Source: Escherichia phage vB_EcoM_EP57. From it: a stretch of DNA of 64,000 bases. The stretch lies in the sequence record OR544956; one strand, given 5' to 3'. Of this stretch, positions 1 to 64,000 are shown in pieces. The notes under the pieces were generated by a model. That model was not told the origin of the DNA and ran no database searches. It worked only from the letters and a program-made list of their open reading frames with translations. The translations under genes were made by a program, and so were the position numbers. How positions within the stretch are numbered: the first letter of the stretch is position 1; each line of letters begins with the position of its first letter.

Positions 1-356
1 TCATACGAACCCAGTCAATATCTCTCCCTTTAAAACAATATAAGGATGGGTATTGATAACCTGGGTAAGGAATACCACGCCAACCGTCATATAATGCTGT
101 GTTAGGATCACTAATATTGGAAAATGGAATGATTCCTGGAGTATAATTCAAACTATCAAGTTTGTAGTCCAGTATTGTACAATCTCCAAGTTTTGCTGTA
201 TAAGGATTTTCAGATGAAACTGTAACCCTGAAATACATTGTGTAATCATCGCCAGCGGCTGAAGAATACAAAGATGGGATATCGTTAACGCAATAAAAGT
301 CGATTGCCCCTGTCAAGCCATTTGCAGGTTCAGAATCCAATGCAATATTGATCTGA
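1..356 (-). CDS. tail fibre protein, distal portion (partial, runs off window start; apparent continuation of 357..1406 in another frame)
   Basis: minus-strand frame open from ~400 to position 1 (>118 codons, Gly/Tyr/Asp/Pro-rich), no start codon with RBS, overlaps end of upstream ORF. Confidence 0.3.
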
Positions 357-1406
357 TCAACAGCAGTCAGGTTTATTGACGAAGGTTTTGCCTCGTTGCC
401 AAGTACTTAATTTGAAATCGGCAGGACTTAAAGCTTTAGTAACCCATGCAGAATTTGTTTTTTCTAACATGGCCCACCATCTCCAACCTGCGGAATCCGT
501 AATAGTGATGTTAAAATCATCTGCGTATGAACGATATGTAATAGATTTTAAATTGGCTGTTTTAGTTGGTGTTAACCAAAACCCAACAGTAAAACCACCA
601 TCTGAATCCATATTAGCAGAAACTATCTGATCACTATTTGTCCCAGCAATACCAGTTGCATATTTATATTGTATCACAGTATTGCTTCCCCAGTCAACAA
701 TAATTCTGGGTTCAGCAATAATATATACACCCCCTCCAGGAGGTTCAGTGCGCATAAAACTGGATAAAGGTATATCCATCTTAGTCATATTAGCTGCACC
801 AAGAGGTAAGCCACAACGATATGTCACTGTGTCTGTTTCACTCTTAGTCTTGCTTAATTCTAACTCTGGACGGAAAAGAACACCTTCCCCTGCATCATCT
901 ACACCTTGAAACTCAATACGCAGTTTTGAATTCTGATCCACTCTGAACCAAACTGCTTGTTGTTCTAGAGTTGTTTGTGCTGCAACATCTTGGCGAATTA
1001 CTGTGTATCCTAACTCGTCACGAGAATATTTAGGTATTGCTGTAGATGGGTATGAGTAATCATACGAGATACCATCTGTAAAAGGAATTATTGCTGTCGT
1101 AGATCTACGGAAGAATTTATCAAACATATCGATGTTTGAGTAGTCTTGACACAGCAATAAAGAAGATTGCCAGCAAAGCCAGTATTTTCTCTCTCCTGTG
1201 ATCTGATACATCAGGTAGTTTGCATCACACCACCACGTTTCAGCATCGGAAGCATTATCTTGATAACCTAACTCTACCGGAACGTTTACAGGACGGTTAT
1301 GCCACATCTCATTACGCTTAAGCAGATATCCACCGTGTTCTACAGGGTTGCATGTAGCGTAGTTGAATTTATAGTCACCGTTCACAGAAGCATTTTTAAG
1401 TTGCAC
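357..1406 (-). CDS. tail fibre / receptor-binding protein, middle segment; frame stays open upstream to ~1622
   Basis: 349-aa ORF; track start is an internal GTG; Trp/Tyr/Gly-rich fibre-like composition; position at distal end of tail module. Confidence 0.35.
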   Translation of the reverse strand: MQLKNASVNGDYKFNYATCNPVEHGGYLLKRNEMWHNRPVNVPVELGYQDNASDAETWWCDANYLMYQITGERKYWLCWQSSLLLCQDYSNIDMFDKFFRRSTTAIIPFTDGISYDYSYPSTAIPKYSRDELGYTVIRQDVAAQTTLEQQAVWFRVDQNSKLRIEFQGVDDAGEGVLFRPELELSKTKSETDTVTYRCGLPLGAANMTKMDIPLSSFMRTEPPGGGVYIIAEPRIIVDWGSNTVIQYKYATGIAGTNSDQIVSANMDSDGGFTVGFWLTPTKTANLKSITYRSYADDFNITITDSAGWRWWAMLEKTNSAWVTKALSPADFKLSTWQRGKTFVNKPDCC

Positions 1407-1480
1407 TGTTCCATATTCTGCAAAGCTGTGACCTGTAGATAAAATGTTACCGTCCCAATCAACTTTACGTCCTAGACGAT

Positions 1481-2107
1481 CTATAATCCATTCAACGTCC
1501 CACTGATCTCCATATTCTTTCCAGTTGGTTGAACCGTCTGGGTTAATTGCATAAACTGTTGCGTTAACGGAGTTCCAACCAAGATTACCATTGAAAGCAA
1601 ACCAAGCTTTATCTGCGCACCTTTAGGAATAATAGTCCTTCCGTTAATCCAAGTCATCATGCTACCTTTGAACCCACCGTGCGTAGGATACCCATCATCT
1701 GTGAGAGGATAGTGTGCTAAACGTGGTTCTTTACCATTGATGATCCAGTTGGGACGATATTTAGCTGGAGGATCAGGAATAGGTTGGCCCCCGAAGAAGT
1801 GATCTATATAGGCTTGCCAATACTTCTCGGCAGATTCAAGATATTTTTTATCCCCTGTAGCCAAATATGCATAAGCAAAACCAGTGATAAGCACAGATTG
1901 ACCTTCGGTAGTAGCGTCACCGTTTGGTTGCCCTTCCTGCGCTGTCCAGTTAATAAAGTGTCTGTTGTTCGCCAATACGTTTTGTGGGTTGATAATGTAA
2001 TGCTGAACCGTAGGATCTATGGTAAGCCCAGTATTTCTTTCCAAAAACTGAACCAACCCTTCAATCAACTGAAACGTGTTGTCAATATTGTGCTTAACTC
2101 TTGACAT
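1481..2107 (-). CDS. tail fibre protein, N-terminal segment (upstream frame of the same interrupted gene)
   Basis: 208-aa ORF; its last ~45 codons overlap the open upstream extension of 357..1406; TAATG coupling to 2107..2400. Confidence 0.35.
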   Translation of the reverse strand: MSRVKHNIDNTFQLIEGLVQFLERNTGLTIDPTVQHYIINPQNVLANNRHFINWTAQEGQPNGDATTEGQSVLITGFAYAYLATGDKKYLESAEKYWQAYIDHFFGGQPIPDPPAKYRPNWIINGKEPRLAHYPLTDDGYPTHGGFKGSMMTWINGRTIIPKGAQIKLGLLSMVILVGTPLTQQFMQLTQTVQPTGKNMEISGTLNGL

Positions 2108-2400
2108 TAAATAACTCCTGCTAAAACTAAGCTACCTGTCCAAGTTGCACCATTATCATAACTGATAAACTCAAAAGTGTCTGTTGCACCTTGACGATAA
2201 CTCAAAACTGGGGAACGACCAAAACTCCATTTTACAGAAGAAGGCCATACGACTTTATTTGCACCACTTCCTTGACGCAAAGCTAAAGTAAAGTTTAAAA
2301 CTGCATTTGTTGCTACTGGAATATTAGTAAAACTAATTGTGCACGTTGCAGAAGATAAAGTTGCAGAAAAATATTCTGCTGAACTAATATCTAATGCCAA
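2107..2400 (-). CDS. hypothetical tail/baseplate protein
   Basis: 97-aa ORF in the tail module; TTG start; 17-nt overlap with upstream ORF. Confidence 0.3.
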   Translation of the reverse strand: MALDISSAEYFSATLSSATCTISFTNIPVATNAVLNFTLALRQGSGANKVVWPSSVKWSFGRSPVLSYRQGATDTFEFISYDNGATWTGSLVLAGVI

Positions 2401-2578
2401 GGCTGGTTACTGTTCCCCGTGCATTCAGACGGTTTCTAGTTACCCCTGCACCACTCAACAACACTTTCAAAGAAGTTTTCTTTGTTATTCCAGCCTGATC
2501 TGTTACAAAGAAATCTGTATCAGACACAGAGGTTGTTTGTGTAAGATCAGAAATTTTGATCGTAGTTAAATCTGCCAT
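2384..2578 (-). CDS. hypothetical tail/baseplate protein
   Basis: 64-aa ORF; ATG overlaps stop of upstream gene (TAATG). Confidence 0.3.
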   Translation of the reverse strand: MADLTTIKISDLTQTTSVSDTDFFVTDQAGITKKTSLKVLLSGAGVTRNRLNARGTVTSLGIRY

Positions 2579-3204
2579 TACTCTTCTACTCCTGTCATAG
2601 CTGTTATACCGAAATTATTGTTTGTAGTTAATGCATCACCTTTTTCGTTAACCATGATTCTTTCCACTGCTGACTCTGTAGACCATTCATTCCACCAAGT
2701 AGAGTAGGTATCACGTGGCAAACCAACAAAGTTGATAAAGCGATAAAGTCTATTCGAATTCTCAACAATACTGTAAGCTTCACAAATGATCGCTGCATTG
2801 TCTTCACCAGCTTCAGGGTAAATAAACTCTTCAGAAGGTTGAGTATTGAATATAGATGTTACTGTATCTGCTCCTACTGTGACCATAACTGTCATTGAGT
2901 AATAACGTTGATCCATGTCATAAGCAGATTTATAACTGTTTATTGTATCTATGTAAACGTTTTTGGCAATCTCTGCTAAAAATATTCTGTCTACAATATC
3001 TTTCTTTCTAGCAACACCAATAATCTCTTGTAAGTAAGGAACACCGAAGTTAGTATTTAAAAACCACTCCCCACGATACGTGTTCAGAGTTATCCCAAGA
3101 GTTTGTGCTGCAATTTCTGTTCTGGTTGTAGTGAGGACCAAATCCCCATCATCCATGATGAGGTCGTTGTTTGGTCCAAGTTTTAAGTCAAAAGGGATTC
3201 CCAT
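2578..3204 (-). CDS. baseplate protein
   Basis: 208-aa ORF in collinear tail module. Confidence 0.35.
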   Translation of the reverse strand: MGIPFDLKLGPNNDLIMDDGDLVLTTTRTEIAAQTLGITLNTYRGEWFLNTNFGVPYLQEIIGVARKKDIVDRIFLAEIAKNVYIDTINSYKSAYDMDQRYYSMTVMVTVGADTVTSIFNTQPSEEFIYPEAGEDNAAIICEAYSIVENSNRLYRFINFVGLPRDTYSTWWNEWSTESAVERIMVNEKGDALTTNNNFGITAMTGVEE

Positions 3205-3205
3205 G

Positions 3206-3940
3206 TTAGGCTCCTGTTGGTTTTAAGGACTCGGCACTTGAGTTACCGCTCTGAATGTTACGAACCGTGTGCGTGTGAGTATGGAATCCGATGCCATTAC
3301 CATCTGTCATCAAACCGTTCTGGTCTATTTTAAGACCATTGATATCTGCCACGCCGCCTTTGAAAGTTAAATTACCACCTTTTAGATCCAAAGTCCCTGT
3401 GCCATCTGTAATAGTAATACCAGAGGTGGTAATATCTATTTTCATCCCTTGACTATTCCATATTGAAATATTACCTGTAGGGTCGAAAGAAGCGTACGTG
3501 TTTTTGTTATTAGAAATAACTACCTTTTCAGAATCTACAGCTTCTGTTGAATCTGTTCCTGTAGCTATTTTGGGAATAAAACAAATAGGGTATAATCCAC
3601 AAGGCTGCATAAAAGTGGATGATGAAGAGGTTTCTCCACTAGTTTGCAGTGCATTAGAAGGATCTCTTTCAGAAAATATAACAGTTCCTAAATCGCCAGC
3701 TTTAATAGGGAATGAGATTCTTCCTGTCCCACCACCATTAACCATAAAAGGAACATCTTCAAAAGTAGGGTAATCTATTTCATCTTCGCTAGATCGTGTG
3801 TTTTTAACAATAGATTCTAAGGTGACAGTCTTAGCACCATAATTAACGCCAGTCACACGGACTGGCAGGGCTGTATGGACTTCTGCTAATTGTTCTGTCA
3901 TTAAGCCACGCATTGCTGTGACAAAATTTAATGCATCCAT
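3206..3940 (-). CDS. baseplate spike-like protein with C-terminal Gly-rich repeats and HTHTHT motif
   Basis: 244 aa; C-terminus GGNLTFKGG...NGIGFHTHTHTV resembles beta-helical spike tips carrying HxH metal-binding motifs. Confidence 0.4.
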   Translation of the reverse strand: MDALNFVTAMRGLMTEQLAEVHTALPVRVTGVNYGAKTVTLESIVKNTRSSEDEIDYPTFEDVPFMVNGGGTGRISFPIKAGDLGTVIFSERDPSNALQTSGETSSSSTFMQPCGLYPICFIPKIATGTDSTEAVDSEKVVISNNKNTYASFDPTGNISIWNSQGMKIDITTSGITITDGTGTLDLKGGNLTFKGGVADINGLKIDQNGLMTDGNGIGFHTHTHTVRNIQSGNSSAESLKPTGA

Positions 3941-4950
3941 TATTTCTCCTTAGTCATTATTTCAGACACAGATACACACTCCACTTCAGTAACCCACTCT
4001 TTACCCTCTTTATCACCATTGTGAGAAACAGAAACAACTTTAAACGGACCATCATAATCTCGGCTTTTTAACCAGATTGTTTTTTCTGGTAATATTGCAC
4101 CATTCATTTGGCATTTGAATTTAACACCATCTGTAGGTTTCTTTGCCTTCTTAGAGGACTTGGTAACTTTTTTAGTAGGTTTTATATCGTTGTGGAATGG
4201 TTCTGGACTTCCTATCAGACCAGTTTCAGGGCTAATGTAGGCGCTACGTGCACTAGACATTTGTGAACGAGGAGTGACATAAACAGATCCATCTTGTATT
4301 GACACATTGTGATCAATACTTTTACAAATATGTTCTAGGTAATGTGAAGTGTTTCCACACATAGCTGTTGCTGAAGATAAGGTTTGATCATTATCTACGT
4401 GTATATTACCTTCTGTAGTTCCTAAATCCTTTACCAAATCTGTCACAACACGTTTGATTTTAGTTCCTTTTGGATAACTGCGGCTTGTTCTTGCTTCTGC
4501 AATGTTAATACCGCCATCCAAACAGTGTAAAGTGGTTTTCCTGTCTACCGAGTCAAAAGTATCACTAACCCACTGGATAGTTCCTTTGAAAATCATAACC
4601 AACTCTTCACCTTCGTATCCTACCGCTAAAGCAACAGCCAAGTTATTTCGGATACCACGGTTTATATAGTTAACAGTATCATCCGAAAGGTTATAAACTA
4701 CAATCTCTGCTTGGTTAGGATCTTTGTTATTATCTTTCTTAATACTGAAGGTTATTTGATGGTCTTGCAACAAATACAAATTAGAAGAGGATTTTTCTGT
4801 TGTTCCTAACTTGGTATCCAAATCTACTGTAGATTTAAATGCCGAGTTCTTAGTTCTCTTCTGTATTGTGTTTGTGGCAGAACCAATTAATAGTTTGTAT
4901 GCCCTGTTTAAATTAGGGGCAGGAGCTTTTGTATACTCTCTTTCTGCCAT
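3940..4950 (-). CDS. baseplate protein
   Basis: 336-aa ORF; start overlaps stop of upstream gene. Confidence 0.35.
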   Translation of the reverse strand: MAEREYTKAPAPNLNRAYKLLIGSATNTIQKRTKNSAFKSTVDLDTKLGTTEKSSSNLYLLQDHQITFSIKKDNNKDPNQAEIVVYNLSDDTVNYINRGIRNNLAVALAVGYEGEELVMIFKGTIQWVSDTFDSVDRKTTLHCLDGGINIAEARTSRSYPKGTKIKRVVTDLVKDLGTTEGNIHVDNDQTLSSATAMCGNTSHYLEHICKSIDHNVSIQDGSVYVTPRSQMSSARSAYISPETGLIGSPEPFHNDIKPTKKVTKSSKKAKKPTDGVKFKCQMNGAILPEKTIWLKSRDYDGPFKVVSVSHNGDKEGKEWVTEVECVSVSEIMTKEK

Positions 4951-4959
4951 ATTATCTCC

Positions 4960-5373
4960 TTACGCCTGATTAGGTTTGTTATCAATATAAACCAATACAA
5001 AACGTTTATCTCGACCTGTAGTTGTATACCCAGGACGACCATTAATCTTGACTGTATCTACTATATATAATTGACCATCTGGCACACTTTCAAGATATTT
5101 ATAAGGTTTAAGAAGATCTAAACCATTTGTAACTTTGAAACTTATACTCGGATCATCCCCAGATAATCCCATCTGACATTGCCAAGATTCGTCCCTAGTG
5201 TTCCACCTTAAACGAATGTCATAATCAACCCCATCCAATGTAACTGTATATGTTTGATCAGGGTACTCTTCAGTTTTCAGATACCATGCAAAATAAGTAG
5301 AATGGTCCTCCAGATAAACTGCACTGTAGCCTGTATTACTTGTAGACCTTGTTGTTTTAGAATAAGTTGTCAC
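4960..5373 (-). CDS. hypothetical tail protein
   Basis: 137-aa ORF in tail module. Confidence 0.3.
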   Translation of the reverse strand: MTTYSKTTRSTSNTGYSAVYLEDHSTYFAWYLKTEEYPDQTYTVTLDGVDYDIRLRWNTRDESWQCQMGLSGDDPSISFKVTNGLDLLKPYKYLESVPDGQLYIVDTVKINGRPGYTTTGRDKRFVLVYIDNKPNQA

Positions 5374-5375
5374 TA

Positions 5376-6077
5376 TTAACCTCCGTTGTTTGTTGGGGTA
5401 TTAGTAGCTTTGGCAGTTCTTACTGTAATATCTGACTTAGGACCATCCGAAGAAACTTGACCTTTCACATCACCACCAGTCGATTTATTTGGTGCTGTTT
5501 TTACAGCAATAGCATTAGTAGTGGCCTTAGAAACGAGACGGATTTGTTCGAACTCTAAATCAAATTGCATAGCAAATTCAGATTTATAATCATAAGAGTA
5601 GCCTTTGAGAATAACATTTTCAAAAGTTCTGTGTTCTGTCAAAAGAACTATTGGTTGTCTTGACTCAAATATTTGATCTAGATATTCTATTGCTTGAGAA
5701 ATCCTTGCACCATTTACACCTGCACTGTATAATTGATCTCGCATAAGCCGAATTGGTGTTTCGGTAATTATACCTGAAAGTTTAAATCTGTTGTTTTTTA
5801 TTTGAACGTGGTCACTTACATCCGATCCTGATTCTACTGGAAAACTTGTAACATCTGCCTCACGAGTTACACCTATTTCAGGGACTGAATCGAAAGTAAT
5901 TGCTTTAAAGTTTTGAATGTATTGATCACTTGAACTATTATAAACACTTGCTAAAATGCAGAAACCATTATCACCCTTTACAGTAGATGCCGAGGTATTT
6001 TTATTCTCGGTAGAGTTGATTTCCTGTTCTGCCTTATAGACGGCTCTCACCGACTGTTGTGGAGTCATTGCTGCCAT
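5376..6077 (-). CDS. hypothetical tail protein (distal tail / baseplate hub candidate)
   Basis: 233-aa ORF immediately downstream of tape measure gene. Confidence 0.3.
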   Translation of the reverse strand: MAAMTPQQSVRAVYKAEQEINSTENKNTSASTVKGDNGFCILASVYNSSSDQYIQNFKAITFDSVPEIGVTREADVTSFPVESGSDVSDHVQIKNNRFKLSGIITETPIRLMRDQLYSAGVNGARISQAIEYLDQIFESRQPIVLLTEHRTFENVILKGYSYDYKSEFAMQFDLEFEQIRLVSKATTNAIAVKTAPNKSTGGDVKGQVSSDGPKSDITVRTAKATNTPTNNGG

Positions 6078-6169
6078 GATAACCTCGTAGTAATGATAAT
6101 GCCAAAAGGAAGATGCAAGATCTTCCCATATTGATTATTGTAACACATATAGAAACTTCGTGTCAAGGG

Positions 6170-6198
6170 AAACGAAAAAACCCCGCCGAAGCGAGGTA
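6170..6198 (-). terminator. stem-loop plus T-run downstream of tape measure gene
   Basis: minus strand CCTCGC-TTCG-GCGGGG followed by TTTTTT. Confidence 0.35.
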
Positions 6199-6203
6199 TT
6201 TTA

Positions 6204-8048
6204 TTAACCACCAGTGTTAGATTGTCCACTTAGAGTTGAAAGAGATAAACGTTGGAAAATGCTATTTCCGCTATTTTGAATTCTTGCATCAAGAATATTT
6301 CCAAACTCTGAAGAAGGGCTGATCGTAACTTTGATAAGATCACTTGGTATTGCTACCGTATTCTCAACAACAGGTTGATTACGAGCCAAACTTACATTAG
6401 GTGTATATGCCGACTGACGTAAATCTTCCAGAGGATTACCAAATCCAAAAGCACGTGTCCTTGTTTGTTCTCCTCTCCACATACGACCAATATCTTGTGT
6501 ATCAATACCTGTTAAATTGTACAACCAATCTGCTACAGGATTGCTGTCTCCACTTTGCGTTGCCTCGTATGCTTTTTGTGCTAAAGATTTATTAGGATCT
6601 GTGTCTTTAACGTTATCCAACCAAGAATCATCTTTAGGTAAGGCTTTCACAAAACCCTCTAAGAAGTGGTTCTGCATACCTTGACCTACAAGCTGAACTG
6701 TTGCAGCAAAACGAGTAAACTCTTTAGAAGCATCTATTTGTTCTTGAGTTAATGTTGCACCTGTTCTTTGAAGCATTTTCAATACTTCATTATACCCTTC
6801 GCCGTTTTTACTAAACATACGTTGGTAGTGCATAAGGTCATCACCAAGGTTTTCAAGAAGTCGCCCGATTTGAGCAGAGTTCATACCTCGACGCTCACCT
6901 TCATTAACAGTAGCCTGAATAAAAGCTAAAGGATCGTTCTGTAAAGGTTTAAGCTGTTCTGGATTCCATCCAAACAAGTTCATAATGTCATTTATGCCAT
7001 TATCACCGCCTTTCCACTTCCCTTCTTTCTCATTCCATTTTGAGGCTAAAACTGTATTACCAAGACGTTCACGAACGTCTTTAATATTATCTATTGACTT
7101 AATAATATTTGCAGAGTCTACACCGTTCTGTTCACCCCAAGCTGTCATCGCTAAAATAGAGTTGGCGTTTGTCTGAACGTTTTCAGCGCCACGACTTACA
7201 AGTTTAATTCTTTCGTTAGTATTCATCAACGTGTTACCAACTACAGAACCACCTGCAAACAGCCCAGCACCTATTAAAGAGGATGCAATCATGCGTGGAT
7301 TAAGACCTGCTGCACCTTCTTTTAATTGTCCATATCGACGATCACGATCACGTTTTTGTTGAGCTAATTCACGCTTACGGTTGCGTTCTATATCTCTAAG
7401 TTCACGATTTCGCATACGTATACGCATTTTAGCTTCTGCTTCTAGCTCTCTACGAATACGGCGACGACCGCGAACCTCGTCTTCTATTTCAGCATTCTTT
7501 TCACGATGAGATCTGCGTAAGGCATCTAACTGGTGAGCAAGAGCTTGGTTCATACGTTGAAGAGTTATTTCACCCTTTTTGTATTGCTCTACAGCTTTAC
7601 CCATAACGTCCCTAGCTTCTTGCATAGCCCCAGGACTGGCTTTACTAAATGCTCTTGCTCTGTAGTTAAAGTTCTGCAAACGAAGATTACCTAAATCTTC
7701 CCTACGTGCTGCTGCTTTAGCTTCGCGTTCAGCAGCTTTACGAGCTTTTTCTTCTTCTCTTCCTTGCGGGGTTTTAGGAGTTCTAGGTCTACCAGATCCG
7801 CCTACAGGAGCACCCGCTCCAGCGGGAGTAGGTGCTCGCATAGGTTTTTGACTTTGAGTTTGAGCTTTCTTAAGTTCACGCTCAATCTCTTTCATTTGTT
7901 GTCTAAACTTGGTCATGTTCATAGTGGGTTGCATTTTATTTGCAAACTTCTGAACACTCAACACGGCATCTTTTGCTTCCTTGAGACTGTTCTTGTCCAC
8001 CTTAAACGTAACCACGTTACTAATTTTGGAGGCGTTAATTTCTAACAA
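6204..8048 (-). CDS. tail tape measure protein
   Basis: 614 aa, long charged coiled-coil stretch (REEEKARKAAEREAKAAARRE...), directly downstream of the frameshifting chaperone pair. Confidence 0.5.
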   Translation of the reverse strand: MLEINASKISNVVTFKVDKNSLKEAKDAVLSVQKFANKMQPTMNMTKFRQQMKEIERELKKAQTQSQKPMRAPTPAGAGAPVGGSGRPRTPKTPQGREEEKARKAAEREAKAAARREDLGNLRLQNFNYRARAFSKASPGAMQEARDVMGKAVEQYKKGEITLQRMNQALAHQLDALRRSHREKNAEIEDEVRGRRRIRRELEAEAKMRIRMRNRELRDIERNRKRELAQQKRDRDRRYGQLKEGAAGLNPRMIASSLIGAGLFAGGSVVGNTLMNTNERIKLVSRGAENVQTNANSILAMTAWGEQNGVDSANIIKSIDNIKDVRERLGNTVLASKWNEKEGKWKGGDNGINDIMNLFGWNPEQLKPLQNDPLAFIQATVNEGERRGMNSAQIGRLLENLGDDLMHYQRMFSKNGEGYNEVLKMLQRTGATLTQEQIDASKEFTRFAATVQLVGQGMQNHFLEGFVKALPKDDSWLDNVKDTDPNKSLAQKAYEATQSGDSNPVADWLYNLTGIDTQDIGRMWRGEQTRTRAFGFGNPLEDLRQSAYTPNVSLARNQPVVENTVAIPSDLIKVTISPSSEFGNILDARIQNSGNSIFQRLSLSTLSGQSNTGG

Positions 8049-8068
8049 AGTATGTTCCTCGTGTTGGA

Positions 8069-8407
8069 TTAAACAAGTTTCTTAAACAAATCTGACATTT
8101 TATTTGTCTGGTTTTGATGTTTTCTCTTTATTGAAGTGTCTTTAACATACATGGCTTCAACATACTCTTCGTATGTTAAATACTCATATAGTTTTAAAAG
8201 ATAATCTACACCGTAGTTATCCAATGTTTTCAGTGTTTCCGAGGTATCTTTAACGACTTTGCAAAGAATAACCTCATACCACTTCAAAGTAAGGGTTTTC
8301 GTTGCTGTGTCGATAGCATGTTCAATCGCAGGTGTTAATTTGCTGCTAAACTCGTCATCGCCTGAAGCTGTGTGAACAGTTTTCCGAAACCTCGTTTGAA
8401 AAAAGGG
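8069..8407 (-). CDS. tail assembly chaperone frameshift extension (GT-like, reached by -1 slip)
   Basis: -1 frame is open continuously from the slippery site at 8398..8407 to the stop at 8069; downstream ORF has no RBS of its own. Confidence 0.45.
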   Translation of the reverse strand, partial: PFFQTRFRKTVHTASGDDEFSSKLTPAIEHAIDTATKTLTLKWYEVILCKVVKDTSETLKTLDNYGVDYLLKLYEYLTYEEYVEAMYVKDTSIKRKHQNQTNKMSDLFKKLV

Positions 8408-8817
8408 CCGTAGTTTACCTCCAGAACTTTAGCAGTAAGATCTAACACTAGTTCTGGGTGAGCCATAAATAATTCATCAAAATTTTCTGCAACGTTATAA
8501 CCGTCTTGAGTATAAACCTCATCTAAAATTTTACGCAAAAATACAGTTAAATTCTTTTCTTCCAAACCTGCAAAAAGTTGGATCAGTGCCATAGCAATAC
8601 GTGACTCAAGGTCTTCGTCTGCGGACATTGTTGCTGTGCTATACATAGTCATAGGAACAACCAGAACACTACCCAATTCTGGAATCCTGTCAAACACTTT
8701 AGATGGACTCCACTTCATAATACGGAAAGTAACAGATCTGTTTCCATCTAACGGAATCTCAACTACTTCTTCTGGTCGAGCATATTTTTGAATCGTGTTA
8801 TCTTGTTCTTGTGACAT
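8335..8817 (-). CDS. tail assembly chaperone (G-like, zero-frame product)
   Basis: 160-aa ORF between tube and tape measure genes; slippery run near its 3' end. Confidence 0.5.
   Translation of the reverse strand: MSQEQDNTIQKYARPEEVVEIPLDGNRSVTFRIMKWSPSKVFDRIPELGSVLVVPMTMYSTATMSADEDLESRIAMALIQLFAGLEEKNLTVFLRKILDEVYTQDGYNVAENFDELFMAHPELVLDLTAKVLEVNYGPFFKRGFGKLFTQLQAMTSLAAN
8398..8407 (-). promoter_or_regulatory. programmed -1 ribosomal frameshift slippery site (CCCTTTTTTC)
   Basis: zero-frame codons GGC CCT TTT TTC; X_XXY_YYZ heptamer T_TTT_TTC. Confidence 0.45.
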
Positions 8818-8821
8818 ATTT

Positions 8822-8850
8822 TCCTCTCTAATGATAAAAAGGGCATTTCT
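8822..8850 (-). terminator. stem-loop plus T-run between tube and chaperone genes (attenuator candidate)
   Basis: minus strand AGGGCAGAAATGCCCT followed by TTTTATC. Confidence 0.3.
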
Positions 8851-8862
8851 GCCCTTTATTTA

Positions 8863-9314
8863 TTATTGAATTGTCAGAGCAGAGATTGAGTTAAGGGTGC
8901 TCAAACCTACACCAACTTCATTACGCAGAAGACTTGCATCTTTAAGACCAATAACCCATTGGTTCTCTGTAATCATTTCGCCAATAGTATCTTCAGGCTG
9001 ACTTTGAATCCATCCAATCGTGCTAATGTAATAGCCACGTGGGTCTTCCAAGTAAACACTGAACGCTACTTGACGAGTAGAATACATTGTTTGTGCATAT
9101 GTTGCAAGCAAGACATTGTGAGTGTTCCCAAACGGTTACGACTCAAAGCTAGTGAAACGTCGCCATCAGTCCCTGAATAAGGGTTGATAATATCGTTAGA
9201 TTTAGCAATAACGATTTTAGTATCAGCCGCAAAACCCCACGGTTCCCAACCACCTAATGAAAGGATAACTTGAGATGGGTCGTAGGCCATTACGCCAGTA
9301 AGCATTTTATCCAT
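8863..9314 (-). CDS. tail tube protein, interrupted by an apparent frameshift near 9111-9138
   Basis: two overlapping 82-aa ORFs in different frames (9066..9314 and 8863..9111); second has no RBS and TTG start; together ~145 aa, tube-sized, between sheath and chaperones. Confidence 0.4.
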
Positions 9315-9360
9315 TATAGATCCTCTTTATTTTGATAACGGGGGCTTAACCCCCGCCGTA

Positions 9361-10734
9361 TTAGTTTGCAGTACGGTTAGTCAGGACGTTGACCTGAACT
9401 TTAACGTAATGGAAGAAGCCAGCGTAAACATATTCAATCTTCATCCCATCGACCAGACGAGCATTGATTTGCGCATCAGTCATATCGGCACGAGAAGGAA
9501 TATAAACAATAGGTTTCAGATCGACACGCAAACCAGTCTCTTCAGAAGTAACAACTTCATTAGCGATGGAACCGTTGAGGATACCTACTTGGATTGGGTT
9601 AGCCAGAACAGCTTGTCGAATCAAAGCCAGACCGTTTGAAGTAGCACGAACACCACCACCCAGCATAGACTGTTGTTTAAACAGTGTAAACAGTGATTCT
9701 TCTGTGCGAGCTTTAAACCACAAAGCATGAACAACATAGTCAACAAAGAAACCGCTAACCATCAATCCATCACGATAGAACAGAGTTCCATGCTCTTTAC
9801 GATAGATGTTACCGTTCTGTTGAACAATATTGTTTTCCGAAGTCTGATCCAGTTTCTCGATCTCTACACCTACCAGTGTTTTACCGTGAAGAGTAGTTAA
9901 ACCAGGTTGACGAGAACAGATTGCACCAACAACTGCTGCTTCTGGGAATACAGAATCTGCATCGGTCATCCACAAAGCAAAGCAAGTGTTATTATAACCG
10001 AGGTCATTCAGTCGTTCCAGAACGTTATCTTCTGCTTTCGTTTTAATTCCAGGTTCAGAACTAGAGAAGAAGTAAACTTTATCATTCTCTTCTACCCATG
10101 CAGCCAAAGCTAGAACATCTTCTGTTTCATGGGAATCTGAAAGGGTCCAGAACCAGCTACTATCAATATCATGCAGAGCAGCGATATCTTCCGTAATAGC
10201 ATTAGCATAGACAGTTTCTTGAGTGAAACCTGTGCTGTCAATAGAACCAAACTTACCTTCTACTGGAGTGAAAGTCATTGCAGCGCCGTTGTTAGCTACT
10301 GTAAACAGTGGGCCATAAACAAGATCTGCATTGATCATTTCAGTCAGACCAACTACAATCTCTTGTGCAGTTGCAGTGTCATCAGCAATGAATTTAAATT
10401 CTTTTTTCTTGGTACCATTTTTGATGGTAATTGTGTAAGTTGCACTATCTTCTACGATTGGAGTTAGAGTAAAGTTTGTAACTTCACGCTTACCAACCAT
10501 GACTTGATCTGGTGGGAACAAACCGTTAAACAGTTTGACTGCCATAATATACGCTGGATCATTTAATCCATAACCTGCTTCCAAAAGTGCATCGGAAGAA
10601 GAGTAATATTGAATCGCTTCGCCAGTTACGTTCTGACCTGTAAGGATCAGGGGAATATCGAACTGGGTTTCACGAATTGATGTAGCACCATACAGTAAAG
10701 TTACGGTTGCTACCTTTTCACGAAAAGTTGCCAT
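9361..10734 (-). CDS. tail sheath protein (or major tail protein)
   Basis: 457-aa ORF immediately upstream of tube and chaperone genes; hairpin after its stop. Confidence 0.4.
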   Translation of the reverse strand: MATFREKVATVTLLYGATSIRETQFDIPLILTGQNVTGEAIQYYSSSDALLEAGYGLNDPAYIMAVKLFNGLFPPDQVMVGKREVTNFTLTPIVEDSATYTITIKNGTKKKEFKFIADDTATAQEIVVGLTEMINADLVYGPLFTVANNGAAMTFTPVEGKFGSIDSTGFTQETVYANAITEDIAALHDIDSSWFWTLSDSHETEDVLALAAWVEENDKVYFFSSSEPGIKTKAEDNVLERLNDLGYNNTCFALWMTDADSVFPEAAVVGAICSRQPGLTTLHGKTLVGVEIEKLDQTSENNIVQQNGNIYRKEHGTLFYRDGLMVSGFFVDYVVHALWFKARTEESLFTLFKQQSMLGGGVRATSNGLALIRQAVLANPIQVGILNGSIANEVVTSEETGLRVDLKPIVYIPSRADMTDAQINARLVDGMKIEYVYAGFFHYVKVQVNVLTNRTAN

Positions 10735-10768
10735 TTATGCTCCTGTTAGAAACTTAATTCCAATGAGT

Positions 10769-11407
10769 TTATTCGGTAGGGTTGTTAAATAATGATCCAT
10801 TTTGATTGACTGACGAGTATTCGCCTGGAACCAAAGTAATTGCATAAACCCTGTTTAGAATTAAATCTAAAGGGATAGGATCATTGTAACTATCTCTGAA
10901 TGAACGGATGTGCATGTTGATTGCTTCTATTGGTGTAGTAGCAATATCTTCAATACTCATACGAGTGTTGAACGTCATAACCATACGCGCTCTTAATTCA
11001 GTCTTATCTCCGTCTACAATTGTATTGGCTTGAGCTATATTGGAGGCTCCTAAAAAACCAAGACCTTTAGAATAGAGATGTTTGTATTTTAATTCCTCTG
11101 CACCACGGAGAGCAGCCAGAACATAGCTCATCAAAGTGGTAGGTCTTCCACGATAGGCTACAAGTTCAATCTCGTAGGTATTATCCATCTCGTAGGAATA
11201 CATATCATTTTGAATAGAGCTTCGGTAAGACCAACCTCCAGAATCGCTGGAAGTGATAATATGTAGTGCTAGGTAAGGAGTATCCGGTTTAATGAATGGC
11301 TTATCCATAACATAGACTGGCAACCCCACTAATTCTTGAAGGAAGCCACCTATATTTAAGTAGATGGCATTTTCGTATGCTTCTATTTGTTGGTAAATAT
11401 TAGCCAC
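10769..11407 (-). CDS. hypothetical head-tail joining / tail completion protein
   Basis: 212-aa ORF between head and tail modules. Confidence 0.3.
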   Translation of the reverse strand: MANIYQQIEAYENAIYLNIGGFLQELVGLPVYVMDKPFIKPDTPYLALHIITSSDSGGWSYRSSIQNDMYSYEMDNTYEIELVAYRGRPTTLMSYVLAALRGAEELKYKHLYSKGLGFLGASNIAQANTIVDGDKTELRARMVMTFNTRMSIEDIATTPIEAINMHIRSFRDSYNDPIPLDLILNRVYAITLVPGEYSSVNQNGSLFNNPTE

Positions 11408-11503
11408 TGTTCTGTTCCTTGTTGTAACCCCTTCATTTCTGTTTTAGTCCAGAAACTATATTGAGCCTTAGATCTGTAACCTTCAGGTAGTGCATTCAGT
11501 GTT

Positions 11504-11695
11504 TTACCAGATATCGGTTGTAAGCTTGCCTTCAATGGTAAATGGTTCATATTCTACACTACTTTCTAAGTTAGCAATAACTGAACCAACAGCCTCTTTG
11601 TAGACTCGTCTACGACCTTGGTATTCAGTTAGATCAAGGAGAGTAAATTGATCTAGTAACACTTGTATCTCCTTTTTAGTATACATCAAAAACAA
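11504..11695 (-). CDS. hypothetical protein
   Basis: 63-aa ORF, same strand, intergenic fit. Confidence 0.25.
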   Translation of the reverse strand: MFLMYTKKEIQVLLDQFTLLDLTEYQGRRRVYKEAVGSVIANLESSVEYEPFTIEGKLTTDIW

Positions 11696-11707
11696 AGTTT
11701 ATGCAAG

Positions 11708-12196
11708 TTATTTTTTAGACTTGCTTTTTGTGATTTTTGTTTCGATTGCATTTATCATGTGTGCCGTATCTATTAAGATATGATTAGAATAGTTTCCTTT
11801 ATCTTGTCGTATCTTAATTGTCACAGGAGACAAAGGACGATAACGTTGCATTGCAATCGCTTGAGCTATTCCTTCTCTAGAGGCTCTCGCTATAGGCTCA
11901 AAAACAGCTAACCCGACATTATTCATTAAGTAATTTGCAAACACCTGCTTCATCTTTTTAGCGATATCGTTCTGTGAGATAACAGCACCATCTGTTATAA
12001 AAGGGCGAGCAGGTATGTTATTTGTTTCATTACCATATTGTTGAATAGCTGCTATTGCAGGAATAGTGAGATCTGATTCAGGATGCCTTTTGTTTGTTAA
12101 AAAACCAGCTTCGATTTGAACTTGTTCAAGGTCCATCATCTTTTTGATAATGGTTTCCCAATCTGTATCGTCACCTGGTAAGATCTCACTTTCCAT
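11708..12196 (-). CDS. hypothetical head-tail connector protein
   Basis: 162-aa ORF; start overlaps upstream stop. Confidence 0.3.
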   Translation of the reverse strand: MESEILPGDDTDWETIIKKMMDLEQVQIEAGFLTNKRHPESDLTIPAIAAIQQYGNETNNIPARPFITDGAVISQNDIAKKMKQVFANYLMNNVGLAVFEPIARASREGIAQAIAMQRYRPLSPVTIKIRQDKGNYSNHILIDTAHMINAIETKITKSKSKK

Positions 12197-12744
12197 TATT
12201 TGTCCCTACGATAAAAAGAAACAGGTCCGTAATTTCGCAAATAATTAACGTTGCGTGTATTCCGATCAACACTTGCAACATTACCAAGACCATTTACAGA
12301 GTTAGGATCGCTGTTTACTCGATCAATCTCACGAGCATCCACACCACCAATAAGAACTTTACTGGTTGCTCCTCGTCCTGCCGTGCACCCAGGGATCACC
12401 ATAAGACCATTTAAATAGTTATGATAGATATCTTCCCACGGAGATTTATAAGTGACTTGACCGTTGTTAAATTTAACTTCAACTTCGACTTCACCCATCT
12501 TTTCTCTGCGGGACATAGCCCCTCCTGTTTGAGTACTGTTGTTAAGAACATCGTTGTTCCATAAATACTCTAAAACAGAAATCAAGCTGTTCCACAATAC
12601 TGCACACTTATCCTTATCTTCATTCCCTATAATATCAATCCAAGTTTGGATGATCTGAATCAGCATTGCGTCTGGCAATACTTCTTGAGAAGGGTTATAA
12701 ACAAGGATTCGGATCAGTGGTGCCAACTCTACCGCATTCAGCAT
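12196..12744 (-). CDS. hypothetical head completion / adaptor protein
   Basis: 182-aa ORF in collinear block. Confidence 0.3.
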   Translation of the reverse strand: MLNAVELAPLIRILVYNPSQEVLPDAMLIQIIQTWIDIIGNEDKDKCAVLWNSLISVLEYLWNNDVLNNSTQTGGAMSRREKMGEVEVEVKFNNGQVTYKSPWEDIYHNYLNGLMVIPGCTAGRGATSKVLIGGVDAREIDRVNSDPNSVNGLGNVASVDRNTRNVNYLRNYGPVSFYRRDK

Positions 12745-12753
12745 AAGCCCACC

Positions 12754-13152
12754 TTATTTTTTACGAAGGGAACGTTTTTTAGCTGGAGTGTCTACCGCTT
12801 CTACTTTTAAAACTTCTTCTTTGATTTTTACAGGCGAATAGTCTTCATAACTTACAAGATAGTAACCCATGTGTTCTTCACTTGCAAAAGGATGCACAAG
12901 AATACCTGTTTCTTCTCTCAAACGCGTGAGGAAGTGAATGAAGTTTCCACCTAATGCAATACGACCATCTTTCAGATAGAAAGACATTGGTGGCGCAGAT
13001 ACTAATGTTTTATCAGCATCAATCAGTGGTGAAAGCGATTCGAAATCACGAATCATTTCGTGATAACTAAAGTAACGTTTCAATTCTGGGTTTGACATAT
13101 CAATCTCCTCATTGTAAACTCTTATTGTAAACAGAAAAGGCTCGCCCATCAC
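12754..13152 (-). CDS. hypothetical head protein
   Basis: 132-aa ORF downstream of capsid gene. Confidence 0.3.
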   Translation of the reverse strand: MMGEPFLFTIRVYNEEIDMSNPELKRYFSYHEMIRDFESLSPLIDADKTLVSAPPMSFYLKDGRIALGGNFIHFLTRLREETGILVHPFASEEHMGYYLVSYEDYSPVKIKEEVLKVEAVDTPAKKRSLRKK

Positions 13153-13182
13153 GGACGAGCCTCTAATATTAACAGAGTTCTA

Positions 13183-14184
13183 TTAAGCCGTAGTCAGTTT
13201 AACTACCAGTTCTGGACGGGTGTTAACTGCGAGCAGCGAGAATTCAGACTGAAGCTGAATAGTGCGGTGCTGGCTGATCATGAAGGTATACAGTTCACGA
13301 GCCTGGGTGTTAGCCAGTTCTGGAGTATCCGCAGGAGCGTAGTGCGCCTGGAACATACCTTCGATACCCATAGGCAGAACATATGCTTCACCAGCAGGGA
13401 TGTTACCGTGGATATCTTCAATGTAAGTTACACCGTTCCATTCGAACACCTGAACATCCATGTTACCGCTAAGGCGGTCACGCAGAAGGTTAGGAGTTCC
13501 CTGGAAATACTGATATGCCTGGCGAACAAATGGAGAGTTAACCAGAGATGCGAAAAACTCACGAGAACACAGAGCTACGATACGGGTAGCGGTAGAGCCA
13601 TCTTGTTTAGTATCGATGATGTAAGCACGAGCTTCTTGTTCGATAGTGGCTGCTGGAGAAACAGTGGTAGAAGCAAAGTCTACAGCAACAGATTTCTGGG
13701 TAGCACCCCATTCGGTATACCAGTTGTATGCAGAGTTAGCTGCACCACCTACGCCGTTATAGGCACGACCCATAACTGCTTCTGCAAAGATTTTCTCTTT
13801 GGTTTTTGCTACGTCACGCAGAATCTGGGACATATAGCGGTTAACAACTTCAGCGTCTGTGCGCAGAGAGTCATTGATTCCTGCCATTGCAAAGCTACGG
13901 AAAGATTGAATATCTTGAGCTTTGATGTTTTTATCCAGAGGGAAGAACGGAATGCGGAACGCTTTCAGTTCTGGATTTTTCATGGTCAGGAAGTTACGCT
14001 CACCACCACGCTCACGAGCGGAGATCAGAGCATCTTCAGCTTTTTCTTTACCGATTTCAATAGCGGTAGTTGAATGATAGTCAACACTGAACAGATTCAG
14101 GCTGGCAATCAGTGTATCAGGGGAATCCTGAAGTTCGATCATAGGGCTGAAATCTACAACCTGATCTAAAATTACTGCTGGCAT
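13183..14184 (-). CDS. major capsid protein (candidate)
   Basis: 333-aa ORF downstream of scaffold-like and decoration-like genes; size and position typical of HK97-fold capsid proteins. Confidence 0.45.
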   Translation of the reverse strand: MPAVILDQVVDFSPMIELQDSPDTLIASLNLFSVDYHSTTAIEIGKEKAEDALISARERGGERNFLTMKNPELKAFRIPFFPLDKNIKAQDIQSFRSFAMAGINDSLRTDAEVVNRYMSQILRDVAKTKEKIFAEAVMGRAYNGVGGAANSAYNWYTEWGATQKSVAVDFASTTVSPAATIEQEARAYIIDTKQDGSTATRIVALCSREFFASLVNSPFVRQAYQYFQGTPNLLRDRLSGNMDVQVFEWNGVTYIEDIHGNIPAGEAYVLPMGIEGMFQAHYAPADTPELANTQARELYTFMISQHRTIQLQSEFSLLAVNTRPELVVKLTTA

Positions 14185-14205
14185 TATATTAATCTCCTAT
14201 TAAAA

Positions 14206-14604
14206 TTAAGAAGTGAAAACGACTTTTTCGGTCAGTTTCAGATCATGTGTTTCCAGTGCTGCTACGCCAGCGTCATCTACCAGGGAGCCATCTTTGTAGT
14301 ATACTGCAAAGCGGTTCAGAGTAAGATCACGTACGCCAACAACTGCGGTGAAAGTGTCACCTACTGCTACATCGTCAATACCGAACAGAGCATCAGTCCA
14401 AAGCAGAACTTTAGCAGCATCGGCAGCTTCAGCTTTAGCAGCTTCAGTGTTGTCAGCTTTCAGGATAGAACCAATTTTCATGGTTGCTGTTTTAACCAGG
14501 TTAACTTCACGTACACAGTGTCCAAGGTCAGAGCTAAACACTCCACCCAGAACCAGGTGTCCGAATTCCTGGCGAGAGTTAGATAAAGTAATTCCTTTAG
14601 CCAT
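14206..14604 (-). CDS. hypothetical head protein (decoration candidate)
   Basis: 132-aa ORF, strong RBS, between scaffold-like and capsid genes. Confidence 0.3.
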   Translation of the reverse strand: MAKGITLSNSRQEFGHLVLGGVFSSDLGHCVREVNLVKTATMKIGSILKADNTEAAKAEAADAAKVLLWTDALFGIDDVAVGDTFTAVVGVRDLTLNRFAVYYKDGSLVDDAGVAALETHDLKLTEKVVFTS

Positions 14605-14623
14605 TTAATTTAATCTCCTAAGA

Positions 14624-15739
14624 TTATTGTTTCTGGGCTTTTTTAAGTTCAGCAGCTTTCTGACTAATCAGTTCAGAAGAAGATTTAGCTACAGGTTGAG
14701 TATTGATCACATCAACACCACGTTCTGTTCCAAATTCTTTCTTAACTGCGTCCACTTCTGCACGTGCTTTTTCGAATGCTTTGACGATAGTTTCAGCGAT
14801 ATCTTTATTGTCTACCAGATATTTAACGAGAGCTTCAACTTTGTCTTCTTCTACGAAAGAATAGGATTTAACAACAGTTGTATATTCTTCTTCGATACGA
14901 GCTTGTTCAGCTTTACGAAGTTCTTCTGCTTCCTGTTCTGCCTTAGCGATTTTTTCCTGTGCTTCAAGTTCTGCGGCTGCACGTGCATCTGCTGCTGCTT
15001 TTTCTACAGCTTCAGCGATCTGTGCTTTCATCAGTTCTTGGAATTCAGCAGATTTCAGGAATTCTTCTTTGTTGATATTTTCCAAAGGGGTTTCTCCTTT
15101 ATTGATTCCAGTTGTGTTTGCAGATTTATCACCTGCGGGGTTAGCCTCTGCATCCACAGAGTTTGTATTAGCTTTAGCGTGAGCTTTCACTAAATAATCT
15201 TTAACTTGACTTTGTTTCAAGGAACTCTTAACGAGATTACTCAAAGCATCGTCTAAAACGTCCTCAAAGAAATCAATGGAGATCATTACATCACCATCAA
15301 CAACTTGATAATCAGTAACACGAACAACAGGTTTAGCAACCTCTTCAACTTCAACATTCAGTCCGTCAACTTTAAAGCCAACAGAGAACATACCGTTATC
15401 TGAACAGAAAATTGCAACGTTCGCATCGAAGTCAGCATCAATAACGTAAACCCAATCCCAACCAGCTTCAAATTTTTCACGCACTTTTTCAGAAATGCGA
15501 TCCATCACTTGTTGAATATAGCTTTTACGTAACTCTGTAACATCTTCTCCCATTTTAGTGAGAGCTTCTAACTTTTCAAAAGTTATGTCTGGAGATCCGT
15601 CTGACTTAAATAAAAGGGGGGTATTATAACCAGATGCCGCTCCACCTTGAAAATCAAAAGTGTAAGCAATATGAGCACCTAGTGACTCTTCCGTAGCTTT
15701 TCCAGAAAAGTCTACGTTAGTTAAATATGTATTTGCCAC
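14624..15739 (-). CDS. head scaffolding-like protein
   Basis: 371 aa with Ala/Glu/Lys-rich predicted coiled coil (AADARAAAELEAQEKIAKAEQEAEELRKAEQARIEEE). Confidence 0.35.
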   Translation of the reverse strand: MANTYLTNVDFSGKATEESLGAHIAYTFDFQGGAASGYNTPLLFKSDGSPDITFEKLEALTKMGEDVTELRKSYIQQVMDRISEKVREKFEAGWDWVYVIDADFDANVAIFCSDNGMFSVGFKVDGLNVEVEEVAKPVVRVTDYQVVDGDVMISIDFFEDVLDDALSNLVKSSLKQSQVKDYLVKAHAKANTNSVDAEANPAGDKSANTTGINKGETPLENINKEEFLKSAEFQELMKAQIAEAVEKAAADARAAAELEAQEKIAKAEQEAEELRKAEQARIEEEYTTVVKSYSFVEEDKVEALVKYLVDNKDIAETIVKAFEKARAEVDAVKKEFGTERGVDVINTQPVAKSSSELISQKAAELKKAQKQ

Positions 15740-15741
15740 GA

Positions 15742-16221
15742 TTAGTCCTTCTTGACTTTAACGCCCATTGCGCCTATACTCAAACCTTTAAGAACGCCGT
15801 CTTTACGAGCTTGATATAATTCAGGGTCGTTGAATTGGATTTTAACGAGGGGAGTTCCTTCCACAACGAGTTCGTCACCAATGTAACAATCGACTTCATT
15901 TACCCAAGCTTTAATTGGAGAAAACTTATCGGTGTTCTTCATGTGACCAAGATTACCACTAATGTTGGTAATATTCTCATTGAAGTTGTCAACCATCTTC
16001 CTGATTTCCAAATCAGACATGCGCTCTCCGTGGAGATCGTCTTCTTCAGGTGGACAATACAAGACCTCAATAACCTGCATCTTTTCTTCATCAAATTTAT
16101 TTTGTTTGACTAGAGTTTCAGGTTTTTGAGATGGTATAGAATCTTGTTGGGATTCAGAATTCTCTTTAAAACCAGCGAAGGTTTTGAAGAGTTCCCACAG
16201 TGTATCTTTATTGAGTTCCAT
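15742..16221 (-). CDS. hypothetical head morphogenesis protein
   Basis: 159-aa ORF between portal and scaffold-like genes. Confidence 0.3.
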   Translation of the reverse strand: MELNKDTLWELFKTFAGFKENSESQQDSIPSQKPETLVKQNKFDEEKMQVIEVLYCPPEEDDLHGERMSDLEIRKMVDNFNENITNISGNLGHMKNTDKFSPIKAWVNEVDCYIGDELVVEGTPLVKIQFNDPELYQARKDGVLKGLSIGAMGVKVKKD

Positions 16222-16314
16222 TTGAAACCTCTTAAAAACAGATATCCCATAAATCTTAGTCTACAGGATATTTGTTGTTTTGTCAATAGAAAAATTAAAA
16301 AATATTAAATATTT

Positions 16315-17880
16315 TTAATTCGACAGGTTTTGTGCTGAAGGATCTAAAGCAGAAACAGTATCAGACGTTCCAGTTCCCGCTGTAGCTAAACCGTCTCCTG
16401 ATCGTGAAGTTTTGTCAGGCATATAGTTATCCATGAATTCAAAGAATTTCTCTTTATTGGCAACAATATCGTCAGGGATACGATATTCAAAACCAATTTT
16501 TTCAAGGAACTCGTTAATAACTTCTGGGGTTAAAGGTATTGCACCAGAGGCTACCAACTGCTGAATAGCTTTAGCATTTACTTCAATATCAGGATCACCC
16601 ATTTCACCACTGACAAACTTAGGCATATCTTCATCAGAAAGGAAGATATTGTTTAGTCGTAGTGTTTGAGGGATCAGTTGAGAGTTTATAGCTTCTACAA
16701 CAATATCTACATCTCGCTCAATAAAATGAGACAATAGTGTTTGTTTGTTGTCAGAAAGCGCAAAACTTCCTGCATCACCATCACCCATAATCAACACACC
16801 CGCACCAAAACGGTTATAAATATCTAGCTTGCGTTGTTTGATTAGTGCTTGAGTGTCAAACTGTTTACCCGTGCCATCAACACCTTGGAATACAAGATCG
16901 TATTGACGCATCACTGTGCCTTCATAAACGTCTGAAGGCAATACCATGTAGGCTTGCTCCCCAGAGTGCAGGTTAGCGATGTTGGCTTGAAGAACTCGAA
17001 GAGATTGTGCTTCATCCCCAGCAGGATCTAAAGATGCCCTGTTTAGAATGTCACTTGGAACCTTAAGAACTGGCATACCACCTAAATCTTTAGATACCCC
17101 AATAACCTCAAATTCCTGAATAAGAGATTTTTCACGCCAGCTACGATATACAGCTAAAAGCGGACTAACTCCTAGTGGGTTATTCTCTGTAATGTTGCTA
17201 CCAACAAATAAAACTTTACTGAAAGGAATTTCTTTAATACCAGTTTCTAAAGTTGTATTACCTGGAGCTAACATCGTATTGGTGATATTCTGGTTAACAG
17301 ATAGAATAGAACGTCCGTCTGCCGAATATGTAAAAGGTTGAGCCATGTGAAGAGTGTCTTGTGGTCTAAAAGCCAGTTTGGTTAATCGCCAATACCCAAA
17401 GTAAGGACTTTTAGGATCTTCATCCAACTCATAAACTTTCTCTGCGAATGCAAAACCATATTGCTTATATGTCAAAAGTGATCTAACATATTGACGTAGA
17501 GGGGCTTGCATATTGCGTAACATGTAATCAATAAACTTAGCAGCTTTTCTTGACTTTGCCGAGTTTACATTGTATTTTATCTTGAAATCAAAGAATGCTC
17601 TATCTACAAAGATATATGTAGCGTCAAGAGCAGTAGCTACATCAGGGTCTTCACCCATCTCTTTAAAAGTGCGAATACATTCTGGGAAACGAGTCTCATA
17701 AGGTTGCATGAAATTCGTAAATGCTTTGATTGAGTTTAATCCGATCGTTCCTATTTCAGGTGACAGGAGTAACGTTTTCTCTTTCTCTGCCTCTTTTGTT
17801 GGAGAGAGAGCAGCTTTATTTGCAGCACCTTTGTCCCAGTATTCTGACTTTTTAGTGTACGTTCTTTTTCCTGTTGACAC
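16315..17880 (-). CDS. portal protein
   Basis: 521-aa ORF immediately downstream of terminase large subunit; promoter-like element upstream. Confidence 0.5.
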   Translation of the reverse strand: MSTGKRTYTKKSEYWDKGAANKAALSPTKEAEKEKTLLLSPEIGTIGLNSIKAFTNFMQPYETRFPECIRTFKEMGEDPDVATALDATYIFVDRAFFDFKIKYNVNSAKSRKAAKFIDYMLRNMQAPLRQYVRSLLTYKQYGFAFAEKVYELDEDPKSPYFGYWRLTKLAFRPQDTLHMAQPFTYSADGRSILSVNQNITNTMLAPGNTTLETGIKEIPFSKVLFVGSNITENNPLGVSPLLAVYRSWREKSLIQEFEVIGVSKDLGGMPVLKVPSDILNRASLDPAGDEAQSLRVLQANIANLHSGEQAYMVLPSDVYEGTVMRQYDLVFQGVDGTGKQFDTQALIKQRKLDIYNRFGAGVLIMGDGDAGSFALSDNKQTLLSHFIERDVDIVVEAINSQLIPQTLRLNNIFLSDEDMPKFVSGEMGDPDIEVNAKAIQQLVASGAIPLTPEVINEFLEKIGFEYRIPDDIVANKEKFFEFMDNYMPDKTSRSGDGLATAGTGTSDTVSALDPSAQNLSN

Positions 17881-17949
17881 TTGTTCCTCCAGTCAGGTAT
17901 AAAATCGTTAAGGCAAGGCTGTATTATATACAACCTCACCTATCTAGTT

Positions 17950-17978
17950 ATAATACACTTTAAAGTGACTTTTGTCAA
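17950..17978 (-). promoter_or_regulatory. sigma70-like promoter upstream of portal gene
   Basis: minus strand TTGACA - 17 nt - TATTAT. Confidence 0.4.
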
Positions 17979-17981
17979 CAA

Positions 17982-20057
17982 TTATCTTTTACGGACACTA
18001 TACGGTTGGTGAAATCCGCTGTTCATTCTACTGTATCCTGTAGGAGCATTTGTTGTTGTAGGGATAGCTACTGCTTTGAAAGTATTCTCTTTTGACAGAG
18101 TATTAAAACAAGAGGCAGCAGCATCGGGAATGTCATCTTTAATAGTGGCTGTAGATCTTTCACCATTGAAAGATTCCAATTCTTTATAAAAGTGGGTTAA
18201 AGTCTCCACATTAGGGAAAGAATCTTCAACAATATAAACAAAACCGTTTTGACACGCACTACTAAAAGGCATGAAACGCTGAAGCTTTTTCTTGTTACCT
18301 GGCATAGCATCTGGTTTAACAACAAAACCCTCTAGAATAAGTTTCTTTGCAGACTCTGTGTATTCTATTGTCCCAGCACCAGATGGGTCTTTAGGAAGCA
18401 CTACTGTAACTTCTGGTCCATCAATCTTACATTGATTTAGAATCAGGTTATCCCTTTCCCCAGGTAGTCTTCGAAACCTTCCGAAAATTTTACTTTTCTC
18501 ATCCACAGCATCATAATCATAGTCGCCAAAGATGTAGATATTACCATCTTGGTCTTTACCCATTTTGACAGATGTTGTATAGTCTGGATAACGGTAAGTT
18601 TCTGTAGGAACTGAAACAGCTTTATCCCATGCTCGCATTAGTTTAAGATTGTTAGGAACATCTTTATAAGATATTTTATGTAACCATTCACGTTGAAAGA
18701 AAGATTCTTTCTGGATACGTGCAAACCAACAACCGTCCAGAAGCTGTGCTCTTTTGATCGCTGTTTGTGATTTAAGCTGTGCTAAGTAATTAGGGTTAAG
18801 CCTAATGAGTTCTGGGTTATCAAATATTGTCCCACCAATAAATACGAAAGTTTGTGGTTCAATAACAACTGTCTCCCCTGTATTAGGGTTTTCCATGAAA
18901 CAGTTTTCTGGATATTTTTCTTTCAGTTCTTCAGGTGTGTCAGCAAAAACAGGTTCATCGTTAACAATGATGAAATATTTTTGTTTACCACACATATCTT
19001 CTCTAGGATAACCACCCTCATCAAGATAAGGTAACACCCAATTCAAAACCCAACTATCTGCGTCAGGGTTACATGTGCACAACATGAAACTTGTTTCTGA
19101 CTCTGAACGCATACGTCCCAGAAGATAGAGCATTTCATATTGTGTGAAGTGGGTTAACTCGTCAAAACCTACCATTGAATACTGTGTACCCTGATGGTTT
19201 GTTTCTGCTGTTACGTTATCATTTTCCAAATGGTCAAATTTGAGGGTTCCGCCACCAGTGGCTTCAAAAATGATATCCATTGTACTTTCTTTTACGTGTG
19301 GTTGTAAAGGAAGATACAAACGTTTTGCTTCTGTAAACAGACCACCTGGTTTACGGTGAGCAGTGGTGTTCTTACGGAAAAGTATTCCACCAAACAAAGG
19401 GTCTTTGTAGGCGTATTTTAAAGCTTTCAGCAATAGCAGACGAGACTTGCCGCTATTCCCAGTAACGAAGCAGTGATCGCCACGTCTAAAGACAATATAG
19501 CTGCTTGGAGTCTCAAAACAATATTTCTTATCATCTGTTGAAATAACCTCGTGTATTTTTAAGTAAGTGCTCTTTTTACCAGGTATGTTAAAAGGAACAC
19601 GTTTACCGAATGGATTTTCTACATAACCTTGCAGGGGTTTTCCTATTTGCTGTAATGCAATAAGATCTCCTACAAGAATCTCGAAATGTTTCTTTGATTT
19701 CTTTTTCTTATAGAATACAAAACGGTGTTCCATACTAAGTTCTTGGAATAATCCTACACCATTTGTTATTCTGTATAGGTTATCTCCATTTAAATCGTAT
19801 TCTACAAAATAAGGTGTTACCAATTCTAAACGCTTATTCTTAGGATTGTATTGGTAAATATCCTCTCCCGAATATTCACTAATCTGCCTCCAACCATCTT
19901 TTGTAAGATATTCCGTTTCAGCAGAAACACATCCAGCGGCACCACCATAAATCATAACCTCTGGCATTAAATCCATTGCAAGAGTCTGTTTACCTGGTTG
20001 AGCCTTTACTTCAATATCTACTCCAGCTAAACTACCTGCTGCCTTTTTCTTTGCCAC
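17982..20057 (-). CDS. terL: terminase large subunit (intein-containing precursor)
   Basis: Walker A split as GGAAG / SGKS around insert; Walker B MVGFDE; CTCNPDAD motif; 691 aa = ~532-aa terminase + 159-aa insert. Confidence 0.85.
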   Translation of the reverse strand: MAKKKAAGSLAGVDIEVKAQPGKQTLAMDLMPEVMIYGGAAGCVSAETEYLTKDGWRQISEYSGEDIYQYNPKNKRLELVTPYFVEYDLNGDNLYRITNGVGLFQELSMEHRFVFYKKKKSKKHFEILVGDLIALQQIGKPLQGYVENPFGKRVPFNIPGKKSTYLKIHEVISTDDKKYCFETPSSYIVFRRGDHCFVTGNSGKSRLLLLKALKYAYKDPLFGGILFRKNTTAHRKPGGLFTEAKRLYLPLQPHVKESTMDIIFEATGGGTLKFDHLENDNVTAETNHQGTQYSMVGFDELTHFTQYEMLYLLGRMRSESETSFMLCTCNPDADSWVLNWVLPYLDEGGYPREDMCGKQKYFIIVNDEPVFADTPEELKEKYPENCFMENPNTGETVVIEPQTFVFIGGTIFDNPELIRLNPNYLAQLKSQTAIKRAQLLDGCWFARIQKESFFQREWLHKISYKDVPNNLKLMRAWDKAVSVPTETYRYPDYTTSVKMGKDQDGNIYIFGDYDYDAVDEKSKIFGRFRRLPGERDNLILNQCKIDGPEVTVVLPKDPSGAGTIEYTESAKKLILEGFVVKPDAMPGNKKKLQRFMPFSSACQNGFVYIVEDSFPNVETLTHFYKELESFNGERSTATIKDDIPDAAASCFNTLSKENTFKAVAIPTTTNAPTGYSRMNSGFHQPYSVRKR
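19455..19931 (-). mobile_element. mini-intein (159 aa) inserted in the terminase P-loop
   Basis: starts CVSAETEYLT, internal SMEHRF (TxxH-like block), ends FVTGN followed by Ser; excision restores GGAAGSGKS. Confidence 0.7.
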
Positions 20058-20060
20058 TCC

Positions 20061-20405
20061 TTATTCAGCAATAATACCTTTTTCTTGCAGTGTTTTAATA
20101 TATGTTTGTAAACCTAGAACCTTTCGTCTATCTTGCTCCCAAAGAGCATTGTTTTGAGTTTGGTTGTTAACAACTTCAGATCTACTAACCCCTTTTGCAA
20201 TTTGATTTTTAGTGTATGGCACAGGTGTCGATACTTTATCCATCAAGTCCGAATCTGGACCTTTAACCTTTTCTATGGCTACAGCCTTACACTCATCAAT
20301 AAGAACTGGGGAAACTTTTGTTGATGATGAACAACCCGTCATCATTAGGGGCAAAGCAAGACATACTGCCAGAATTAGTTTTTGCATAATTCGTTGTATC
20401 CTCAT
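20061..20405 (-). CDS. o-spanin-like outer-membrane lipoprotein
   Basis: signal peptide with lipobox-like LMMTGC; overlaps the 3' part of the preceding gene out of frame (Rz/Rz1 arrangement). Confidence 0.45.
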   Translation of the reverse strand: MRIQRIMQKLILAVCLALPLMMTGCSSSTKVSPVLIDECKAVAIEKVKGPDSDLMDKVSTPVPYTKNQIAKGVSRSEVVNNQTQNNALWEQDRRKVLGLQTYIKTLQEKGIIAE

Positions 20406-20688
20406 TGATCGTTTGTTTCTTCTTCTCTAAATCTGCTTTTAATTGTGCATTGTTTTTAGACAAGTTGTTTATTTGAGTATTTAATAATGCTCTTTCTTCA
20501 TCTGCTCTTTTTTGAAGAACATCAAAATCTTGTTTTGCTTTTGCTTGGGCTGCTTGATATACTTGCGTTTGATAGGCAACACCATCTTTGTAGCCAGACT
20601 CACGTATCTTGTTATAAGCAAACATTCCGGCAAGAATAAGAACAACAATTAAAACAAAACTTAATACAGTTTTAGTCTTTAGATTCAT
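20296..20688 (-). CDS. i-spanin-like protein
   Basis: 130 aa, N-terminal transmembrane helix then charged coiled-coil region. Confidence 0.45.
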   Translation of the reverse strand: MNLKTKTVLSFVLIVVLILAGMFAYNKIRESGYKDGVAYQTQVYQAAQAKAKQDFDVLQKRADEERALLNTQINNLSKNNAQLKADLEKKKQTINEDTTNYAKTNSGSMSCFAPNDDGLFIINKSFPSSY

Positions 20689-20887
20689 TATCTTCTACTT
20701 CCTCATAAAATTTTATTTTAGGAAGAGAAGGGGCGTTGTTAACTATCTTCTTCACTTCCATTGGTTGAGCCTCCGCTAGGATCTCTTCCCAAGTCTTCTC
20801 TGTCATCATAAAGTTCTTCCTCCAAGTTCCAAGCCCGTGTGTAATCATTCTTTTTATCTTTATGATAAGAAGAACGGTTAAAATCAT
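20672..20887 (-). CDS. hypothetical protein (start uncertain; a 56-codon ORF with strong RBS at 20742..20909 overlaps in another frame)
   Basis: 71-aa track ORF; GAGGAGG precedes the alternative ATG at 20909. Confidence 0.2.
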   Translation of the reverse strand: MILTVLLIIKIKRMITHGLGTWRKNFMMTEKTWEEILAEAQPMEVKKIVNNAPSLPKIKFYEEVEDNESKD

Positions 20888-21049
20888 TTTTAACTACAAA
20901 ATTGCGCATATTTTATCCTCCTCATATCTGATCTTATCACAAAATGATATATAATTGCAAGCATTAAAAATAAAAAAGCCCCTAACCTTTCGGAGAGGGG
21001 TGTTAAAAATAACAAGGAGGAGGGGCAAAGCCCCAAGAGAGGAGAGGGA

Positions 21050-21346
21050 TTAGATTACGATCTTTTTAGGAACGTCATCTGTATTCTGCACGGCAGGGGT
21101 TTCTTCTTCCATAGCTTCATAATGTTCTTCTAACCATTCTTCTACTTGCTCTTTAATAGCTTTAGCTGCTTGGAAGCGGAGAGGTTTTGCTGCATCCTTA
21201 TCATTAACAAGTTCAACAATATACCGCATAGCTTCTAAATAATGCTCTGCAAATAATTCTTTTACACTTGCTTGCGCCGCATCCATTGCGTAAATCTGTT
21301 GCATTTCGGCTGTTGGTCTTCCACGACCACGTTTTAGTTTAGGCAT
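21050..21346 (-). CDS. hypothetical small basic protein
   Basis: 98 aa, N-terminal KLKRGRGRP; own promoter and RBS. Confidence 0.35.
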   Translation of the reverse strand: MPKLKRGRGRPTAEMQQIYAMDAAQASVKELFAEHYLEAMRYIVELVNDKDAAKPLRFQAAKAIKEQVEEWLEEHYEAMEEETPAVQNTDDVPKKIVI

Positions 21347-21368
21347 AATAAAATCCTCCTAAACTTTA

Positions 21369-21396
21369 TCTTAACATATAAAAAATAATAAGTCAA
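21369..21396 (-). promoter_or_regulatory. sigma70-like promoter upstream of 21050..21346
   Basis: minus strand TTGACT - 16/17 nt - TAAGAT, then AGGAGG RBS. Confidence 0.35.
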
Positions 21397-21413
21397 GTTT
21401 TATTCAATAGATA

Positions 21414-21437
21414 GCAAAAAGCCTCCAATAAGGAGGC
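21414..21437 (-). terminator. rho-independent terminator closing the tRNA operon
   Basis: minus strand GCCTCC-TTATT-GGAGGC followed by TTTTT. Confidence 0.6.
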
Positions 21438-21553
21438 TAATAAATACTGTTAAGTTGAAATGCTTTATTATAATTGTGCGTTAAGGAGTCGCACCCCTCC
21501 ATCTTAGAAGGAACCAGGCAAGGTCTTCAAAGATACCGCTGGCAAGCGATATT

Positions 21554-21632
21554 TGGAGGCGGGAATTGGATTTGAACCAATGATCTCCAGCATATGAAAC
21601 TGGCGAGGACGACCAGACTCCTCTATCCCGCT
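21554..21632 (-). tRNA. tRNA-Met (anticodon CAT), CCA encoded
   Basis: hand-folded cloverleaf; T arm ATTGG-TTCAAAT-CCAAT; anticodon loop TTCATAT; A1:C72 mismatch noted. Confidence 0.5.
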
Positions 21633-21638
21633 ATTATG

Positions 21639-21710
21639 TATCCCGTGCTGGATTCGAACCAGCATCACAATAAGCTGTGGAACTCTTATCCTGTAAGTCT
21701 AACGGGAAAC
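21639..21710 (-). tRNA. tRNA-like element, anticodon not resolved (possible pseudo-tRNA)
   Basis: T arm GCTGG-TTCGAAT-CCAGC and acceptor-like ends, but no canonical anticodon arm found by eye. Confidence 0.25.
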
Positions 21711-21784
21711 TGGTTGTTTCGACAAGAATCGAACTTGTGTCTCACGATTATCAGTCGTGGGTTCTACCATTGAACTACGAAACA
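21711..21784 (-). tRNA. tRNA-Ile (anticodon GAT), CCA encoded
   Basis: acceptor TGTTTCG/CGAAACA, D arm GTTC-AATGGTA-GAAC, anticodon arm CACGA-CTGATAA-TCGTG. Confidence 0.65.
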
Positions 21785-21790
21785 TTAAAT

Positions 21791-21867
21791 TGGTCGGAAT
21801 TGCAGGATTCGAACCTGCGACCCTACGCTCCCAAAGCGTATGCTCTACCAAACTGAGCTAAATTCCG
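21791..21867 (-). tRNA. tRNA-Pro (anticodon TGG), CCA encoded
   Basis: acceptor CGGAATT/AATTCCG, D arm GCTC-AGTTTGGTA-GAGC, anticodon arm TACGC-TTTGGGA-GCGTA. Confidence 0.65.
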
Positions 21868-21960
21868 TCATAACATTCTAAAGGTACACCGCAAAAGAAA
21901 GTGTTCGGCGGCTCCTCGTTTTTAACTTCACACTTGAGGTAGTGACTCACCTTTGTTATA

Positions 21961-22036
21961 TGGCTGGTCTGTCTGGATTTGAACCAAACCTACGACAGTC
22001 AAAGTGTCGTGTGCTACCGGACTACACTACAAACCA
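21961..22036 (-). tRNA. tRNA-Gln (anticodon TTG), CCA encoded
   Basis: anticodon arm CGACA-CTTTGAC-TGTCG; T loop TTCAAAT; acceptor pairs with one G-U. Confidence 0.55.
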
Positions 22037-22134
22037 ATAAATCATTTAATGAAGGGCAACCAGAAGAGGTGTGAGAGAAGGAGAAAACCATGAGTAAAAG
22101 AGAAAGTTTTCTGGCAACCCTTTATTAAATAATT

Positions 22135-22208
22135 TGGAGCGTTCTACGAGGATCGAACTCGTGCCGCCGACTTGGAAGGACGGAATGCTACCGCTACACC
22201 AAGAACGC
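22135..22208 (-). tRNA. tRNA-Gly (anticodon TCC), CCA encoded
   Basis: acceptor GCGTTCT/AGAACGC; anticodon loop CTTCCAA; T arm ACGAG-TTCGATC-CTCGT. Confidence 0.5.
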
Positions 22209-22219
22209 CCTACATCTTT

Positions 22220-22249
22220 ACTATACTACATTTTACTATTGGTTGTCAA
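22220..22249 (-). promoter_or_regulatory. promoter with AACTATTGACAA element, start site just upstream of the tRNA at 22208
   Basis: minus strand TTGACA - 18 nt - TATAGT. Confidence 0.45.
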
Positions 22250-22438
22250 TAGTTTTATTGAGTGGGACAGTGACGAGTATCCCGTTGGGTGACTAGCCCT
22301 ACGTTCGGTAAGCTAACTTAAAATAATACAAAACCAAAGTCAAATATTATTCTTCGTTGCTGTCGATGGGAGAGCCGCTTCTCATTTTGCCCCATCCAAC
22401 CCTACTCCGGTCAAGTTTCGGGTAACTCTTTTTGTGTG

Positions 22439-22527
22439 ATCAACACAATACTAAGAACACTGTCTTTCGAACAGACCTTGTGCACAGGATACGACGATCA
22501 ATCACAGTGCTCTTAATGTTGTGTTGG
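22439..22527 (-). ncRNA. tRNA-like degenerate element (GTTCGAA loop, 8-bp terminal pairing), not a canonical tRNA
   Basis: ends CAACACAA/TTGTGTTG pair; internal hairpin with TTCGAA loop; no cloverleaf could be completed. Confidence 0.2.
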
Positions 22528-22599
22528 TGCTCCCACACTGAATCGAACAGAGATCCACGGATTACAAAACCGTTGTAATAGCCATTATACTATAGGAGC
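22525..22599 (-). tRNA. tRNA-Thr (anticodon TGT), CCA encoded
   Basis: acceptor GCTCCTA/TGGGAGC (one G-U); anticodon loop TTTGTAA. Confidence 0.45.
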
Positions 22600-22605
22600 A
22601 AAGCT

Positions 22606-22682
22606 GGGACTCGGCAGGATTCGATACCTGCAATTCCAGAAGCCTCTTGGCGACTGGGGGTTTACCTTAACTCTACAAGTCC
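22606..22682 (-). tRNA. tRNA, anticodon not resolved by eye
   Basis: acceptor GGACTTG/CGAGTCC pairs; T-arm-like GCAGG-TATCGAAT-CCTGC with 8-nt loop. Confidence 0.3.
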
Positions 22683-22689
22683 ATAATTC

Positions 22690-22775
22690 TGGCGATGAGT
22701 ATAGGATTTGAACCTATATCGTTCTTTCGAACACGGATTAACAGTCCGCCGCTTAAACCATTCAGCCAACTCATC
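22690..22775 (-). tRNA. class II (long variable arm) tRNA with apparent anticodon GTT
   Basis: acceptor GATGAGT/ACTCATC; anticodon arm GCGGA-CTGTTAA-TCCGT; variable arm GTTC-GAAA-GAAC; T arm ATAGG-TTCAAAT-CCTAT. Confidence 0.45.
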
Positions 22776-22781
22776 TTAATT

Positions 22782-22869
22782 TGGTGGTGAGTGATGGAGT
22801 TGAACCACCCGAATCGCAATGATAACAGATTTACAGTCTGCCCCGCTACCCCTACGGAATTAACTCACC
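22782..22869 (-). tRNA. tRNA-Tyr (anticodon GTA), class II, CCA encoded
   Basis: acceptor GGTGAGT/ACTCACC; anticodon arm GCAGA-CTGTAAA-TCTGT; T arm GGTGG-TTCAACT-CCATC. Confidence 0.6.
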
Positions 22870-22947
22870 TAAATACTAATATTTAAATTCTTTTTAAAAT
22901 AGCCAGTGTTCACACCACTAACTATGTAAGCCATATTAAAAAGAACT

Positions 22948-23033
22948 TGGCGGTAGATGTAGGACTCGAACCTACACGCCGTTTCCGACTACAGTTTAGC
23001 AAACTGTCGTGGCTACCATTTCACCAATCTACC
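22948..23033 (-). tRNA. tRNA-Ser (anticodon GCT), class II, CCA encoded
   Basis: acceptor GGTAGAT/ATCTACC; anticodon arm ACAGT-TTGCTAA-ACTGT; long variable arm. Confidence 0.6.
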
Positions 23034-23038
23034 TAATC

Positions 23039-23129
23039 TGGCGGAAGGAGGGAGAGTCGAACTCCCAAGGCTCTTTCAAGCTCGGCGGTTTTCAAGACCG
23101 TTTTCGTCGCCACGTCGATTTGCCCTTCC
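23039..23129 (-). tRNA. tRNA-Ser (anticodon TGA), class II, CCA encoded
   Basis: acceptor GGAAGGG/TCCTTCC; anticodon loop CTTGAAA; long variable arm; T arm GGGAG-TTCGACT-CTCCC. Confidence 0.5.
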
Positions 23130-23138
23130 ATACTTATA

Positions 23139-23167
23139 ATCTAACATAAAATAATGTTTGTTGTCAA
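23139..23167 (-). promoter_or_regulatory. promoter with AACTATTGACAA element, start site at the tRNA-Ser 5' end
   Basis: minus strand TTGACA - 17 nt - TTAGAT. Confidence 0.4.
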
Positions 23168-23363
23168 TAGTTTTTTAAAACATTTTACCATGAATGGTGA
23201 CTCCACCAACCCCCGTTCTCCACGAACGGTGCTCTTCGAGCATTTATGTCTTCTAATATAACCGTGGCCTTTGTTTATAATGTCTGACATACTTGCCTCA
23301 TTCTCTGCCACCATGATCAGTAGTGGGTTCAAATTACTTGAGCTAATTCATGTTAAAATGTTC

Positions 23364-23438
23364 TGGTGTCTTTACAAGGAATCGAACCTTGACTAAGAGT
23401 TTAGAAGACTCCTGTGCTATCCATTACACCATAAAGAC
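23364..23438 (-). tRNA. tRNA-Arg (anticodon TCT), CCA encoded
   Basis: acceptor GTCTTTA/TAAAGAC; anticodon arm GGAGT-CTTCTAA-ACTCT; T arm CAAGG-TTCGATT-CCTTG. Confidence 0.6.
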
Positions 23439-23440
23439 GT

Positions 23441-23515
23441 TGGTGGCCCTGGCTGGTTTCGATCCAGCTACCTATCGGTTATGAGCCGACAGCTCTCCCA
23501 TTGAGCTACAGGGCC
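23441..23515 (-). tRNA. tRNA-Met (anticodon CAT; could be fMet or Ile2), CCA encoded
   Basis: acceptor GGCCCTG/CAGGGCC; D arm GCTC-AATGGGA-GAGC; anticodon arm GTCGG-CTCATAA-CCGAT. Confidence 0.6.
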
Positions 23516-23520
23516 ATAAA

Positions 23521-23712
23521 TGTGGTAACAGAGACGCTGACGATTGTAGAGAACCGCTACATTCTCTAAGACCAAGCCCAACTTTCAGCGTAAAAGTTCT
23601 TGAGCCGAGACTGTTCCTTTTCCTCTTTGGTAGCTAACCTCTGAAGAAGTAGTCTCTAACACTACCGCAGTGCAAGCCCCTCTTAACAAAAGTCAACGAC
23701 ACTGTTACCACA
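23521..23712 (-). ncRNA. candidate structured stable RNA (~190 nt) at the 5' end of the tRNA transcript
   Basis: perfect 11-bp terminal helix (5' UGUGGUAACAG / 3' CUGUUACCACA), internal hairpins, no long ORF, begins at the predicted start site of the 23725..23754 promoter. Confidence 0.4.
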
Positions 23713-23724
23713 CTTGATGAACGT

Positions 23725-23754
23725 ATCCTAACATATGAAGGATACGTTTGTCAA
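23725..23754 (-). promoter_or_regulatory. promoter with AACTATTGACAA element heading the tRNA operon
   Basis: minus strand TTGACA - 18 nt - TAGGAT; 6-bp inverted repeat GTATCC/GGATAC overlaps the spacer. Confidence 0.4.
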
Positions 23755-23761
23755 TAGTTAT

Positions 23762-24010
23762 TTAAGCATATTCTGCTACTTCTTCACTATCTTTCTTTTC
23801 CAGAAGAGCAACAACCAAAGCTTCTGCGTTAAAAGTATTAATTTCAAGATCCATCTCTCGCATCAGAGCCAAGAAATCAATAACTTTAACATCTTTAGTG
23901 ATTACAATAGAAGTTGTACCATTGTTTTCAGATGTGTATTTTTCTGGATGGAAAAGAAAAACTGCATTGCCGTTACCATCTTCAAACACGTGTTTTTCTA
24001 ATAGAGACAT
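23762..24010 (-). CDS. hypothetical small protein
   Basis: 82-aa ORF, first minus-strand gene left of the divergent region. Confidence 0.35.
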   Translation of the reverse strand: MSLLEKHVFEDGNGNAVFLFHPEKYTSENNGTTSIVITKDVKVIDFLALMREMDLEINTFNAEALVVALLEKKDSEEVAEYA

Positions 24011-24018
24011 TGTTCCTC

Positions 24019-24270
24019 CTAATCTGTTAGTTGTTCGTCCTCTACCAAGTTTGACACGAGAACGTCTGTTATATATTGATGCTGATAAACCCTTTCGGGA
24101 CTATCATCAAAAGCCAAACCTGTGCAAATAGAACAGAGGTCTGATTCCTTGATGACTCCATTTTTATCACGTCTGGAGTGGTTTGTCAAATGCCTATTAC
24201 AAGCACGGCACCTAAAATAAAAGCTATTTTGCATATATCCTTCGAACCCCAAATGGGGAGTGATCGGCAT
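24019..24270 (-). CDS. hypothetical zinc-ribbon protein
   Basis: 83 aa with paired CxxC (CRACN ... CSICTG). Confidence 0.35.
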   Translation of the reverse strand: MPITPHLGFEGYMQNSFYFRCRACNRHLTNHSRRDKNGVIKESDLCSICTGLAFDDSPERVYQHQYITDVLVSNLVEDEQLTD

Positions 24271-24307
24271 CTCCTCACTTCTAGTTTAGCACGAAGGATA
24301 TCTTAAG

Positions 24308-24505
24308 TCAACTAGGAATAATTTTATCCCTTTTGGTTTCATAACCAGTCCAATCTAAATCCTCCCAGCCTTCATCATCGTCTAACACATTGTCATCATC
24401 ATAAGATGCAATGTTATAAATAGAACGTGGATTACAAGACATACAATCTTTAATAGGCACATGATGCCATTTGCACGGATTCTCACTAATCATTGCACAC
24501 CTCAT
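24308..24505 (-). CDS. hypothetical Cys-rich acidic protein
   Basis: 65-aa ORF adjacent to the AT-rich divergent region. Confidence 0.3.
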   Translation of the reverse strand: MRCAMISENPCKWHHVPIKDCMSCNPRSIYNIASYDDDNVLDDDEGWEDLDWTGYETKRDKIIPS

Positions 24506-24519
24506 CTATAGATCAAGTA

Positions 24520-24690
24520 TTATTTATAATAATTTATTATTTTATTTTTAATTGATAGAAGTTGATCTGTACGTACCAGTTCTGATACACTGTACCTGTT
24601 TGTTAGATCTAATAATTATTTATTATTAATATTTAATAATTATTAATCTAGTACGGAGTACAGTACTTGAGTACAGAGTACTACATCAAC
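24520..24690. repeat. AT-rich iterated region between divergent transcription units (AATAATTATT repeats, GAGTACAG direct repeats, GTACGTAC and AGTACT palindromes)
   Basis: AATAATTATT at 24611 and 24635; GAGTACAG at 24656 and 24669; AGTACT twice; no ORF. Confidence 0.5.
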
Positions 24691-24915
24691 GACCTAAAAC
24701 CTTAACTCGCTGCGCTCGTTAATAGATTTCTAGGGTAACATACTTCGAACACAAAAGTCAAGAGTTTTATTAAAAATTATTTTCTGTGTGCAAAAACCTT
24801 GCTTAAACAGGTAGCAATAGTATTAAGAGGCTGTAGAGCAAGTTTACTTACTAGGTAAGGTGATTTATCATCTTATATATAAAAAGTGCGTCAGAGACGC
24901 GTTTAGGAGGCTAGA

Positions 24916-25332
24916 ATGAGATTTACAAGACAAGAGGTAGTTGTACTTGACGAAGCAATGACAATGATCGTCTTTTACTATGAGGATATCTTCTGTGCAG
25001 CATATCATTTAAATGATATTCAGATTGAATGGAAGCAGATAGCATTCCTGTTGGACAAGAGTAATCATTTGGATGGCTTTGAGTATTTGGAGTGGGATGG
25101 TGCAAAGGAAGTTAAAATTGTAGGGTTAAATCACGATCAGATTGTTGACATGCAATGTAAGTTGTGTCATTATCAGTTCTCAAACAATCCTGGCAACAAT
25201 TGTTCTGATTTTTGCCATGTGTGTGGTTCACGATGTTCTGGTAAGCTACTTTTGAAGACACAAGATGTGTCCTACAGCCGTGTTACGCTTACTGGCGACC
25301 ATACCCCAATCATGGAGTACGTAAAGAAATGA
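24916..25332 (+). CDS. hypothetical Cys-rich protein
   Basis: 138-aa ORF, AGGAGG RBS, CxxC pairs (CKLCH, CHVCGSRC). Confidence 0.45.
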   Translation: MRFTRQEVVVLDEAMTMIVFYYEDIFCAAYHLNDIQIEWKQIAFLLDKSNHLDGFEYLEWDGAKEVKIVGLNHDQIVDMQCKLCHYQFSNNPGNNCSDFCHVCGSRCSGKLLLKTQDVSYSRVTLTGDHTPIMEYVKK

Positions 25333-26132
25333 GCAACTATCCAATTACAGGCGTAACCTATTCTTGTGTAGCAAAAGGTGGTTTATATACAGTAGTGGAA
25401 TTTCCAAAACCTGCCGGAATATCTAAAGTGTTTGATCCTGTGGTTATCTATGAAGATCTTAGAACAGGTCAACGTTACTGGAGATTTGTGAATGACTTTT
25501 TAGATCGTATGGAGGTAGTAAGTGGCGAAAACACCGAAGAAGTTATCAAAGCCAACGTTACTAAGAAACCGAAAAACGAGGTTCTCAAAGTAGCCAAATC
25601 AGTTCCTAAGAAAGATAAATTTGATACGGAGGCATTCGTCTTTGACACACCAATCGAGAAGATTGAAGAAGCGTTGCAACGTCTTGAGGAGCAGGAGGCA
25701 GATCCAATGGCTGAACCACTCGCTGAAGCAAAAAACATTGGTCGTTCCAATGAAACAACACCAGAAGAACAAGCTGAACTTGAAGCTTTTGCCAAATGGA
25801 CAAAACAGTTAAAGAATGGCTATTATAAAACAAAAGAAGAAGCTGAAAACCATGTTCCTTCCACACCAATGAAATGCCAGGATTATAAAGATTATCCTGA
25901 AAGGGTTGTGTTCCCTGGTTATGCACAATACAAACTGAACGGGTTACGTTCTATGATTAACATGAAAGGAGAGTGTTTATCAAAAGCTGGGGAAGTGTAC
26001 AACCTGCCACCTCATTGGAAAGGTATTCCAAACTTTATTAGTGAAGTTGTTGGTCATCCTCTTGATGGTGAAGTGTTTGCTGGGTTAGGTGTCCTTAGTC
26101 TGCAACAAATTAACAGTGCTTGCAGTAGTTGA
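25329..26132 (+). CDS. ATP-dependent DNA ligase-like nucleotidyltransferase, N-terminal part (motifs I and III); apparently split from 26089..26592
   Basis: KLNGLR (motif I, KxDG-like) and LDGEVF (motif III); frame ends 16 codons after motif III. Confidence 0.45.
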   Translation: MSNYPITGVTYSCVAKGGLYTVVEFPKPAGISKVFDPVVIYEDLRTGQRYWRFVNDFLDRMEVVSGENTEEVIKANVTKKPKNEVLKVAKSVPKKDKFDTEAFVFDTPIEKIEEALQRLEEQEADPMAEPLAEAKNIGRSNETTPEEQAELEAFAKWTKQLKNGYYKTKEEAENHVPSTPMKCQDYKDYPERVVFPGYAQYKLNGLRSMINMKGECLSKAGEVYNLPPHWKGIPNFISEVVGHPLDGEVFAGLGVLSLQQINSACSS

Positions 26133-26592
26133 AGATTATGGTCTTGATGAGCTTATTTGTGTAGTTCATACAGAGTATATTGAAAACCAAGAACAGTTTG
26201 ATGCTTTCTATGAAAAAGCTTTACTTGAGAAAGCTGAAGGTGTAGTATATCGTAATGCTCACGGAGTTTACGAATTTGATAAACGTTCTTATGACGTTAT
26301 TAAACGTAAGCCTCGCCATACGCTTGAAGTTAAAGTAATAAATTCAAAAAGTGATAAAAATGGCGATGGAGTGTTGACAGGTGAGATGGAAAATGGTAAA
26401 GTAGTCGAATTCTTAATGCGTAAAGATGCTCATGAGACTATCAATTATCGTAAAGCAGAGAATGCTTCTACCTTGATTAATCAGTTCGTTGAAATAGAGT
26501 ATGAAGAATTTTCAGATGAAGGTATTCCAACAAAACCTGTTGGTGTTCGTATTCGAGAAATGATCCCAGGCACTTGGGAACCAGCAGAATAA
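26089..26592 (+). CDS. DNA ligase-like nucleotidyltransferase, C-terminal part (motifs IV and V), +1 frame relative to upstream ORF
   Basis: EGVVYR (motif IV) and DVIKRK (motif V); GTG start directly after an in-frame TAG, no RBS. Confidence 0.45.
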   Translation: MSLVCNKLTVLAVVEDYGLDELICVVHTEYIENQEQFDAFYEKALLEKAEGVVYRNAHGVYEFDKRSYDVIKRKPRHTLEVKVINSKSDKNGDGVLTGEMENGKVVEFLMRKDAHETINYRKAENASTLINQFVEIEYEEFSDEGIPTKPVGVRIREMIPGTWEPAE

Positions 26593-26645
26593 GGAGGAAA
26601 AATGTTCTTAGCTTATCATTGTGCAAAATACCTGGAGGCATTTTT

Positions 26646-26828
26646 ATGATAATTTTAGCAACAATTCTTATGATGTTGATAGCAATTGCTATTATAATTC
26701 TGGCATCTTTTCCGGCGGATAAATGGTATTTCAATATTCCACGTATGCTTGTTTTCGGTTTCGCAGGGATTTACATGGGTGAGTCTGTAGTAAATATTAG
26801 CAACTTTCTAGAAAGCTATTTTAAATAA
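26646..26828 (+). CDS. small membrane protein (two predicted TM helices)
   Basis: ATG at 26646 preceded by GGAGG; hydrophobic IILATILMMLIAIAIIILA. Confidence 0.4.
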   Translation: MIILATILMMLIAIAIIILASFPADKWYFNIPRMLVFGFAGIYMGESVVNISNFLESYFK

Positions 26829-26837
26829 GGAGTTATA

Positions 26838-27551
26838 ATGATCGAGAATTTTTTTAAAGATATTAAATTCGATACTGAATTTTTCAAAAATGCAGCAAAG
26901 CACGTAATTGATTGGAATGCCAAAGCACGAGGTGGTGAACAACCTGAATTCACTCAAGAGCTATTTATGTCCCAAATCGGGTTCGTTCGTGAAGAGCTTA
27001 AAGAGTATGAAACAGCCGCGAAAGTAAACGATCATGTAGAACTCTTGGATGCAGCAGCGGATATTTTTGTAGTATCCAGTTATCTTACTTACATGTTCTT
27101 TGGTGAAGAACATACGATGAATTTCTTGGACTATGCTGTAGGCGATGTTTTTACTCCAACTGTGTATACTGATTTTGATGCTTTGGAACAAACATTTACA
27201 GAGCCAGTTCAAATGGCACTAATGGCTGCTGGTATTATGCGTATGTCTCGTGACACTCTAATCCGTTCAAAATATCCAGAAAAGAAAGTTATTAAAGAGG
27301 TATTGAAAAGTAATGATTCCAAGTATCCAACTAAACAACAGTTGCTGAAAACTTGGAAAACTTCGGATATCGATTCAGCCATTGCACAAGAATGCGCTGC
27401 AATTGAAGAACGAAATGCCAATCGTCCAGAAGGGGCATACACTGGTGTTCATGCTGTTTATAATGAAAAACAGAAAGTGTATGTGTTCTTTGATGATAAA
27501 GGTAAGATCATGAAACCATCGACCTTTGTCAAACCTAATATTAATAAGTAA
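26838..27551 (+). CDS. hypothetical protein (weak MazG-like all-alpha NTP pyrophosphohydrolase resemblance)
   Basis: 237-aa ORF with RBS; REELKEYE...LLDAAADIFVV pattern. Confidence 0.3.
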   Translation: MIENFFKDIKFDTEFFKNAAKHVIDWNAKARGGEQPEFTQELFMSQIGFVREELKEYETAAKVNDHVELLDAAADIFVVSSYLTYMFFGEEHTMNFLDYAVGDVFTPTVYTDFDALEQTFTEPVQMALMAAGIMRMSRDTLIRSKYPEKKVIKEVLKSNDSKYPTKQQLLKTWKTSDIDSAIAQECAAIEERNANRPEGAYTGVHAVYNEKQKVYVFFDDKGKIMKPSTFVKPNINK

Positions 27552-27607
27552 TGTTGTAAGCCGCCCTTTATGGGCGGTAATGTGAGATGTATTAAATAGG
27601 AGGAAAC

Positions 27608-28486
27608 ATGTTTGTAAAATCTTTTAAATCCGCTCTGCCTATGGTTGTTGGTGACAATGCTTCTGTAGCATCCCTTAACAGCATTACAGATATTCCTCTG
27701 GAATTTGTAACAGCAGAAGGCTCCCAGTCACACACTATTGGTCTTGTTCGTTTTGAAGATGACTCTAAATTTGTAAAAGAGTTCTCAGATCTTGAACTGC
27801 TTAATGTAGGTCAATCTGTGAAGAAGGTAGATAAAAAGAAAGTTAAACGTATTCTGAATGAACGTCTAGAAGAAATGCGTCAGGACATGGAGAGCGAAGG
27901 TAAAGAGTTTTATGTCGATAAAGAAGTAGTCAAAGCAATGAAGGAAGATATTGAATTTGCACTATTGCCTGAAACAGAACCTGAAGATTTCTTTAACTAT
28001 GTTGTCTTGGATAAAACTACGAATCTTCTTTATGTTCTTAATGGAAGTAAAAAGGTTGCAGAAGAGATTACTTCTTTCCTCCGTTCCGTTCTGGGGACTT
28101 TCCCTTCGGTAGGTTTTAGTGTGCATGAAGAAGCTATTGTAAAAGGTTTTGGTGAATTGCTGGAGAATCACGAAGCAGATCGTATTACTCTCGGAAATTA
28201 TATCAAAATGGAGGATAGCGAGGGCGTTGTTGTTTGGAGTAAAGAATCCCTATACGAGTCTAAAGCTGTCGAACTAAAAGAAGATGGTAAAGATGTTGTT
28301 GCAATCGGTCTTGAATATGACGGTGTTGTAGATTTTGTAGTGGATAAAGAGTTTAAACTTTCTAAACTACGTTTTCCGAAATATTTTGCAGACGAAGAAG
28401 GTAGTATTGAAGCTTCAGTCCTTCTGTGCTTCAATGAGATTCGAGGTCTGATGGAAGATTTAACCAAAGCAACAATCCTTAAATAA
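27608..28486 (+). CDS. RdgC-like recombination-associated protein
   Basis: 292 aa; NLLYVLNGSKKVAEEITSFLRSVLGTFPSV matches the conserved RdgC core as recalled from E. coli RdgC. Confidence 0.5.
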   Translation: MFVKSFKSALPMVVGDNASVASLNSITDIPLEFVTAEGSQSHTIGLVRFEDDSKFVKEFSDLELLNVGQSVKKVDKKKVKRILNERLEEMRQDMESEGKEFYVDKEVVKAMKEDIEFALLPETEPEDFFNYVVLDKTTNLLYVLNGSKKVAEEITSFLRSVLGTFPSVGFSVHEEAIVKGFGELLENHEADRITLGNYIKMEDSEGVVVWSKESLYESKAVELKEDGKDVVAIGLEYDGVVDFVVDKEFKLSKLRFPKYFADEEGSIEASVLLCFNEIRGLMEDLTKATILK

Positions 28487-28490
28487 GTTC

Positions 28491-28519
28491 TTGACTTGCG
28501 GGATTAGTTATGATATTAT
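28491..28519 (+). promoter_or_regulatory. sigma70-like promoter overlapping a hairpin plus T-run
   Basis: TTGACT - 17 nt - TATTAT, then GCCTACCT..AGGTAGGC TTTTT and RBS. Confidence 0.4.
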
Positions 28520-28558
28520 GCCTACCTACTTAATGAGGTAGGCTTTTTAGGAGGCGTT

Positions 28559-28768
28559 ATGAAAAAGATTCTGACAGTCGTTCTTTTAGCTTTTAGTTTC
28601 ACAGTAGCAGCAGGTCAAATTACTTTAATCTTGTCTGATTCTGAAGTTAATGGCAATACAAAATATTGCTACTATTCTAACGCTAACCAAGATGAAGTTA
28701 TAGCAATCCCGAAAAGTCGTCAATGTCCGTATACTAAAACATTCTCAACAGAGGATGACGATGAATAA
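28559..28768 (+). CDS. small secreted protein with signal peptide; stop is in frame with the long open frame that follows
   Basis: MKKILTVVLLAFSFTVAAG signal peptide, two Cys, acidic C-terminus; single TAA at 28766. Confidence 0.45.
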   Translation: MKKILTVVLLAFSFTVAAGQITLILSDSEVNGNTKYCYYSNANQDEVIAIPKSRQCPYTKTFSTEDDDE

Positions 28769-28780
28769 TTAGGGGGAAAT

Positions 28781-29899
28781 ATTAGCGGTTATATTTTAAT
28801 TAAGCCTGAAGATCTTCATTTATATGTCAACGAAGAAACAATAGCTGCAATTGATTATGATCAGATCGCTTTCCAAGCAGCGTCTGCATTAGAGAAAAGA
28901 ACAATCATTGCAAAGCACATCCCTTCAGGTGCTCAAAAGGAATTTAAAAATAAGACAGAGTTTTGGGGTAAAAGCAAGACTAAGATTGGAGGTTGGCTAG
29001 GAGATACAAATGCAGAAAGAGCCTCCAAAAACAAACGTCCCTTCACAAAGGAAGAGTTCGAAATCATTGATAAGCAATACCCGCCAGAAGATATCGGACA
29101 CACCTTCCAAGCAGCTAAAACAAAAGTCTTAGGTATTCTAAAACATCTACGTTTAGAAAAATATTGCGGAGTTATTGGCGTAGGAAAAACTTTCAGACAC
29201 GCCTTCAAAATGCCTGTAGAATATAAATCTGAACGATTAGATATCAAACCACTTCAGCTTTCAGAAACCAAAGATTATCTTGTGGAGTTCCACAATGGTG
29301 ATGTTGTTACTGTAATAGAAGCTGATGATGAGTTAGAGAAGTATGGTTTCCAAGGTTATAAAGATTATAAAAGGACGGGTAAATTTTCTTATATCGTTGT
29401 ATCTATAGATAAAGATAGTTTACATACTCCTAGTATCCTTTTTAATTTCTACAAAGAGGATGGAGTATTTAAAAATCCAGATATAATTCTTATTGACGAG
29501 TCTATTGGCGATATATGGATCGTAGATAAAGGTAAAAAGAAAGAAGTTAAAGGTTGGGGCAGTTACTGGTTAGCATATCAGATGCTAATGGGAGATAAAA
29601 CAGATAGTATCCGACCTTATCAAGATTTTGATATTAAGTTCGGAGATATTACTTGTTTTAATCTTCTTTCAGCTTGTAAAACTCAAGCAGAACTTTTCCA
29701 AACAGTTAAAGACACTTACTACTCATGGTTCCCAGAGGGTGTTAATTTTACTTCTTGGGATGGAGAAGAAGTCCATATGACAACAGATGAATGGATAGAA
29801 ACAATTTTCCAGTTGGTATACATGAAACGCTGGGATAATGACGATACAACATTTGAGAGTATGCTTCAGTCATACATCTCGCAACAGGAGGCAGAGTGA
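28781..29899 (+). CDS. hypothetical protein, possible FEN-like nuclease; start uncertain (ATG at 29210, or ATT at 28781 after GGGGG, or readthrough from 28559)
   Basis: frame open for 147 codons upstream of the track ATG with no ATG/GTG/TTG; GDKTDSIRP resembles the FEN GDxSDNIPG motif weakly. Confidence 0.3.
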   Translation: MSGYILIKPEDLHLYVNEETIAAIDYDQIAFQAASALEKRTIIAKHIPSGAQKEFKNKTEFWGKSKTKIGGWLGDTNAERASKNKRPFTKEEFEIIDKQYPPEDIGHTFQAAKTKVLGILKHLRLEKYCGVIGVGKTFRHAFKMPVEYKSERLDIKPLQLSETKDYLVEFHNGDVVTVIEADDELEKYGFQGYKDYKRTGKFSYIVVSIDKDSLHTPSILFNFYKEDGVFKNPDIILIDESIGDIWIVDKGKKKEVKGWGSYWLAYQMLMGDKTDSIRPYQDFDIKFGDITCFNLLSACKTQAELFQTVKDTYYSWFPEGVNFTSWDGEEVHMTTDEWIETIFQLVYMKRWDNDDTTFESMLQSYISQQEAE

Positions 29900-30849
29900 G
29901 CAGATTAACAGAAGAGCAGAAAGCAGATATCCTTAGTATGAGTGCAGAGGGTATGTCTTCTCGTAATATTGCAGCAATTGTTTTAGGTAGTCCAACAAGA
30001 AAAAGCACAGTGAACGATTTCCTTGCACGATTAAGTAAACAAGAGCCAGTTAAAAAGAAACAACCCGTTATTAAAATTATTGATGTTGAAACTGCACCAG
30101 AGATTGCATATACTTTCCGTCGATTCAAAGCCTTCATTTCTCCAGATCAAGTAATTCGTAGGGGTTATTTGTTATCTTACTCTTCTGCTGACCTATATAC
30201 TGGTGAAGTGGAAGGTAAGAACTTGTCTTCTTATCCTCTTTTTGATATTGATCATACAGATGATTGGGAGCTTTGCCAAGATCTTTGGAACCTTCTGAAC
30301 GAGGCAGATGTAGTTGTGGCACACAACGGGTATAAGTTTGACCGTGCATACATTAACCAACGATTTGCATATCACGATATGGCTCCTCCTTCTAATTATG
30401 TAGTTGTTGATACATTGAAGGCAGCTAAGAAACAATTTGCACTTCCTTCCAACTCCCTTAAAGAAATGGGAGCATATTTCGAAACAGAAAGTGAAAAACT
30501 GGATAACGAGGGGTTCCCTTTATGGAAAGCATGTTGTGAAGGTGATCGTGATGCTTTTGAACGTATGCAGATTTACAATGATGGTGATGTTGTTTCACTC
30601 CGTGATTTGTATATGAAAATCCTTCCGTGGATTCCACAGCATCCTAACTTATCCGCTTATTACCCAGATGAGAAAGTCCGTTGTTCTCGTTGTGGCAGTG
30701 ATCACGTTCACGTTGTTACTGGTAAGCAATACCACACTGCGGTAAGTTCTTTCGATATCATTCGTTGTGAATCTTGCGGCGGTTTGTCACGTAGTAGAGC
30801 AAACACCAGATCCAAGGATAAACGAGCAGCAACTATCATTGGAATCTAA
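29896..30849 (+). CDS. DEDD-family 3'-5' exonuclease (DnaQ-like) with C-terminal zinc ribbon
   Basis: Exo I IIDVETAPE, Exo II VVAHNGYKFD, Exo III YNDGDVVSLRDLY; CSRCGS...CESCGG. Confidence 0.5.
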   Translation: MSRLTEEQKADILSMSAEGMSSRNIAAIVLGSPTRKSTVNDFLARLSKQEPVKKKQPVIKIIDVETAPEIAYTFRRFKAFISPDQVIRRGYLLSYSSADLYTGEVEGKNLSSYPLFDIDHTDDWELCQDLWNLLNEADVVVAHNGYKFDRAYINQRFAYHDMAPPSNYVVVDTLKAAKKQFALPSNSLKEMGAYFETESEKLDNEGFPLWKACCEGDRDAFERMQIYNDGDVVSLRDLYMKILPWIPQHPNLSAYYPDEKVRCSRCGSDHVHVVTGKQYHTAVSSFDIIRCESCGGLSRSRANTRSKDKRAATIIGI

Positions 30850-30855
30850 TAATCA

Positions 30856-30878
30856 GGGAGCTTATTGCTCCCTTTTTT
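30856..30878 (+). terminator. rho-independent terminator
   Basis: GGGAGC-TTATT-GCTCCC followed by TTTTTT. Confidence 0.6.
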
Positions 30879-30879
30879 A

Positions 30880-30908
30880 TTGACAAAAATTTTATATTAG
30901 TGTATACT
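30880..30908 (+). promoter_or_regulatory. strong sigma70-type promoter
   Basis: TTGACA - 17 nt - TATACT. Confidence 0.55.
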
Positions 30909-31090
30909 CTGCTAACCACAATAAAAGGAGGAAATATGAGCATTACATTAACAGGTAACGAAATTTTCGAACTGTTTGAAATGTTAGGTTTGAACTATAC
31001 CATCCGATGGTGATATTATCTATCAAGGTAGGGTAGCTTATTATGCAGACTACCCAGAAGAAGGCGCAGTAGGAATTCAGGAGGAAAATT

Positions 31091-31492
31091 ATGTCTAATG
31101 CTTTTGATAATCAGGTTGACGGTGATCACTACACAAAGATGGCAATGCAACCTATTGAACTAGCTTATTTGGTTGGTGGCACACCTTGTTTTTGCAAATT
31201 GGCAAAATATGCAACACGTATTAAAGGTGAACGTCAGATTAACCTAGATAAAGCTATTCATTGTATTGAACTAGAAAGAACCCTTATGCAAAATAACACG
31301 TATATGGTTCGTGAAAATTATCCCTCTATGACAAATGCAGCTAAACATGATCAAGCTATGCTTCTTATTGATTTCTTCACAAAAGATCCTTTAATACGAG
31401 TAGCACTGAAACACATGTATAACTCTTCTTATGTAGATGCAATCGAAGCTATTAAACAACTTAAGGAACGTATTAGTGGCGAGCAATACTAA
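31091..31492 (+). CDS. hypothetical protein
   Basis: 133-aa ORF with AGGAGG RBS. Confidence 0.45.
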   Translation: MSNAFDNQVDGDHYTKMAMQPIELAYLVGGTPCFCKLAKYATRIKGERQINLDKAIHCIELERTLMQNNTYMVRENYPSMTNAAKHDQAMLLIDFFTKDPLIRVALKHMYNSSYVDAIEAIKQLKERISGEQY

Positions 31493-31582
31493 ACAATATG
31501 GAGCAGGAGAAGTTTATAAAATATTCAACCGAAAAGGTGATAAACTTTTACTAACTTTGACTATTCCAGAAACAATGTGCAA

Positions 31583-31610
31583 GGCGGGGTTAGACCGCCT
31601 TTTGTTTTTT
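31583..31610 (+). terminator. rho-independent terminator
   Basis: GGCGG-ggttaga-CCGCC followed by TTTTGTTTTTT. Confidence 0.5.
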
Positions 31611-31659
31611 AAACATAATATCCCACCAGGGGAATATACAGCTAAAAAGGTGAGCAATA

Positions 31660-32235
31660 TTGGCAGGTGAACCAAAAATAATGTGGGGTGAAGGAACACC
31701 CTGGAAAACACAAGCTGAATTTTATACTTATCTTAGGGGATGTTTTAGAAAAGCATGGATGAGACACCCTAATAAAATTAAGGTTATCAATGCAAGGCGT
31801 TTTAAAGTTGATCGTGTAGATAAAGACGGCAATGTAATGATAGACAAGAAAACTGGAAAACCAAAACAAGTTTGGAATTGTGAGTGCGAAATATGTGGAC
31901 ACAGAGGAGGAATGAAAGACTTCCAAGTGGATCATATTCACGCAGCAAAACAACTTCAATGTTTTGAGGATATTCCCCTTTTTGTTTTCCGTTTAATCTA
32001 TGTGAAAGAAGAAGATTTGCGCATGGTTTGTAAATTGTGCAACTCTATTCTTGCTTATGCAGATAAACAAGGTATATCTTTTGAAGAAGCGAAAGCTGAA
32101 AAAGAAGCAATAGCTTTGTGTAGAGCTAAGAAAGATAAAGCTTGGTTGAAGAAGCGTAAAATAGAACCTGAAAGCACAGTAGCGAAACGCCGCAAACAAA
32201 TAGTCAAAATCCTATTGCAGGAAATTGAAAGTTAG
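31660..32235 (+). CDS. HNH endonuclease (free-standing homing endonuclease-like); likely start ATG at 31681
   Basis: CECEICGH...QVDHIH...CKLCN HNH zinc-finger motif. Confidence 0.5.
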   Translation: MAGEPKIMWGEGTPWKTQAEFYTYLRGCFRKAWMRHPNKIKVINARRFKVDRVDKDGNVMIDKKTGKPKQVWNCECEICGHRGGMKDFQVDHIHAAKQLQCFEDIPLFVFRLIYVKEEDLRMVCKLCNSILAYADKQGISFEEAKAEKEAIALCRAKKDKAWLKKRKIEPESTVAKRRKQIVKILLQEIES

Positions 32236-32271
32236 TATAAGATAACTATACTAAAAGAGAGAGGAGGTTTT

Positions 32272-32880
32272 ATGCAGATAGTATGTGATTGGGATTTAGT
32301 TGTGGCTCCATTAGATGTTGCTTGGTTAGAATGGTTGAATAAGATTAGTGGACTTGGTGTTAAGATAGACACATTCACAAAAAATGCAGACTATGATCTT
32401 ACCAACTACTTTCCTGGTTTCAGGGAGGAGTTCAATATAGATCCTTACGGATTTCTGGATAATCCTCATCTCTATGATACAATGGGTTTTGTTGCAGGTA
32501 TGCCAGATTTCTTAAAGTATGTTTCAAGGAAAGGTAGCAATCTTTTGATCGCAAGTGTGACAAAAGGTGGTCACTTAAGTTCTAAACATAAGCATGTTTT
32601 AAGAACATTAGATACGATTGATTTTAGCAAAGGATCTGGCAACGGCTTTTTTGCTACGAAAGAAAAATACTTATTACCTTGTGATATAGCAATAGATGAC
32701 AGGGCTGATAACCTACTATATTTTCCAGATGAAGTGGTTAAAATATATTTTAATACGCCTTATAAAGATAACCATCTAGAAGAACTAAAGAAAAAACCAA
32801 ATGTTGTGATCACAGGTTTAGAAGATCAGTGGCTAACATGTTTGGATGTTTTTAACACTTTGAACAATTTTAAAAACTAA
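32272..32880 (+). CDS. HAD-superfamily phosphatase (5'-deoxyribonucleotidase candidate)
   Basis: N-terminal DWDLV (DxDx[TV]) and IDDRADN motif; sits among nucleotide-metabolism genes. Confidence 0.4.
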   Translation: MQIVCDWDLVVAPLDVAWLEWLNKISGLGVKIDTFTKNADYDLTNYFPGFREEFNIDPYGFLDNPHLYDTMGFVAGMPDFLKYVSRKGSNLLIASVTKGGHLSSKHKHVLRTLDTIDFSKGSGNGFFATKEKYLLPCDIAIDDRADNLLYFPDEVVKIYFNTPYKDNHLEELKKKPNVVITGLEDQWLTCLDVFNTLNNFKN

Positions 32881-32889
32881 GGAGAAAAA

Positions 32890-33888
32890 ATGACAAAACA
32901 GATTTCGGCTAGTATTATTGCGCATTCCATTACTGAAGACGGAAAAGAGATTGTAACTTTTGAACTAGAATATCCACGTATTATTCATTCAGAATTGATG
33001 ACTCACCGCCTGTTCAGTCGTAATGCTGCTTCTAGCCGTGCTATACCTGTTAAAACACTGATTGAAATGGTGCGAAATCAACCTGCTCGTCCTTATCGTT
33101 TTGGGGCTAACCAACCTGGTATGCAGGATAAAGGTGTTGATCATGACGCTCTTATTGATGCAGGTTATACTGCTCAAGAGTGGTGGGATCTTGCCGCGCT
33201 TAGTGCAGCACGTTTTGCAGAAGAATTCTCTTTGGCAGGGTACCACAAACAAGTTGCAAACCGTCTTCTGGAACCTTTCCAACGAATTAAAACAGTTCTG
33301 ACAGCAACAGAATATGAAAATTTCTGGTGGCTACGTGATGACAAAGAAGCCGATCCTACTATCGAAGCTTTGGCTAAAGAGATGCACAAAGAGTATGAAG
33401 GATCTACACCAGAAGTGCTGAAACCAGGGCAATGGCACACACCTTATGTAGACCATTTCTATGATAATATTGGTACAGAAGGTGACGATCATTTTGTTTT
33501 TGGTGGATACTACGTTCAAGATGAATCTGGAGAAGTTGTTGTGCTTACTTTGGAAGAAGCCAAAGCTATTTCAGCTTCGTGTTGTGCACAGGTTAGCTAT
33601 CGTCGTTTAAATGCAACTAAAGATAAAGCTTTAGATATCTATGGTCGCTTGCTGACTGGGCGCAAGGTTCATGCTTCTCCGTTTGAACATCAAGCTACTC
33701 CAATTCAAGAAACATGCGAACAATATGGAGAGAACTGTTTTGAAGATTTGTTTATCAATGCTCCTTGGGATTTTAACTCTTGGGAACCAGGTATTACCCA
33801 TGTAGATCGTAATGGTAAGTTTTGGTCTGGCAATTTCAAAGGCTGGATTCAACATCGTCAACTTTTAACAAATCATACTAAATGGTGA
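32890..33888 (+). CDS. thyX: ThyX-like flavin-dependent thymidylate synthase family protein with divergent signature and C-terminal extension
   Basis: MTHRLFSRNAASSRA aligns to the ThyX RHRxxSxxxxSSRY signature with first Arg replaced by Thr and Tyr by Ala; 332 aa. Confidence 0.45.
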   Translation: MTKQISASIIAHSITEDGKEIVTFELEYPRIIHSELMTHRLFSRNAASSRAIPVKTLIEMVRNQPARPYRFGANQPGMQDKGVDHDALIDAGYTAQEWWDLAALSAARFAEEFSLAGYHKQVANRLLEPFQRIKTVLTATEYENFWWLRDDKEADPTIEALAKEMHKEYEGSTPEVLKPGQWHTPYVDHFYDNIGTEGDDHFVFGGYYVQDESGEVVVLTLEEAKAISASCCAQVSYRRLNATKDKALDIYGRLLTGRKVHASPFEHQATPIQETCEQYGENCFEDLFINAPWDFNSWEPGITHVDRNGKFWSGNFKGWIQHRQLLTNHTKW

Positions 33889-33904
33889 TCTGTTTAAATA
33901 GTTA

Positions 33905-33932
33905 TTGACTTTAGTATTAGTTTTAGTATAAT
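33905..33932 (+). promoter_or_regulatory. consensus sigma70 promoter
   Basis: TTGACT - 16 nt - TATAAT. Confidence 0.55.
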
Positions 33933-33986
33933 ATAGCACAATACTGGGAGGAGGTGAGTCCTCCCATTCAAAATGAAGGAGAAAAT

Positions 33987-34397
33987 ATGTCATTAGTAAA
34001 TACTACAACTTGGGCTACCGTAAGCATGTCTACTGTAATGTCTACCCCTATCTGGAAACTAGAATCAAATAAACACAATGGCAATATCCCACACGAGAAA
34101 CAAAATGCTGTTATTAGAGCGTCGCTTGTAATGCTGGGTATGGCTGAAGATTCACACTATTCTGTTGAGCGTAATGTGAATATCAGAAGCAATAACGATA
34201 AGCGAGTAGTGTTTGCAAATACAACGCTTTTCACTTTCCCTGTTTCACCTAATTGTGGTTTTAAACGAATCTATCAAGAAAATGATATTTTTCATTTTGG
34301 TGATGAAGAATTTACAGGTTGGGGTGCGTCACATATTAAGATGGATGATTTCGGTAACTCTTATGATCCTGCGAAAGCAGATGATACTAATCAATGA
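33987..34397 (+). CDS. hypothetical protein
   Basis: ATG at 33987 with RBS. Confidence 0.4.
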   Translation: MSLVNTTTWATVSMSTVMSTPIWKLESNKHNGNIPHEKQNAVIRASLVMLGMAEDSHYSVERNVNIRSNNDKRVVFANTTLFTFPVSPNCGFKRIYQENDIFHFGDEEFTGWGASHIKMDDFGNSYDPAKADDTNQ

Positions 34398-34648
34398 GAG
34401 GGACAATGACTGATAATAAATATGAAGGCTGTGAAATCGAAGTCTATTTTGATGAAACTGTTGGTTGTAATGTAACTGTAATTCTAGACACTTCAAAACG
34501 TTTATCTCCTAAAAGACAAGAAGCAGACCGTCGAGCAAAAGCAAAAGGGTTTGATGACATAACTCATTTTGAAGGTTTTCTATATGCTAATGGACTTTTT
34601 AATGAAATGAAGTTTGGTTATGATGTAGATGTTTTGAATATGCATTAA
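34394..34648 (+). CDS. hypothetical protein
   Basis: 84-aa ORF, start overlaps upstream stop. Confidence 0.35.
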   Translation: MRGTMTDNKYEGCEIEVYFDETVGCNVTVILDTSKRLSPKRQEADRRAKAKGFDDITHFEGFLYANGLFNEMKFGYDVDVLNMH

Positions 34649-34664
34649 TAATAGGGAGGAGAAG

Positions 34665-36905
34665 TTGATTCGTTTTGTAACTAAATCTAATGGTAAGACA
34701 GAGGAGTTTAATCCAGAAAAACTTCGCAAGTGGTCTGAATTTGCAGCAGGTAAACTAAACTGGTCTGAAATTGAATTAGAAGCTGTGAAGCGGTGTTATG
34801 ACGGTGTGTCTACACGTGATCTGCATAAAGCAATGATTGCAGCGTGTATTGACAAGAAAACACAAGCTTACAGTGATATGGCAGGAAGACTTCTTCTGGG
34901 TATGATTTACAAACAGGCTCATGGGGGATACCACAGTATCCCTTCACTGAATACCTTTTATCATGATATGGTAGAACGTGGACATTGGGCTAAAATGGAT
35001 TATACTGATGAAGAGATCAAAGAAATAGGTAAGATTGTAAAGCATAATAAAAATCTAACTTATGGTTATTCTGTTTTACGTCAGATGGTAGATAAATATC
35101 TTATTCGAGATGCAGTAAACGATGTGGTGCATGAGTCTCCACAATTTCTTTTCATTGGTATCGCAATGAAGGTTATGGAGATCCAACCAAAAGAACGCCG
35201 TATAGAAGATATTAAAAAACTTTATACTTATGTTAGCGATCTTAAGATTAATCTGCCATCGCCGTATCTGACAACTCTACGAACTCCAATCAAAGGAAGT
35301 GCGTCTTGTTGTTTATTCCGTGCAGACGATACGGCAGAATCTTTAGCCATTGCTAATTACTTAGCTCATGAGTATACGTTGAATAACGCAGGTATTGGTG
35401 TTAATCTTCAAACTCGTGCCACAGGTCAAGGTGTTAAGAATAATCGTATTATTCATGGTGGTCTTCTTCCGTATCTGAAATGGATGGAAGATAGTGTTGG
35501 AGCTTCGAAGCAAGCAAGCCGTGGAGGTAGTGCTACAGTTACCTTCACCATACTTGAACCAGACTTCGACGATCTGATTCGACTGAAGAATCCAACAACA
35601 CCTATAGATAAACGAGTAGACAAACTGGATTATTCTATTGTTGTTAACCGTTCGTTCTTGCGTCGAGCAGCAAAAAACGAAGATTGGATGTTAGTTAGTT
35701 GTGATGATGCTCCTGAACTTTATGAAGCTTTGTATAAAAGTGAAGAAGAGTTTGATGCAGTTTATGACAAAGTAAGCCGTCGTCGCATTAAGAAAAAATT
35801 TGTTAAGGCTCGTGATCTTCTGACAGAGATTATTGTTCAACGTGCAGAAACAGGACGTATTTACATGTTCTTTGCTGACAACGTTAACAACCATACACCT
35901 TTCCTGGATACGGTGTATCAATCAAACCTGTGTCAAGAGATCTTCTTACCAACTAAAGCTTTCCACAGTATGCCGGATCTCTTTACTGGTGAGAATACAG
36001 AAGATCAAGAATTGGCTTTATGCTTCTTATCTTCTATTGTTGCTGGTCGTGTCTTACCTGAAGAATATGAGGATGTTGCATATTACACTGTATTGACAAT
36101 TGACAACGTTATTGAAACAATGGATTATCCATTTAAACATAACGAAATAACTGCTAAAGCACGTAGATCTATTGGTGTAGGTATTACAAACTTAGCGCAT
36201 TATTTGGCAAGTAATTTTGTAAATTATTCAGATGCTTATGCTAAAAAATTAATGCATGAACTTGCAGAACGTCATTACTTTTGGTTGGCAAAAGCCTCTC
36301 TGCGTCTGGCTAAGGAAAAAGGTAATGCAGAATGGATCGATAAGACCAAATGGCCTCAAGGTTGGCTACCAATTGACACTTATGCTAAAACAGTAGATAG
36401 TATCGGTAATTTTGATCTTAAAATGGACTGGGAAGGCTTACGTGCTGAAATCATTGAACAAGGTGGTATCCGTAACAGTGTCTTGGCTGCTATTGCACCT
36501 AATGAGTCCAGCAGTTTGGTAAGCAATACTACTAACTCTCTGTACCCTGTTCGTGATACTATTATGTATAAACAAAGTCAGAAAGGTAGCGTATTATTTA
36601 TTGTTCCAGATTACGAAAAACTGAAAATGTTCTACCAATCCGCCTGGGATACTCCGGCTAAAGACCTTGCAGAAATGTATGGTATCTTTACCAAGTTTAC
36701 GGACCAAGGAATTTCTTGTGATTCTTGGTTAGATTATTCTAAATTGGTAGGGGGACGTTTATCAGTTAAAGAAGAGATGAAATTTATTTTGAACTTTGCT
36801 AGACTGGGTGGTAAGTCATTGTATTACCTTAATAGTAGAACAAAATCAGCAGATTCTTTAGCACAAGAAGATTCTGATGGTGGTTGTGAAGCTTGCAAGA
36901 TGTGA
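34665..36905 (+). CDS. nrdA: ribonucleoside-diphosphate reductase large subunit
   Basis: 746 aa; N-terminal ATP-cone (VTKSNGKTEEFNPEKLRKW); TTG start after GGGAGGAG; followed by nrdB. Confidence 0.8.
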   Translation: MIRFVTKSNGKTEEFNPEKLRKWSEFAAGKLNWSEIELEAVKRCYDGVSTRDLHKAMIAACIDKKTQAYSDMAGRLLLGMIYKQAHGGYHSIPSLNTFYHDMVERGHWAKMDYTDEEIKEIGKIVKHNKNLTYGYSVLRQMVDKYLIRDAVNDVVHESPQFLFIGIAMKVMEIQPKERRIEDIKKLYTYVSDLKINLPSPYLTTLRTPIKGSASCCLFRADDTAESLAIANYLAHEYTLNNAGIGVNLQTRATGQGVKNNRIIHGGLLPYLKWMEDSVGASKQASRGGSATVTFTILEPDFDDLIRLKNPTTPIDKRVDKLDYSIVVNRSFLRRAAKNEDWMLVSCDDAPELYEALYKSEEEFDAVYDKVSRRRIKKKFVKARDLLTEIIVQRAETGRIYMFFADNVNNHTPFLDTVYQSNLCQEIFLPTKAFHSMPDLFTGENTEDQELALCFLSSIVAGRVLPEEYEDVAYYTVLTIDNVIETMDYPFKHNEITAKARRSIGVGITNLAHYLASNFVNYSDAYAKKLMHELAERHYFWLAKASLRLAKEKGNAEWIDKTKWPQGWLPIDTYAKTVDSIGNFDLKMDWEGLRAEIIEQGGIRNSVLAAIAPNESSSLVSNTTNSLYPVRDTIMYKQSQKGSVLFIVPDYEKLKMFYQSAWDTPAKDLAEMYGIFTKFTDQGISCDSWLDYSKLVGGRLSVKEEMKFILNFARLGGKSLYYLNSRTKSADSLAQEDSDGGCEACKM

Positions 36906-36913
36906 TGAAACTA

Positions 36914-36935
36914 GGGGCTTCGGCCCCTTTTTATT
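36914..36935 (+). terminator. stem-loop GGGGCTTCGGCCCC plus T-run
   Basis: GGGGC-TTCG-GCCCC then TTTTTATT. Confidence 0.5.
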
Positions 36936-36949
36936 GAGGAGAATTTTAA

Positions 36950-38035
36950 ATGGCAGCAATTAATTTACACAATGAAGTTTACAAAACAGGAAAATATCCA
37001 GTATTTTTGGGGGAGCAATTAGGGATCTTTGATTCTGTTAACGTAACTTATCCAGAAATGCACAAACTCTACAAACTTCAAAAAGCACAAGATTGGGATG
37101 AAAACGAAGTTAATCTGGATCAGACACGTAAAGATTTCGTAGCTTGTTCTAAAAACAACTATGATGTTATGATTAAAAACTTATCGTTCCAATGGGAAAA
37201 TGATTCTCTTGCAAAATCAATCATCACTTTGTTCTCTCCATTCTTGAGTAACAATGAAGCCTGTGCTATGATGATGAAGCAGAGTGAAATGGAAGTTCTC
37301 CATGCGTTAACGTATTCTGAAATAATCCGTCAATGTACTCCAGATCCAATTGAAGTCATCAATCAGATTATGATTAATGATAAAATTTTCAATCGTATGG
37401 GTATCATTGCTGATATCATGGGTCAGTTGGAAGAAGCTGGTCATAAGTATGCTCTAGGATTGATTGAAGCTAACGATGAACTTCGCTTGCTGATTCTTAA
37501 AGGGATGGTAGCCCTGATTGGATTAGAAGGTATTCAGTTTATATCTTCCTTCTCTGCTACTTTTGCTATGGCAGAACAACAATTGTTTGTTGGGGCTTGT
37601 AAACTGATCCAGAAAATTATGCTAGATGAAATCTTGCATGTTAAGATGGACTATGCTGTAATTGATGCATTGATGCATGACCCAATTTGGCGTAAAATTT
37701 ACGAAGATAATATTGAAGAGTTGACTTTGATCCTCGACACTGTTGTTGAACAAGAGGAACAGTGGTGTGACTACCTGTTTAGTGAAGGTCGTTTTATTGT
37801 AGGTCTTAACGCCGAATTGTCTAAACAGTGGGTTTATTTCAATGCTGCTCCTATTTATCGTCGATTGAAAATGAAAGCCAAGTTTAAAGCACCTAAACAT
37901 AGTCCTTTAGCTTGGATGGAAAAATGGTTGAATCCTGATTTGATTCAGTCAGCAGCCCAAGAGATTCAGTTAACTAATTACAAATTGAATTCAGCTAACA
38001 AAGATCTCTCTGATGATGAGGAGCTTGACTTCTAA
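36950..38035 (+). CDS. nrdB: ribonucleoside-diphosphate reductase small subunit
   Basis: 361-aa ORF directly after nrdA, RBS and ATG; size typical of class I R2. Confidence 0.7.
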   Translation: MAAINLHNEVYKTGKYPVFLGEQLGIFDSVNVTYPEMHKLYKLQKAQDWDENEVNLDQTRKDFVACSKNNYDVMIKNLSFQWENDSLAKSIITLFSPFLSNNEACAMMMKQSEMEVLHALTYSEIIRQCTPDPIEVINQIMINDKIFNRMGIIADIMGQLEEAGHKYALGLIEANDELRLLILKGMVALIGLEGIQFISSFSATFAMAEQQLFVGACKLIQKIMLDEILHVKMDYAVIDALMHDPIWRKIYEDNIEELTLILDTVVEQEEQWCDYLFSEGRFIVGLNAELSKQWVYFNAAPIYRRLKMKAKFKAPKHSPLAWMEKWLNPDLIQSAAQEIQLTNYKLNSANKDLSDDEELDF

Positions 38036-38244
38036 TGATTTTGAGATGTGTTGGTATAATCGACACATTCAAAGACGTTTTTGACAAAGGGGCTTCTTAT
38101 GAAGCCTCCGAAATGAAGAATGGTTTTTGTGATGTATTCGGTAAACGCCCGAAGAAAAACGGCGATCCTTGGCTAGGAGTTATGTCTTGTGGTCATATTA
38201 TTGTAAATGGTGTTGCCAAGTTTGAAATAATTAAGGAGGAATAA
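38035..38244 (+). CDS. hypothetical small protein
   Basis: 69 aa, ATGA overlap with nrdB stop. Confidence 0.35.
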   Translation: MILRCVGIIDTFKDVFDKGASYEASEMKNGFCDVFGKRPKKNGDPWLGVMSCGHIIVNGVAKFEIIKEE

Positions 38245-38537
38245 TGGCTGAAAAACTTATTTTTTGTCCTGTGTGCGGTGGGACTGGACAGATGGAAGTG
38301 GAAATTATGGTAACATTTCCTTGCCTGAATTGTCATGGTGAAGGACGAGTAGTAATCTTTGAAAAAGAAGAGGTGGAAGATGGAGAAGAGTATGTCCGTA
38401 TTCCACGAGAATTAACAGATCACATTGCAGAAGCAATAGCTTTCGAAGCTAGATGTTGTGGAGGCATTGCTTACGATATTTATGAAGCAATTATTAAAGC
38501 TGCTCAAGAAGAGGAGGAGATGAAAAATGGGTATTGA
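38244..38537 (+). CDS. hypothetical zinc-ribbon protein
   Basis: CPVCGGTG...CLNCHGEG; acidic C-terminus. Confidence 0.4.
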   Translation: MAEKLIFCPVCGGTGQMEVEIMVTFPCLNCHGEGRVVIFEKEEVEDGEEYVRIPRELTDHIAEAIAFEARCCGGIAYDIYEAIIKAAQEEEEMKNGY

Positions 38538-38853
38538 TATCGAATGGCGTATGTTACAGGGTGCACCTTTTAATAAGTGGGAAGAGGCTGTAGGAGAAGA
38601 TCCTAGAATTGAAGAAGAATTTGACGGAGATTTTAACTGGTTCTTACAAGAAGGTCTGGACTTAAGCCGCATCTCTCCTTTCTACGATGCGGATGAGTCT
38701 TATTGCATATATGGCCTTGATTTAGAAGGCGGAGAGGGAAGCATAGCTGTAGATCTTGAGCAATTGAATGAGAATGCAAAAGAAGCCTATGCAAAGCTAC
38801 TTGAAAAATATAACATTAAAACGGAAACTATTATTTCTCAACATGTTTGGTAA
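38527..38853 (+). CDS. hypothetical acidic protein
   Basis: 108-aa ORF, coupled to neighbours. Confidence 0.35.
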   Translation: MGIDIEWRMLQGAPFNKWEEAVGEDPRIEEEFDGDFNWFLQEGLDLSRISPFYDADESYCIYGLDLEGGEGSIAVDLEQLNENAKEAYAKLLEKYNIKTETIISQHVW

Positions 38854-38862
38854 GGAGAACTG

Positions 38863-39855
38863 ATGCGCTATCTGGTAACAGGTGGTCTTGGTTTTATTGG
38901 GAGTGCCGTGGTGCGCTCTCTTTGTCAAGATCCTAATAACGAAGTTTTTGTCGTTGATAAGATGGGCTATGCAGCAGATATTGAGAATGTAGGCGATATC
39001 ACTCACGTTAAACTAAGCATAACAGATTTGGCAAACGAAACCCAGGTCAAAAGTTTAGTAGTAGAGTGCAATCCTGACTTCATCATTCACTTAGCGGCAG
39101 AAAGTCATGTGGATAATTCTATCAAGAATCCACGAGTTTTCATCGACTCCAATATTATCGGTACATACAATTTATTGGAAGCTGCAAGGCTCCTCCCAAA
39201 AAATAAACTGAAGATGTTCGTACACGTCTCCACAGACGAAGTGTACGGCGATATGGCAGACTCTGGCGTTCCCTTTACCGAAAAGACAGCTTATGCCCCT
39301 TCAAGCCCGTACAGTGCGTCTAAGGCAGCATCTGACCATCTTGTGAAAGCTTGGCACCGCACCTACGATTTGCCTGTTGTGATAACCAACTGCTCCAATA
39401 ACTTTGGGCCTTATCAACATCCAGAAAAGCTGATCCCAAAAATCATCACAAGTATCTTGACGAATAAAGAGATTCCGGTGTATGGTAAAGGCGACCAGGT
39501 GCGAGACTGGCTTTTTGTTGAGGATCATGCGCGAGCTATTCTTCAAGTGGCAACAGGTGGAGAACCAGGTCAAACGTATAATGTTGGAACACGTAATCCC
39601 AAAACCAATATGGAGATCATCTATATGGTTTGTGACTATATGGATACTGTACATCCAGAAGCAGTAACCTACCCTTCTTCCAACTTGATAACTTTTGTTG
39701 AAGATCGTAAAGGACATGACTTGCGTTATGAAATCAATCCTTCTAAGATAGAGTCTGAACTGGGCTGGAGTGCAAACTCTACATTTGAACAAGATCTCTA
39801 CTCAACGATTGAATGGTACTTAAACAACCCTCAATGGTGGAGTGAGAAAATTTAA
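38863..39855 (+). CDS. rmlB: dTDP-glucose 4,6-dehydratase
   Basis: [17 protein letters not shown] Rossmann motif; catalytic [15 protein letters not shown] (YxxxK); 330 aa. Confidence 0.9.
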
Positions 39856-39863
39856 GGAGGGTT

Positions 39864-40742
39864 ATGAAAGGTATTATTTTGGCGGGAGGAAGTGGAACCC
39901 GCCTTCATCCGGTAACACGCAGTGTGAGCAAGCAATTGCTCCCTGTGTATGACAAACCCATGATCTACTACCCTTTATCGGTATTGATGTTGGCTGACAT
40001 TAAGGATATTTTAATCATCACCACACCAGGTGATCAGGAAGACTTTGAGTATCTTCTCGGAGATGGGTCTATGTTTGGGATAAAACTCACTTACGCAATC
40101 CAATCCGAGCCACGAGGTCTTGCGGAAGCTTTCATCATAGGTAAAGATTTTATCGGAGAAGACTCTGTTGCTCTTATTTTAGGTGACAACCTATTCTTCG
40201 GACAAAGCTTTGGTAAACTACTGATTAACGCTAGTGAGATGGTAGATGTTTGGGGTGGAGCTTGTATCTTCGGGTATTTGGTGAAAGATCCTGAACGATT
40301 CGGTGTGGTTGAATTTGGGAGTAATCGTCAAGCTATTTCTATTGAAGAGAAACCTGAAAATCCTAAATCAGATTATGCTGTCACAGGTTTGTATTTCTAT
40401 GATAACTCTGTTATTCAACGTGCATTAGAAGTAACCCCTTCCGCGCGTGGAGAACTGGAGATCACTGATATCAATCGCAGCTACCTAGAAGACAGCAAGT
40501 TACAAGTGGAAGTTCTCGGACGAGGATTTACTTGGCTTGACACAGGAACACACGCCAGTCTGATGGAAGCTGGTCAATTCGTGCAGACTATTGAGAACCG
40601 TCAAGGATTGAAGATTGCGTGCCTGGAAGAAATTGCTTTCAAAAAAGGGTGGATTTCTTTAGAGACTTTGGTGTATCATGGAAACTCACTGAAGAAAACA
40701 GAGTACGGGCAATACCTACTCAAATTAGCGGAGAGAAAATGA
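39864..40742 (+). CDS. rmlA: glucose-1-phosphate thymidylyltransferase
   Basis: [39 protein letters not shown] signature; 292 aa. Confidence 0.9.
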
Positions 40743-41305
40743 AAGTAGAAAAAACAAAAATTGAAGGTGCGGTAATTATCAAACCAGACGTTTATAAAGA
40801 TGATCGTGGTTTCTTTCTAGAAACATATAATGAACAAAAATACGAAGATATTATTGGTAGACAAACTTTCGTTCAAGATAACATGTCTAAATCAAACTTC
40901 GGTGTTTTGCGAGGAATGCACTTTCAAACAAATAACCCGCAAGGTAAGCTTGTTCGTTGTGTAAGTGGGGAAGTATTGGATTTCGCTGTAGATTTACGTA
41001 AAGATAGTCCAACTTACGGTGCTTGGGACGGTGTTGTTCTTCGTGCACGACACCATACGCAGTTTTGGCTTCCACCTGGTTTGGCACATGGTTTTATAGT
41101 TTTGAGTATGGATGCGATCTTTGAATACAAATGCACAACTCCATACGACCCTTCTAGTGAACAAAGTTTACGTTGGGATGATCCTGATATAGGGATCGAT
41201 TGGGGCTTCGATATGATTTTTGACGAAGGTTTTAAACCTATTCTATCAACAAAAGATGCAATGGCTAAATCTTTTCAACAGTTACGTAGCGAGGGTGTAT
41301 GCTAA
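40739..41305 (+). CDS. rmlC: dTDP-4-dehydrorhamnose 3,5-epimerase
   Basis: ATG at 40739 overlaps rmlA stop (ATGA); cupin with RGMHFQ motif; 188 aa (track start 40619 is an upstream alternative start inside rmlA). Confidence 0.8.
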
Positions 41306-42141
41306 CATATCTGGTATTGGGCGGTAATGGACAACTGGGACAAGCTTTACGTAAAGTGGCTCCTTCAAATGTATCTTTAATTTATCCTAAAGAACGTGTA
41401 GATATTACAAATTTTGAAGCTGTGCGAAACGCTATTATTGAAGATTATGTAGATGGTGTTATTAATTGCGCCGCTTATACGGCTGTAGATAAAGCAGAAC
41501 ATGATTTTGCTACTGCTTTGGCTGTTAATGCGTATGGACCTGCAAATATTGCGGCAGTGTGCAGCAAACTTAAAATTGATTTTGTGCATATTTCTACAGA
41601 CTATATTTTTAATTATTCTCATCCTATTTTTGAAGATACTACACCTAACCCAATAAACAATTATGGGTATACGAAAGAACTTGGTGAAAAAATGGTGCGA
41701 GGAGTTAACCCAAATGCATATATTATTCGAACAGCCTCGGTATATAGCGAATTTGGAAATAACTTTCTAAAAACCATGTTGTCTCGCTATAATGATGGAC
41801 AACGTGATTTTATTATTGTTGCTGATCAGTTCTCTTGTCCAACATATGCTCCAGATTTAGCAGAAGCTATTTTTGAAGTATTAAAAACAGGTTGGTCAAG
41901 GTCTGTTAAGACTTACCATTTTGCAGGAAGCCATCTTATTTCTTGGGCGGAGTTTGCGGAAAAAATCTTGACACAGATGCCAGAACCTGTTAAGATATCG
42001 GCGGTATCAGCTTCAACCTATAATGCTCCAGCAGCACGTCCGGTGAAGTCACAACTAGTAACCAGTCACTATCTTACAAAATCAGATTTAAATAAAGGTA
42101 TTGAACAGTCTTTAGCAGTATTACTTAATAAGGAGAGGTAA
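41299..42141 (+). CDS. rmlD: dTDP-4-dehydrorhamnose reductase
   Basis: N-terminal LVLGGNGQLG; YGYTK (YxxxK); 280 aa; overlaps rmlC stop. Confidence 0.7.
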   Translation: MLTYLVLGGNGQLGQALRKVAPSNVSLIYPKERVDITNFEAVRNAIIEDYVDGVINCAAYTAVDKAEHDFATALAVNAYGPANIAAVCSKLKIDFVHISTDYIFNYSHPIFEDTTPNPINNYGYTKELGEKMVRGVNPNAYIIRTASVYSEFGNNFLKTMLSRYNDGQRDFIIVADQFSCPTYAPDLAEAIFEVLKTGWSRSVKTYHFAGSHLISWAEFAEKILTQMPEPVKISAVSASTYNAPAARPVKSQLVTSHYLTKSDLNKGIEQSLAVLLNKER

Positions 42142-42401
42142 TGGAATTTGTAATTTTTGGTAAACCTAACTGTCAATTTTGCGAAATGTCAAAACAACTA
42201 TTAACCATGCGCAATAAACAGTTTGAATATTTAAGTCTTGATCAAGACTATGATTTAGAATCAATGACTAAAACAGTTGTTGATCTTACCGGAGTTCCTC
42301 CACGCACATTTCCACAAATTCTGTCCGAAGTGAACGGGGAGGTAACATACGTAGGCGGTTTTACCGAACTGCGTGATCTCATGGCTCAAATTGCGGAGTA
42401 A
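42141..42401 (+). CDS. glutaredoxin / NrdH-like redoxin
   Basis: 86 aa with N-terminal CQFC (CxxC); TAATG coupling to rmlD. Confidence 0.6.
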   Translation: MEFVIFGKPNCQFCEMSKQLLTMRNKQFEYLSLDQDYDLESMTKTVVDLTGVPPRTFPQILSEVNGEVTYVGGFTELRDLMAQIAE

Positions 42402-42563
42402 CAATTATGAAAAGTAAACAGAAACGTAAGATCTTTTCTCGTGCTTTGGCAAATGAGCTGAAGTCCAACATAAAGAAAACGAAACCAAAACGTGAAACTT
42501 CTCCAGAACATCTGTTGTTTAACGAGTTGGATCACGGAGTAGGAGACGACGAATAGGAAGTAA

Positions 42564-43064
42564 ATGGCTAAAGTAGTAGATGAGTTTGATATGCTACGAG
42601 TCGATGAAGGACTGAAGCTTACTGTTTATCAAGACCATCTTGGTTATTGGACAGTCGGCATAGGACACCTTCTGACTAAAATAAAAGATAAAGCAAAGGC
42701 TATTCAAATCTTAGATAATCTTCTTGGTCGTAAGACTAATGGAGTTATCACAGAAAAAGAAGCCCGTCAAATCTTTGCTGATGATGTTGCAAAAGTGAAG
42801 AGAGACATAAAAAACAGTGCTATCTTATCACCAATCTATGATAAGGTTAGTGATACTCGTAAATTGGGAATAATCAACATGGTTTTCCAGTTGGGGTTAA
42901 AAGGTGCTGAAGGGTTTCAAAATAGCTTGACTTTAATCAGCAATGCATATTATACTCAAGCAGGTAAAAACATGCGTAAAAGCCGATGGTATAGCCAGAC
43001 GCCAAACCGTGCTGAACGAGTAATTAAAGTTCTGACTTCTGGAACTTTAGATGCTTACAACTAA
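42564..43064 (+). CDS. T4-type lysozyme (endolysin)
   Basis: MLRVDEGLKL...YQDHLGYWTVGIGHLLTK with catalytic Glu/Asp/Thr; SRWYSQTPNRAERVI matches T4 gene e lysozyme as recalled. Confidence 0.85.
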   Translation: MAKVVDEFDMLRVDEGLKLTVYQDHLGYWTVGIGHLLTKIKDKAKAIQILDNLLGRKTNGVITEKEARQIFADDVAKVKRDIKNSAILSPIYDKVSDTRKLGIINMVFQLGLKGAEGFQNSLTLISNAYYTQAGKNMRKSRWYSQTPNRAERVIKVLTSGTLDAYN

Positions 43065-43860
43065 TAAAGGGGCTTCGGCCCCTTCTAAAAGGAGTGCTAC
43101 TATGGGAAATAAAACCGCAGCTAAAACACAACGGCAGAAACTGGCTAATTCAGCAAAGATTGAAAGCCGTTATGCAGCAAAAGCGGTAGGTAATGACGAT
43201 TACCGTTTAGATGAATTTATGCCTGAAGGGGACCAAAATAAGATTGTTCAAAGCATGATTTGGAATGATCTGACTGTTGTAAATGCTCCGGCAGGGACTG
43301 GTAAAACCTCTGTTGCTTTATGGAAAGCTTTGCAGATGCTTCGTTCAGGAGACTTCCGTAAACTACTTTTTATCAAGAACCCTACTGAAGTCGGAGATGA
43401 CCAGATTGGTTTCTTGTCTGGAGATAAAACAGATAAACTAGCAGCACACTATGAATCTACAAAACGTATTTTCCAGCAATTCATGACAGCCAACAAATTG
43501 GAAAACGACATTGGATCAGGTAAGATCGAATTGAATATTCCTAACTATTTGTTGGGGGCCACCCTGGATAATACAATCGTCATTATTGACGAAGCACAAC
43601 TTATGTCAACAGAAACACTTAAACTTCTTATTGAACGTGCAGGTATTAATACGCATGTTATTGTATTAGGCGATGTTCGCCAGACATATGCAATTAAAAA
43701 ACGTAGCAATGGTCTGCATCAAATTTTGGAACTTTTATATCCAGAAAATGAAGAAGGTGTTCGTGAGCCAATTGTAGATTTTATTGGATACGTTGAACTG
43801 ACAACGGACGATAATAAACGTGGACGTTTGTCTAAACTGATTACTGAAGTGTTTATTTAA
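43051..43860 (+). CDS. phoH: PhoH-like ATPase
   Basis: Walker A NAPAGTGKTS; IIDEAQ Walker B; 269 aa. Confidence 0.75.
   Translation: MLTTNKGASAPSKRSATMGNKTAAKTQRQKLANSAKIESRYAAKAVGNDDYRLDEFMPEGDQNKIVQSMIWNDLTVVNAPAGTGKTSVALWKALQMLRSGDFRKLLFIKNPTEVGDDQIGFLSGDKTDKLAAHYESTKRIFQQFMTANKLENDIGSGKIELNIPNYLLGATLDNTIVIIDEAQLMSTETLKLLIERAGINTHVIVLGDVRQTYAIKKRSNGLHQILELLYPENEEGVREPIVDFIGYVELTTDDNKRGRLSKLITEVFI
43068..43082 (+). terminator. GGGGCTTCGGCCCC stem-loop without a clear T-run
   Basis: same hairpin as at 36914 and 54099, followed only by TT. Confidence 0.25.
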
Positions 43861-43895
43861 TAACATGGCAGGGAAGCCATTTATAAGGAGGATTG

Positions 43896-44396
43896 ATGGG
43901 TGTAGCAACAATAGCTATCGGAAGAAGCGGTATAGATGAGTGCTATCAAACGGGACTCGTAAAACCTAACGAATTTCGTCAAATTTGTGTAAACCATATT
44001 GAAAAAGAGATTGCTCTTACTTTAGAGAATATGACCCTCCGAGATAAACTGGAAATGTTTAAATGTTGGTGTCTAGGAGAAGATTGGCTTTTAAACCATT
44101 TTCAAGAACTTTCTGATAGTAAAGAAAGCTTGTTTGATTGTATAATAGGAATAGCTGGCTCCGATCCTAGCCTTCTGCACATAACAGAAGAAGAGGCGAA
44201 GTTACTGTTCTTAAGTAATTTGTTTAATAAGAAAGCACTGCTTGTTCGTGATTGCAGTGATCTTCTTAATAACCCGCTCGCAACGTCTGATCAAATTTTT
44301 GTTGACAAAGAGACACTACGTGCGATAGAATACATCTGCAAATATGTGAATGGTGGGAAAGCGGTTCTTAAAACATTAACAGAGGAGGAAGAATAG
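43896..44396 (+). CDS. hypothetical protein
   Basis: ATG at 43896 after AGGAGG. Confidence 0.4.
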   Translation: MGVATIAIGRSGIDECYQTGLVKPNEFRQICVNHIEKEIALTLENMTLRDKLEMFKCWCLGEDWLLNHFQELSDSKESLFDCIIGIAGSDPSLLHITEEEAKLLFLSNLFNKKALLVRDCSDLLNNPLATSDQIFVDKETLRAIEYICKYVNGGKAVLKTLTEEEE

Positions 44397-44998
44397 TGAC
44401 GACAATTATTGCAACCAAAAATAAGATTTTGAGTGATGGTAAGGTAACTTTTGGTGGACGTGTAGATTCTATTAATTTCAAAAAGGTCCGAAAAATTGGA
44501 GATTACCTTGTGGGTGGTGCTGGTCGTCTGACCTCCGTGCTTTCTTTCTTTCAATGGTTTGAACAAAATCTACAGTGCGAAGCAGCACGTGATGCTGTCC
44601 CTGGTTTGATGATTCACTCTGATCCAGATAAAGAAGATGAAGAGTTTATTGCACTTGTTGTTCATCCAGACGGACGTATTTTCCTGCACGAAGGTAACAA
44701 CCCAACACGTGCATATCCGATTGATGAAGAATATTATGCGGTAGGAAGTGGGTCAGACTTTGCTTTAGCTGCTCTTGATGCAGGGGCAACACCAGAACAG
44801 GCTATGGAAGTAGCTAAAAAGCGAGATGCTTTTTCTGGTGGTGAAACATTTATTGAAGAACAAGACGAGATTATTGAATTAACAGACGATGATTTAGAAA
44901 ACTTCTCCAAAGAAGAATTGATCAATCTTTTGAAATTCGGTAATCCCTACGGTGAAGAAGAACCTCGTAACGTGGCAGGGTTGCAGAAAACAACTTGA
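44396..44998 (+). CDS. HslV-like (proteasome beta-type) peptidase
   Basis: N-terminus MTTIIATKNK...GGRVDS...KVRKIGDYLVGGAGR parallels HslV with Thr nucleophile after Met; 200 aa. Confidence 0.55.
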   Translation: MTTIIATKNKILSDGKVTFGGRVDSINFKKVRKIGDYLVGGAGRLTSVLSFFQWFEQNLQCEAARDAVPGLMIHSDPDKEDEEFIALVVHPDGRIFLHEGNNPTRAYPIDEEYYAVGSGSDFALAALDAGATPEQAMEVAKKRDAFSGGETFIEEQDEIIELTDDDLENFSKEELINLLKFGNPYGEEEPRNVAGLQKTT

Positions 44999-45066
44999 CT
45001 TCTAAATCTGAAAATATTAATCTCGTAAATGTGGCGGATTTCGAAGGAACCGCTATTTAACAAACT

Positions 45067-45087
45067 GCCCCTTCGGGGGCATTTCTT
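45067..45087 (+). terminator. stem-loop GCCCC-TTCG-GGGGC with weak T-tract
   Basis: hairpin followed by ATTTCTT. Confidence 0.3.
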
Positions 45088-45105
45088 AAACATAGGAGAT
45101 TAATA

Positions 45106-45540
45106 ATGTTACAAGTTCCTGCTAAGTTTGTTGAAGGCGCTATCCACTCTTACCGTCAAACATGTAAGAGGGCAAGAAACTGTTTAGATGGTCTGGTGGC
45201 AAAAACCTATACTGTTGAAAAGAAAAAACGTTGGTTTGGCAAAGATGTTTACGAAGTTAATATTTTTGGTGAACATAAACTAAACCACGATACTCCTGAA
45301 AACATGTTAGAAATATTTCTAAGAGATGACAAAATATCTCCTATGGATTACCAACTTTTAAAATTTTATGATTCTTCTTTAGCTATTGATAAGTTTGTTG
45401 AAGATATTCTGTCTAGAAAAACAGATAAAAACACTTATCCTCTAGAAGCTGATCAAATAGGATTATTAAATGAGATTTCATCCTTTAAAGAGTTGGATAA
45501 TATTACAAAAGAGGAGATTTTAGATGGCATTAGATTATGA
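45106..45540 (+). CDS. hypothetical protein
   Basis: 144-aa ORF with RBS. Confidence 0.4.
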   Translation: MLQVPAKFVEGAIHSYRQTCKRARNCLDGLVAKTYTVEKKKRWFGKDVYEVNIFGEHKLNHDTPENMLEIFLRDDKISPMDYQLLKFYDSSLAIDKFVEDILSRKTDKNTYPLEADQIGLLNEISSFKELDNITKEEILDGIRL

Positions 45541-46033
45541 TCGCCCAACGAGCGATTATTATCCGACACCGCAAAAAGCAATCAATAGTTTGTTTAGTGT
45601 TATAGATTTCAAAAATCTAAAGGAAGAAGGTTGGGTTTTTGCAGAACCTTGCAGAGGTGAAGCTGAAGCGATTTATCGCCATTTTCCTGAAGGTTCAGAA
45701 TATTGCGAACTTGAAGAAGGTAAAGATTATTTTAGTCATGAATGGGAAAATCGTCCCGACATTATAATCACAAATCCTCCATTTAAGTTAGCAATGGAGT
45801 TCTTGGAAAAGAGCTTAAAAGAGGCGGATGTTTGTATTTATCTTCTTCGGTTGGGCTTCTTGGAGTCAAAGAAACGACGAGAGTTCCATCAAAAGAATCC
45901 ACCAACAAACCTTATAGTTCTTTCAGAACGGCCTTCGTTTGTTGCAGGTGGAACAGATAAGACAGCATACGCTTGGTATGTATACGACCCAAAGAATCGT
46001 TTGGGCCTCTCTCAACCATTTTATTTTGTTTAA
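45524..46033 (+). CDS. small N6-adenine DNA methyltransferase-like protein
   Basis: DYYPTP, AEPCRGEAEA (AdoMet pocket-like) and IITNPPF ((D/N)PP(Y/F)) motifs; 169 aa. Confidence 0.45.
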   Translation: MALDYDRPTSDYYPTPQKAINSLFSVIDFKNLKEEGWVFAEPCRGEAEAIYRHFPEGSEYCELEEGKDYFSHEWENRPDIIITNPPFKLAMEFLEKSLKEADVCIYLLRLGFLESKKRREFHQKNPPTNLIVLSERPSFVAGGTDKTAYAWYVYDPKNRLGLSQPFYFV

Positions 46034-46045
46034 GGAGTGTGAACT

Positions 46046-46282
46046 ATGGGTAAACTAATTATGACAGTGGCTATTGATTTTGATGAAGTAGATGAAAGCC
46101 TCAACCTTTCACTTTCTACTGACGTAGATGGCGAAATGGATAATATTGAAGCAGCTACTGCTCTTTTCTTCAAAAAAGCCATTGAAGTTTATGCCGAACA
46201 TGCTGCAAATCAGGCAGTAGATTACGGTGGTATCGTGCGAGCTTTAGTTCACTCTACCGAGGGCAATGACTGGGAAGATTAA
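46046..46282 (+). CDS. hypothetical acidic protein
   Basis: 78-aa ORF with RBS. Confidence 0.35.
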   Translation: MGKLIMTVAIDFDEVDESLNLSLSTDVDGEMDNIEAATALFFKKAIEVYAEHAANQAVDYGGIVRALVHSTEGNDWED

Positions 46283-46485
46283 TGGCTTACAATTATTACT
46301 GCATTTATGCACATGAAAAGAAAAAAGGTGACACTGGGACTAACGTTTATGCGGAGTCCGAATCTCATGCAAAAGAGATTGGTGCTATCCTTTTATCACG
46401 CTGGACTGGAAATAATTACAGTGCAGAAGATATGTTTGCAGAAGTGGATTCTAGTATCCAAGAAGACAACATAACAACTACGTGA
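46282..46485 (+). CDS. hypothetical protein
   Basis: 67-aa ORF, ATGA overlap. Confidence 0.3.
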   Translation: MAYNYYCIYAHEKKKGDTGTNVYAESESHAKEIGAILLSRWTGNNYSAEDMFAEVDSSIQEDNITTT

Positions 46486-46963
46486 TATACTTATACTCCC
46501 TTTTCGGAGGGAGTATTTTTAAGGAGGGATTATGCAGAGCGGAGAAGAACTTTTAGAGAAACAATTCTCAACGCGTTAAGTTATATAGTTTTTCTAAGCA
46601 ATCTTGATGTGAATGAGATACTTTTACGGCGCGAAGGTAATTTCTGGAGCGTTAAATATCATGCAACAAGGTCTGTAATCTACCTGGAAGAGGCGGAATT
46701 CTCTTTGGTAGAATGATCCGAGGAGTAGTTATGCGTTCAACTTTCACTGGCAAAATAAATGCTGGTTTGATTTTTACAGCAGTAAGCATTCTTAGCAAAA
46801 AGTTTAAAGTTGTTAACTTACCTGTGTGTGTCGATTTCGATCATGTTTTTGATCCTTCGAACCCCACTCGTTGCATAGTAAGGAGCAATGTTGAAAACCC
46901 AACAGAAAATCTTTTTATGTAACAAAACCATCTCAAAGCATACTTAACCAGGTTGAGGCGAAA

Positions 46964-47302
46964 TTGATACCTAACGGTAAATATTACTCCTTTTTACCTT
47001 GTAAGTCGGTTGAAGTAGAGAATAGCAATACTTTCGCTAATAACTTGTCTGTATTCGTTTTCTTTGTTTCACAGGAAGACGAAACAGATGAAATGGTAGC
47101 AACAGTGAGATCACTTTATGACTCTTTAGGGGTTGTTTATAGTCAACAAGTGTGCGAAAATAATAAAGCCTGTGTAGATTTCATTATCAACGGTATTTGT
47201 GTTTGTAGAGTAGAATCTTTTTGGCTGCACGATACATATGTGACTGTAGCAGAGGTTATATCTGAACCAAGATTTAGTCATGCAGTTTCGTTAATAATTT
47301 GA
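46964..47302 (+). CDS. hypothetical protein
   Basis: 112-aa ORF. Confidence 0.3.
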   Translation: MIPNGKYYSFLPCKSVEVENSNTFANNLSVFVFFVSQEDETDEMVATVRSLYDSLGVVYSQQVCENNKACVDFIINGICVCRVESFWLHDTYVTVAEVISEPRFSHAVSLII

Positions 47303-47312
47303 GGAGGAAGGA

Positions 47313-47642
47313 ATGGAAATTACTACAGAACAAGCCCTTATCGATGAGGGTCGTAAAATCTTAGAAAAGTATTTAGGGGAGATTCATAAAACCCCTGGCT
47401 ATTTGGGTTGGAGAATTGTTGAAGCTGTAGATTTCCTTCCTCGTAACAGTAAAAACGTCGAAATGCGATCTCTTTTCTTATTAGTAAAGGTGGATGGGGA
47501 TACGCCTTTTAAAGATGCCGCAGAACATATTGAAAAAGTTGAAGAGAAAGCTTATGCAGAATTTGCCGATCTTGTTTTAGAACAAGAGATTGAAGGAAAG
47601 GTGAATATTTTTATTTTCTTAGATTTTGAGGAGGATAAGTGA
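47313..47642 (+). CDS. hypothetical protein
   Basis: 109-aa ORF with GGAGG RBS. Confidence 0.4.
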   Translation: MEITTEQALIDEGRKILEKYLGEIHKTPGYLGWRIVEAVDFLPRNSKNVEMRSLFLLVKVDGDTPFKDAAEHIEKVEEKAYAEFADLVLEQEIEGKVNIFIFLDFEEDK

Positions 47643-48382
47643 TCATACACAGAGAAATTACTGTTAAAAGCGATCAAGATCTTTTTATAATTGGAGATCT
47701 ACACGGTTGTTATAATTTGTATGAAAAAGGAAAGGCAAAGTTAGGTATCCGAGATACAGATGTGGTTGTATCTCTAGGAGATCTTACTGACCGTGGAAAG
47801 CAAAACTTTCGTTGTGTTTTAGAATTTACTCGTAAACACAATCGCTACGCTATTCGTGGCAATCATGAAGACATGATGATTAAAGGTATGCTGGAAGGAG
47901 ATCGTAGCTACTACGAGTGTTGGTATCAAAATGGAGGATATACGGTCTTTGAAGAATGTGGTGAAGAAGGAGCTACAGCCTTAGCAATGATGACAGAAGA
48001 TTTACCTGTTGTTCTCATTGTTAACTACAGAGGCATGAAACTTGCGTTTATTCATGGTGGGTACCCATCTTCTTTGGAATATCTCCCTGTAACAGATATT
48101 CCAGAATACATTTCGAAGATGACGAAAACACAGGAAAACCGTTTTGCTGAAGCACTTGTGTGGGACAGAGATATGGTAGACTGTGCTAAAGAGGGAATGA
48201 AACTTCCTGTTGTGATGGGTGTGGATTATGTGTTTCATGGACACTCTTATGTAAAAACACCTATTATCAATGCGAATCGTGTTTATATGGATACTGGATC
48301 TGTGTTCAATAATAACTTAACATTTGCTTATTTCGATATGGACGGTGGTCTTCAATTTTATTCAACTCTTGAGGAGGATTAA
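47639..48382 (+). CDS. Ser/Thr protein phosphatase (metallophosphoesterase)
   Basis: GDLHGC, GDLTDRG and RGNHE motifs in order. Confidence 0.8.
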   Translation: MIIHREITVKSDQDLFIIGDLHGCYNLYEKGKAKLGIRDTDVVVSLGDLTDRGKQNFRCVLEFTRKHNRYAIRGNHEDMMIKGMLEGDRSYYECWYQNGGYTVFEECGEEGATALAMMTEDLPVVLIVNYRGMKLAFIHGGYPSSLEYLPVTDIPEYISKMTKTQENRFAEALVWDRDMVDCAKEGMKLPVVMGVDYVFHGHSYVKTPIINANRVYMDTGSVFNNNLTFAYFDMDGGLQFYSTLEED

Positions 48383-48690
48383 TGTATAAGATTACAATTA
48401 TTCAAAGTGTAGGTAATATCCGTAAAGAAGTTATCTTAGAAACAGAAGATGTTAATCTTGTTCGTGAGATTGTTCTTAAGGAAGATAACCTGCAAGCTGT
48501 AGAATCAGATGCACCGAATCTTATGGTGGATCAAGAATATTCTGAACTTCGTCGTATTTTTGAAGAGATTCAGAAGAAAGAAACACAACCTACCATAAAA
48601 CCTTTTGGTCCTTATGATCCGAGCAATCCTAGCAGTCCTTGGATCATGAGAAATACGGAACCCTATACACCTTTTGAAATTACTTGTTGA
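48382..48690 (+). CDS. hypothetical protein
   Basis: 102-aa ORF, coupled. Confidence 0.35.
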   Translation: MYKITIIQSVGNIRKEVILETEDVNLVREIVLKEDNLQAVESDAPNLMVDQEYSELRRIFEEIQKKETQPTIKPFGPYDPSNPSSPWIMRNTEPYTPFEITC

Positions 48691-48697
48691 GGTGATT

Positions 48698-49279
48698 ATG
48701 GCAGAACTGTTCTATACGGGAGTTGGAAGTAGGGACATATCTGAAGAAGAGTGGGCTTTGATGGTAGGCATAGGGAAATGGCTTTCAAACCTTGGGTTTA
48801 AATTACGGTCTGGGAAGGCAGAGGGTAGTGATTCTGCTTTTGAAACAGGTGTCCAAGAGTCTGAAAATCCTACTAACAAGGAGATTTATGTTCCTTGGGA
48901 AAATTTCAAAGGTAATCAGATTCCAGGTGATGTTATTGTTCTTGCAAAACCAGATACAATGAACTATGCTATCTCTGTGCAATGGATTAAAGATGTTCAC
49001 CCAGCTTATGAAAAGCTTAAGCAGGGTGCTAGAAAATTGCACCAACGTAATGTGCATCAAGTGTTAGGCAGAGATTTGGAGAATCCTGCTCCATCATGTT
49101 TCTTATTGGCTTGTGCTAATACTGATAAACATGGGGATGCAAAAGGTGGAACAGCTACGGCTTGGAAGATAGCTAAAGCCAATAATGTTCCTTGTTTAAA
49201 CATTCGTGGGAAAACAAAACAAGAGATTTACGATTTTCTACGACCTTTGGTAATGAGGGCGATAACAAGTGATTCCTAG
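48698..49279 (+). CDS. DprA/Smf-like Rossmann-fold (SLOG) protein
   Basis: YTGVGSRDIS...LRSGKAEGSDSA matches the DprA GSR...SG.A.G.D pattern; ATG at 48698 with RBS. Confidence 0.45.
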   Translation: MAELFYTGVGSRDISEEEWALMVGIGKWLSNLGFKLRSGKAEGSDSAFETGVQESENPTNKEIYVPWENFKGNQIPGDVIVLAKPDTMNYAISVQWIKDVHPAYEKLKQGARKLHQRNVHQVLGRDLENPAPSCFLLACANTDKHGDAKGGTATAWKIAKANNVPCLNIRGKTKQEIYDFLRPLVMRAITSDS

Positions 49280-49781
49280 ACGTAAACGTGGTGAACAAAG
49301 AACAAACTTGGCAGAAATCTTAGATTACAACATGGTTAATGATGTGACAAAAGAAATTCTGCCTGTTGTAGAAGATATTCTTCGTAGAGGGTTACGATTC
49401 TGCTCGGATCGGGTGCATTTCATGTGGACACATAAAAGTGACTCCGCTTTGAATTTCTATCCTTTGGACTATACTCTGAACAATACAGAGATGAAAGATA
49501 TCAACAAATATTTAATGGGATATAAAGATATAACCGAAACTGTTCTTGGAGAATTGGCAGAAATCTTGGCTAACGATATCCTTAGAAATATTAATAAGGC
49601 TCTTGACAGAAGCCCAGCAGGAGTAGTAGTATCTTTTGCTGTGCCAGATATGGTTAAATATGAGTCTACAATACCTAATAAAGCTTATGCCTTTCTTCGG
49701 AGAGACGTTCGTGGAAATGTGTTGGAGATGGAGTCAAACTACAAGATTGAGGAGGTTTTATGGCAGAGTTCGGATCAGTAA
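49269..49781 (+). CDS. hypothetical protein
   Basis: 170-aa ORF. Confidence 0.35.
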   Translation: MIPRRKRGEQRTNLAEILDYNMVNDVTKEILPVVEDILRRGLRFCSDRVHFMWTHKSDSALNFYPLDYTLNNTEMKDINKYLMGYKDITETVLGELAEILANDILRNINKALDRSPAGVVVSFAVPDMVKYESTIPNKAYAFLRRDVRGNVLEMESNYKIEEVLWQSSDQ

Positions 49782-50050
49782 CAAGTTTTGAAAGTAACTT
49801 CGTTACCGCTTGGGAAGCTTGGGATGAAATGGGTGTTGGGGAACTTTATTTTTACAATGTAACACTACGCCCAGAGTATGTTTACCTGGTACCAGAAGGA
49901 ACAGTTCAAATTGGCATGTATTTGTCTTCTCAAGACGGTGTTGTTCAATTTGAGTTTTATTCAAACACAACGGACAACGAATTTACATACCGCGCATTTC
50001 ATGTCAACATGTCTTTAGGAGAGGAGAAATTTTATGACGACCAAGTTTAA
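49760..50050 (+). CDS. hypothetical protein
   Basis: 96-aa ORF with RBS. Confidence 0.35.
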   Translation: MAEFGSVTSFESNFVTAWEAWDEMGVGELYFYNVTLRPEYVYLVPEGTVQIGMYLSSQDGVVQFEFYSNTTDNEFTYRAFHVNMSLGEEKFYDDQV

Positions 50051-50231
50051 AACAGTAGAAGAAGCCGTAAAAGCAGCTTATGAGGCTTTAGCGGAAGCAG
50101 AGCAGTTAGCAGACGAGACTGGTGAAGGTTTCAGCTTCTCCCCTGAATATGGGATGGGTGGTTATTATGATCCAGAAGATGAAAATGAGAATACTGGAAC
50201 AAATTGGCATCCATCTTCTTTAAGTTGTTAA
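50034..50231 (+). CDS. small acidic protein, family member 1 (C-terminal W-x-SS-x-C motif)
   Basis: 65 aa ending NWHPSSLSC. Confidence 0.4.
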   Translation: MTTKFKTVEEAVKAAYEALAEAEQLADETGEGFSFSPEYGMGGYYDPEDENENTGTNWHPSSLSC

Positions 50232-50242
50232 TAGGAGGTAAA

Positions 50243-50512
50243 GTGGGAATCGAAGATATCAAAGGTTATAAACCGCATACCGATGACAAAATTGGTAAAG
50301 TGAATGCTATTAAAGATGCTGAAGTTCGATTAGGATTAATCTTTGATGCTCTAATGTCTGAATTGTGGGCTGAACTGGATGATTGTGAAGATTTGGAAGA
50401 GTCTACCAATATATCCACCCGCCTTGACCAAATTTCAATAGCAAAGACTAAGTTGAAAGAAGCTTCTATGTGGGCCTGTCGTTCCGTTTTCCAACCAGAG
50501 GAGAAATACTAA
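50243..50512 (+). CDS. hypothetical acidic protein
   Basis: GTG at 50243 after AGGAGG. Confidence 0.3.
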   Translation: MGIEDIKGYKPHTDDKIGKVNAIKDAEVRLGLIFDALMSELWAELDDCEDLEESTNISTRLDQISIAKTKLKEASMWACRSVFQPEEKY

Positions 50513-50730
50513 TGAGTTATCGTAATGTTGAAGAATTAACTGAAAAAGCCCAAGCTATTATGGCTTTGGTGGACGAACTTACAAAAGAAGCTGAAGATGC
50601 TGGTTTTGGTCTTAGTTTAGAAGATGACGCAATCTGTTTTGAAGATTGGCAATCCTCTTCTTGTTATGGTGAAGGTGATGATGGTTTCGTTGTTAATTCT
50701 CAAGGCGTTTGGCACAGTAGTAGCTGTTAA
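50512..50730 (+). CDS. small acidic protein, family member 2
   Basis: ATG at 50512 after GAGGAG; ends GVWHSSSC. Confidence 0.4.
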   Translation: MSYRNVEELTEKAQAIMALVDELTKEAEDAGFGLSLEDDAICFEDWQSSSCYGEGDDGFVVNSQGVWHSSSC

Positions 50731-50739
50731 GGAGAGATT

Positions 50740-51012
50740 GTGGAGTCTGAAGGCGAACTGCTGATAAAAAAGAAAGTTAAAGAGATGGAACAAGCACAAA
50801 GAAAGTTTCGTAAGGAAATTGAAGAACTTTGTGAACAGTTTCAGGAACAAGCTTGGATAGGTGACTACGGTAACGGAGAAACTTATTACCCTACAGGAAC
50901 GCCAGCCGCAGATCACTATATTGATTTCATTTGTGAAGATTATGGTGTAGAGTTGGATGAAAATGGTTTAACCACAAGAGGTGTTTGGATCTCTTCTTCC
51001 TCAATGTGTTAG
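50740..51012 (+). CDS. small acidic protein, family member 3
   Basis: 90 aa ending GVWISSSSMC; RBS AGGAG. Confidence 0.4.
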   Translation: MESEGELLIKKKVKEMEQAQRKFRKEIEELCEQFQEQAWIGDYGNGETYYPTGTPAADHYIDFICEDYGVELDENGLTTRGVWISSSSMC

Positions 51013-51022
51013 TAAATAATAA

Positions 51023-51044
51023 CCCGCTTCGGCGGGTTTTTTAT
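51023..51044 (+). terminator. rho-independent terminator
   Basis: CCCGC-TTCG-GCGGG followed by TTTTTTAT. Confidence 0.6.
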
Positions 51045-51072
51045 TGACAGGAATCTGGAAGCTTGATAAACT
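51044..51072 (+). promoter_or_regulatory. sigma70-like promoter
   Basis: TTGACA - 17 nt - TAAACT. Confidence 0.35.
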
Positions 51073-51102
51073 TAACCTATCAACCAATAGAGGAGAAATA
51101 TT

Positions 51103-52044
51103 ATGGTGTTAATTGGTAGCCGTGCATTGCAAATTCATGCTATGGACATGGGAAAAGACTTGTATCGCCCTTGTGTAGATTTAGATTACCTGTGTACAGA
51201 ACAAGAGTGGGAAGAATTATCAAAAATGTTCTCTCAAGACGAGTTTGTTGAACTTGTAGAACGTAAAGGAAACAAAGGCCATGTCAAAATGATAGCTGGT
51301 GCACATTTGGAATACGATATTGCTTCTCAAGGAGATAGCACAGAAGCTTTGATTAGCTATTGTGAAGATTCTGATGATGTTCGTCGAACTTACGCTGGAC
51401 ATGTTGTTGCTCCTTTAGATGTGCTCTACCTTCTTAAAATGAGTCATCGTTTTAAAAAGGATAGTCCTCACTTCTTTAAAACTATGAAAGATATTCATTT
51501 CATGCGGTCACTGGGCGCAAAGATCCCAGAAAATCTTAAGAGTATTTATGAGTTGCGTGAGAAAGAAACATACACTTACTCTCATCCGAACTTAAACGTA
51601 AAAAGTAAAGAGTTCTTTAAAGGTGACGAGGTTCCGTATGTTTATGATCATGATTCTATCCATGAAGCAATCGCGTTAATGGATGCTCCAGCATATAAAT
51701 CTTATATGAAAGATGGAAGTGAAGTTATGACCAGCAAAGAAAAGTTTTTTGCTCAACCAAAACATGTGCGGCTGTTAGGTGTTTATGAAGAAGCGTGTGT
51801 TTTGGCTTTGGAACGTTCACAAATTCCTTTCGGTGAAGAGATCGGAGGTCCAACCCCTAAGCAAAGTTTTATAATGGCTTTATCTAAAGTCTGCACATCC
51901 ATCACTAGTGGTTGGTTTAGGGAATATGCTTGGGAAAACTTTTATGTTGTTACTAAGCTATATGAAAACATGGGCGAAAACGACTATGTTGAACGTTTTA
52001 AAGCTAATCAACATGTAGTTAAGCCTTTTGAAGGAGGTTATTAA
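51103..52044 (+). CDS. hypothetical protein with weak nucleotidyltransferase-like GS...DxD pattern
   Basis: 313 aa; N-terminal LIGSRALQIH...CVDLDYL; spacing longer than canonical minimal NTases. Confidence 0.3.
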   Translation: MVLIGSRALQIHAMDMGKDLYRPCVDLDYLCTEQEWEELSKMFSQDEFVELVERKGNKGHVKMIAGAHLEYDIASQGDSTEALISYCEDSDDVRRTYAGHVVAPLDVLYLLKMSHRFKKDSPHFFKTMKDIHFMRSLGAKIPENLKSIYELREKETYTYSHPNLNVKSKEFFKGDEVPYVYDHDSIHEAIALMDAPAYKSYMKDGSEVMTSKEKFFAQPKHVRLLGVYEEACVLALERSQIPFGEEIGGPTPKQSFIMALSKVCTSITSGWFREYAWENFYVVTKLYENMGENDYVERFKANQHVVKPFEGGY

Positions 52045-52045
52045 T

Positions 52046-52441
52046 ATGTGTGGATATCTTTCAGAAAGTTATTTCAAAGTGACCCAGGAGGATTTAGAAA
52101 AAGCACGATTGAAACTGACAGCTATTATTGAATACTCTAATACTGTTGATCACAGATTAAAGACTACTAAAGTATCTGTTCCTTGTTGGTTAGGTTTACG
52201 GCATAAAACAATGTCTCAGCATGACCATGTTGTTCGAGAGATGCATGGTTGGTGTTGGTTTCACGATGTGGCTCTGCATTTTGGTTATATTACAGAAGAA
52301 GAGCATAGATTCTGTGAACTAACATATCGTATTCCAACCCTTTACGATTTAGATTTGTGGAAGAAAGCAAACGAGATTTTTCTTACAGAAAGTGATTGGC
52401 GTAAAGTTATGGCTTGTCTTGAATGGAGGGGTAATGAGTAA
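52046..52441 (+). CDS. hypothetical protein
   Basis: ATG at 52046 after GGAGG. Confidence 0.35.
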   Translation: MCGYLSESYFKVTQEDLEKARLKLTAIIEYSNTVDHRLKTTKVSVPCWLGLRHKTMSQHDHVVREMHGWCWFHDVALHFGYITEEEHRFCELTYRIPTLYDLDLWKKANEIFLTESDWRKVMACLEWRGNE

Positions 52442-53117
52442 AACAGTTTTGTCTATGTTTGACGGATCTGGGATCATGGTGTTACGTTATGCCGAAGCAG
52501 GTCACAAGTGTTTTTGTGTAAACGCTGATGAAGGGGATCACGGTAAATACGAGGTTAGGATGGAGCACCCAAACATAACCTATGTGAATGCTTGGATAGA
52601 TTCTACATTCAACCCTGAAGATCATGGGATACCTAAACCCGATATTATTTTTGGATTTCCACCTTGCACTATGTTAGCAGGTAGTGGTAGCAAACATGAA
52701 CGTAGCACAGAGGAATTAGATGAAGCTTTAGCTAATATTCGTGTAGTGGAAGCTTTGGGTAACAAATATAATGTTCCTTGGATGATTGAGAACCCAGTAG
52801 GTAAACTTTCAACCTTATGGCGTAAACCCGATTTTTACTTTGATCCTTATGAGTATGGTGGGTATTTGTTTGAAGAGGAAGGAAGCTTTCATCCTAAAAT
52901 GCCTACCCGTGATGGGTATACAAAGAAAACTTGTATTTGGCACGGCAATGGTTTTGTTCAACCAGTGAAGAAACCAGTAGATCATATAGGCTGCTTTTGG
53001 GGTTGGAAAAGCTTAGGTGGAGCTAGTGCAAAAACAAAACAACTTAGATCCCTAACCGCACGTGGTTTTGCTCGTGCCGTGTTTTTGTCTAACAATCTTC
53101 TAGATAAGGAGAAATAA
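52434..53117 (+). CDS. C5-cytosine methyltransferase-like protein (short, no obvious target-recognition domain)
   Basis: motif I FDGSG, motif IV GFPPCT (PCQ-like catalytic Cys), motif VI ENP; 227 aa from ATG 52434. Confidence 0.5.
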   Translation: MSKTVLSMFDGSGIMVLRYAEAGHKCFCVNADEGDHGKYEVRMEHPNITYVNAWIDSTFNPEDHGIPKPDIIFGFPPCTMLAGSGSKHERSTEELDEALANIRVVEALGNKYNVPWMIENPVGKLSTLWRKPDFYFDPYEYGGYLFEEEGSFHPKMPTRDGYTKKTCIWHGNGFVQPVKKPVDHIGCFWGWKSLGGASAKTKQLRSLTARGFARAVFLSNNLLDKEK

Positions 53118-53770
53118 TGTCAAATTCAAAACCAGTAGTTGCTTATCAAGTAGATCGTAATGATGGTGAAGGAAGTGTTGTTATTTTCAGTACACACGGT
53201 CTTGAGGCTCGTCGAAAAGGTGCATATCGTTTAGAATGTGAGTTTGAAGACTGCACAAGCCACCGTGTCAAACAATTCGATCAATATGCTGATAAAGGCT
53301 TCGTCCCTGTCAAAGCCTTACTGGAAGATGGTTGGTGGGTATATTCTGCTTTTGATTACTCAAGACTGGAGGAGTCAGCTTCGTGCGCCTCCGAGATCGA
53401 ATATGATGATTACTATGACACTCTGTACCTTCCAGAATGGCTTGTCTTTTCTCCTGATGAAAAAAGTGTCTGGAAAACGTGGGAAGAAATGGAGAGACAT
53501 GCGTATAGCATCAATGAAGCTTTAGATCGTAAAGCTTGGTTTATTGAGGCAGTAAAGGCGGCATACCCCCAATTCTCATTCTGTGATTTCACTGGTGGCC
53601 CAGGATACATTACACATACAGCCTCTTTTGAGTTTCCTGGTTCACGTTATAAGGGTAATGTTTATTGGGACTGGGATGAAAATAAACAACCTTCGGCTCA
53701 AGACTTCCGTTGCTATGTTTGTCAAGGTGATCAAGAAGCCCTTGACAAATACCTTGAAAGTCTGGTATAG
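53117..53770 (+). CDS. hypothetical protein
   Basis: 217-aa ORF, start overlaps upstream stop. Confidence 0.35.
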   Translation: MSNSKPVVAYQVDRNDGEGSVVIFSTHGLEARRKGAYRLECEFEDCTSHRVKQFDQYADKGFVPVKALLEDGWWVYSAFDYSRLEESASCASEIEYDDYYDTLYLPEWLVFSPDEKSVWKTWEEMERHAYSINEALDRKAWFIEAVKAAYPQFSFCDFTGGPGYITHTASFEFPGSRYKGNVYWDWDENKQPSAQDFRCYVCQGDQEALDKYLESLV

Positions 53771-53829
53771 TGCCGATATCTGAACAAAGCCTCCTGTTTC
53801 AGGGGGCTTTTCTTTTATAGGAGGGAATA

Positions 53830-54081
53830 TGTTTCAATGCACATTGGTTGGTGAGCAAACTAAAAGAAAAAGAGAAACCATTTCCTACTCTGCTTGATCG
53901 TTCTCTTGTGGAAGATGCAGGTAAAGCATATGCAGACTATGCGTATGCAGACGGGAAATATTTGGAAGATGATAAGGCTAACCATTTGCTTTATGTTTAC
54001 TATGAAGCTGAATCTGCCTACGATAATTATTACAGCATGTCTAACATCCTACGTCTGTTTGCAGAGTTTGATATTTATTAA
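53830..54081 (+). CDS. hypothetical protein, apparently frameshifted in an A-rich run (ATG 53830 frame closes after 22 codons; 77-aa frame from 53848)
   Basis: strong RBS and ATG at 53830; downstream frame lacks RBS and starts TTG; homopolymer-rich aaactaaaagaaaaagagaaacc at junction. Confidence 0.3.
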   Translation, partial: CFNAHWLVSKLKEKEKPFPTLLDRSLVEDAGKAYADYAYADGKYLEDDKANHLLYVYYEAESAYDNYYSMSNILRLFAEFDIY

Positions 54082-54098
54082 ACAAATAAACCACTCAA

Positions 54099-54118
54099 GG
54101 GGCTTCGGCCCCTTTCTT
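54099..54118 (+). terminator. GGGGCTTCGGCCCC hairpin plus T-tract
   Basis: GGGGC-TTCG-GCCCC then TTTCTTATT. Confidence 0.45.
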
Positions 54119-54132
54119 ATTAGGAGAATAAA

Positions 54133-54366
54133 ATGACTGAAGAAATCCGTGATTACTACCTTGCACATTACGTTTACTACTTTGCCAATGCTACACAAAA
54201 AGGGGAAGGTAATCTTTACTTGGCAACAGGACATGGAACAGGCGTTAGGAAATCAGAAGATAAACTTCAAACACCTGTAGTTGTAGTGATGCAAAACATA
54301 AGTTACCTAGCAAGTTGTACTGAAACCGAATTTAACGCGTCTGAAACGCAATCTAACGAAGAATAA
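54133..54366 (+). CDS. hypothetical protein
   Basis: 77-aa ORF with RBS; last plus-strand gene before convergent terminator. Confidence 0.4.
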   Translation: MTEEIRDYYLAHYVYYFANATQKGEGNLYLATGHGTGVRKSEDKLQTPVVVVMQNISYLASCTETEFNASETQSNEE

Positions 54367-54372
54367 AACAAA

Positions 54373-54401
54373 GGCACCCAAGTGGGTGCCTTTTCTATTT
54401 T
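54373..54401. terminator. bidirectional rho-independent terminator between convergent blocks
   Basis: GGCACCC-AAGT-GGGTGCC flanked by T-rich tract on plus strand and TTTGTTTT on minus. Confidence 0.6.
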
Positions 54402-54435
54402 AGAGCGTCTCTGTTCGATTTAGGTGGGTTCTAGC

Positions 54436-54666
54436 TTACTTGTGTAGTGCTCTCTCGTATAACTCAATGATCAATTCATCCTCTACTGTAATACGCGCCA
54501 TTTGATCCGTCTTAAGTATTGTTGGTTGGTAGTGGTGCATTTCACTATTGATAATACAATCCCATTCGTCATAACCTAAATACTCTCCTACATGGACCTT
54601 AACCATAAAGGGAAACGGGTTATCTACCAAAAATGCCATACAACCTTCTTCGATTTTATTTAACAC
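54436..54666 (-). CDS. hypothetical protein
   Basis: 76-aa ORF. Confidence 0.3.
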   Translation of the reverse strand: MLNKIEEGCMAFLVDNPFPFMVKVHVGEYLGYDEWDCIINSEMHHYQPTILKTDQMARITVEDELIIELYERALHK

Positions 54667-54692
54667 ACGACCTCCTATTGCTACAGATATGA

Positions 54693-54718
54693 AAAAACCC
54701 GCCGAAGCGGGTTCTATT
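54693..54718 (-). terminator. rho-independent terminator
   Basis: minus strand CCCGC-TTCG-GCGGG followed by TTTTTT. Confidence 0.5.
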
Positions 54719-54757
54719 GCTACGATAGGATCACTATCCTATAGTATTGTTTCTGTG

Positions 54758-55039
54758 TCAAGCCTTAGCGTAGAAAAACTTCTCATATTCAGCTTTTGTT
54801 ACGATTGTGGGGCAACCTTTTGTTCCATCCTCGATAACAGGGGCTTCTACCATTCTGGTGTTGAATAAGCAATAAGTTCCACGCATGTAAATACCCAGTT
54901 TTGTTTCTACGATGTGCTCTTTACTTACGCTTGAAAACTTAATCTCACCATCGGAGTCTCTTATAGCAATAAGCGCATGTTCGGGCCAATCTTTTCCTTT
55001 TGCTCCTAAAGCATTATACAATTCTTGAACGAGTTCCAT
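54758..55039 (-). CDS. hypothetical protein
   Basis: 93-aa ORF. Confidence 0.35.
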   Translation of the reverse strand: MELVQELYNALGAKGKDWPEHALIAIRDSDGEIKFSSVSKEHIVETKLGIYMRGTYCLFNTRMVEAPVIEDGTKGCPTIVTKAEYEKFFYAKA

Positions 55040-55051
55040 ATGACCTCCTTA

Positions 55052-55226
55052 TTAAATAACAAATTTTTCTTCTTCTGGCTTATCGTAATCTGGAGAATAA
55101 ACATGTGCGGGATTAAAACCTTTAAAATTTCCGCGACCTTTACGTGGACAGTTGAATGTGCGAGCTTGATGATCCCCAAAAGATTTCCCACAATGCATAC
55201 ATTTAAAATCAGTGCGTTTAGTCATG
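55052..55226 (-). CDS. small zinc-ribbon protein
   Basis: ATG at 55226 after AAGGAGA; CMHCGK...CPRKG. Confidence 0.4.
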
Positions 55227-55388
55227 CCATATCTCCTTTTAAAAGGCTGCACCTATTGAAGATGCAGCTTTGATAGATTATTTAGATGAGTCTAAAATGT
55301 CTTTTACTTTTGCCGTGATAACGTCTTGATATTTGTTAATAAGATAGCCTACAACTACACCTACGATAAATGAAACCATTATTTCTCC

Positions 55389-55997
55389 TTATTTAAGTGG
55401 TGAGAGAACAATCTCTCGGTTTTTTAAGAACCAAAGCATGTCATCTTGATCATAGTCTGATCCCTCTGTAGTAGAATTTTTGATAGAATCAAAAAACCAA
55501 CGAGGTATACCAAAACAACTTCCAGATGACTGCATGTCTTTCTGCGACATTTTAAATGTGATTGGAAAATCACAATTATCAATCTCTCGGATATCTGCTG
55601 AAGATAAGATTGTAACTTCAACCAGTTCGTCGTTAGATGTAGTATCGTTGTCTTCCTGAATAATGTCAAATGCTTTTTGCACATCTTTTGCATCTAATGT
55701 TAAACCTGTGGCTTTCTGAAAAGCCGAAACAAAAATTAGAGCTTCTTCAGAGCAAGGGGCTTCCAGCAAATGAGCCATAATAGGTGACAAGCAAATGTTA
55801 AGATCTTTGTCATACCAACGAACAATCCACACAGGCGTTGCTCCGTTTTGTTTGTCACGAGCCAAAATTGTAACGTGCTGACCTTCTTCTGGTATATGAT
55901 ACAAACCAGAAAAACCAGGACCTGTAGTAGATTTTTTGACACGCGCTACGTGTCCAACTTCTAAAGGATCTTTACCATCCCAAATCTTCTCTTCCAT
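55389..55997 (-). CDS. hypothetical protein
   Basis: 202-aa ORF. Confidence 0.4.
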   Translation of the reverse strand: MEEKIWDGKDPLEVGHVARVKKSTTGPGFSGLYHIPEEGQHVTILARDKQNGATPVWIVRWYDKDLNICLSPIMAHLLEAPCSEEALIFVSAFQKATGLTLDAKDVQKAFDIIQEDNDTTSNDELVEVTILSSADIREIDNCDFPITFKMSQKDMQSSGSCFGIPRWFFDSIKNSTTEGSDYDQDDMLWFLKNREIVLSPLK

Positions 55998-56005
55998 ATA
56001 ACCTC

Positions 56006-56269
56006 CTAAATAACATCTTTGAAATAGTGAATCACTTCAATATTATGGTACAAAGTGCTTCGCTCTTTTGTGTACTCTGTTTTAGTAACAAACACTTTTG
56101 CAATACCGTACTTATGCGCTGGTAGGTTTGGATTGGTTTGCATAATTTCTTTCACTACACTTATAGTTTCGTGCTCGGATTCCCAATAAGTGAAGTAACC
56201 CTCACTATCAACGATTAAAGACTCGTTTTCAAGATCTACAAAACAGAAAAATATTGACGGATGGCTCAT
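56006..56269 (-). CDS. hypothetical protein
   Basis: 87-aa ORF. Confidence 0.35.
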   Translation of the reverse strand: MSHPSIFFCFVDLENESLIVDSEGYFTYWESEHETISVVKEIMQTNPNLPAHKYGIAKVFVTKTEYTKERSTLYHNIEVIHYFKDVI

Positions 56270-56271
56270 TC

Positions 56272-56439
56272 TTTTTCTTCAACCTTCCTCAAAGCTTTTT
56301 GATCGAATATAGCGTGTTGCAACTCCCCGTTTTCATCAAACCAAGTTACTTTACAAGATTCACCATAACTTTCTATTACTGTCATTTGTTTGTTTGCACC
56401 TTTAAGACAAACCACATCACCTACTTGCATCATGATTGA
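56272..56439 (-). CDS. small YodC/DUF2158-like protein (55 aa, below the track cutoff)
   Basis: MMQVGDVVCLKGANKQMTV... matches the GDxVxLKSGGPxMTV pattern. Confidence 0.4.
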
Positions 56440-56861
56440 GTTCCTTTTTGTTTTTCAATAGCTGCACGAATTTCTGCTAAAGGCTCTGCTACCAGATCTT
56501 CAACTTCTTGGATTTGTTCATTCATTACGTCACGAACCATTTGAATCCGCTCTTCAAGGGAGACAGCAAGTTCATCTGCATAAGCCATATTAAGAACGTG
56601 GTAGAAATTTTCTTGTGCACTTAAAGCACCAGATAACAAATAATCCTGATCTTCCTCTGGTAAAAGCATGTGTTGCTCATATTCAGCAAAAGTGTTTTTG
56701 TTAATCTCAAGCAAAGCACCCATCATAACATCATACTGATAATCTTTATGACCAGGATTGTTTAAAACAACATCTTCAAAAATATTAAGAAGAATCTTAG
56801 TAACAAATGCTTCCATCTGACGGATTACCGTGATTACTTCTCTTTCTTTAGCGTTTTGGCT
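56430..56861 (-). CDS. hypothetical acidic protein
   Basis: likely start ATG at 56861 after AGGAG (track start further upstream). Confidence 0.35.
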   Translation of the reverse strand, partial: SQNAKEREVITVIRQMEAFVTKILLNIFEDVVLNNPGHKDYQYDVMMGALLEINKNTFAEYEQHMLLPEEDQDYLLSGALSAQENFYHVLNMAYADELAVSLEERIQMVRDVMNEQIQEVEDLVAEPLAEIRAAIEKQKGTQS

Positions 56862-57021
56862 CATAGTATTTCTCCTCTGACTCTGTTTGGATATAACCCG
56901 TGGTTTTGCACATCCGCCATAACATACCCTGAACCACCACAATAGGGGCAAGGCATAGGAGGACAAGGTATGGACGTAGTAATTGTTACAACATCATCAA
57001 TTGCTAACATTTTCGCCATTA

Positions 57022-57270
57022 TTACCACTCCGCTATTAATGTCAGACCAAGTGCATCGTTAAAACGCTCAACATTTGAATATAGGTATGGAGGGGTTATT
57101 TGCTCTAAAATTTGTGCTGCTTCCACTTGGTGCTCTATGTTTTGAGAAGTTCGGGCATAAACTAAGACACCCATTTTATTCAAAATAAAAACAGAATCAG
57201 ACCCATCCAGCTTATCAACGGCTGCATACATTTTAGTCATATCTTCTCCTGGATTACCATTCAGCAACAA
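57022..57270 (-). CDS. hypothetical protein
   Basis: 82-aa ORF. Confidence 0.3.
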   Translation of the reverse strand: MLLNGNPGEDMTKMYAAVDKLDGSDSVFILNKMGVLVYARTSQNIEHQVEAAQILEQITPPYLYSNVERFNDALGLTLIAEW

Positions 57271-57469
57271 GACTAGGATTCATAGCAAAAGCTTTGAAAG
57301 TTGTTATATCATGACTAACATTAAAACTAACACCTTTTACTTTCTCTAGTATTTGAACTTTCGTCTCTCCGTCCCACGGTAGGATGATAACACCATCTTC
57401 TGTGATCAACCACCAATGGTTCTCTCCATCTCGTGAATCTTTTGCTTTGTATAGAAAATTGGAACTCAT
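57254..57469 (-). CDS. hypothetical protein
   Basis: 71-aa ORF with AGGAGG RBS and upstream promoter. Confidence 0.4.
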   Translation of the reverse strand: MSSNFLYKAKDSRDGENHWWLITEDGVIILPWDGETKVQILEKVKGVSFNVSHDITTFKAFAMNPSLVAEW

Positions 57470-57496
57470 TCTTCCTCCTGTTCGGTATTATTCACT

Positions 57497-57526
57497 TGTG
57501 AGACACAATGTAACACAAGCTTTGTG
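57497..57526 (-). promoter_or_regulatory. sigma70-like promoter
   Basis: minus strand TTGACA - 18 nt - TACATT. Confidence 0.4.
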
Positions 57527-57573
57527 AGTTTGTCAAGGATCTAATTACATTCTACAGAAGAAGAGGGTTAATA

Positions 57574-57661
57574 ACTATAGGAATAGTCTTACTATAGGTG
57601 CAATACTAGTTAAGAGTTAGATTGATAGGTAAGACTTATCTTAAACAGATAATTGATAGGT
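57574..57661. repeat. paired direct repeats in an intergenic region (ACTATAGG x2, ATTGATAGGT x2)
   Basis: ACTATAGG at 57574 and 57591; ATTGATAGGT at 57621 and 57652. Confidence 0.45.
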
Positions 57662-57829
57662 GAATCAGCATTGACTTTTTCAAAAAAATATGGTACCCTA
57701 AACATATGTTTACGAGCGATAGCGAGTAGTAGATTTCTATATAATAATGTTTCATGTTACTCACGATAGTGAGGTATGAAACGTAAGTGAAGGTAGATAA
57801 ACTATGATCATCTATCTACCATCTATTAA

Positions 57830-58039
57830 TCAATATAGATCTAATGTTAGACTAACAGTTATCCAACAAACAATAGCAGTCCATATAACAAGTAATGATC
57901 TACAAACTACATCCCATTCAAATACATTGTATGTTAACCATTCTCCCATCACAACAGAAGAACCCAACCAACATCCAACAATAACTATAATCCAATAAAA
58001 GAATCCTACAGTAGAGTATACAGCAAAAGCTTTTAACAT
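57830..58039 (-). CDS. small membrane protein
   Basis: 69 aa, two hydrophobic segments. Confidence 0.3.
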   Translation of the reverse strand: MLKAFAVYSTVGFFYWIIVIVGCWLGSSVVMGEWLTYNVFEWDVVCRSLLVIWTAIVCWITVSLTLDLY

Positions 58040-58452
58040 CTTTCCTCCAGAAGTTGTTCAACAGTTTGACGAGTATGATTGTCCCAGTAAACCTTAGTGA
58101 AGTCAAGAGTTCCTTGTTCGTTTCTCTTAGTTTCGAAGAAGTATCCGCCTTCTCTTTCTACTCTGTCTCTAATGTGCTCTATGAGGTGCTTTTTACAAGA
58201 TGCTGATAAACAATAGTCATACTCCCCACGAAGCAATGCTATAGCTGCAAGTCTGTTATCACCAACTTGAGATATTGTCCAAGAAAGCATACTACCTTCT
58301 ATACCTAAAGGTGTTTGTCGAATGGAATATCCACCATGCCGACTGATAGAAATTATGGCAAGTGGTTCTCCTGTTAGAGATCTTCCTAATGCACCTTCTG
58401 TTGGACTTCCTTCAACAATACGTTTGAAAAAAGCTTTGATCTTACCTAACAT
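58033..58452 (-). CDS. hypothetical protein
   Basis: 139-aa ORF. Confidence 0.35.
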   Translation of the reverse strand: MLGKIKAFFKRIVEGSPTEGALGRSLTGEPLAIISISRHGGYSIRQTPLGIEGSMLSWTISQVGDNRLAAIALLRGEYDYCLSASCKKHLIEHIRDRVEREGGYFFETKRNEQGTLDFTKVYWDNHTRQTVEQLLEERC

Positions 58453-58596
58453 AAGTCCCCCTTAAAAACTTACTTGTTTAAAGTATCTCTTACTTGTTCT
58501 GCTTGACGTTTAGTAATAAAAGTCCCAACCGAAACGTTAAATTCATTGACTACAGAGAACGATCCATCACGATTCTCACGAATATTAAACAATTTC

Positions 58597-58800
58597 TTAC
58601 TCATTTCTACCTCCTTCAATGCTTTGTGCCGTACCATCCCAAGCCATTAGAATATTTGCCAATAGCTCACGAGGCTCTTTAAACCAAACTTCCATTTCAT
58701 CAAGGATCTCGTCCGTGTCGTAAGTATAACCTGGAACACCAAGTTCACATTTCTTAAGATAGCTTTCTAACCAGCGGTGATAATTCTTAACCCCATTCAT
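58597..58800 (-). CDS. hypothetical protein
   Basis: 67-aa ORF. Confidence 0.3.
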   Translation of the reverse strand: MNGVKNYHRWLESYLKKCELGVPGYTYDTDEILDEMEVWFKEPRELLANILMAWDGTAQSIEGGRNE

Positions 58801-59173
58801 ACTGTGCTACCTTTTCTTTTACCCAATCTACACGATCTTTATCATAATGTTGAGTGCCAAGGAAAAGACCATTGTGGAAACTTTCCTCACCGAAAGGATA
58901 AATTGGATCTAAACCATCTTCTTCAAACAACATTTTTAATCTGTTTGATGTAGATTTCTTAGTTTCTGAATTGTAGTTTGTGGTTATAAGCCAATCTTCC
59001 AAACAACGACACAAGCCTTGACGAGAATCCCAAGGAAAAACACAATCTCCGACAGGAGCTTGTTCCGCCCATTTCAACCAACCTTTAAAAAAGTTATACA
59101 ATATGTAGTCTTCAGTGTAATACATTAGCGCCTCCTTTACATATACAATAACACCCCGCAGAACGGGGTGCAA
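58787..59173 (-). CDS. paralog family member A (DR[VI]xWV[KR] C-terminal motif)
   Basis: shares GLC core and C-terminal DRVDWVKEKVAQ with 60065, 62948 and 63707 ORFs. Confidence 0.45.
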   Translation of the reverse strand: MHPVLRGVIVYVKEALMYYTEDYILYNFFKGWLKWAEQAPVGDCVFPWDSRQGLCRCLEDWLITTNYNSETKKSTSNRLKMLFEEDGLDPIYPFGEESFHNGLFLGTQHYDKDRVDWVKEKVAQYEWG

Positions 59174-59176
59174 CTG

Positions 59177-59788
59177 TTATTTAATCTGTTTGAAAATTTC
59201 GTTTGGAACAGTACCGTTTAAAATACCTTCTACGATCTCCTGTGCAGACGTGTAAGAGAGTCCAAAAGAAGCTACGCCTAAAATTGCCTCCTTCAAAGGA
59301 TCTGGCAGGGGTTCAAAGTTACCTGCAACAAAGCCACCTGCACAAGCAGCGCCTTCATCATCCCAGAAAACAACTGCTACATCGTTACCATGCGAAGTCG
59401 TGCGATGTGCAATAACTTCAACTTCGGTGCCTTCTTTAGGAACAGAATAAGAACTGTCCCAAGAATATCTTTCCAAATCAGGAACAAAGATAACCTTTTC
59501 ACCTACTGGCGGCAGTTCACAACGATAATACCAAGAATTTTTTTCGTTCATTGTTTTATTTTCCTCCACGTCTTCAAAAGTAACGATCCAATCGTAGCCG
59601 TAAGAAAACGGATATTTTAGATCTAAAGAATAAGTTTGACCCAGATCGTCCTCAACAAGAACCATCCTATCAAAGTTTGCGATGTTAGGATTATGTTTAA
59701 TGACAGGGTATGTTTCCCCTACAGTAAATTGTCCCAAATGGTAAAGTTCATCTCTCCAAGTAATTTGGATATGAGTGCATTGAATCAT
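59177..59788 (-). CDS. hypothetical protein
   Basis: 203-aa ORF. Confidence 0.4.
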   Translation of the reverse strand: MIQCTHIQITWRDELYHLGQFTVGETYPVIKHNPNIANFDRMVLVEDDLGQTYSLDLKYPFSYGYDWIVTFEDVEENKTMNEKNSWYYRCELPPVGEKVIFVPDLERYSWDSSYSVPKEGTEVEVIAHRTTSHGNDVAVVFWDDEGAACAGGFVAGNFEPLPDPLKEAILGVASFGLSYTSAQEIVEGILNGTVPNEIFKQIK

Positions 59789-59792
59789 AAAA

Positions 59793-60065
59793 TCACCCCC
59801 AAGAAATATTTATATATCTTACAATGTTTGCACTGTCTAAAGCCATGTTTGCACCACACCCACGCTCGCGCCAGTAACTAACAATACCTTCACAGATACT
59901 CTCTTGTATCTTCTTATCACTTGGCATTTCTAGTATAAGACTTGGGTTATGGATGTTTATGTTATAATATCCTTCCTCTGCGGCTTGAGCTACCAATTTA
60001 CTTACTTTTTCAAAGTACGGGGAATTAGTGGCATCTGCTATTGTTTTTAAGGTTTGTCTATCCAT
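59793..60065 (-). CDS. hypothetical protein
   Basis: 90-aa ORF. Confidence 0.3.
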   Translation of the reverse strand: MDRQTLKTIADATNSPYFEKVSKLVAQAAEEGYYNINIHNPSLILEMPSDKKIQESICEGIVSYWRERGCGANMALDSANIVRYINISWG

Positions 60066-60463
60066 TATTCTGCCTCATCATAGAAGAAATCCAACTCTTG
60101 TTCCAGTTGTTTAACTCGATCCTTAACCCACTGTACACGTTTTTCATTAAACATGCAACGTTTTTCCTTACACTCTTGCTCAAAAGATTTTGCTGTGTTA
60201 AATGGGAAAGTTGTATCTAAGCCAGCGTTTTCAAAACTGGCTAATTGCATACCATAAACAGAATATGCTAAAGAATGCTCGGCCCGAAATTCATCACTTA
60301 TATACATACGTAGACCTCGGCATAAGCCAACATCAGCGTAACCACTTTCTCTTGGAAAGAGACGGAGGTGTTCTAACCAATTATTATAAAAATCTAAAAG
60401 AATCCTCTTACACTTCAAATCGATTGTCATAAAAAGTTTCTCCTTCATCGAACAAGTTGGCAA
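60065..60463 (-). CDS. paralog family member B
   Basis: C-terminal KRVQWVKDRVKQ and GLCRGL core. Confidence 0.45.
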   Translation of the reverse strand: MPTCSMKEKLFMTIDLKCKRILLDFYNNWLEHLRLFPRESGYADVGLCRGLRMYISDEFRAEHSLAYSVYGMQLASFENAGLDTTFPFNTAKSFEQECKEKRCMFNEKRVQWVKDRVKQLEQELDFFYDEAE

Positions 60464-60749
60464 GATTGTTCACGGCAATCTGGGTGGAAAGAAGACAACT
60501 GTTTGCAGACACATAAGCACGAGCTATTTTGTAAACATAAACTTTCGTATTACAATTGTCTAGGATCGGAAGACTTTCGTCGATAGCATCTATAACACTA
60601 AACATCACATCTAAAACTTTAATGGTGAGTGTTGTATTTGTATCTTCGTAACCTTTTTCAATCCGACCTGAATAGAAAGCATAGTCCTCAACAGTTCGTC
60701 GTTTAAACTGGCGCATAAAATCGGAACCATCTGTAGCAGAATTGAACAA
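60408..60749 (-). CDS. hypothetical protein
   Basis: 113-aa ORF. Confidence 0.3.
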   Translation of the reverse strand: MFNSATDGSDFMRQFKRRTVEDYAFYSGRIEKGYEDTNTTLTIKVLDVMFSVIDAIDESLPILDNCNTKVYVYKIARAYVSANSCLLSTQIAVNNLANLFDEGETFYDNRFEV

Positions 60750-60837
60750 ATTTTCAAAAAATACGTCCCATCCGGCAAAAGGGCTGACAGCATGATTAAG
60801 TGATCTACAGATTCATTTTCTTGTTTCATATCCTCTC

Positions 60838-61515
60838 CTATTTAATGTTCAGTCTGGCACACAAACGGGAAACAGTTTTAGCATCCCATTTACCACCACG
60901 TGCTGTTGCTATTTTCTTACTATTGAATTTTTCAGCAATAGTTTTGTAAGGTGTATTTAAATCTCTAAGGATCTCCAAGCGTTCACGGAATGTCTCTGCA
61001 AAAGCGTCTGCTTTAACAGAATTGTATTCCATTTTTCCTTTTCTACGTGCAGCGGCAGTTTTAGGATTAGCACTGCCTAATAAAACACCTTTACTTTTTG
61101 CTACAGCAAGACCCTTTTTAATACGATCAGCAATACCTCTAACTTCTTGTTCAGCCAGAACAGACAGAAGCTGTATAACCATTTTATCTGCGTCTGGCAT
61201 AATGGCTATCTTAACATCGATCATTTCTAGAAGAGTTGCTACGGAGGCGTTGTTACGACCCAAGCGGTCAACTTTAGCTACCAATAAAGTTGCTCCGGTA
61301 GCTTTACACATTTCAACCGCTTTAACCAGTTCCTTACGTTGCTTCCAATCGCCCTTACCCGAATAGTATTCAGAAAATTGACCAATAACTTCCGCATCAG
61401 GCACAGAGTCTAAGAAGTAACGGATATCATTCTCTTGGCTCTCCATACCATATTGTGCCTCACCTTTTTTCTGTTTAGAAAGACGACTGTAAACAACAAA
61501 CTTTTTCATAACCAC
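60838..61515 (-). CDS. serine recombinase (resolvase/invertase family)
   Basis: N-terminal VYSRLS (catalytic Ser region), LLVAKVDRLGRN, LSVLAEQEVRGIADRIKKGL; 225 aa. Confidence 0.7.
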   Translation of the reverse strand: MVMKKFVVYSRLSKQKKGEAQYGMESQENDIRYFLDSVPDAEVIGQFSEYYSGKGDWKQRKELVKAVEMCKATGATLLVAKVDRLGRNNASVATLLEMIDVKIAIMPDADKMVIQLLSVLAEQEVRGIADRIKKGLAVAKSKGVLLGSANPKTAAARRKGKMEYNSVKADAFAETFRERLEILRDLNTPYKTIAEKFNSKKIATARGGKWDAKTVSRLCARLNIK

Positions 61516-61579
61516 TCCTAAACTATTGCTGTATTCTCACTTTACAAAACGAATAAACACTTGTCAAGGTATTTATTAT

Positions 61580-61792
61580 TTACAGCCATTCTACTCTTAA
61601 GCAGTATTCCTCGACATGTTGTTTACGCTTGTTTTTGTCTATGTAAGTGTATTCAACAAATGTCCCAAGATAGTCCTTGTCTACATTGTGTGGGCTATTG
61701 ATTGGACATTTAGTACGACAAACCCGTTGCCACTGACGAAGAATTACGGCTTTGTTTTTAGGATCAAAGGGATGAGGGTAATGTACCTTCAT
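61580..61792 (-). CDS. hypothetical small protein
   Basis: 70-aa ORF. Confidence 0.3.
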   Translation of the reverse strand: MKVHYPHPFDPKNKAVILRQWQRVCRTKCPINSPHNVDKDYLGTFVEYTYIDKNKRKQHVEEYCLRVEWL

Positions 61793-62116
61793 TCACGCCT
61801 CCTGTTTTAGTCGAAAAATATTTTGAATAACTAGAGATGTATAGTTATCACCTAGTCCCATAAGTTCTACTTCCAAGTTTCGAATATCCTCCACCGTAGG
61901 AGGATATGTTGGTAAAAATGCTTGAGCATTACCAGATCCAACTTCATTGCTGTAAGCAGTTGTAAAATTGTAAGATACAAAACATGAAACACCTTTTTGT
62001 CGGTACCCGATTAATCGACGAATACACCAGATAAGAGCCAAACCTATGAGAACACCTCCTAAACCAGCTAACAAGAAGGATAAGTTCATAATAGCTTCGT
62101 TAACAACTGCTTCCAT
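61793..62116 (-). CDS. membrane protein (one predicted TM helix)
   Basis: LSFLLAGLGGVLIGLALIWCI hydrophobic segment. Confidence 0.35.
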   Translation of the reverse strand: MEAVVNEAIMNLSFLLAGLGGVLIGLALIWCIRRLIGYRQKGVSCFVSYNFTTAYSNEVGSGNAQAFLPTYPPTVEDIRNLEVELMGLGDNYTSLVIQNIFRLKQEA

Positions 62117-62126
62117 TCTTTTCTCC

Positions 62127-62426
62127 TTAGTTATGTAAACCCAAATGTGCTACAACTTCTCTACGATAAGACAACTGCATAGCGATTTTATAGCCAGGAT
62201 GAAAACCATTTACATCAATGTCATCAAACCAAATCTCAAACGAACCGTGCTTAAGAGTCATTAAGTTGATATACCATTCGATAATATAATGATCGTCAGC
62301 AATACCTTCGATGTAAAATTCTCGGCAACAGTGAGATAGGTCTTCACTCGTTTCACGTTTCCAGTCTTTGATAGCACCCTTCTCTTTGGCTTTATTCAGA
62401 ATCTGGATCAGGTCTTCAACTTGCAT
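62127..62426 (-). CDS. hypothetical protein
   Basis: 99-aa ORF. Confidence 0.35.
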   Translation of the reverse strand: MQVEDLIQILNKAKEKGAIKDWKRETSEDLSHCCREFYIEGIADDHYIIEWYINLMTLKHGSFEIWFDDIDVNGFHPGYKIAMQLSYRREVVAHLGLHN

Positions 62427-62479
62427 TTTCTCTCCTTTTGTGGTTAATCTTTATATTTTAAATATTGCACCGTTTTCTG

Positions 62480-62893
62480 TCAAATAGCCTCTTTCTCTAA
62501 AACAACTCTTTGGATCACAACATCTTCAATGTTTGCCAAACAATGACCCAAAGTCAATCCCGCCTTGAAAGGTGCTTGTAGCTTGGATTCGGCTTCTACG
62601 CGAACAGAATGTTCCGCTCCGCACATGGTGTAATCTACACGGTAAACGTTTAAACCTAAGAACATAGATTCTTCTTCTTCACAACAAGGATTGAGTTCAG
62701 CCCAGTCCCAAGCATCTCCTTCTAAAGCAAATGGAGTGTTGTAATTGAAGAAAGTGCAGCGCGGATATTCCCCGTTGAAAGAATCTTTCAGCAGAATATA
62801 TTTCTTACCGTTTGCATGGAAGAGTTCTCCTTTGATAACCTTACCTACAAGGATATCACTGTTAGTGGAACGGGTGCAAATAAACTTTTTCAT
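62480..62893 (-). CDS. hypothetical protein
   Basis: 137-aa ORF. Confidence 0.35.
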   Translation of the reverse strand: MKKFICTRSTNSDILVGKVIKGELFHANGKKYILLKDSFNGEYPRCTFFNYNTPFALEGDAWDWAELNPCCEEEESMFLGLNVYRVDYTMCGAEHSVRVEAESKLQAPFKAGLTLGHCLANIEDVVIQRVVLEKEAI

Positions 62894-62947
62894 GATTTTC
62901 TCCTCTTTGTTTCGATGAGATGATTATGACAAAGACAGATCCTTCTG

Positions 62948-63274
62948 TCAACTATTTATTTCTTCTGCTACACGTTCTTTTACCCAGTTCACACGATCCA
63001 CATTCAAATGACAACGGCTTTTTTCCGCTTCTAAGGTGTACTTTCCAAAATTACTGTTGAAAGGCAACACCATAACCAAATCTTTGTGGTAGAACTGCTC
63101 ATGCATTTCATCCAGTACGGGTTCGTATCGTTCGCTTTCACCCATATCGTAAAAATCATAGAGGTTCGAGCACAAACCTGTGCAACGGGTGAACGGTTCG
63201 CCTTCAGGAGCACCAGCTTCCAACCATGCCAAATACGTGCGGTAAAATGTTAATAGTTCTTCGCTCATTTCCAC
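62948..63274 (-). CDS. paralog family member C
   Basis: YLAWLEAGAPEGEPFTRCTGLCSNLYDFY and C-terminal HLNVDRVNWVKERVAEE. Confidence 0.45.
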   Translation of the reverse strand: MEMSEELLTFYRTYLAWLEAGAPEGEPFTRCTGLCSNLYDFYDMGESERYEPVLDEMHEQFYHKDLVMVLPFNSNFGKYTLEAEKSRCHLNVDRVNWVKERVAEEINS

Positions 63275-63483
63275 TCTCCTTCATGATAGTAAACCTCAAA
63301 AGAATAGTAAGTGAACATGCTCATTGTAACACCTGCCATTTCTGGATCAACGGAAGTGTTGTTATACATGTCAACTACTGCCTGACCCGCTGCTTTGGCA
63401 TGTGCTGCCGAATCACAAGCACAAACATCTTTCTCCCACGGAAACTTGCCATCATACTTAAGACGCACAATCCACATGATCAT
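63265..63483 (-). CDS. hypothetical protein
   Basis: 72-aa ORF. Confidence 0.3.
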   Translation of the reverse strand: MIMWIVRLKYDGKFPWEKDVCACDSAAHAKAAGQAVVDMYNNTSVDPEMAGVTMSMFTYYSFEVYYHEGEWK

Positions 63484-63707
63484 TCTTCCATCTCAAACCA
63501 TTCAGGGAACACTTTGCGGAAGACCCGCGTGTTTTCTAAGAGAAATTCCAACTCTTTTTCCAAATCTGCGTTCCAACCGTTTATTTTAACACGGATTGCC
63601 AATGCACTTGCACGGCGACTCAATTCTTGACAGATTGGATCACGCAGAACTATTGAGTCATAAAACTGACAAACAGCCTCAAGTTCATACCAGTTATAAT
63701 CCGACAT
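63480..63707 (-). CDS. hypothetical protein
   Basis: 75-aa ORF. Confidence 0.3.
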   Translation of the reverse strand: MSDYNWYELEAVCQFYDSIVLRDPICQELSRRASALAIRVKINGWNADLEKELEFLLENTRVFRKVFPEWFEMEE

Positions 63708-64000
63708 TATTCATCCTCCTCTGCAATACGATCTCTTACCCAATTAATCCTGTCCACATTCAGGTGACATACCTCTGCATCTGATTCTAAGACATATGCA
63801 TCGTAGTTCTCATTGAAGGGTAATTCTTGACTCAACCCTTTGTAGTAAAACTGTGCGTGCATTTCATCTGACAAGGTTGTTATAAGGGGATTGTAGCCAT
63901 CCGCGTGCACATAGTCGAATAAGTTGGCACACAAACCGCAATCCCGCCGAAAAGGTTTACCATCAGGAGCACCAACATCAATCCATGCTAGATAAATTTT
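63707..64000 (-). CDS. paralog family member D (5' end beyond window)
   Basis: frame open to window edge; IYLAWIDVGAPDGKPFRRDCGLCANLFDYV and HLNVDRINWVRDRIAEE; track M is an internal TTG. Confidence 0.45.
   Translation of the reverse strand, partial: KIYLAWIDVGAPDGKPFRRDCGLCANLFDYVHADGYNPLITTLSDEMHAQFYYKGLSQELPFNENYDAYVLESDAEVCHLNVDRINWVRDRIAEEDE

Follow-up and report, generated by a model that had tools for sequence, protein, structure and literature searches.

In the 64,000 nucleotides of Escherichia phage vB_EcoM_EP57 (OR544956) that were analysed here (the window in what follows), one 14-nt hairpin, GGGGC-UUCG-GCCCC, occurs in three identical copies. With a probability of roughly 0.7, these copies are intercistronic hairpins of the rho-independent-terminator type, with a short G+C stem and a hyperstable C(UUCG)G tetraloop, acting as partial terminators and as 3'-end stabilisers. 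They are probably ordinary hairpins of a long-known kind, namely leaky terminators or mRNA-stabilising elements, and not a new signal. Indeed, it was in phage T4 mRNA that the CUUCGG hairpin was first found and its extraordinary stability recognised (PMC4371310). For E. coli terminators, it is established that termination can be leaky, that the U-tract is important, that a tetraloop is of advantage and that 3' hairpins protect mRNA (PMC9257418).

Three identical hairpins at gene junctions

The window belongs to a Phapecoctavirus (phAPEC8-like E. coli phage) and shares 99.5% identity with Escherichia phage tuntematon. A literature search found no transcriptome or transcript 3'-end data for Phapecoctavirus. 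An exact search for GGGGCTTCGGCCCC returned three copies in the window, all on the plus strand (36914-36927, 43069-43082 and 54099-54112). The first-pass annotation had listed three identical UUCG hairpins of 14 nt, which is borne out, with the second copy placed one nucleotide too early (43068). The genome-wide count that it proposed was run on tuntematon and gave exactly the same three copies and no further ones in the 150,000 of 150,473 bases scanned. A chance origin of the copies was rejected (0 matches in 100 dinucleotide-preserving shuffles), as was a larger duplicated element: the ungapped flanks are 25-50% identical and have in common only the T-tract and the Shine-Dalgarno sequence. 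In the RNA sense strand, the UUCG loop is closed by a C-G pair. The 14-mer alone folds at -9.6 kcal/mol with an ensemble frequency of 0.97, and each of the three 71-nt contexts contains the hairpin in its minimum-free-energy fold. These contexts, however, have no significant extra stability over shuffles (z = -0.7 to -1.8), which, like the shortness of the stems (5-7 bp), counts against the terminator reading. A covariance-model search of the whole window against Rfam, at the gathering threshold, returned 11 tRNAs only, and the hairpins match no family.

Copy 1 (36914..36927, plus strand; extended by one A-U pair to 36913-36928) lies between nrdA (stop codon ending at 36905) and nrdB (ATG at 36950), 8 nt past the nrdA stop codon. 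Its stem runs into the U-tract TTTTTATT (36928..36935, plus strand), which the nrdB Shine-Dalgarno sequence GAGGAG directly adjoins. This tract has a T-tail score of 4.29 and exceeds the 99th percentile (3.31; 95th percentile 2.51) for 15-mers taken at random from the window; the score follows a d'Aubenton-Carafa-type formula and is a relative measure only, not a termination efficiency. Copy 2, with two further pairs (AAGGGGC-UUCG-GCCCCUU; 43067..43084, plus strand; exact search and fold), lies between the lysozyme gene (stop codon ending at 43064) and phoH (ATG at 43102), 4 nt past the lysozyme stop codon, and its tail CTAAAAGGAG holds no U-tract (T-tail 2.15, below the 95th percentile). Copy 3 (AAGGGGC-UUCG-GCCCCUU; 54097..54114, plus strand; exact search and fold) lies, in relatives, 9 nt past the stop codon of a Sir2 gene; Sir2 is missing in the window, where a truncated ORF ends at 54081. 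It is followed by the U-tract TTTCTTATT (54113..54121, plus strand; T-tail 3.55, above the 99th percentile), by the Shine-Dalgarno sequence AGGAG and by the ATG of a small ORF at 54133. The gene context given earlier, with copy 1 after nrdA and copy 2 between lysozyme and phoH, is correct, and so is the description of a T-run at sites 1 and 3 that is absent at site 2 (4.29 and 3.55 vs 2.15).

In the direction of transcription, 4-9 nt separate the stop codon from the hairpin and 19-22 nt separate the hairpin from the next start codon (22 nt at site 1, 19 nt at site 2, 20 nt at site 3). The Shine-Dalgarno sequence of the next gene begins 5-8 nt past the stem at all three sites, so that a separate promoter does not fit ahead of the next ATG; the downstream genes therefore need read-through, and any termination must be partial. 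In MK373788, a genome 98-99% identical from which the ARNold annotations for sites 1 and 3 were taken, the identical sequence at site 1 is annotated as 'putative transcriptional terminator, ARNOLD, -13.90' and the identical sequence at site 3 as an ARNold terminator (-13.90); unlike at these two sites, no terminator is annotated at site 2. The earlier proposal of a termination signal with site-dependent efficiency fits, as a prediction, with hairpins that are sense-oriented and placed past stop codons, with two strong U-tracts and with the ARNold calls at sites 1 and 3.

Termination, the read-through fractions and an effect on mRNA stability at these hairpins are deduced here from sequence, and the proposed mechanism is the following. 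Just past the stop codon of the preceding gene, the nascent mRNA would fold into the hairpin. The U-rich tract at sites 1 and 3 would let a fraction of the host RNA polymerases terminate, and the remaining polymerases would pass these sites and express the next gene. At site 2, the main role of the hairpin would be to hold up 3' exonucleases or to serve as a structural insulator. The combined effect of these elements may be that neighbouring cistrons differ in mRNA level.

It is possible, though rather unlikely, that all three hairpins are non-terminating, with transcription continuous and the hairpins blocking 3'-to-5' exonucleases after endonucleolytic cleavage, as stabilisers or processing barriers comparable to REP elements or the malE-malF intercistronic hairpin. 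The downstream genes without a promoter of their own, the lack of a U-tract at site 2, where the weak tail is kept in three lineages, and the established protection of mRNA by 3' hairpins (PMC9257418) would agree with this, but U-tracts above the 99th percentile directly abut the stems at sites 1 and 3, which ARNold predicts as terminators. The two roles are not exclusive, since termination would leave the same protective hairpin at the 3' end of the transcript. At site 2, weak termination is expected for want of a significant U-tract, and this hairpin is most likely mainly a stabiliser rather than a terminator. Site 2 could also be read from the other strand, as a terminator for antisense transcription starting within phoH: its minus-strand tail TTTATTAGTT has a T-tail of 3.46, above the 99th percentile, and at 43609-43582 the minus strand has an 11-of-12 sigma-70-like match. 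However, such promoter-like matches are barely enriched (83 vs 61.3 +/- 7.9 in shuffles), the A-rich run upstream of the hairpin is partly the stop codon itself, and the site 2 loops of three clades (UUCG, GCAA and GAAA) are special only in the sense strand, which makes antisense termination highly improbable.

Conserved stem and interchanging loops

The orthologous junctions in relatives were found via their flanking genes and not by a search for the hairpin. The GGGGC/GCCCC stem is kept at the same junctions in three other Stephanstirmvirinae lineages, with a hairpin at all of them and small stem variations in outra, phi92 (site 1) and AMO3598/PD114. The loops differ among relatives: UUCG, UUCA, UUUCGG and GAAA at site 1; UUCG, GCAA, GAAA and GUCAU at site 2; UUCG, UACG and GAAA at site 3. 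Read in the sense strand, and in that strand alone, most loops at the orthologous sites fall into the UNCG or GNRA tetraloop class; off-class variants are few (UUCA, GUCAU, CUUUGU). Loops are also mixed on the same stem within single genomes, namely UUCG, UUCG, GCAA and UACG in phiWec179, and UUCG, GAAA and GUCAU in Tr1. A stem that is kept while its loop changes indicates that RNA stability is conserved, and not a sequence signal. Concerted evolution of the copies was considered because both site 2 and site 3 carry GAAA in Justusliebigvirus, in place of the UUCG of the window; it was rejected on a site-by-lineage matrix, given the mixed loops of phiWec179 and Tr1.

The same 14-mer was found in at least 120 IMG/VR viral contigs, with 33-68% G+C. 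Among the IMG/VR copies listed, at least five T occur in the next 8 nt in 55 of 125, against 21 of 125 with at least five A on the upstream side; in several cases, a stop codon also lies close upstream and a GGAG downstream. The view that exact reuse points to a shared signal is therefore not upheld, the flanks being unrelated, the loops interchanging on a kept stem and the 14-mer being present in at least 120 diverse contigs.

The stems hardly vary at the three sites, and differences on both arms are seen only at other terminator sites: between lineages, stems in the same block differ on both arms after the genes for the pyrophosphohydrolase, the DNA-polymerase exonuclease subunit and HslV. 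In all, four Stephanstirmvirinae lineages have the GGGGC/GCCCC stem in essentially the same form at up to four junctions. Such a near-invariant stem, beside other terminator stems that differ between lineages, would be expected if the 14-mer were a sequence-specific signal for a factor of phage or host origin (for instance an RNase, antiterminator or RNA-binding protein) that joined the three junctions in one regulon. This is nevertheless hardly probable: UUCG, UACG, GAAA, GCAA and GUCAU occupy the same junctions and are mixed within phiWec179, the 14-mer recurs widely among viral contigs of diverse kinds, the CUUCGG loop has no known binding protein (PMC4371310), and no Rfam family is matched. 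It is likewise very unlikely that the GGGGC/GCCCC set consists of dedicated attenuators that a factor encoded by the phage recognises (for example an antiterminator or RNA-binding protein specific for the stem), or that it is kept uniform by short-patch gene conversion; if true, a dedicated attenuator set would coordinate nrdB, phoH and other genes during infection. That the loops are not homogenised within genomes argues against gene conversion. Stability is the sole reason proposed for the fixation of the GGGGC stem at up to four junctions, which counts against the main reading. The identity of the copies is accounted for by the tiny sequence space open to the most stable 5-bp hairpin together with the age of the hairpin.

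Other C(UUCG)G hairpins and the insertion site at nrdA-nrdB

The window has 7 C(UUCG)G hairpins and the tuntematon genome has 10, all of them intergenic. Every one of the 7 in the window is in sense orientation, as are the 10/10 perfect-stem hairpins in tuntematon; in the latter genome, 0/10 read CGAA in the sense strand and all 10 lie in spacers just past stop codons. In brief, the further hairpins of the window include: a related hairpin, TGCCCC-UUCG-GGGGCA (45066..45081, plus strand), after the gene for an HslV-like peptidase; a second reused hairpin, AACCCGC-UUCG-GCGGGUU (51021..51038, plus strand), followed by TTTTTT and by a TTGACA-17-TAAACT promoter-like site; an exact copy of the latter (54696..54713, minus strand) with the tail TTTTTCAT, annotated as a terminator in MK373788 and lying in a block of minus-strand genes, hence also in sense orientation; and a hairpin with one G-U pair, ACCUCGC-UUCG-GCGGGGU (6180..6197, minus strand), located after the tape-measure gene and followed by TTTTTT (T-tail 4.71) and by a promoter-like site. 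The orthologues of the 45066 hairpin are AACCCCC-GCAA-GGGGGTT in phi92 and AAGCCC-TTCG-GGGCTT in Tr1, and thus both stem arms differ at this site. The 51021 hairpin carries an ARNold terminator annotation in phAPEC8 and Schickermooser and is conserved in phi92; with its promoter-like site, it is a predicted terminator-promoter cassette. In the phAPEC8 region examined, the annotated terminators are this type of hairpin and the convergent terminator only, and no terminator features are annotated in the 50 kb examined of the phi92 record. A TTGACA-type promoter-like site lies 3' of each of the hairpins at 51021, 30855 and 6180. At sites 1-3, the stem is followed by a Shine-Dalgarno sequence and not by a promoter, so that they do not have the form of a terminator-promoter (PeSL) cassette.

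The spacer at site 1 has received insertions in several relatives, either of a small ORF 3' of the hairpin (phAPEC8, phiWec179, outra and Tr1) or of an HNH endonuclease gene 5' of it (nieznany and phi92). An insertion hot spot of this kind, and the pairing of other hairpins with promoters as cassettes, would suit an origin of the copies at the DNA level, as the remnant of a mobile cassette, a hot spot of recombination or gene conversion, or a DNA-binding site. Such an origin is scarcely credible, however, as the flanks are without homology beyond the T-tract and the Shine-Dalgarno sequence, and as the strict sense orientation and the tetraloop classes, which are specific to RNA, indicate that selection acts on the RNA.

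Known counterparts and biological meaning

The three copies resemble the intrinsic terminators of E. coli and its phages in their G+C tetraloop stem, the 3' U-tract (sites 1 and 3), the A-rich 5' flank, the sense-oriented position just past a stop codon and the ARNold predictions for sites 1 and 3 in a near-identical genome. They differ from typical ones in that the stems are at the short end (5-7 bp), termination has to be partial and site 2 is without a U-tract. C(UUCG)G hairpins were reportedly described in the intercistronic mRNA of phage T4 by Tuerk et al. in 1988 (PNAS). The loop, its closing pair and the location between phage cistrons are the same here, and the interchange with GNRA loops is the same as that known from rRNA; unlike the T4 case, the phages are Stephanstirmvirinae and not T4-like, and one full 14-mer is used three times.

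REP elements, as in malE-malF, are intercistronic mRNA-stabilising hairpins. Site 2 is similar to such stabilisers, being a stable hairpin without a U-tract between co-transcribed genes, and the mRNA segment upstream of it could become more abundant as a result; this hairpin is, however, much smaller than REP elements and is not a dispersed host repeat family, and the stabilising role is putative. Promoter-early stem-loop (PeSL) cassettes are said to have been described in T4-type phages by Arbiol et al. in 2010. Repeated short stem-loops at the gene boundaries of a large lytic phage are common to both cases, and the 51021, 30855 and 6180 hairpins have a promoter-like site as well, whereas the three copies precede a Shine-Dalgarno sequence and modular change is seen only as insertions at site 1.

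In summary, the hairpins appear to be standard punctuation of phage operons, with small importance beyond annotation. Site 2 merits annotation as a conserved intercistronic hairpin, and the set of junctions illustrates neatly, on a small scale, how UNCG and GNRA loops interchange on a fixed mRNA stem. For the engineering of therapeutic phAPEC8-like phages, the nrdA-nrdB spacer is a tolerated insertion site, and the junctions nrdA|nrdB, lysozyme|phoH and Sir2|next ORF are predicted to be natural attenuator junctions.

Exact copies of the hairpin in the window and in its closest relative

The 14-mer GGGGCTTCGGCCCC, which forms a 5-bp GGGGC/GCCCC stem with a UUCG loop, is present in exactly three copies in the window, starting at 36914, 43069 and 54099, all on the plus strand, and was absent from all 100 dinucleotide-preserving shuffles (0/100). 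All three copies reported in the first-pass annotation were recovered, but its second coordinate was off by one and is corrected here to 43069. Copy 1 (36914) lies between the nrdA stop codon, 8 nt upstream, and the nrdB ATG, 22 nt downstream (tail TTTTTATT, then GAGGAG); copy 2 (43069) lies between the lysozyme stop codon, 4 nt upstream, and the phoH ATG, 19 nt downstream (tail TTCTAAAAGGAG); copy 3 (54099) is followed 20 nt downstream by the ATG of a small ORF (tail TTTCTTATTAGGAG). The idea that the three copies are a DNA-level repeat is contradicted by their unrelated flanks and strictly sense orientation.

The window belongs to the genus Phapecoctavirus (phAPEC8-like myovirus, subfamily Stephanstirmvirinae), and gene names were taken from the annotation of tuntematon, its closest complete relative (99.5% identity over 36000-44000). 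A genome-wide count, as proposed in the first-pass annotation, was run on 150,000 of the 150,473 bases of tuntematon and yielded three copies of the 14-mer, one at each of the junctions seen in the window and none elsewhere. Among perfect hairpins, a scan counted seven of the C(UUCG)G type in the window; tuntematon has ten, whose stems are 6-8 bp long. In tuntematon, all ten carry UUCG when read in the direction of the neighbouring genes (CGAA, 0/10) and, according to their coordinates and the annotation, are located in intergenic spacers a few nt past a stop codon (10/10); UUCG is also the commonest tetraloop among the G+C-rich hairpins of this genome (10/41). Furthermore, a second hairpin, AACCCGC-UUCG-GCGGGTT, occurs three times (window 51021, plus strand; window 54696, minus strand; tuntematon 20753, minus strand), and, outside the window, the DNA polymerase gene is followed by AAGGGGC-UUCU-GCCCCTT, a fourth near-copy of the 14-mer hairpin. 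This genome thus habitually reuses a small number of minimal hairpins.

Conservation of the junction hairpins in other lineages

The orthologous junctions were located through their flanking genes, independently of any hairpin search. A hairpin is present at the junction in every lineage examined, with a stem built on GGGGC/GCCCC, small stem variations in outra, phi92 (site 1) and AMO3598/PD114, and differing loops. At site 1 (nrdA-nrdB), the loop is UUCG in phiWec179 and nieznany, UUCA in phAPEC8 and GAAA in Citrobacter phage Tr1, with the variants GGGG-UUUCGG-CCCC in phi92 and GGGGG-CUUUGU-CCCCC in outra. At site 2 (lysozyme-phoH), it is GCAA in phiWec179/181, GAAA in Justusliebigvirus (JohannJBalmer, PD06, phi92) and GUCAU in Tr1; at site 3 (Sir2-small ORF), it is UUCG in MirsaeidiM and phAPEC8, UACG in phiWec179 and GAAA in Justusliebigvirus. 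At a fourth junction, downstream of the DNA-polymerase exonuclease subunit, phiWec179 and Tr1 have AAAGGGGC-UUCG and phi92 has AAAGGGGC-GAAA; the hairpin of the window at this place is another one, AGGGAGC-UUAUU-GCUCCCU. In the same block, the terminators after the pyrophosphohydrolase gene and after HslV differ between lineages in both stem arms.

Classically, two tetraloop classes count as extra-stable, UNCG and GNRA, and the CUUCGG hairpin was first discovered in phage T4 mRNA (PMC4371310). The majority of the junction loops belong to one of these classes, and they are special in the sense-strand reading only. Because the loops vary, mostly within these sense-only stable classes, the conserved element is a stable RNA hairpin and not one 14-nt word. 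The mixing of loops within one genome in phiWec179 (UUCG, UUCG, GCAA, UACG) argues against gene conversion as the keeper of the identity of the three window copies.

An exact-match scan of IMG/VR recovered the 14-mer in at least 120 contigs. Among the matches listed, the G+C content of the contigs ranged from 33% to 68%, at least five T were found in the next 8 nt in 55/125 copies and at least five A in the 8 nt upstream in 21/125, and several copies were closely preceded by a stop codon and closely followed by GGAG. The 14-mer is a generic solution and apparently a convergent one. Both the change of loops at orthologous junctions and the repeated finding of the 14-mer across diverse phages contradict a role as a sequence-specific signal; on the same grounds, its exact reuse, which suggested a shared signal in the first-pass annotation, has no special meaning.

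Other hairpin cassettes and absent segments

Terminator-promoter cassettes, in which a hairpin and its T6 tract lead directly into a TTGACA -35 and a -10 element, are present at 51021-51072, 30855-30908 and 6197-6137 (minus strand), with promoter-like parts at 51044-51072, 30880-30908 (11/12 matches) and 6166-6137, respectively; the 51021 cassette is kept in phi92, TTGACA included. In tuntematon, the early-gene spacers on the minus strand at 7,000-17,400, which lie outside the window, contain 12 repeated cassettes in the order TTGACA-17-TAnAAT promoter, hairpin about 7 nt past the -10, Shine-Dalgarno sequence and ATG. Their hairpins (GCGGCA-AUGG-UGCCGC, eight times; GCGGGAA-UAG/UGU-UUCCCGC, four times) look like 5'-terminal mRNA stem-loops, so hairpins would be reused here in another way. 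At 54370-54393, where plus- and minus-strand gene blocks meet head-on, lies a perfect 10-bp palindromic hairpin, AAAGGCACCC-AAGT-GGGTGCCTTT, flanked by A and T tracts; this bidirectional terminator is annotated as one in phAPEC8 and in Schickermooser, a near-identical relative. Eleven tRNA genes (Rfam RF00005) are clustered at 21557-23515 (minus strand), as annotated in relatives.

Compared with tuntematon, 11 segments of 39-4044 bp each are absent from the window (junctions at 6604/6605, 11406, 22926, 25185, 25252, 25721/25722, 26122, 31004/31005, 53837/53838, 54078/54079 and 54254/54255). Among them are the larger part of the DNA ligase gene together with about 4 kb on its upstream side, the Sir2 gene (about 871 bp, with its end about 20 nt upstream of hairpin 3) and 151 bp where two head and neck genes meet. 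No microhomology was found at the 11 junctions, and none of the deposited relatives spans the two tested junctions contiguously (0/64 and 0/70); real deletions, assembly artefacts and editing of the window are candidate causes. The nrdA-nrdB spacer (36905-36950) is a hot spot for insertions: between the hairpin and nrdB, phAPEC8, phiWec179, outra and Tr1 have a gene of about 110-135 codons, an HNH endonuclease gene lies between the nrdA stop and the hairpin in nieznany and phi92, and the window and tuntematon have neither insert.

Proposed termination and readthrough at the three sites

The bare 14-mer has a folding energy of -9.6 kcal/mol, and the hairpin is present in the minimum-free-energy fold of all three 71-nt contexts, which as wholes show no unusual degree of structure (ViennaRNA). 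On a T-tail score of the d'Aubenton-Carafa type, serving as a relative measure only, sites 1 and 3 scored 4.29 and 3.55, above the 99th percentile (3.31) of random 15-mers of the window, and site 2 scored 2.15, below the 95th percentile (2.51). In a consensus scan, sites 1 and 3 came out as terminator-like on the plus strand; site 2 was listed only on the minus strand. The suggestion of the first-pass annotation, a termination signal possibly with site-dependent efficiency, is reasonable in view of the strong U-tracts of sites 1 and 3 and the lack of a significant one at site 2. Schickermooser (MK373788), 98-99% identical in the region, carries the same sequences; sites 1 and 3 are labelled there 'putative transcriptional terminator, determined by ARNOLD, -13.90' and site 2 has no terminator annotation, so that two of the three copies are already in public annotation.

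An unlikely alternative for site 2 is a role as an antisense terminator: its minus-strand T-tail score is 3.46, and an 11-of-12 sigma-70 match (TTGACA-16-AATAAT, 43609-43582, minus strand), antisense within phoH, points toward hairpin 2. This match may be due to chance, and the sense-specific loop classes speak against such a role.

At all three sites, the gap between hairpin and start codon is only 19-22 nt, Shine-Dalgarno sequence included; this leaves nrdB, phoH and the small ORF no room for a promoter of their own 3' of the hairpin, and their transcripts must cross it. The roles proposed below for the three sites are consistent with established properties of E. coli terminators: leakage is common, the U residues at the start of the tract have the largest influence, tetraloops tend to make a terminator stronger, and mRNA is protected by hairpins at its 3' end (PMC9257418). 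No transcriptome study of Phapecoctavirus was found in a literature search. A purely mRNA-stabilising role of all three hairpins fits site 2 but leaves the pronounced U-tracts of sites 1 and 3 out of account.

In summary, the hairpin is an ordinary feature of an essentially known kind, and its effects on termination and stability at the three sites are inferred. Partial (leaky) intrinsic termination is the best-supported reading of the sequence at sites 1 and 3, where the remaining transcription would read into the next gene, and site 2 would be a weak terminator or a non-terminator whose main effect may be 3'-end protection or structure insulation.

Follow-up and report, generated by a model that had tools for sequence, protein, structure and literature searches.

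Within the 64,000-nucleotide stretch of DNA analysed here (the window), Escherichia phage vB_EcoM_EP57 (OR544956) carries four consecutive genes, rmlB, rmlA, rmlC and rmlD, which are predicted with high confidence to encode a complete and intact dTDP-L-rhamnose pathway. The cassette is embedded in the block of ribonucleotide reductase and glutaredoxin genes (nrdA-nrdB...grx). The best explanation overall, still a tentative one, is that the cassette provides the sugar donor with which the phage glycosylates a target of its own making, virion proteins being the likeliest candidate.

The cassette itself is already known, a point on which the initial annotation had not decided: dozens of deposited genomes carry its annotation (in GenBank since phAPEC8, JX561091, in 2012), and in the literature it was called "peculiar" (Olsen et al., 2020; PMC7552041) and later mentioned too (BASEL 2021; PMC8594841). 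The published Stephanstirmvirinae cassettes (phAPEC8; tuntematon, NC_052660; phi92, NC_023693) are the same, and the window represents another isolate. The following points are added here: (i) the non-host origin of the cassette; (ii) its insertion between nrdB and grx; (iii) its subfamily-wide presence; (iv) the purifying selection acting on it; (v) the losses of rmlB-rmlA; (vi) a distant, co-inherited glycosyltransferase cluster; and (vii) homologous modules among the head genes of unrelated phages.

Gene content and enzyme identity

The four rml genes and the gene that follows them are:

38863-39855, plus strand: rmlB, dTDP-glucose 4,6-dehydratase (330 aa; TIGR01181)
39864-40742, plus strand: rmlA, glucose-1-phosphate thymidylyltransferase (292 aa; TIGR01207)
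40739-41305, plus strand: rmlC, dTDP-4-dehydrorhamnose 3,5-epimerase (188 aa; TIGR01221)
41299-42141, plus strand: rmlD, dTDP-4-dehydrorhamnose reductase (280 aa; TIGR01214)
42141-42401, plus strand: grx, glutaredoxin (86 aa; PF00462, 38.1 bits), right border of the insertion site

The initial annotation had assigned the whole of 38863-42401 to the pathway. The rml genes are confirmed at 38863-42141, but the remainder is the glutaredoxin gene, whose product serves the ribonucleotide reductase (as reductant for NrdAB) and lies outside the rhamnose pathway. The true start of rmlC is the ATG at 40739, while the listed open reading frame (40619-41305) begins at an upstream GTG. The genes had also been described as consecutive overlapping reading frames. 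As read from the sequence, this holds for three of the four junctions, i.e., rmlA/rmlC (ATGA), rmlC/rmlD (a 7-nt overlap, ATGCTAA) and rmlD/grx (TAATG), but not for rmlB and rmlA, which are separated by an 8-nt spacer with the motif AGGAGG.

All four products exceed the cut-offs of their NCBIfam equivalog families: (i) RmlB, 430.8 bits against 365.1; (ii) RmlA, 468.2 against 360.65, over residues 2-289 of 292; (iii) RmlC, 225 against 155.75; and (iv) RmlD, 237.6 against 224.05, a narrow margin of 13 bits. Pfam agrees with these assignments; the enzyme signatures first recognised are borne out, with catalytic residues kept. RmlB matches Salmonella RmlB (1g1a, E 2e-110) and conserves GxxGxxG, TDE and YxxxK (YSASK). 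The closest PDB entry to RmlA is 4ho0 (E 3e-126), with GGSGTRL, WLDTG and the remaining signature motifs conserved. Aligned to 1dzr, RmlC retains the catalytic His, Lys, Tyr and Asp positions (motifs RGMHFQ, GKLVRC, FEYKCT and STKDA), and mono-epimerases such as NovW score far below for it (106 against 193 bits). RmlD, closest to 3sc6 and 1vl0, conserves GxxGxxG (GGNGQLG), STDY and YxxxK (YGYTK), and every named homologue is called RmlD. Four consecutive matches at equivalog level, kept in some 130 related genomes, far exceed what chance could produce.

In the predicted pathway, RmlA would convert glucose-1-phosphate and dTTP into dTDP-glucose, RmlB would turn the latter into dTDP-4-keto-6-deoxyglucose, and RmlC followed by RmlD would complete the route to dTDP-L-rhamnose. 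By its family assignment, RmlD would probably give L-rhamnose, rather than 6-deoxy-L-talose, a matter of C4 stereochemistry.

Neighbourhood, origin and conservation of the cassette

The surroundings of the cassette hold the following features:

33905..33932, plus strand: candidate sigma-70-like promoter (TTGACT-16-TATAAT, 11/12 consensus match) in the gap that follows the ThyX-like gene
34665..36905, plus strand: nrdA, large subunit of the class Ia ribonucleotide reductase (annotated in tuntematon as gp246)
36913..36928, plus strand: attenuator- or terminator-like element in the nrdA-nrdB gap, a G+C-rich hairpin with a T-run behind it
36950..38035, plus strand: nrdB, small subunit of the ribonucleotide reductase, left border of the insertion site
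38035..38853, plus strand: three small open reading frames (69, 97 and 108 aa) between nrdB and rmlB, with no assigned function
45066..45081, plus strand: bidirectional terminator-like hairpin, the first convincing one downstream

As initially annotated, nrdB and the glutaredoxin gene flank the cassette, but the three small reading frames separate nrdB from rmlB. They have counterparts in tuntematon, phi92 and 05F01, and the 97-aa one contains two CxxC pairs. The rml block also neighbours an NT5C-like nucleotidase gene and the ThyX-like gene, whose product is atypical (THR instead of RHR) and has no sequence match in the PDB.

From 38035 to 42401 all genes lie on one strand with spacers of at most 9 nt, and no convincing plus-strand terminator was found between 36928 and 45066. 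This arrangement agrees with the proposal that the cassette forms part of a dNTP-supply operon and makes co-transcription with the ribonucleotide reductase genes likely, probably in the early or middle phase. The promoter candidate is a possible start of this nrd-rml transcription unit; in phage rV5, a sigma70 promoter is annotated at the corresponding position downstream of thyX. Through shared transcription, the rml pathway would thus draw on the dTTP that the nrd block itself helps to make.

The window belongs to the genus Phapecoctavirus (99.6% identical to phage tuntematon) and shows 99.5-99.6% nucleotide identity to phAPEC8, tuntematon and nieznany, in which the same four products are annotated. 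The phage proteins share with the bacterial RmlABCD/RfbABCD enzymes of Salmonella and E. coli the four equivalog-level families and the catalytic residues. The closest E. coli match, however, reaches 64% nucleotide identity over 46% of the query, and the enterobacterial rfb order is B-D-A-C, not B-A-C-D as in the phage. Unlike bacterial polysaccharide loci, the phage cassette sits in a ribonucleotide reductase block and has no adjacent rhamnosyltransferase, flippase or polymerase. Its GC content is 0.40, against 0.39 for the phage. RmlD of these phages forms a phage-specific clade: relatives on phage-sized (about 150-kb) contigs are 50-99% identical, with a sharp drop to at most 45% for cellular RmlD. 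The view that the cassette is neither a host copy nor a transferred host island is supported by its low identity to E. coli, its different gene order, its phage-like composition and its conservation across the subfamily.

In phi92, the order and the neighbours of the cassette are as in the window, and syntenic cassettes are also present in phiWec179 and Klebsiella phage 05F01. In the latter, identities to the window are 56% for RmlB, 66% for RmlA, 45% for RmlC and 39% for RmlD, with 60% for NrdB. By contrast, in rV5 nrdB is directly followed by grx, i.e., the site is empty. From these comparisons, the cassette can be placed as an insertion at the nrdB-grx junction, present throughout the Stephanstirmvirinae down to 05F01, and its distribution indicates that it is old and vertically inherited. 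Unrelated phages (Sphingomonas phage PAU gp185-187, Synechococcus phage S-B05, and Acinetobacter and gut metagenomic phages) also have homologues of RmlA and RmlC, 40-67% identical, which probably represent independent acquisitions in other genomic contexts. The cassette is under purifying selection, with dN/dS values of 0.02-0.12 across all four genes.

In about a quarter of the Phapecoctavirus records, unlike in the window, rmlB-rmlA are cleanly gone and rmlC-rmlD are kept. Among records at 95% identity or above, RmlC numbers 64 and RmlA 46. In ESCO37-type genomes the pair has been cleanly removed where the two ribosome-binding sites share a GGAGA microhomology, and the absence of rmlBA has likewise been reported elsewhere (PMC10269720). 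The rmlC of the deleted variant carries 12-21 synonymous changes and 1 non-synonymous change. The rmlB-rmlA half is dispensable, presumably because E. coli RffH/RffG or RmlA/RmlB supply dTDP-4-keto-6-deoxyglucose; of 5426 E. coli genomes, 5423 have rml/rff homologues. No loss of the rmlC-rmlD half is seen.

A glycosyltransferase module and a possible virion acceptor

The absence of a recognisable glycosyltransferase near the cassette, pointed out initially, holds within the window (annotation and Pfam scans of 20 window reading frames), but the near-identical genome of tuntematon has four adjacent glycosyltransferase genes some 70 kb away from rml: gp113, gp114 (GT-A fold), gp115 (GT-B, GT4-like) and gp116 (a gp115 paralogue). 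In the Stephanstirmvirinae, this module neighbours replication genes (primase-helicase, DNA polymerase), not structural genes. All branches examined keep it along with rml: phage 05F01 retains homologues of gp113, gp114 and gp115 at 40, 43 and 46% identity, and the rmlBA-deletion variants retain the cluster. Record counts run in parallel (at 95% identity or above, 64 each for GT-B, RmlC and NrdB; at 60-80%, 66, 65 and 68, respectively), although this co-occurrence largely concerns one clade and is therefore statistically weak. In an Enterobacter prophage, a gene for an RmlB-like 4,6-dehydratase lies directly upstream of a GT-A/GT-B pair.

The predicted structures (pLDDT 88.9 for the GT-A fold and 94.9 for the GT-B/GT4-like fold) have among their relatives LPS-core and teichoic-acid glycosyltransferases (TarM, TarP, PglA), and such model-based matches are generic and point to neither donor nor acceptor. 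Most GT4 enzymes are retaining, and rhamnosyltransferases of that type are uncommon, though known (WsaF). Overall, dTDP-L-rhamnose from the cassette is probably the donor used by the phage's own module of the gp113-gp116 type.

Regarding the acceptor, virion proteins are the favoured candidate, by analogy and with some reserve, because homologous modules in unrelated phages sit in the terminase/portal/capsid block, beside acetyl- and O-methyltransferases. The module family has at least 569 matches in IMG/VR. In at least 37 of 77 module loci in other phages, spanning at least five terminase clusters, terminase, portal or capsid genes lie within 6 reading frames; further neighbours include (i) a hexapeptide acetyltransferase; (ii) a PLOD-type glycosyltransferase; and (iii) a rhamnosyl-O-methyltransferase-like enzyme. 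The prophage copies occupy the Q-dependent late region, immediately upstream of the terminase genes. The enzymes, which are soluble, might assemble a glycan straight on a cytoplasmic acceptor that the phage itself makes.

Giant viruses also encode nucleotide-sugar synthesis and cytoplasmic glycosyltransferases, independently of host supply: the UDP-L-rhamnose enzymes of Mimivirus and the GDP-sugar enzymes of chloroviruses feed capsid or fibril glycosylation. But these are UDP- or GDP-linked routes of two enzymes in eukaryotic viruses, not the bacterial dTDP route of four. The mycobacteriophage cassettes (Corndog gp35-38; Che8) likewise comprise several soluble phage-encoded glycosyltransferases, with or without an O-methyltransferase. 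In Corndog, an O-methyltransferase and three glycosyltransferases are encoded between portal and protease (PMC4351075), and virions of Corndog-related mycobacteriophages are reported to be glycosylated (PMC11256854). Many homologous modules of other phages share with the Corndog cassette a position between terminase/portal and capsid genes, whereas the Stephanstirmvirinae module lies in the replication region. The module has no detectable sequence homology to Corndog gp36, gp37 or gp38 (hhalign probabilities of at most 1.3%), and the Corndog genes inspected included none for a nucleotide-sugar pathway. The structural proteins of the window have no obvious Ser/Thr-rich tails. In the literature searched, no experiment on a glycan on virions of these phages was found, nor any demonstration of one on virions of a Gram-negative-host phage.

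Other purposes and biological meaning

Among the alternatives, the one that survives best, improbable as it is, is a remodelling of the host envelope against superinfection or against the sticking of progeny to debris, either by rhamnosylating the LPS core or a lipid-linked glycan, or by diverting dTDP-4-keto-6-deoxyglucose from ECA-type glycans. This intermediate is shared with ECA synthesis, and the variants with rmlC-rmlD only would drain it from the host. The LPS-core and teichoic-acid enzymes among the fold relatives fit this purpose, as does the fact that these phages recognise surface glycans and infect a wecB mutant less (PMC8594841). However, for Justusliebigvirus the receptor that used to be equated with ECA is now given as the NGR glycan, so the specific ECA logic is gone; no flippase, polymerase or membrane glycosyltransferase accompanies the module; and pre-existing surface glycan would presumably outlast a short lytic cycle. 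Moreover, phages with widely differing hosts carry homologous modules, and those of prophages lie in a late lytic operon, not in a typical lysogenic-conversion position, which argues for a host-independent, phage-made acceptor.

Olsen et al. (2020; PMC7552041) proposed glycosylation of phage DNA: the phage glycosyltransferases would use dTDP-rhamnose to modify hydroxymethylated or otherwise hydroxylated phage bases as a protection from host nucleases, comparable to glucosyl-hmC in T4. Like T4, the phage is a lytic myovirus with nucleotide-metabolism genes and soluble glycosyltransferases. The cassette lies in a nucleotide-metabolism block, the glycosyltransferase genes adjoin those for primase-helicase and DNA polymerase, and in one large group of freshwater phages the module adjoins ParB-DNA methyltransferase and terminase genes. 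The divergent THR motif also leaves the chemistry of the ThyX-like protein uncertain. In addition, gp114 weakly matches PHROG 842 (beta-glucosyl-HMC-alpha-glucosyltransferase; E 8e-6) and the TET-associated glycosyltransferase TAGT (E 1e-3), the latter under the cut-off (19.5 against 27.5 bits) and over 37 residues around the DxD motif of a generic GT-A fold. But T4 has a hydroxymethylase and uses host UDP-glucose, whereas this phage makes its own donor, and no dCMP/dUMP hydroxymethylase or TET/JBP dioxygenase was found in the annotation of the 150-kb tuntematon genome or by Pfam on 20 window reading frames; the sole candidate for a base-hydroxylating enzyme is the divergent ThyX-like protein. 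The folds are not closest to the T4 alpha- or beta-glucosyltransferase; elsewhere, several glycosyltransferases together with acetyl- and O-methyltransferases suggest a decorated oligosaccharide, not a base modification; and phi92-like relatives of another genus, whose rml and glycosyltransferase genes are the same, proved "exceptionally susceptible" when faced with restriction-modification systems (BASEL; PMC8594841). DNA glycosylation is disfavoured because no hydroxymethylase was found and these relatives are restriction-sensitive.

Less plausible still is a mere management of pools, in which the cassette would act as a sink for dTTP and glucose-1-phosphate, a buffer or a regulator of the host's nucleotide-sugar metabolism with no dedicated acceptor. 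The vicinity of nrdAB and of the ThyX-like, NT5C-like nucleotidase and glutaredoxin genes would suit it, as would a window lacking glycosyltransferases. Yet a sink needs neither all four steps nor the stereospecific RmlC and RmlD, the never-lost pair; RmlA is normally feedback-inhibited by dTDP-rhamnose, which would limit any sink; and the co-inherited module is an obvious consumer. Finally, a captured bacterial cassette persisting as a decaying or neutral passenger with no present function, compatible with the viability of the phages that lost rmlB-rmlA, is effectively refuted by the conservation data, i.e., four intact genes with their catalytic residues, the low dN/dS values, and retention from E. 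coli phages to 05F01, where even the core gene nrdB is just 60% identical.

Virion glycosylation stays the preferred purpose, tentatively. In its most complete form, it is rather doubtful: the Stephanstirmvirinae (phAPEC8-, phi92- and 05F01-like phages) would use their own dTDP-L-rhamnose and a three- or four-enzyme cytoplasmic module to build a rhamnose-containing glycan on virion proteins. The module family occurs in hundreds of viral contigs, typically beside terminase, portal and capsid genes. If this reading is true, the module would be a marker of widespread virion glycosylation in Gram-negative-host phages, a phenomenon so far shown for actinobacteriophages alone. Isolates that naturally lack rmlBA, and hosts null for rml/rff, offer existing material for studies of function. 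The purpose matters since broad-host-range phages of this kind are popular therapy candidates. A glycan coat is reported to shield mycobacteriophage capsids from antibodies (PMC11256854), and a phage-made coat could here alter antibody recognition, stability or mucus binding.

The rml genes, their junctions and their insertion site

The source phage belongs to the genus Phapecoctavirus (subfamily Stephanstirmvirinae). Over the span of the rml cassette, it is 99.6% identical to tuntematon (NC_052660, a near-identical reference genome of about 150 kb) and to nieznany, and 99.5% identical to phAPEC8; the 20-kb stretch surrounding the cassette is 99.3% identical to tuntematon. The genes and putative transcription signals are as follows:

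33905-33932, + strand: sigma-70-like site, directly after the ThyX-like gene
36913-36928, + strand: strong G+C-rich hairpin with a T-run behind it, within the 44 nt that separate nrdA from nrdB
38035-38853: three small ORFs between nrdB and rmlB
38863-39855, + strand: rmlB, 330 aa; TIGR01181, 430.8 bits (cut-off 365.1)
39864-40742, + strand: rmlA, 292 aa; TIGR01207, 468.2 bits (cut-off 360.65)
40739-41305, + strand: rmlC, 188 aa; TIGR01221, 225 bits (cut-off 155.75)
41299-42141, + strand: rmlD, 280 aa; TIGR01214, 237.6 bits (cut-off 224.05)
42141-42401, + strand: glutaredoxin gene (grx), 86 aa
45066-45081, + strand: first convincing terminator-like hairpin downstream

The initial annotation had read these four ORFs as rmlB, rmlA, rmlC and rmlD, and profile searches bear this out: all four proteins exceed the NCBI curated equivalog cut-offs used for family assignment, and Pfam is concordant for all of them. 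Alignment to the solved enzymes shows that the catalytic and signature residues are kept: (i) GxxGxxG, Thr-Asp-Glu and YxxxK in RmlB; (ii) GGSGTRL plus the remaining signature motifs in RmlA; (iii) the catalytic His, Lys, Tyr and Asp in RmlC; and (iv) GxxGxxG, STDY and YxxxK in RmlD. Judged from sequence, it is nearly certain that the four genes encode the dTDP-L-rhamnose pathway. RmlD passes its cut-off only narrowly, and all its named relatives are labelled RmlD; its product may be rhamnose or 6-deoxy-talose, depending on a C4 stereochemistry that sequence does not reveal.

When the junctions are read directly, the start/stop overlaps previously claimed for the cassette hold at rmlA/rmlC (ATGA), rmlC/rmlD (7 nt) and rmlD/grx (TAATG in common), but not at rmlB/rmlA, where there is an 8-nt spacer containing AGGAGG. 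Similarly, nrdB and grx were rightly named as the flanks, but the three small ORFs keep the cassette from directly abutting nrdB. In rV5, a comparison phage from the sister subfamily, grx lies directly 3' of nrdB with no rml cassette, which indicates that the rml genes and the small ORFs were inserted into an ancestral nrdB-grx junction. One of the small ORFs (38244-38537, two shorter ORFs in the tuntematon annotation) carries two CxxC pairs (CPVCGGTG...CLNCHGEG), reminiscent of a zinc finger of the DnaJ type.

At the spot equivalent to the sigma-70-like site, after thyX, rV5 has an annotated sigma-70 promoter, and no convincing terminator was found on the + strand before 45066-45081. From this layout and these signals, co-transcription of the rml genes with the ribonucleotide reductase genes can reasonably be inferred. 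The hairpin between nrdA and nrdB is a candidate attenuator which may set the subunit ratio or downstream expression.

Other features of the window are (i) a cluster of 10 tRNA genes on the minus strand at 21554-23515 (Met x2, Ile, Pro, Gln, Gly, Thr, Asn, Ser, Arg); (ii) an ATP-dependent DNA ligase gene (within 24000-26592), apparently disrupted with respect to tuntematon gp261 (372 aa): residues 47-179 are in one frame and residues 216-371 in another, about 106 nt between them are absent, and nothing in tuntematon corresponds to the first 46 residues or to some 1.7 kb upstream (24000-25721); and (iii) a serine recombinase/resolvase gene (60838-61515, minus strand; PF00239, 65.9 bits) in a strictly lytic phage, the corresponding region of phi92 having an annotated DNA invertase.

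Origin of the cassette and its two halves

The cassette had been regarded as something other than a transferred host island, and this view is upheld. The closest of 5,426 complete E. coli genomes matches 46% of the query at only about 64% nucleotide identity and has the genes in the order B-D-A-C, which rules out a recent host origin. Besides, its GC content (0.40, against 0.39 for the window) is phage-like, and it is kept across related phages: a survey of its spread found the B-A-C-D-grx order at the same site in phi92 (Justusliebigvirus), phiWec179 and Klebsiella phage 05F01. The latter is the deepest branch found, its RmlB, RmlA, RmlC and RmlD being 56, 66, 45 and 39% identical to the window proteins, and its core protein NrdB 60% identical. 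A search with RmlD returned relatives in an unbroken series from 50 to 99% identity, many of them on contigs of about 150 kb, followed by a sharp drop to at most 45% for cellular RmlD. This pattern fits a single old capture; no recent donor could be identified. Within the genus, dN/dS is 0.12 for rmlB, 0.08 for rmlA, 0.02 for rmlC and 0.02 for rmlD. Four records labelled as Campylobacter phages (MG065650, MG065645, MG065656 and MG065689, i.e., B15, A145, C3 and A110a) share 98% identity with E. coli phage genomes of the genus Phapecoctavirus or Justusliebigvirus and are probably mislabelled or contaminants.

The rmlB-rmlA and rmlC-rmlD halves have partly separate histories, as indicated by (i) the mosaic cassette of phiWec179 (L007:4125-7400), whose RmlB and RmlA are 94 and 97% identical to those of the window while RmlC and RmlD are only 63 and 65% identical; and (ii) the GC3 values in the window (0.39-0.41 for rmlB and rmlA versus 0.22-0.26 for rmlC and rmlD). 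RmlC is present at 95% identity or above in 64 phage records, RmlA in only 46. Genomes of the ESCO37 type lack exactly rmlB and rmlA, an absence reported too in PMC10269720, and this deletion occurs in about a quarter of Phapecoctavirus records. In ESCO37 it is precise and natural (L006:4968-5013 versus window 38830-38875 and 40705-40750): the junction reads GGTAAGGAGA followed by GAAAATGA, the ribosome-binding sites of rmlB and rmlC being joined at a GGAGA microhomology, and rmlC thereby retains such a site. In the deleted variants, rmlC shows 12-21 synonymous changes versus one non-synonymous change. Since rml/rff homologues occur in 5423 of the 5426 E. coli genomes, the host would be able to supply dTDP-4-keto-6-deoxyglucose, which explains how rmlB and rmlA can be lost while the rhamnose-committing steps, rmlC and rmlD, are retained.

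A glycosyltransferase module inside and outside the subfamily

The statement that no glycosyltransferase is recognisable nearby is valid for the window, where neither Pfam (20 ORFs of at least 130 aa) nor the RefSeq annotation of the corresponding tuntematon segment yielded a glycosyltransferase, a TET/JBP dioxygenase or a hydroxymethylase; a Glyco_tranf_2_4 match in ORF 14624-15739 (E-value 0.055) was dismissed as noise. It fails for the rest of the tuntematon genome, where four adjacent genes, gp113-gp116 (NC_052660 48463-51607; L004:3463-6607), all labelled glycosyltransferases by PHROGs, lie just upstream of the primase-helicase and DNA polymerase genes. Genes for TerC, TerD and a TerF-like vWA protein are found just upstream of them. 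The predicted fold of gp114, in which FDDD and YGxED are invariant, is GT-A (pLDDT 88.9), and that of gp115 is GT-B of the GT4 type (pLDDT 94.9); gp116 is a gp115 paralogue (41% identical). Neither gp114 nor gp115 has a sequence match among solved structures or in NCBIfam, and fold searches for a donor or acceptor gave generic GT-A and GT-B/GT4 matches only.

The GT-B protein is found in 64 records at 95% identity or above and in 66 at 60-80%, in parallel with RmlC (64 and 65) and NrdB (64 and 68). The cluster is retained in rmlBA-deleted isolates, and 05F01 has homologues of gp113, gp114 and gp115 (40, 43 and 46% identical) at the equivalent position. It is suggestive that cassette and cluster have been kept together throughout the subfamily; as this is essentially one clade, the co-occurrence is not statistical.

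The GT-B family has at least 569 confirmed matches in IMG/VR. The GT-A/GT-B pair of the module (homologues of gp113-gp116) is also found in temperate prophages of Pseudomonas silvicola (L008:9357-10960) and Enterobacter huaxiensis (L009:8354-10921), where it follows the late regulator and lysis genes and immediately precedes those for the terminase. In the Enterobacter prophage, a gene for an RmlB-like NDP-hexose 4,6-dehydratase (TDE and YxxxK retained) comes before the pair, so that the module is independently associated with 6-deoxyhexose synthesis there. In a tally of 77 loci based on annotated gene clusters, terminase, portal or capsid genes lie within six ORFs of the GT-B gene in 37 (at least five different terminase clusters), a primase-helicase gene takes their place in 13, the Stephanstirmvirinae-like ones, and 27 could be placed in neither class. 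Examples are (i) TerL-portal-GTB-gp113-GTA-(PLOD-type glycosyltransferase)-(O-methyltransferase); (ii) TerL-GTA-GTB-...-portal-...-capsid; and (iii) capsid-x-GTB-x-head-closure. A hexapeptide acetyltransferase and a rhamnosyl-O-methyltransferase-like enzyme are also among the neighbours. In mycobacteriophage Corndog, three glycosyltransferase genes and one for an O-methyltransferase lie between those for portal and protease (PMC4351075); the likeness is in organisation only, since hhalign shows no homology.

Possible acceptors of the sugar

The cassette probably supplies the donor for the phage's own glycosyltransferase module. The enzymes are soluble and lack flippase or polymerase partners, and the module is host-independent and in prophages belongs to a late operon; these features favour a phage-made, cytoplasmic acceptor, which would be virion proteins or DNA, over host surface glycans. 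Virion proteins are the best single guess, though a tentative one. Capsid glycosylation is reported for mycobacteriophages Che8 and Rita, by way of PMC11256854. Against this guess, the glycosyltransferase cluster of the subfamily sits among replication genes, and nothing conspicuous was found by way of Ser/Thr-rich C-terminal tails on capsid, decoration, sheath and tube proteins. For phAPEC8- and phi92-like phages, a search of the literature for experiments on rhamnose, virion glycosylation or DNA modification returned genome-annotation remarks only. The ratings of pathway, donor supply and virion acceptor follow from these points for and against.

DNA, the other cytoplasmic acceptor, is improbable: the annotated genome has no route to a hydroxylated base, the module glycosyltransferases are not close to the T4 enzymes, and phi92-like relatives with the same genes are 'exceptionally susceptible' to restriction-modification systems (PMC8594841). 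The chemistry of one protein bears on this alternative, namely the product of 32890-33888 (332 aa), annotated as a FAD-dependent thymidylate synthase. It is a weak ThyX, with only 33 bits to part of the Pfam Thy1 domain, the signature THRxxSxxxxSSR instead of RHR, and no sequence match among solved structures. An NT5C-like 5'-deoxynucleotidase gene is directly upstream (32272-33888 for both).

Remodelling of the host envelope is equally doubtful, given the soluble enzymes, the absent flippase and polymerase partners and the host-independent module. Diversion of ECA precursors was downgraded as the main explanation because the Justusliebigvirus receptor is described as the NGR glycan (later BASEL paper) and the hosts of the phages with the module are unrelated. 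Neither a pure dTTP sink nor a functionless passenger is likely.

The observation of the cassette is correct and was already known: annotations of its four products go back to phAPEC8 (2012) and recur in dozens of later records, Olsen et al. (2020; PMC7552041) called the cassette 'peculiar', and a 'putative dTDP glycosylation machinery' has been mentioned (Maffei et al., 2021; PMC8594841). The present analysis adds where the cassette was inserted, how deep its conservation reaches, its make-up of two halves, the clean rmlBA deletion, and the co-inherited glycosyltransferase module with its habitual place among the head and packaging genes of other phages. These additions turn an open remark on a known cassette into a testable hypothesis.

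Follow-up and report, generated by a model that had tools for sequence, protein, structure and literature searches.

An orphan proteasome homologue, probably of the PPH/RPC lineage and distinct from HslV, in the Phapecoctavirus EP57

Introduction

Phage proteasome homologues of the PPH and RPC families were described by Fuchs, Alva and Lupas in 2021 (PMC8665760). PPH comprises about 140 residues with no extension, while RPC carries a C-terminal extension and is reported from proteobacterial records only. PPH/RPC "lacks the second helix (H2)", a loss otherwise reported only for connectase, which is without both H1 and H2, and no co-occurring AAA+ partner was found for these families (PMC8665760). 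The representatives given in that paper are WP_042125023.1 for PPH and WP_140207863 for RPC. BPH, which has no unfoldase, possesses a long acidic pore loop, whereas the pore loop of HslU-gated HslV is short (PMC8665760). On its own, HslV has little peptidase activity, and none is seen for Anbu in vitro (PMC6429459, PMC6376114).

Thousands of phage proteasome homologues are known, and the question is what a virus does with a proteasome-like peptidase without an unfoldase. HslV genes without HslU have been remarked upon in a Salmonella jumbo phage (PMC7823757). Literature searches for a functional study of phage HslV-like proteins found none, only annotation-level remarks. Here, such a gene in Escherichia phage EP57 is compared with these described systems.

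The peptidase gene and its start

The DNA analysed is a single stretch of 64 kb from phage EP57, hereafter the window. It is Phapecoctavirus DNA, from an E. coli myovirus of phAPEC8 type that belongs to the Stephanstirmvirinae and has a genome of about 150 kb. The window is ~99% identical to phage tuntematon (NC_052660.1). A preliminary description of the window had reported an open reading frame with a Met-Thr-Thr start as an HslV-like peptidase. Its exact coordinates and M-T-T N-terminus were confirmed, with GTG as the start codon.

44396..44998, plus strand: PPH/RPC-type proteasome/HslV-like peptidase gene, 200 aa, GTG start, M-T-T N-terminus
44382..44388, plus strand: Shine-Dalgarno sequence GAGGAGG, 7 nt upstream of the GTG, read from the sequence

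The frame opens GTG-ACG-ACA, and the protein starts M-T-T-I-I-A. Since 44396 is the earliest start codon possible downstream of an in-frame stop, a longer N-terminus is impossible. The GTG (44396-44398) shares one base with the TAG stop (44394-44396) of the preceding gene, ORF167, and the resulting TAGTG overlap suggests translational coupling between ORF167 and the peptidase. A strong sigma-70-like match (TTGACA, 18-nt spacer, TAGAAT; 11/12) lies within ORF167 on the plus strand at 44302-44331, ~65 nt upstream of the peptidase start; an internal promoter is conceivable, although the match is to the consensus only. In RefSeq and in the records of several GenBank depositors, the gene already goes by "peptidase HslV family", "ATP-dependent protease subunit HslV" or "putative proteasome component"; it is known at the annotation and bioinformatic level.

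Fold and catalytic residues

Sequence profiles and structure prediction were employed to place the protein. It passed the Pfam Proteasome model PF00227 with 26.2 bits against a gathering score of 22.4 (E=7.5e-6), and matched the PHROG 1040 'peptidase HslV family' with E=5.6e-60. Among solved structures, HslV gave the best sequence matches, with E=3.8e-9 for T. maritima 1m4y. The monomer of P0001, a full-length family member of 230 aa, was modelled with AlphaFold2 at a mean pLDDT of 82.6, with the core at residues 1-155 mostly above 90. Foldseek searches with this model returned HslV, BPH and 20S beta chains at the top with a probability of 1.00 and target-normalised TM scores of 0.65-0.69, matching the alpha-beta-beta-alpha Ntn sandwich; against BFVD, the model matches at least 48 phage proteins. 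The resemblance to HslV and the proteasome is far beyond chance. The Ntn/HslV-type peptidase fold that had been claimed, with a profile search as its check, is borne out by Pfam, PHROG, the PDB HslV matches and the AlphaFold2 and Foldseek results alike.

44396..44860, plus strand: catalytic Ntn core, aa 1-155, from the family alignment, the AlphaFold2 model and hhalign

Residues T2, D14, K30 and G117-S118-G119 are unchanged across 54 family members. Alignment of the family to E. coli HslV by hhalign (probability 96.3%) pairs the catalytic residues with T1, D17, K33 and S124 of HslV. The methionine aminopeptidase of E. coli strips Met ahead of small residues, Thr among them, and the mature protein should therefore expose a free Thr1 in the manner of HslV. 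Thr2 would then become the mature Thr1 and serve as the nucleophile, together with the conserved Asp, Lys and GSG loop. This conserved catalytic set indicates that the protein is most likely an active threonine peptidase.

Placement among proteasome homologues

In the model, H1 spans aa 45-67 and is followed by a coil at aa 68-83, the position expected for H2. The coil, VPGLMIHSDPDKEDEE, is acidic and proline-containing, and the block has pLDDT values of 79-94. The absence of H2 is read from one AlphaFold2 model and the published tFold models. Helices H3 and H4 and the beta-sandwich are kept, with the H3-H4 region 9 residues shorter than in HslV. A first MAFFT alignment had put ~14 missing residues near H2; this was rejected on the hhalign register, which leaves ~4 missing and pairs the four strands one-to-one.

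The features shared with PPH/RPC are the group-I (HslV/BPH-like) compact core, the Thr/Asp/Lys triad with no propeptide, and the absence of H2 with H1, H3, H4 and the triad retained. The setting is also shared, namely a tailed phage of a proteobacterium with no co-occurring AAA+ protein. The core of ~155 residues is somewhat longer than the ~140 residues of PPH. Core plus C-terminal extension is an RPC-like architecture, yet the gene is clearly phage-borne like PPH. An exhaustive profile search gave ~57 cluster representatives at E<=1e-30, mostly of 180-350 aa with extensions. They are trailed by a large cloud of proteins, 137-160 aa long and with an MTT start, that score ~100 bits (4,209 representatives at E<=1e-10). 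The 155-aa core with its extension fits RPC, while the nearest large sequence neighbourhood (137-160 aa) fits PPH. By the described traits, the peptidase is most likely a member of the phage PPH/RPC lineage. Relatives are carried by 239 phage records, from phages of Escherichia, Vibrio, Caulobacter, Aeromonas, Rhizobium and others.

Two further groups share the fold. BPH (PDB 5OVS/5OVT) is a near-top structural match to the model (E=2e-10). Like the phage peptidase, it is acidic in the pore-loop region, and no unfoldase is known for it (PMC8665760, PMC5777263). However, the sequence similarity between them is negligible (E=0.57), and BPH is a chromosomal bacterial protein that keeps H2 and forms heptameric double rings. 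The 20S proteasome beta subunits share the Ntn fold and the catalytic triad with the phage peptidase, in line with the passed PF00227 model. The phage protein differs from them in having no alpha-subunit partner and no propeptide and in its much smaller size, with 13-20% identity in structural alignments.

Relation to HslV and to host HslU

HslV (ClpQ) has in common with the phage peptidase the fold and an N-terminal Thr that is freed when Met is cleaved off, and its Asp17, Lys33 and Ser124 loop are conserved in the phage protein. The identity to E. coli HslV is 27%, and the phage, unlike the E. coli system, has no hslU gene; the phage protein is also extended at its C-terminus, by 45-75 aa or more. 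The NCBIfam HslV equivalog models NF003964 and TIGR03692 have cut-offs of 137 and 157.75 bits; the phage protein reaches 32.7 and 31.9 bits, while E. coli HslV, run as a control, passes with 302 and 288 bits. Five residues of E. coli HslV, F54, F57, A79, K80 and Q114, are reported to line the pocket for the HslU C-terminus (PMC6429459). By hhalign, a sequence mapping that is to be taken as indicative, the phage equivalents are F54 to L, F57 to F, A79 to D, K80 to P and Q114 to P, with one of the five kept. The equivalent of HslV Lys80 sits in the acidic coil of the phage peptidase. The phage peptidase is not an HslV orthologue. The earlier statement that it follows the HslV pattern is not supported in that form, and the pattern is not closely kept, as the equivalog cut-offs are missed by more than 100 bits, H2 is absent and four of the five pocket residues differ.

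It had been proposed that the phage protein could borrow host HslU or ClpX; in this model, its HslV-like rings would dock HslU or another host AAA+ unfoldase and redirect ATP-dependent degradation to host or phage proteins. This proposal draws on the HslV-like catalytic machinery and overall fold, and on the hslVU genes that E. coli encodes. Furthermore, the phages in the collection that carry sequence-level relatives all infect Proteobacteria, which encode HslU, and HslV-type peptidases are weak unless activated (PMC6429459). Against it stand the H1/H2 face without H2, the altered pocket with Lys80 in an acidic coil, scores of ~32 bits where the HslV equivalog cut-offs are 137 and 158, and the lack of any AAA+ association seen for PPH/RPC (PMC8665760). 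Judged from sequence and the model, the remodelled H1/H2 region and the altered pocket residues argue against canonical HslU docking. Borrowing of host HslU is possible but disfavoured, and is considered unlikely.

AAA+ genes in the phage genome

E. coli HslU, ClpX, Lon and ClpP were used as tblastn queries. No homologue of HslU, ClpX or Lon was found in the 64-kb window, even at E<=10, in agreement with the earlier statement that the window holds no AAA+ unfoldase gene. In the complete tuntematon genome, HslU and Lon likewise gave no match at E<=10, and the ClpX query touched only the Walker region of a generic AAA protein, gp054 (E=3.6e-4). The tuntematon annotations list no relevant unfoldase partner gene. 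An HslU homologue just outside the window had been named as the finding that would overturn the orphan assignment; in this 99%-identical relative there is none, adjacent or elsewhere. The orphan status holds genome-wide and family-wide, and is not special to phage EP57.

The gp054 protein (379 aa, classical-type AAA) is encoded outside the window, at tuntematon 19702-21909 on the minus strand, together with gp053, a CapR-domain/T5orf172 nuclease-like protein. Members of the gp054 AAA family occur widely, in phages of the Herelleviridae type, in jumbo phages and in crAss-like phages.

As the phage's own unfoldase, gp054 would be the candidate partner. It clears the Pfam model AAA (PF00004) with E=8.7e-7, the closest solved structures are of classical-clade unfoldases including Rix7, AFG2, p97 and VAT, though at no better than E ~5e-4 to 7e-3, and the gene is present in all Stephanstirmvirinae examined. 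However, it lies ~44-106 kb from the peptidase gene with the nuclease-like gene as its neighbour. Members of the family abound in phages of Enterococcus, Bacillus, Staphylococcus and Lactococcus and in crAss-like phages, which lack the peptidase, and do not appear in the organism tally for peptidase-bearing Vibrio (36 records), Caulobacter (28) and Rhizobium (13) phages. On distribution and genomic location, gp054 was rejected as the partner, and a pairing of the two proteins is regarded as very improbable.

The upstream neighbour ORF167

The gene whose stop codon overlaps the peptidase start lies in a conserved block.

43893..44396, plus strand: ORF167 (phrog_14834), conserved upstream neighbour, mostly helical, neither an ATPase nor of proteasome fold
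43051..43860, plus strand: PhoH-like P-loop ATPase, not AAA+, syntenic, two genes upstream of the peptidase

Every one of the 133 Stephanstirmvirinae records has ORF167 directly ahead of the peptidase. The same adjacency is seen in divergent metagenomic phage contigs in which the peptidase is 45-48% identical (hhalign 99.5-99.9%). The gene order in these contigs is glutaredoxin, lysozyme, PhoH, ORF167, peptidase and metallophosphatase. Because the whole block is syntenic, the adjacency of ORF167 alone is no proof of a functional link, and the association of ORF167 with the peptidase is offered as a lead and not as a finding.

The AlphaFold2 model of ORF167 (pLDDT 92) is mostly helical and has no Foldseek match in the PDB (best E=0.18). 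With no Pfam, NCBIfam or PADLOC match in addition, ORF167 was rejected as a recognisable adaptor or ATPase. It was also rejected as a second, divergent proteasome-fold subunit, given an hhalign probability of 0.6% against the peptidase family and the mostly helical model. A weak match over a motif of 23-32 residues (E=0.008-0.028) links ORF167 to genes upstream in Vibrio and Aeromonas phages. PADLOC gave no matches that would associate the locus with defence or anti-defence.

The idea of a second subunit had come from a tandem arrangement in Aeromonas phage 4L372XY, where 4432-5828 holds two HslV-family genes of 183 aa and 275 aa. Of these, the upstream one has an MTC start and a PHROG 1040 match of E=9.6e-26. 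Such a tandem paralogue is confined to the Aeromonas lineage, and the arrangement hints at a possible hetero-oligomeric phage proteasome homologue there.

Mode of action and dispensability

In the preferred reading, held to be probable, the protein is an ATP-independent accessory peptidase of the PPH/RPC lineage with no dedicated unfoldase. It would self-assemble, probably into a ring-forming assembly, and cleave peptides or unfolded or disordered proteins during infection, by analogy with the action proposed for BPH and uncapped 20S particles. The phage segment that stands in for H2 and the pore loop is acidic; its counterpart to the acidic pore loop of BPH is DPDKEDEE by hhalign, and the outward-facing acidic tail may be an interaction or gating element. 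Given the poor activity of HslV alone and the inactivity of Anbu, an activator for the phage peptidase may well be required.

One extension of this reading would make the peptidase and ORF167 a two-component, ATP-independent phage protease. Here ORF167 or the acidic tail would be the activator, gate or substrate recruiter, the role of HslU for HslV, and specific host proteins would be degraded during takeover. The analysis gives this a rather slim chance.

Alternatively, the protein may not be a degradative protease but a sequence-specific processing enzyme, a ligase (cf. connectase) or a non-catalytic binding protein, possibly acting with ORF167. Proteasome homologues include a monomeric ligase, as well as Anbu with no detectable peptidase activity (PMC8665760, PMC6376114). 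The conserved, partner-like ORF167 without a fold match stands immediately upstream, and the loss of H2 may not suit stacked rings. However, catalysis is favoured by the invariance of the full Thr/Asp/Lys/GSG set; H3, H4 and the beta-sandwich are retained, and no feature points specifically to ligase chemistry. A non-degradative role is therefore deemed improbable, and the ATP-independent peptidase remains the preferred reading.

Phage VEcB (NC_052663.1) carries, at 2165-2968, a single 267-aa ORF that fuses the N-terminal part of PhoH to the peptidase from residue 63 onward. The deletion removes the Thr1 nucleophile and all of ORF167. VEcB is an isolated, viable Justusliebigvirus and thus a natural peptidase knockout. 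Because a viable phage has the gene destroyed, the peptidase is dispensable, an accessory and non-essential gene. A tractable E. coli phage with a conserved neighbour gene, together with the natural knockout VEcB, provides a reasonable entry point to the function of such peptidases. More than 60 sequenced Phapecoctavirus isolates give the same opportunity with the gene intact, and the window itself adds little.

The C-terminal extension and a private 28-nt deletion

Beyond the core, the protein continues into an extension that is truncated in the window copy.

44861..44979, plus strand: acidic extension of the C-terminus, conserved, in which aa 164-181 are predicted to form a helix-turn-helix
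44979..44980, plus strand: junction of a private 28-nt deletion; CAACGAGGCGGATACTGAAGAAAAATAT is present in relatives
44980..45060, plus strand: ancestral tail remnant, out of frame and uninterrupted, VAENNLTSKSENINLVNVADFEGTAI, with TAA at 45058-45060
45066..45081, plus strand: terminator-like GC hairpin, TGCCCCTTCGGGGGCA, then TTTCTT, a consensus match only

The family motif of the extension at aa 164-181 is ELT..L..hSKEELL.LL.G. The tail that follows the helix-turn-helix is predicted to be disordered and varies in length and sequence among relatives, whose total lengths are ~200-350 aa and whose tails have net charges of -7 to -23. Relative to tuntematon, 28 nt are deleted after 44979, and the frameshift gives a protein of 200 aa in place of the ancestral 230. 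The C-terminus now reads ..PRNVAG-LQKTT-stop, with 5 residues replacing 35 that end in NLVNVADFEGTAI. The terminator-like hairpin is located just past the ancestral stop codon. The 28 nt are kept in all 64 related phage records, and the exact 200-aa product is absent from the assembly collection; on these grounds, the 200-aa form was rejected as a recurrent natural variant. The gene family has been described before, and the private tail truncation is what is new here.

The lost tail is the least conserved part of the protein and is predicted to be disordered (pLDDT <50 for 192-224), so that, going by the model, its loss has probably not disabled the enzyme. In the window copy, the catalytic core is whole, as is the conserved helical segment. 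A decaying or misassembled pseudogene without function would agree with a frameshift found in none of the 64 relatives, a product without a record in the assembly collection, and the many further private deletions in the window, one of which splits a virion structural gene. On the other hand, the loss is limited to the variable, disordered tail, the start site, ribosome-binding site and core are preserved together with the conserved helical segment, and no additional decay is seen in the remnant downstream. Very little weight is given to the pseudogene, and a functional peptidase with a shortened tail is preferred. Since the 28-nt truncation is one among many private deletions, it may itself be an assembly or sequence artefact.

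Deletions across the window

Over the 64 kb, the differences between the window and tuntematon are all deletions in the window, with zero insertions. There are 17 short deletions (1-38 nt) and 11 larger gaps (39-4044 nt), at positions such as 395, 1615, 6604, 9110, 11406, 24504, 25721, 44980, 46576, 53837, 54079 and 56910, and many are not multiples of 3. Four were spot-checked, a 28-nt and a 10-nt deletion near the peptidase and a 28-nt and a ~151-nt deletion in the structural region, and all four are private to the window. In the structural region, window 8500-12000 has 3501 nt as compared to 3683 nt in all 25 listed relatives. The 28-nt deletion there, within window 8863-9314 on the minus strand, splits the homologue of tuntematon gp151, a virion structural protein of 159 aa, into two overlapping 82-aa ORFs. 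A block of 4044 nt (tuntematon 103900-107943), which includes an HNH endonuclease and a phosphoesterase, is absent at 25721/25722, and 871 nt, most of the Sir2-like gene gp208, are absent at 54079. The window sequence looks degraded, misassembled or altered, and as given it is unlikely to be that of a viable phage genome.

Additional C-terminal modules in relatives

A HeH/Rho_N-like, nucleic-acid-binding C-terminal motif was considered and rejected, as it gave one sub-threshold Pfam match (Aeromonas gp206, E=0.0066) and was absent in seven other long homologues. Some long family members of 274-350 aa, the metagenomic relatives P0061, P0062, P0064 and P0070, have an additional Trp-rich module at the C-terminus that ends in ..W(K/R)(L/V).., for which Pfam gave no match. 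The variable tail has evidently gained different domains in different lineages.
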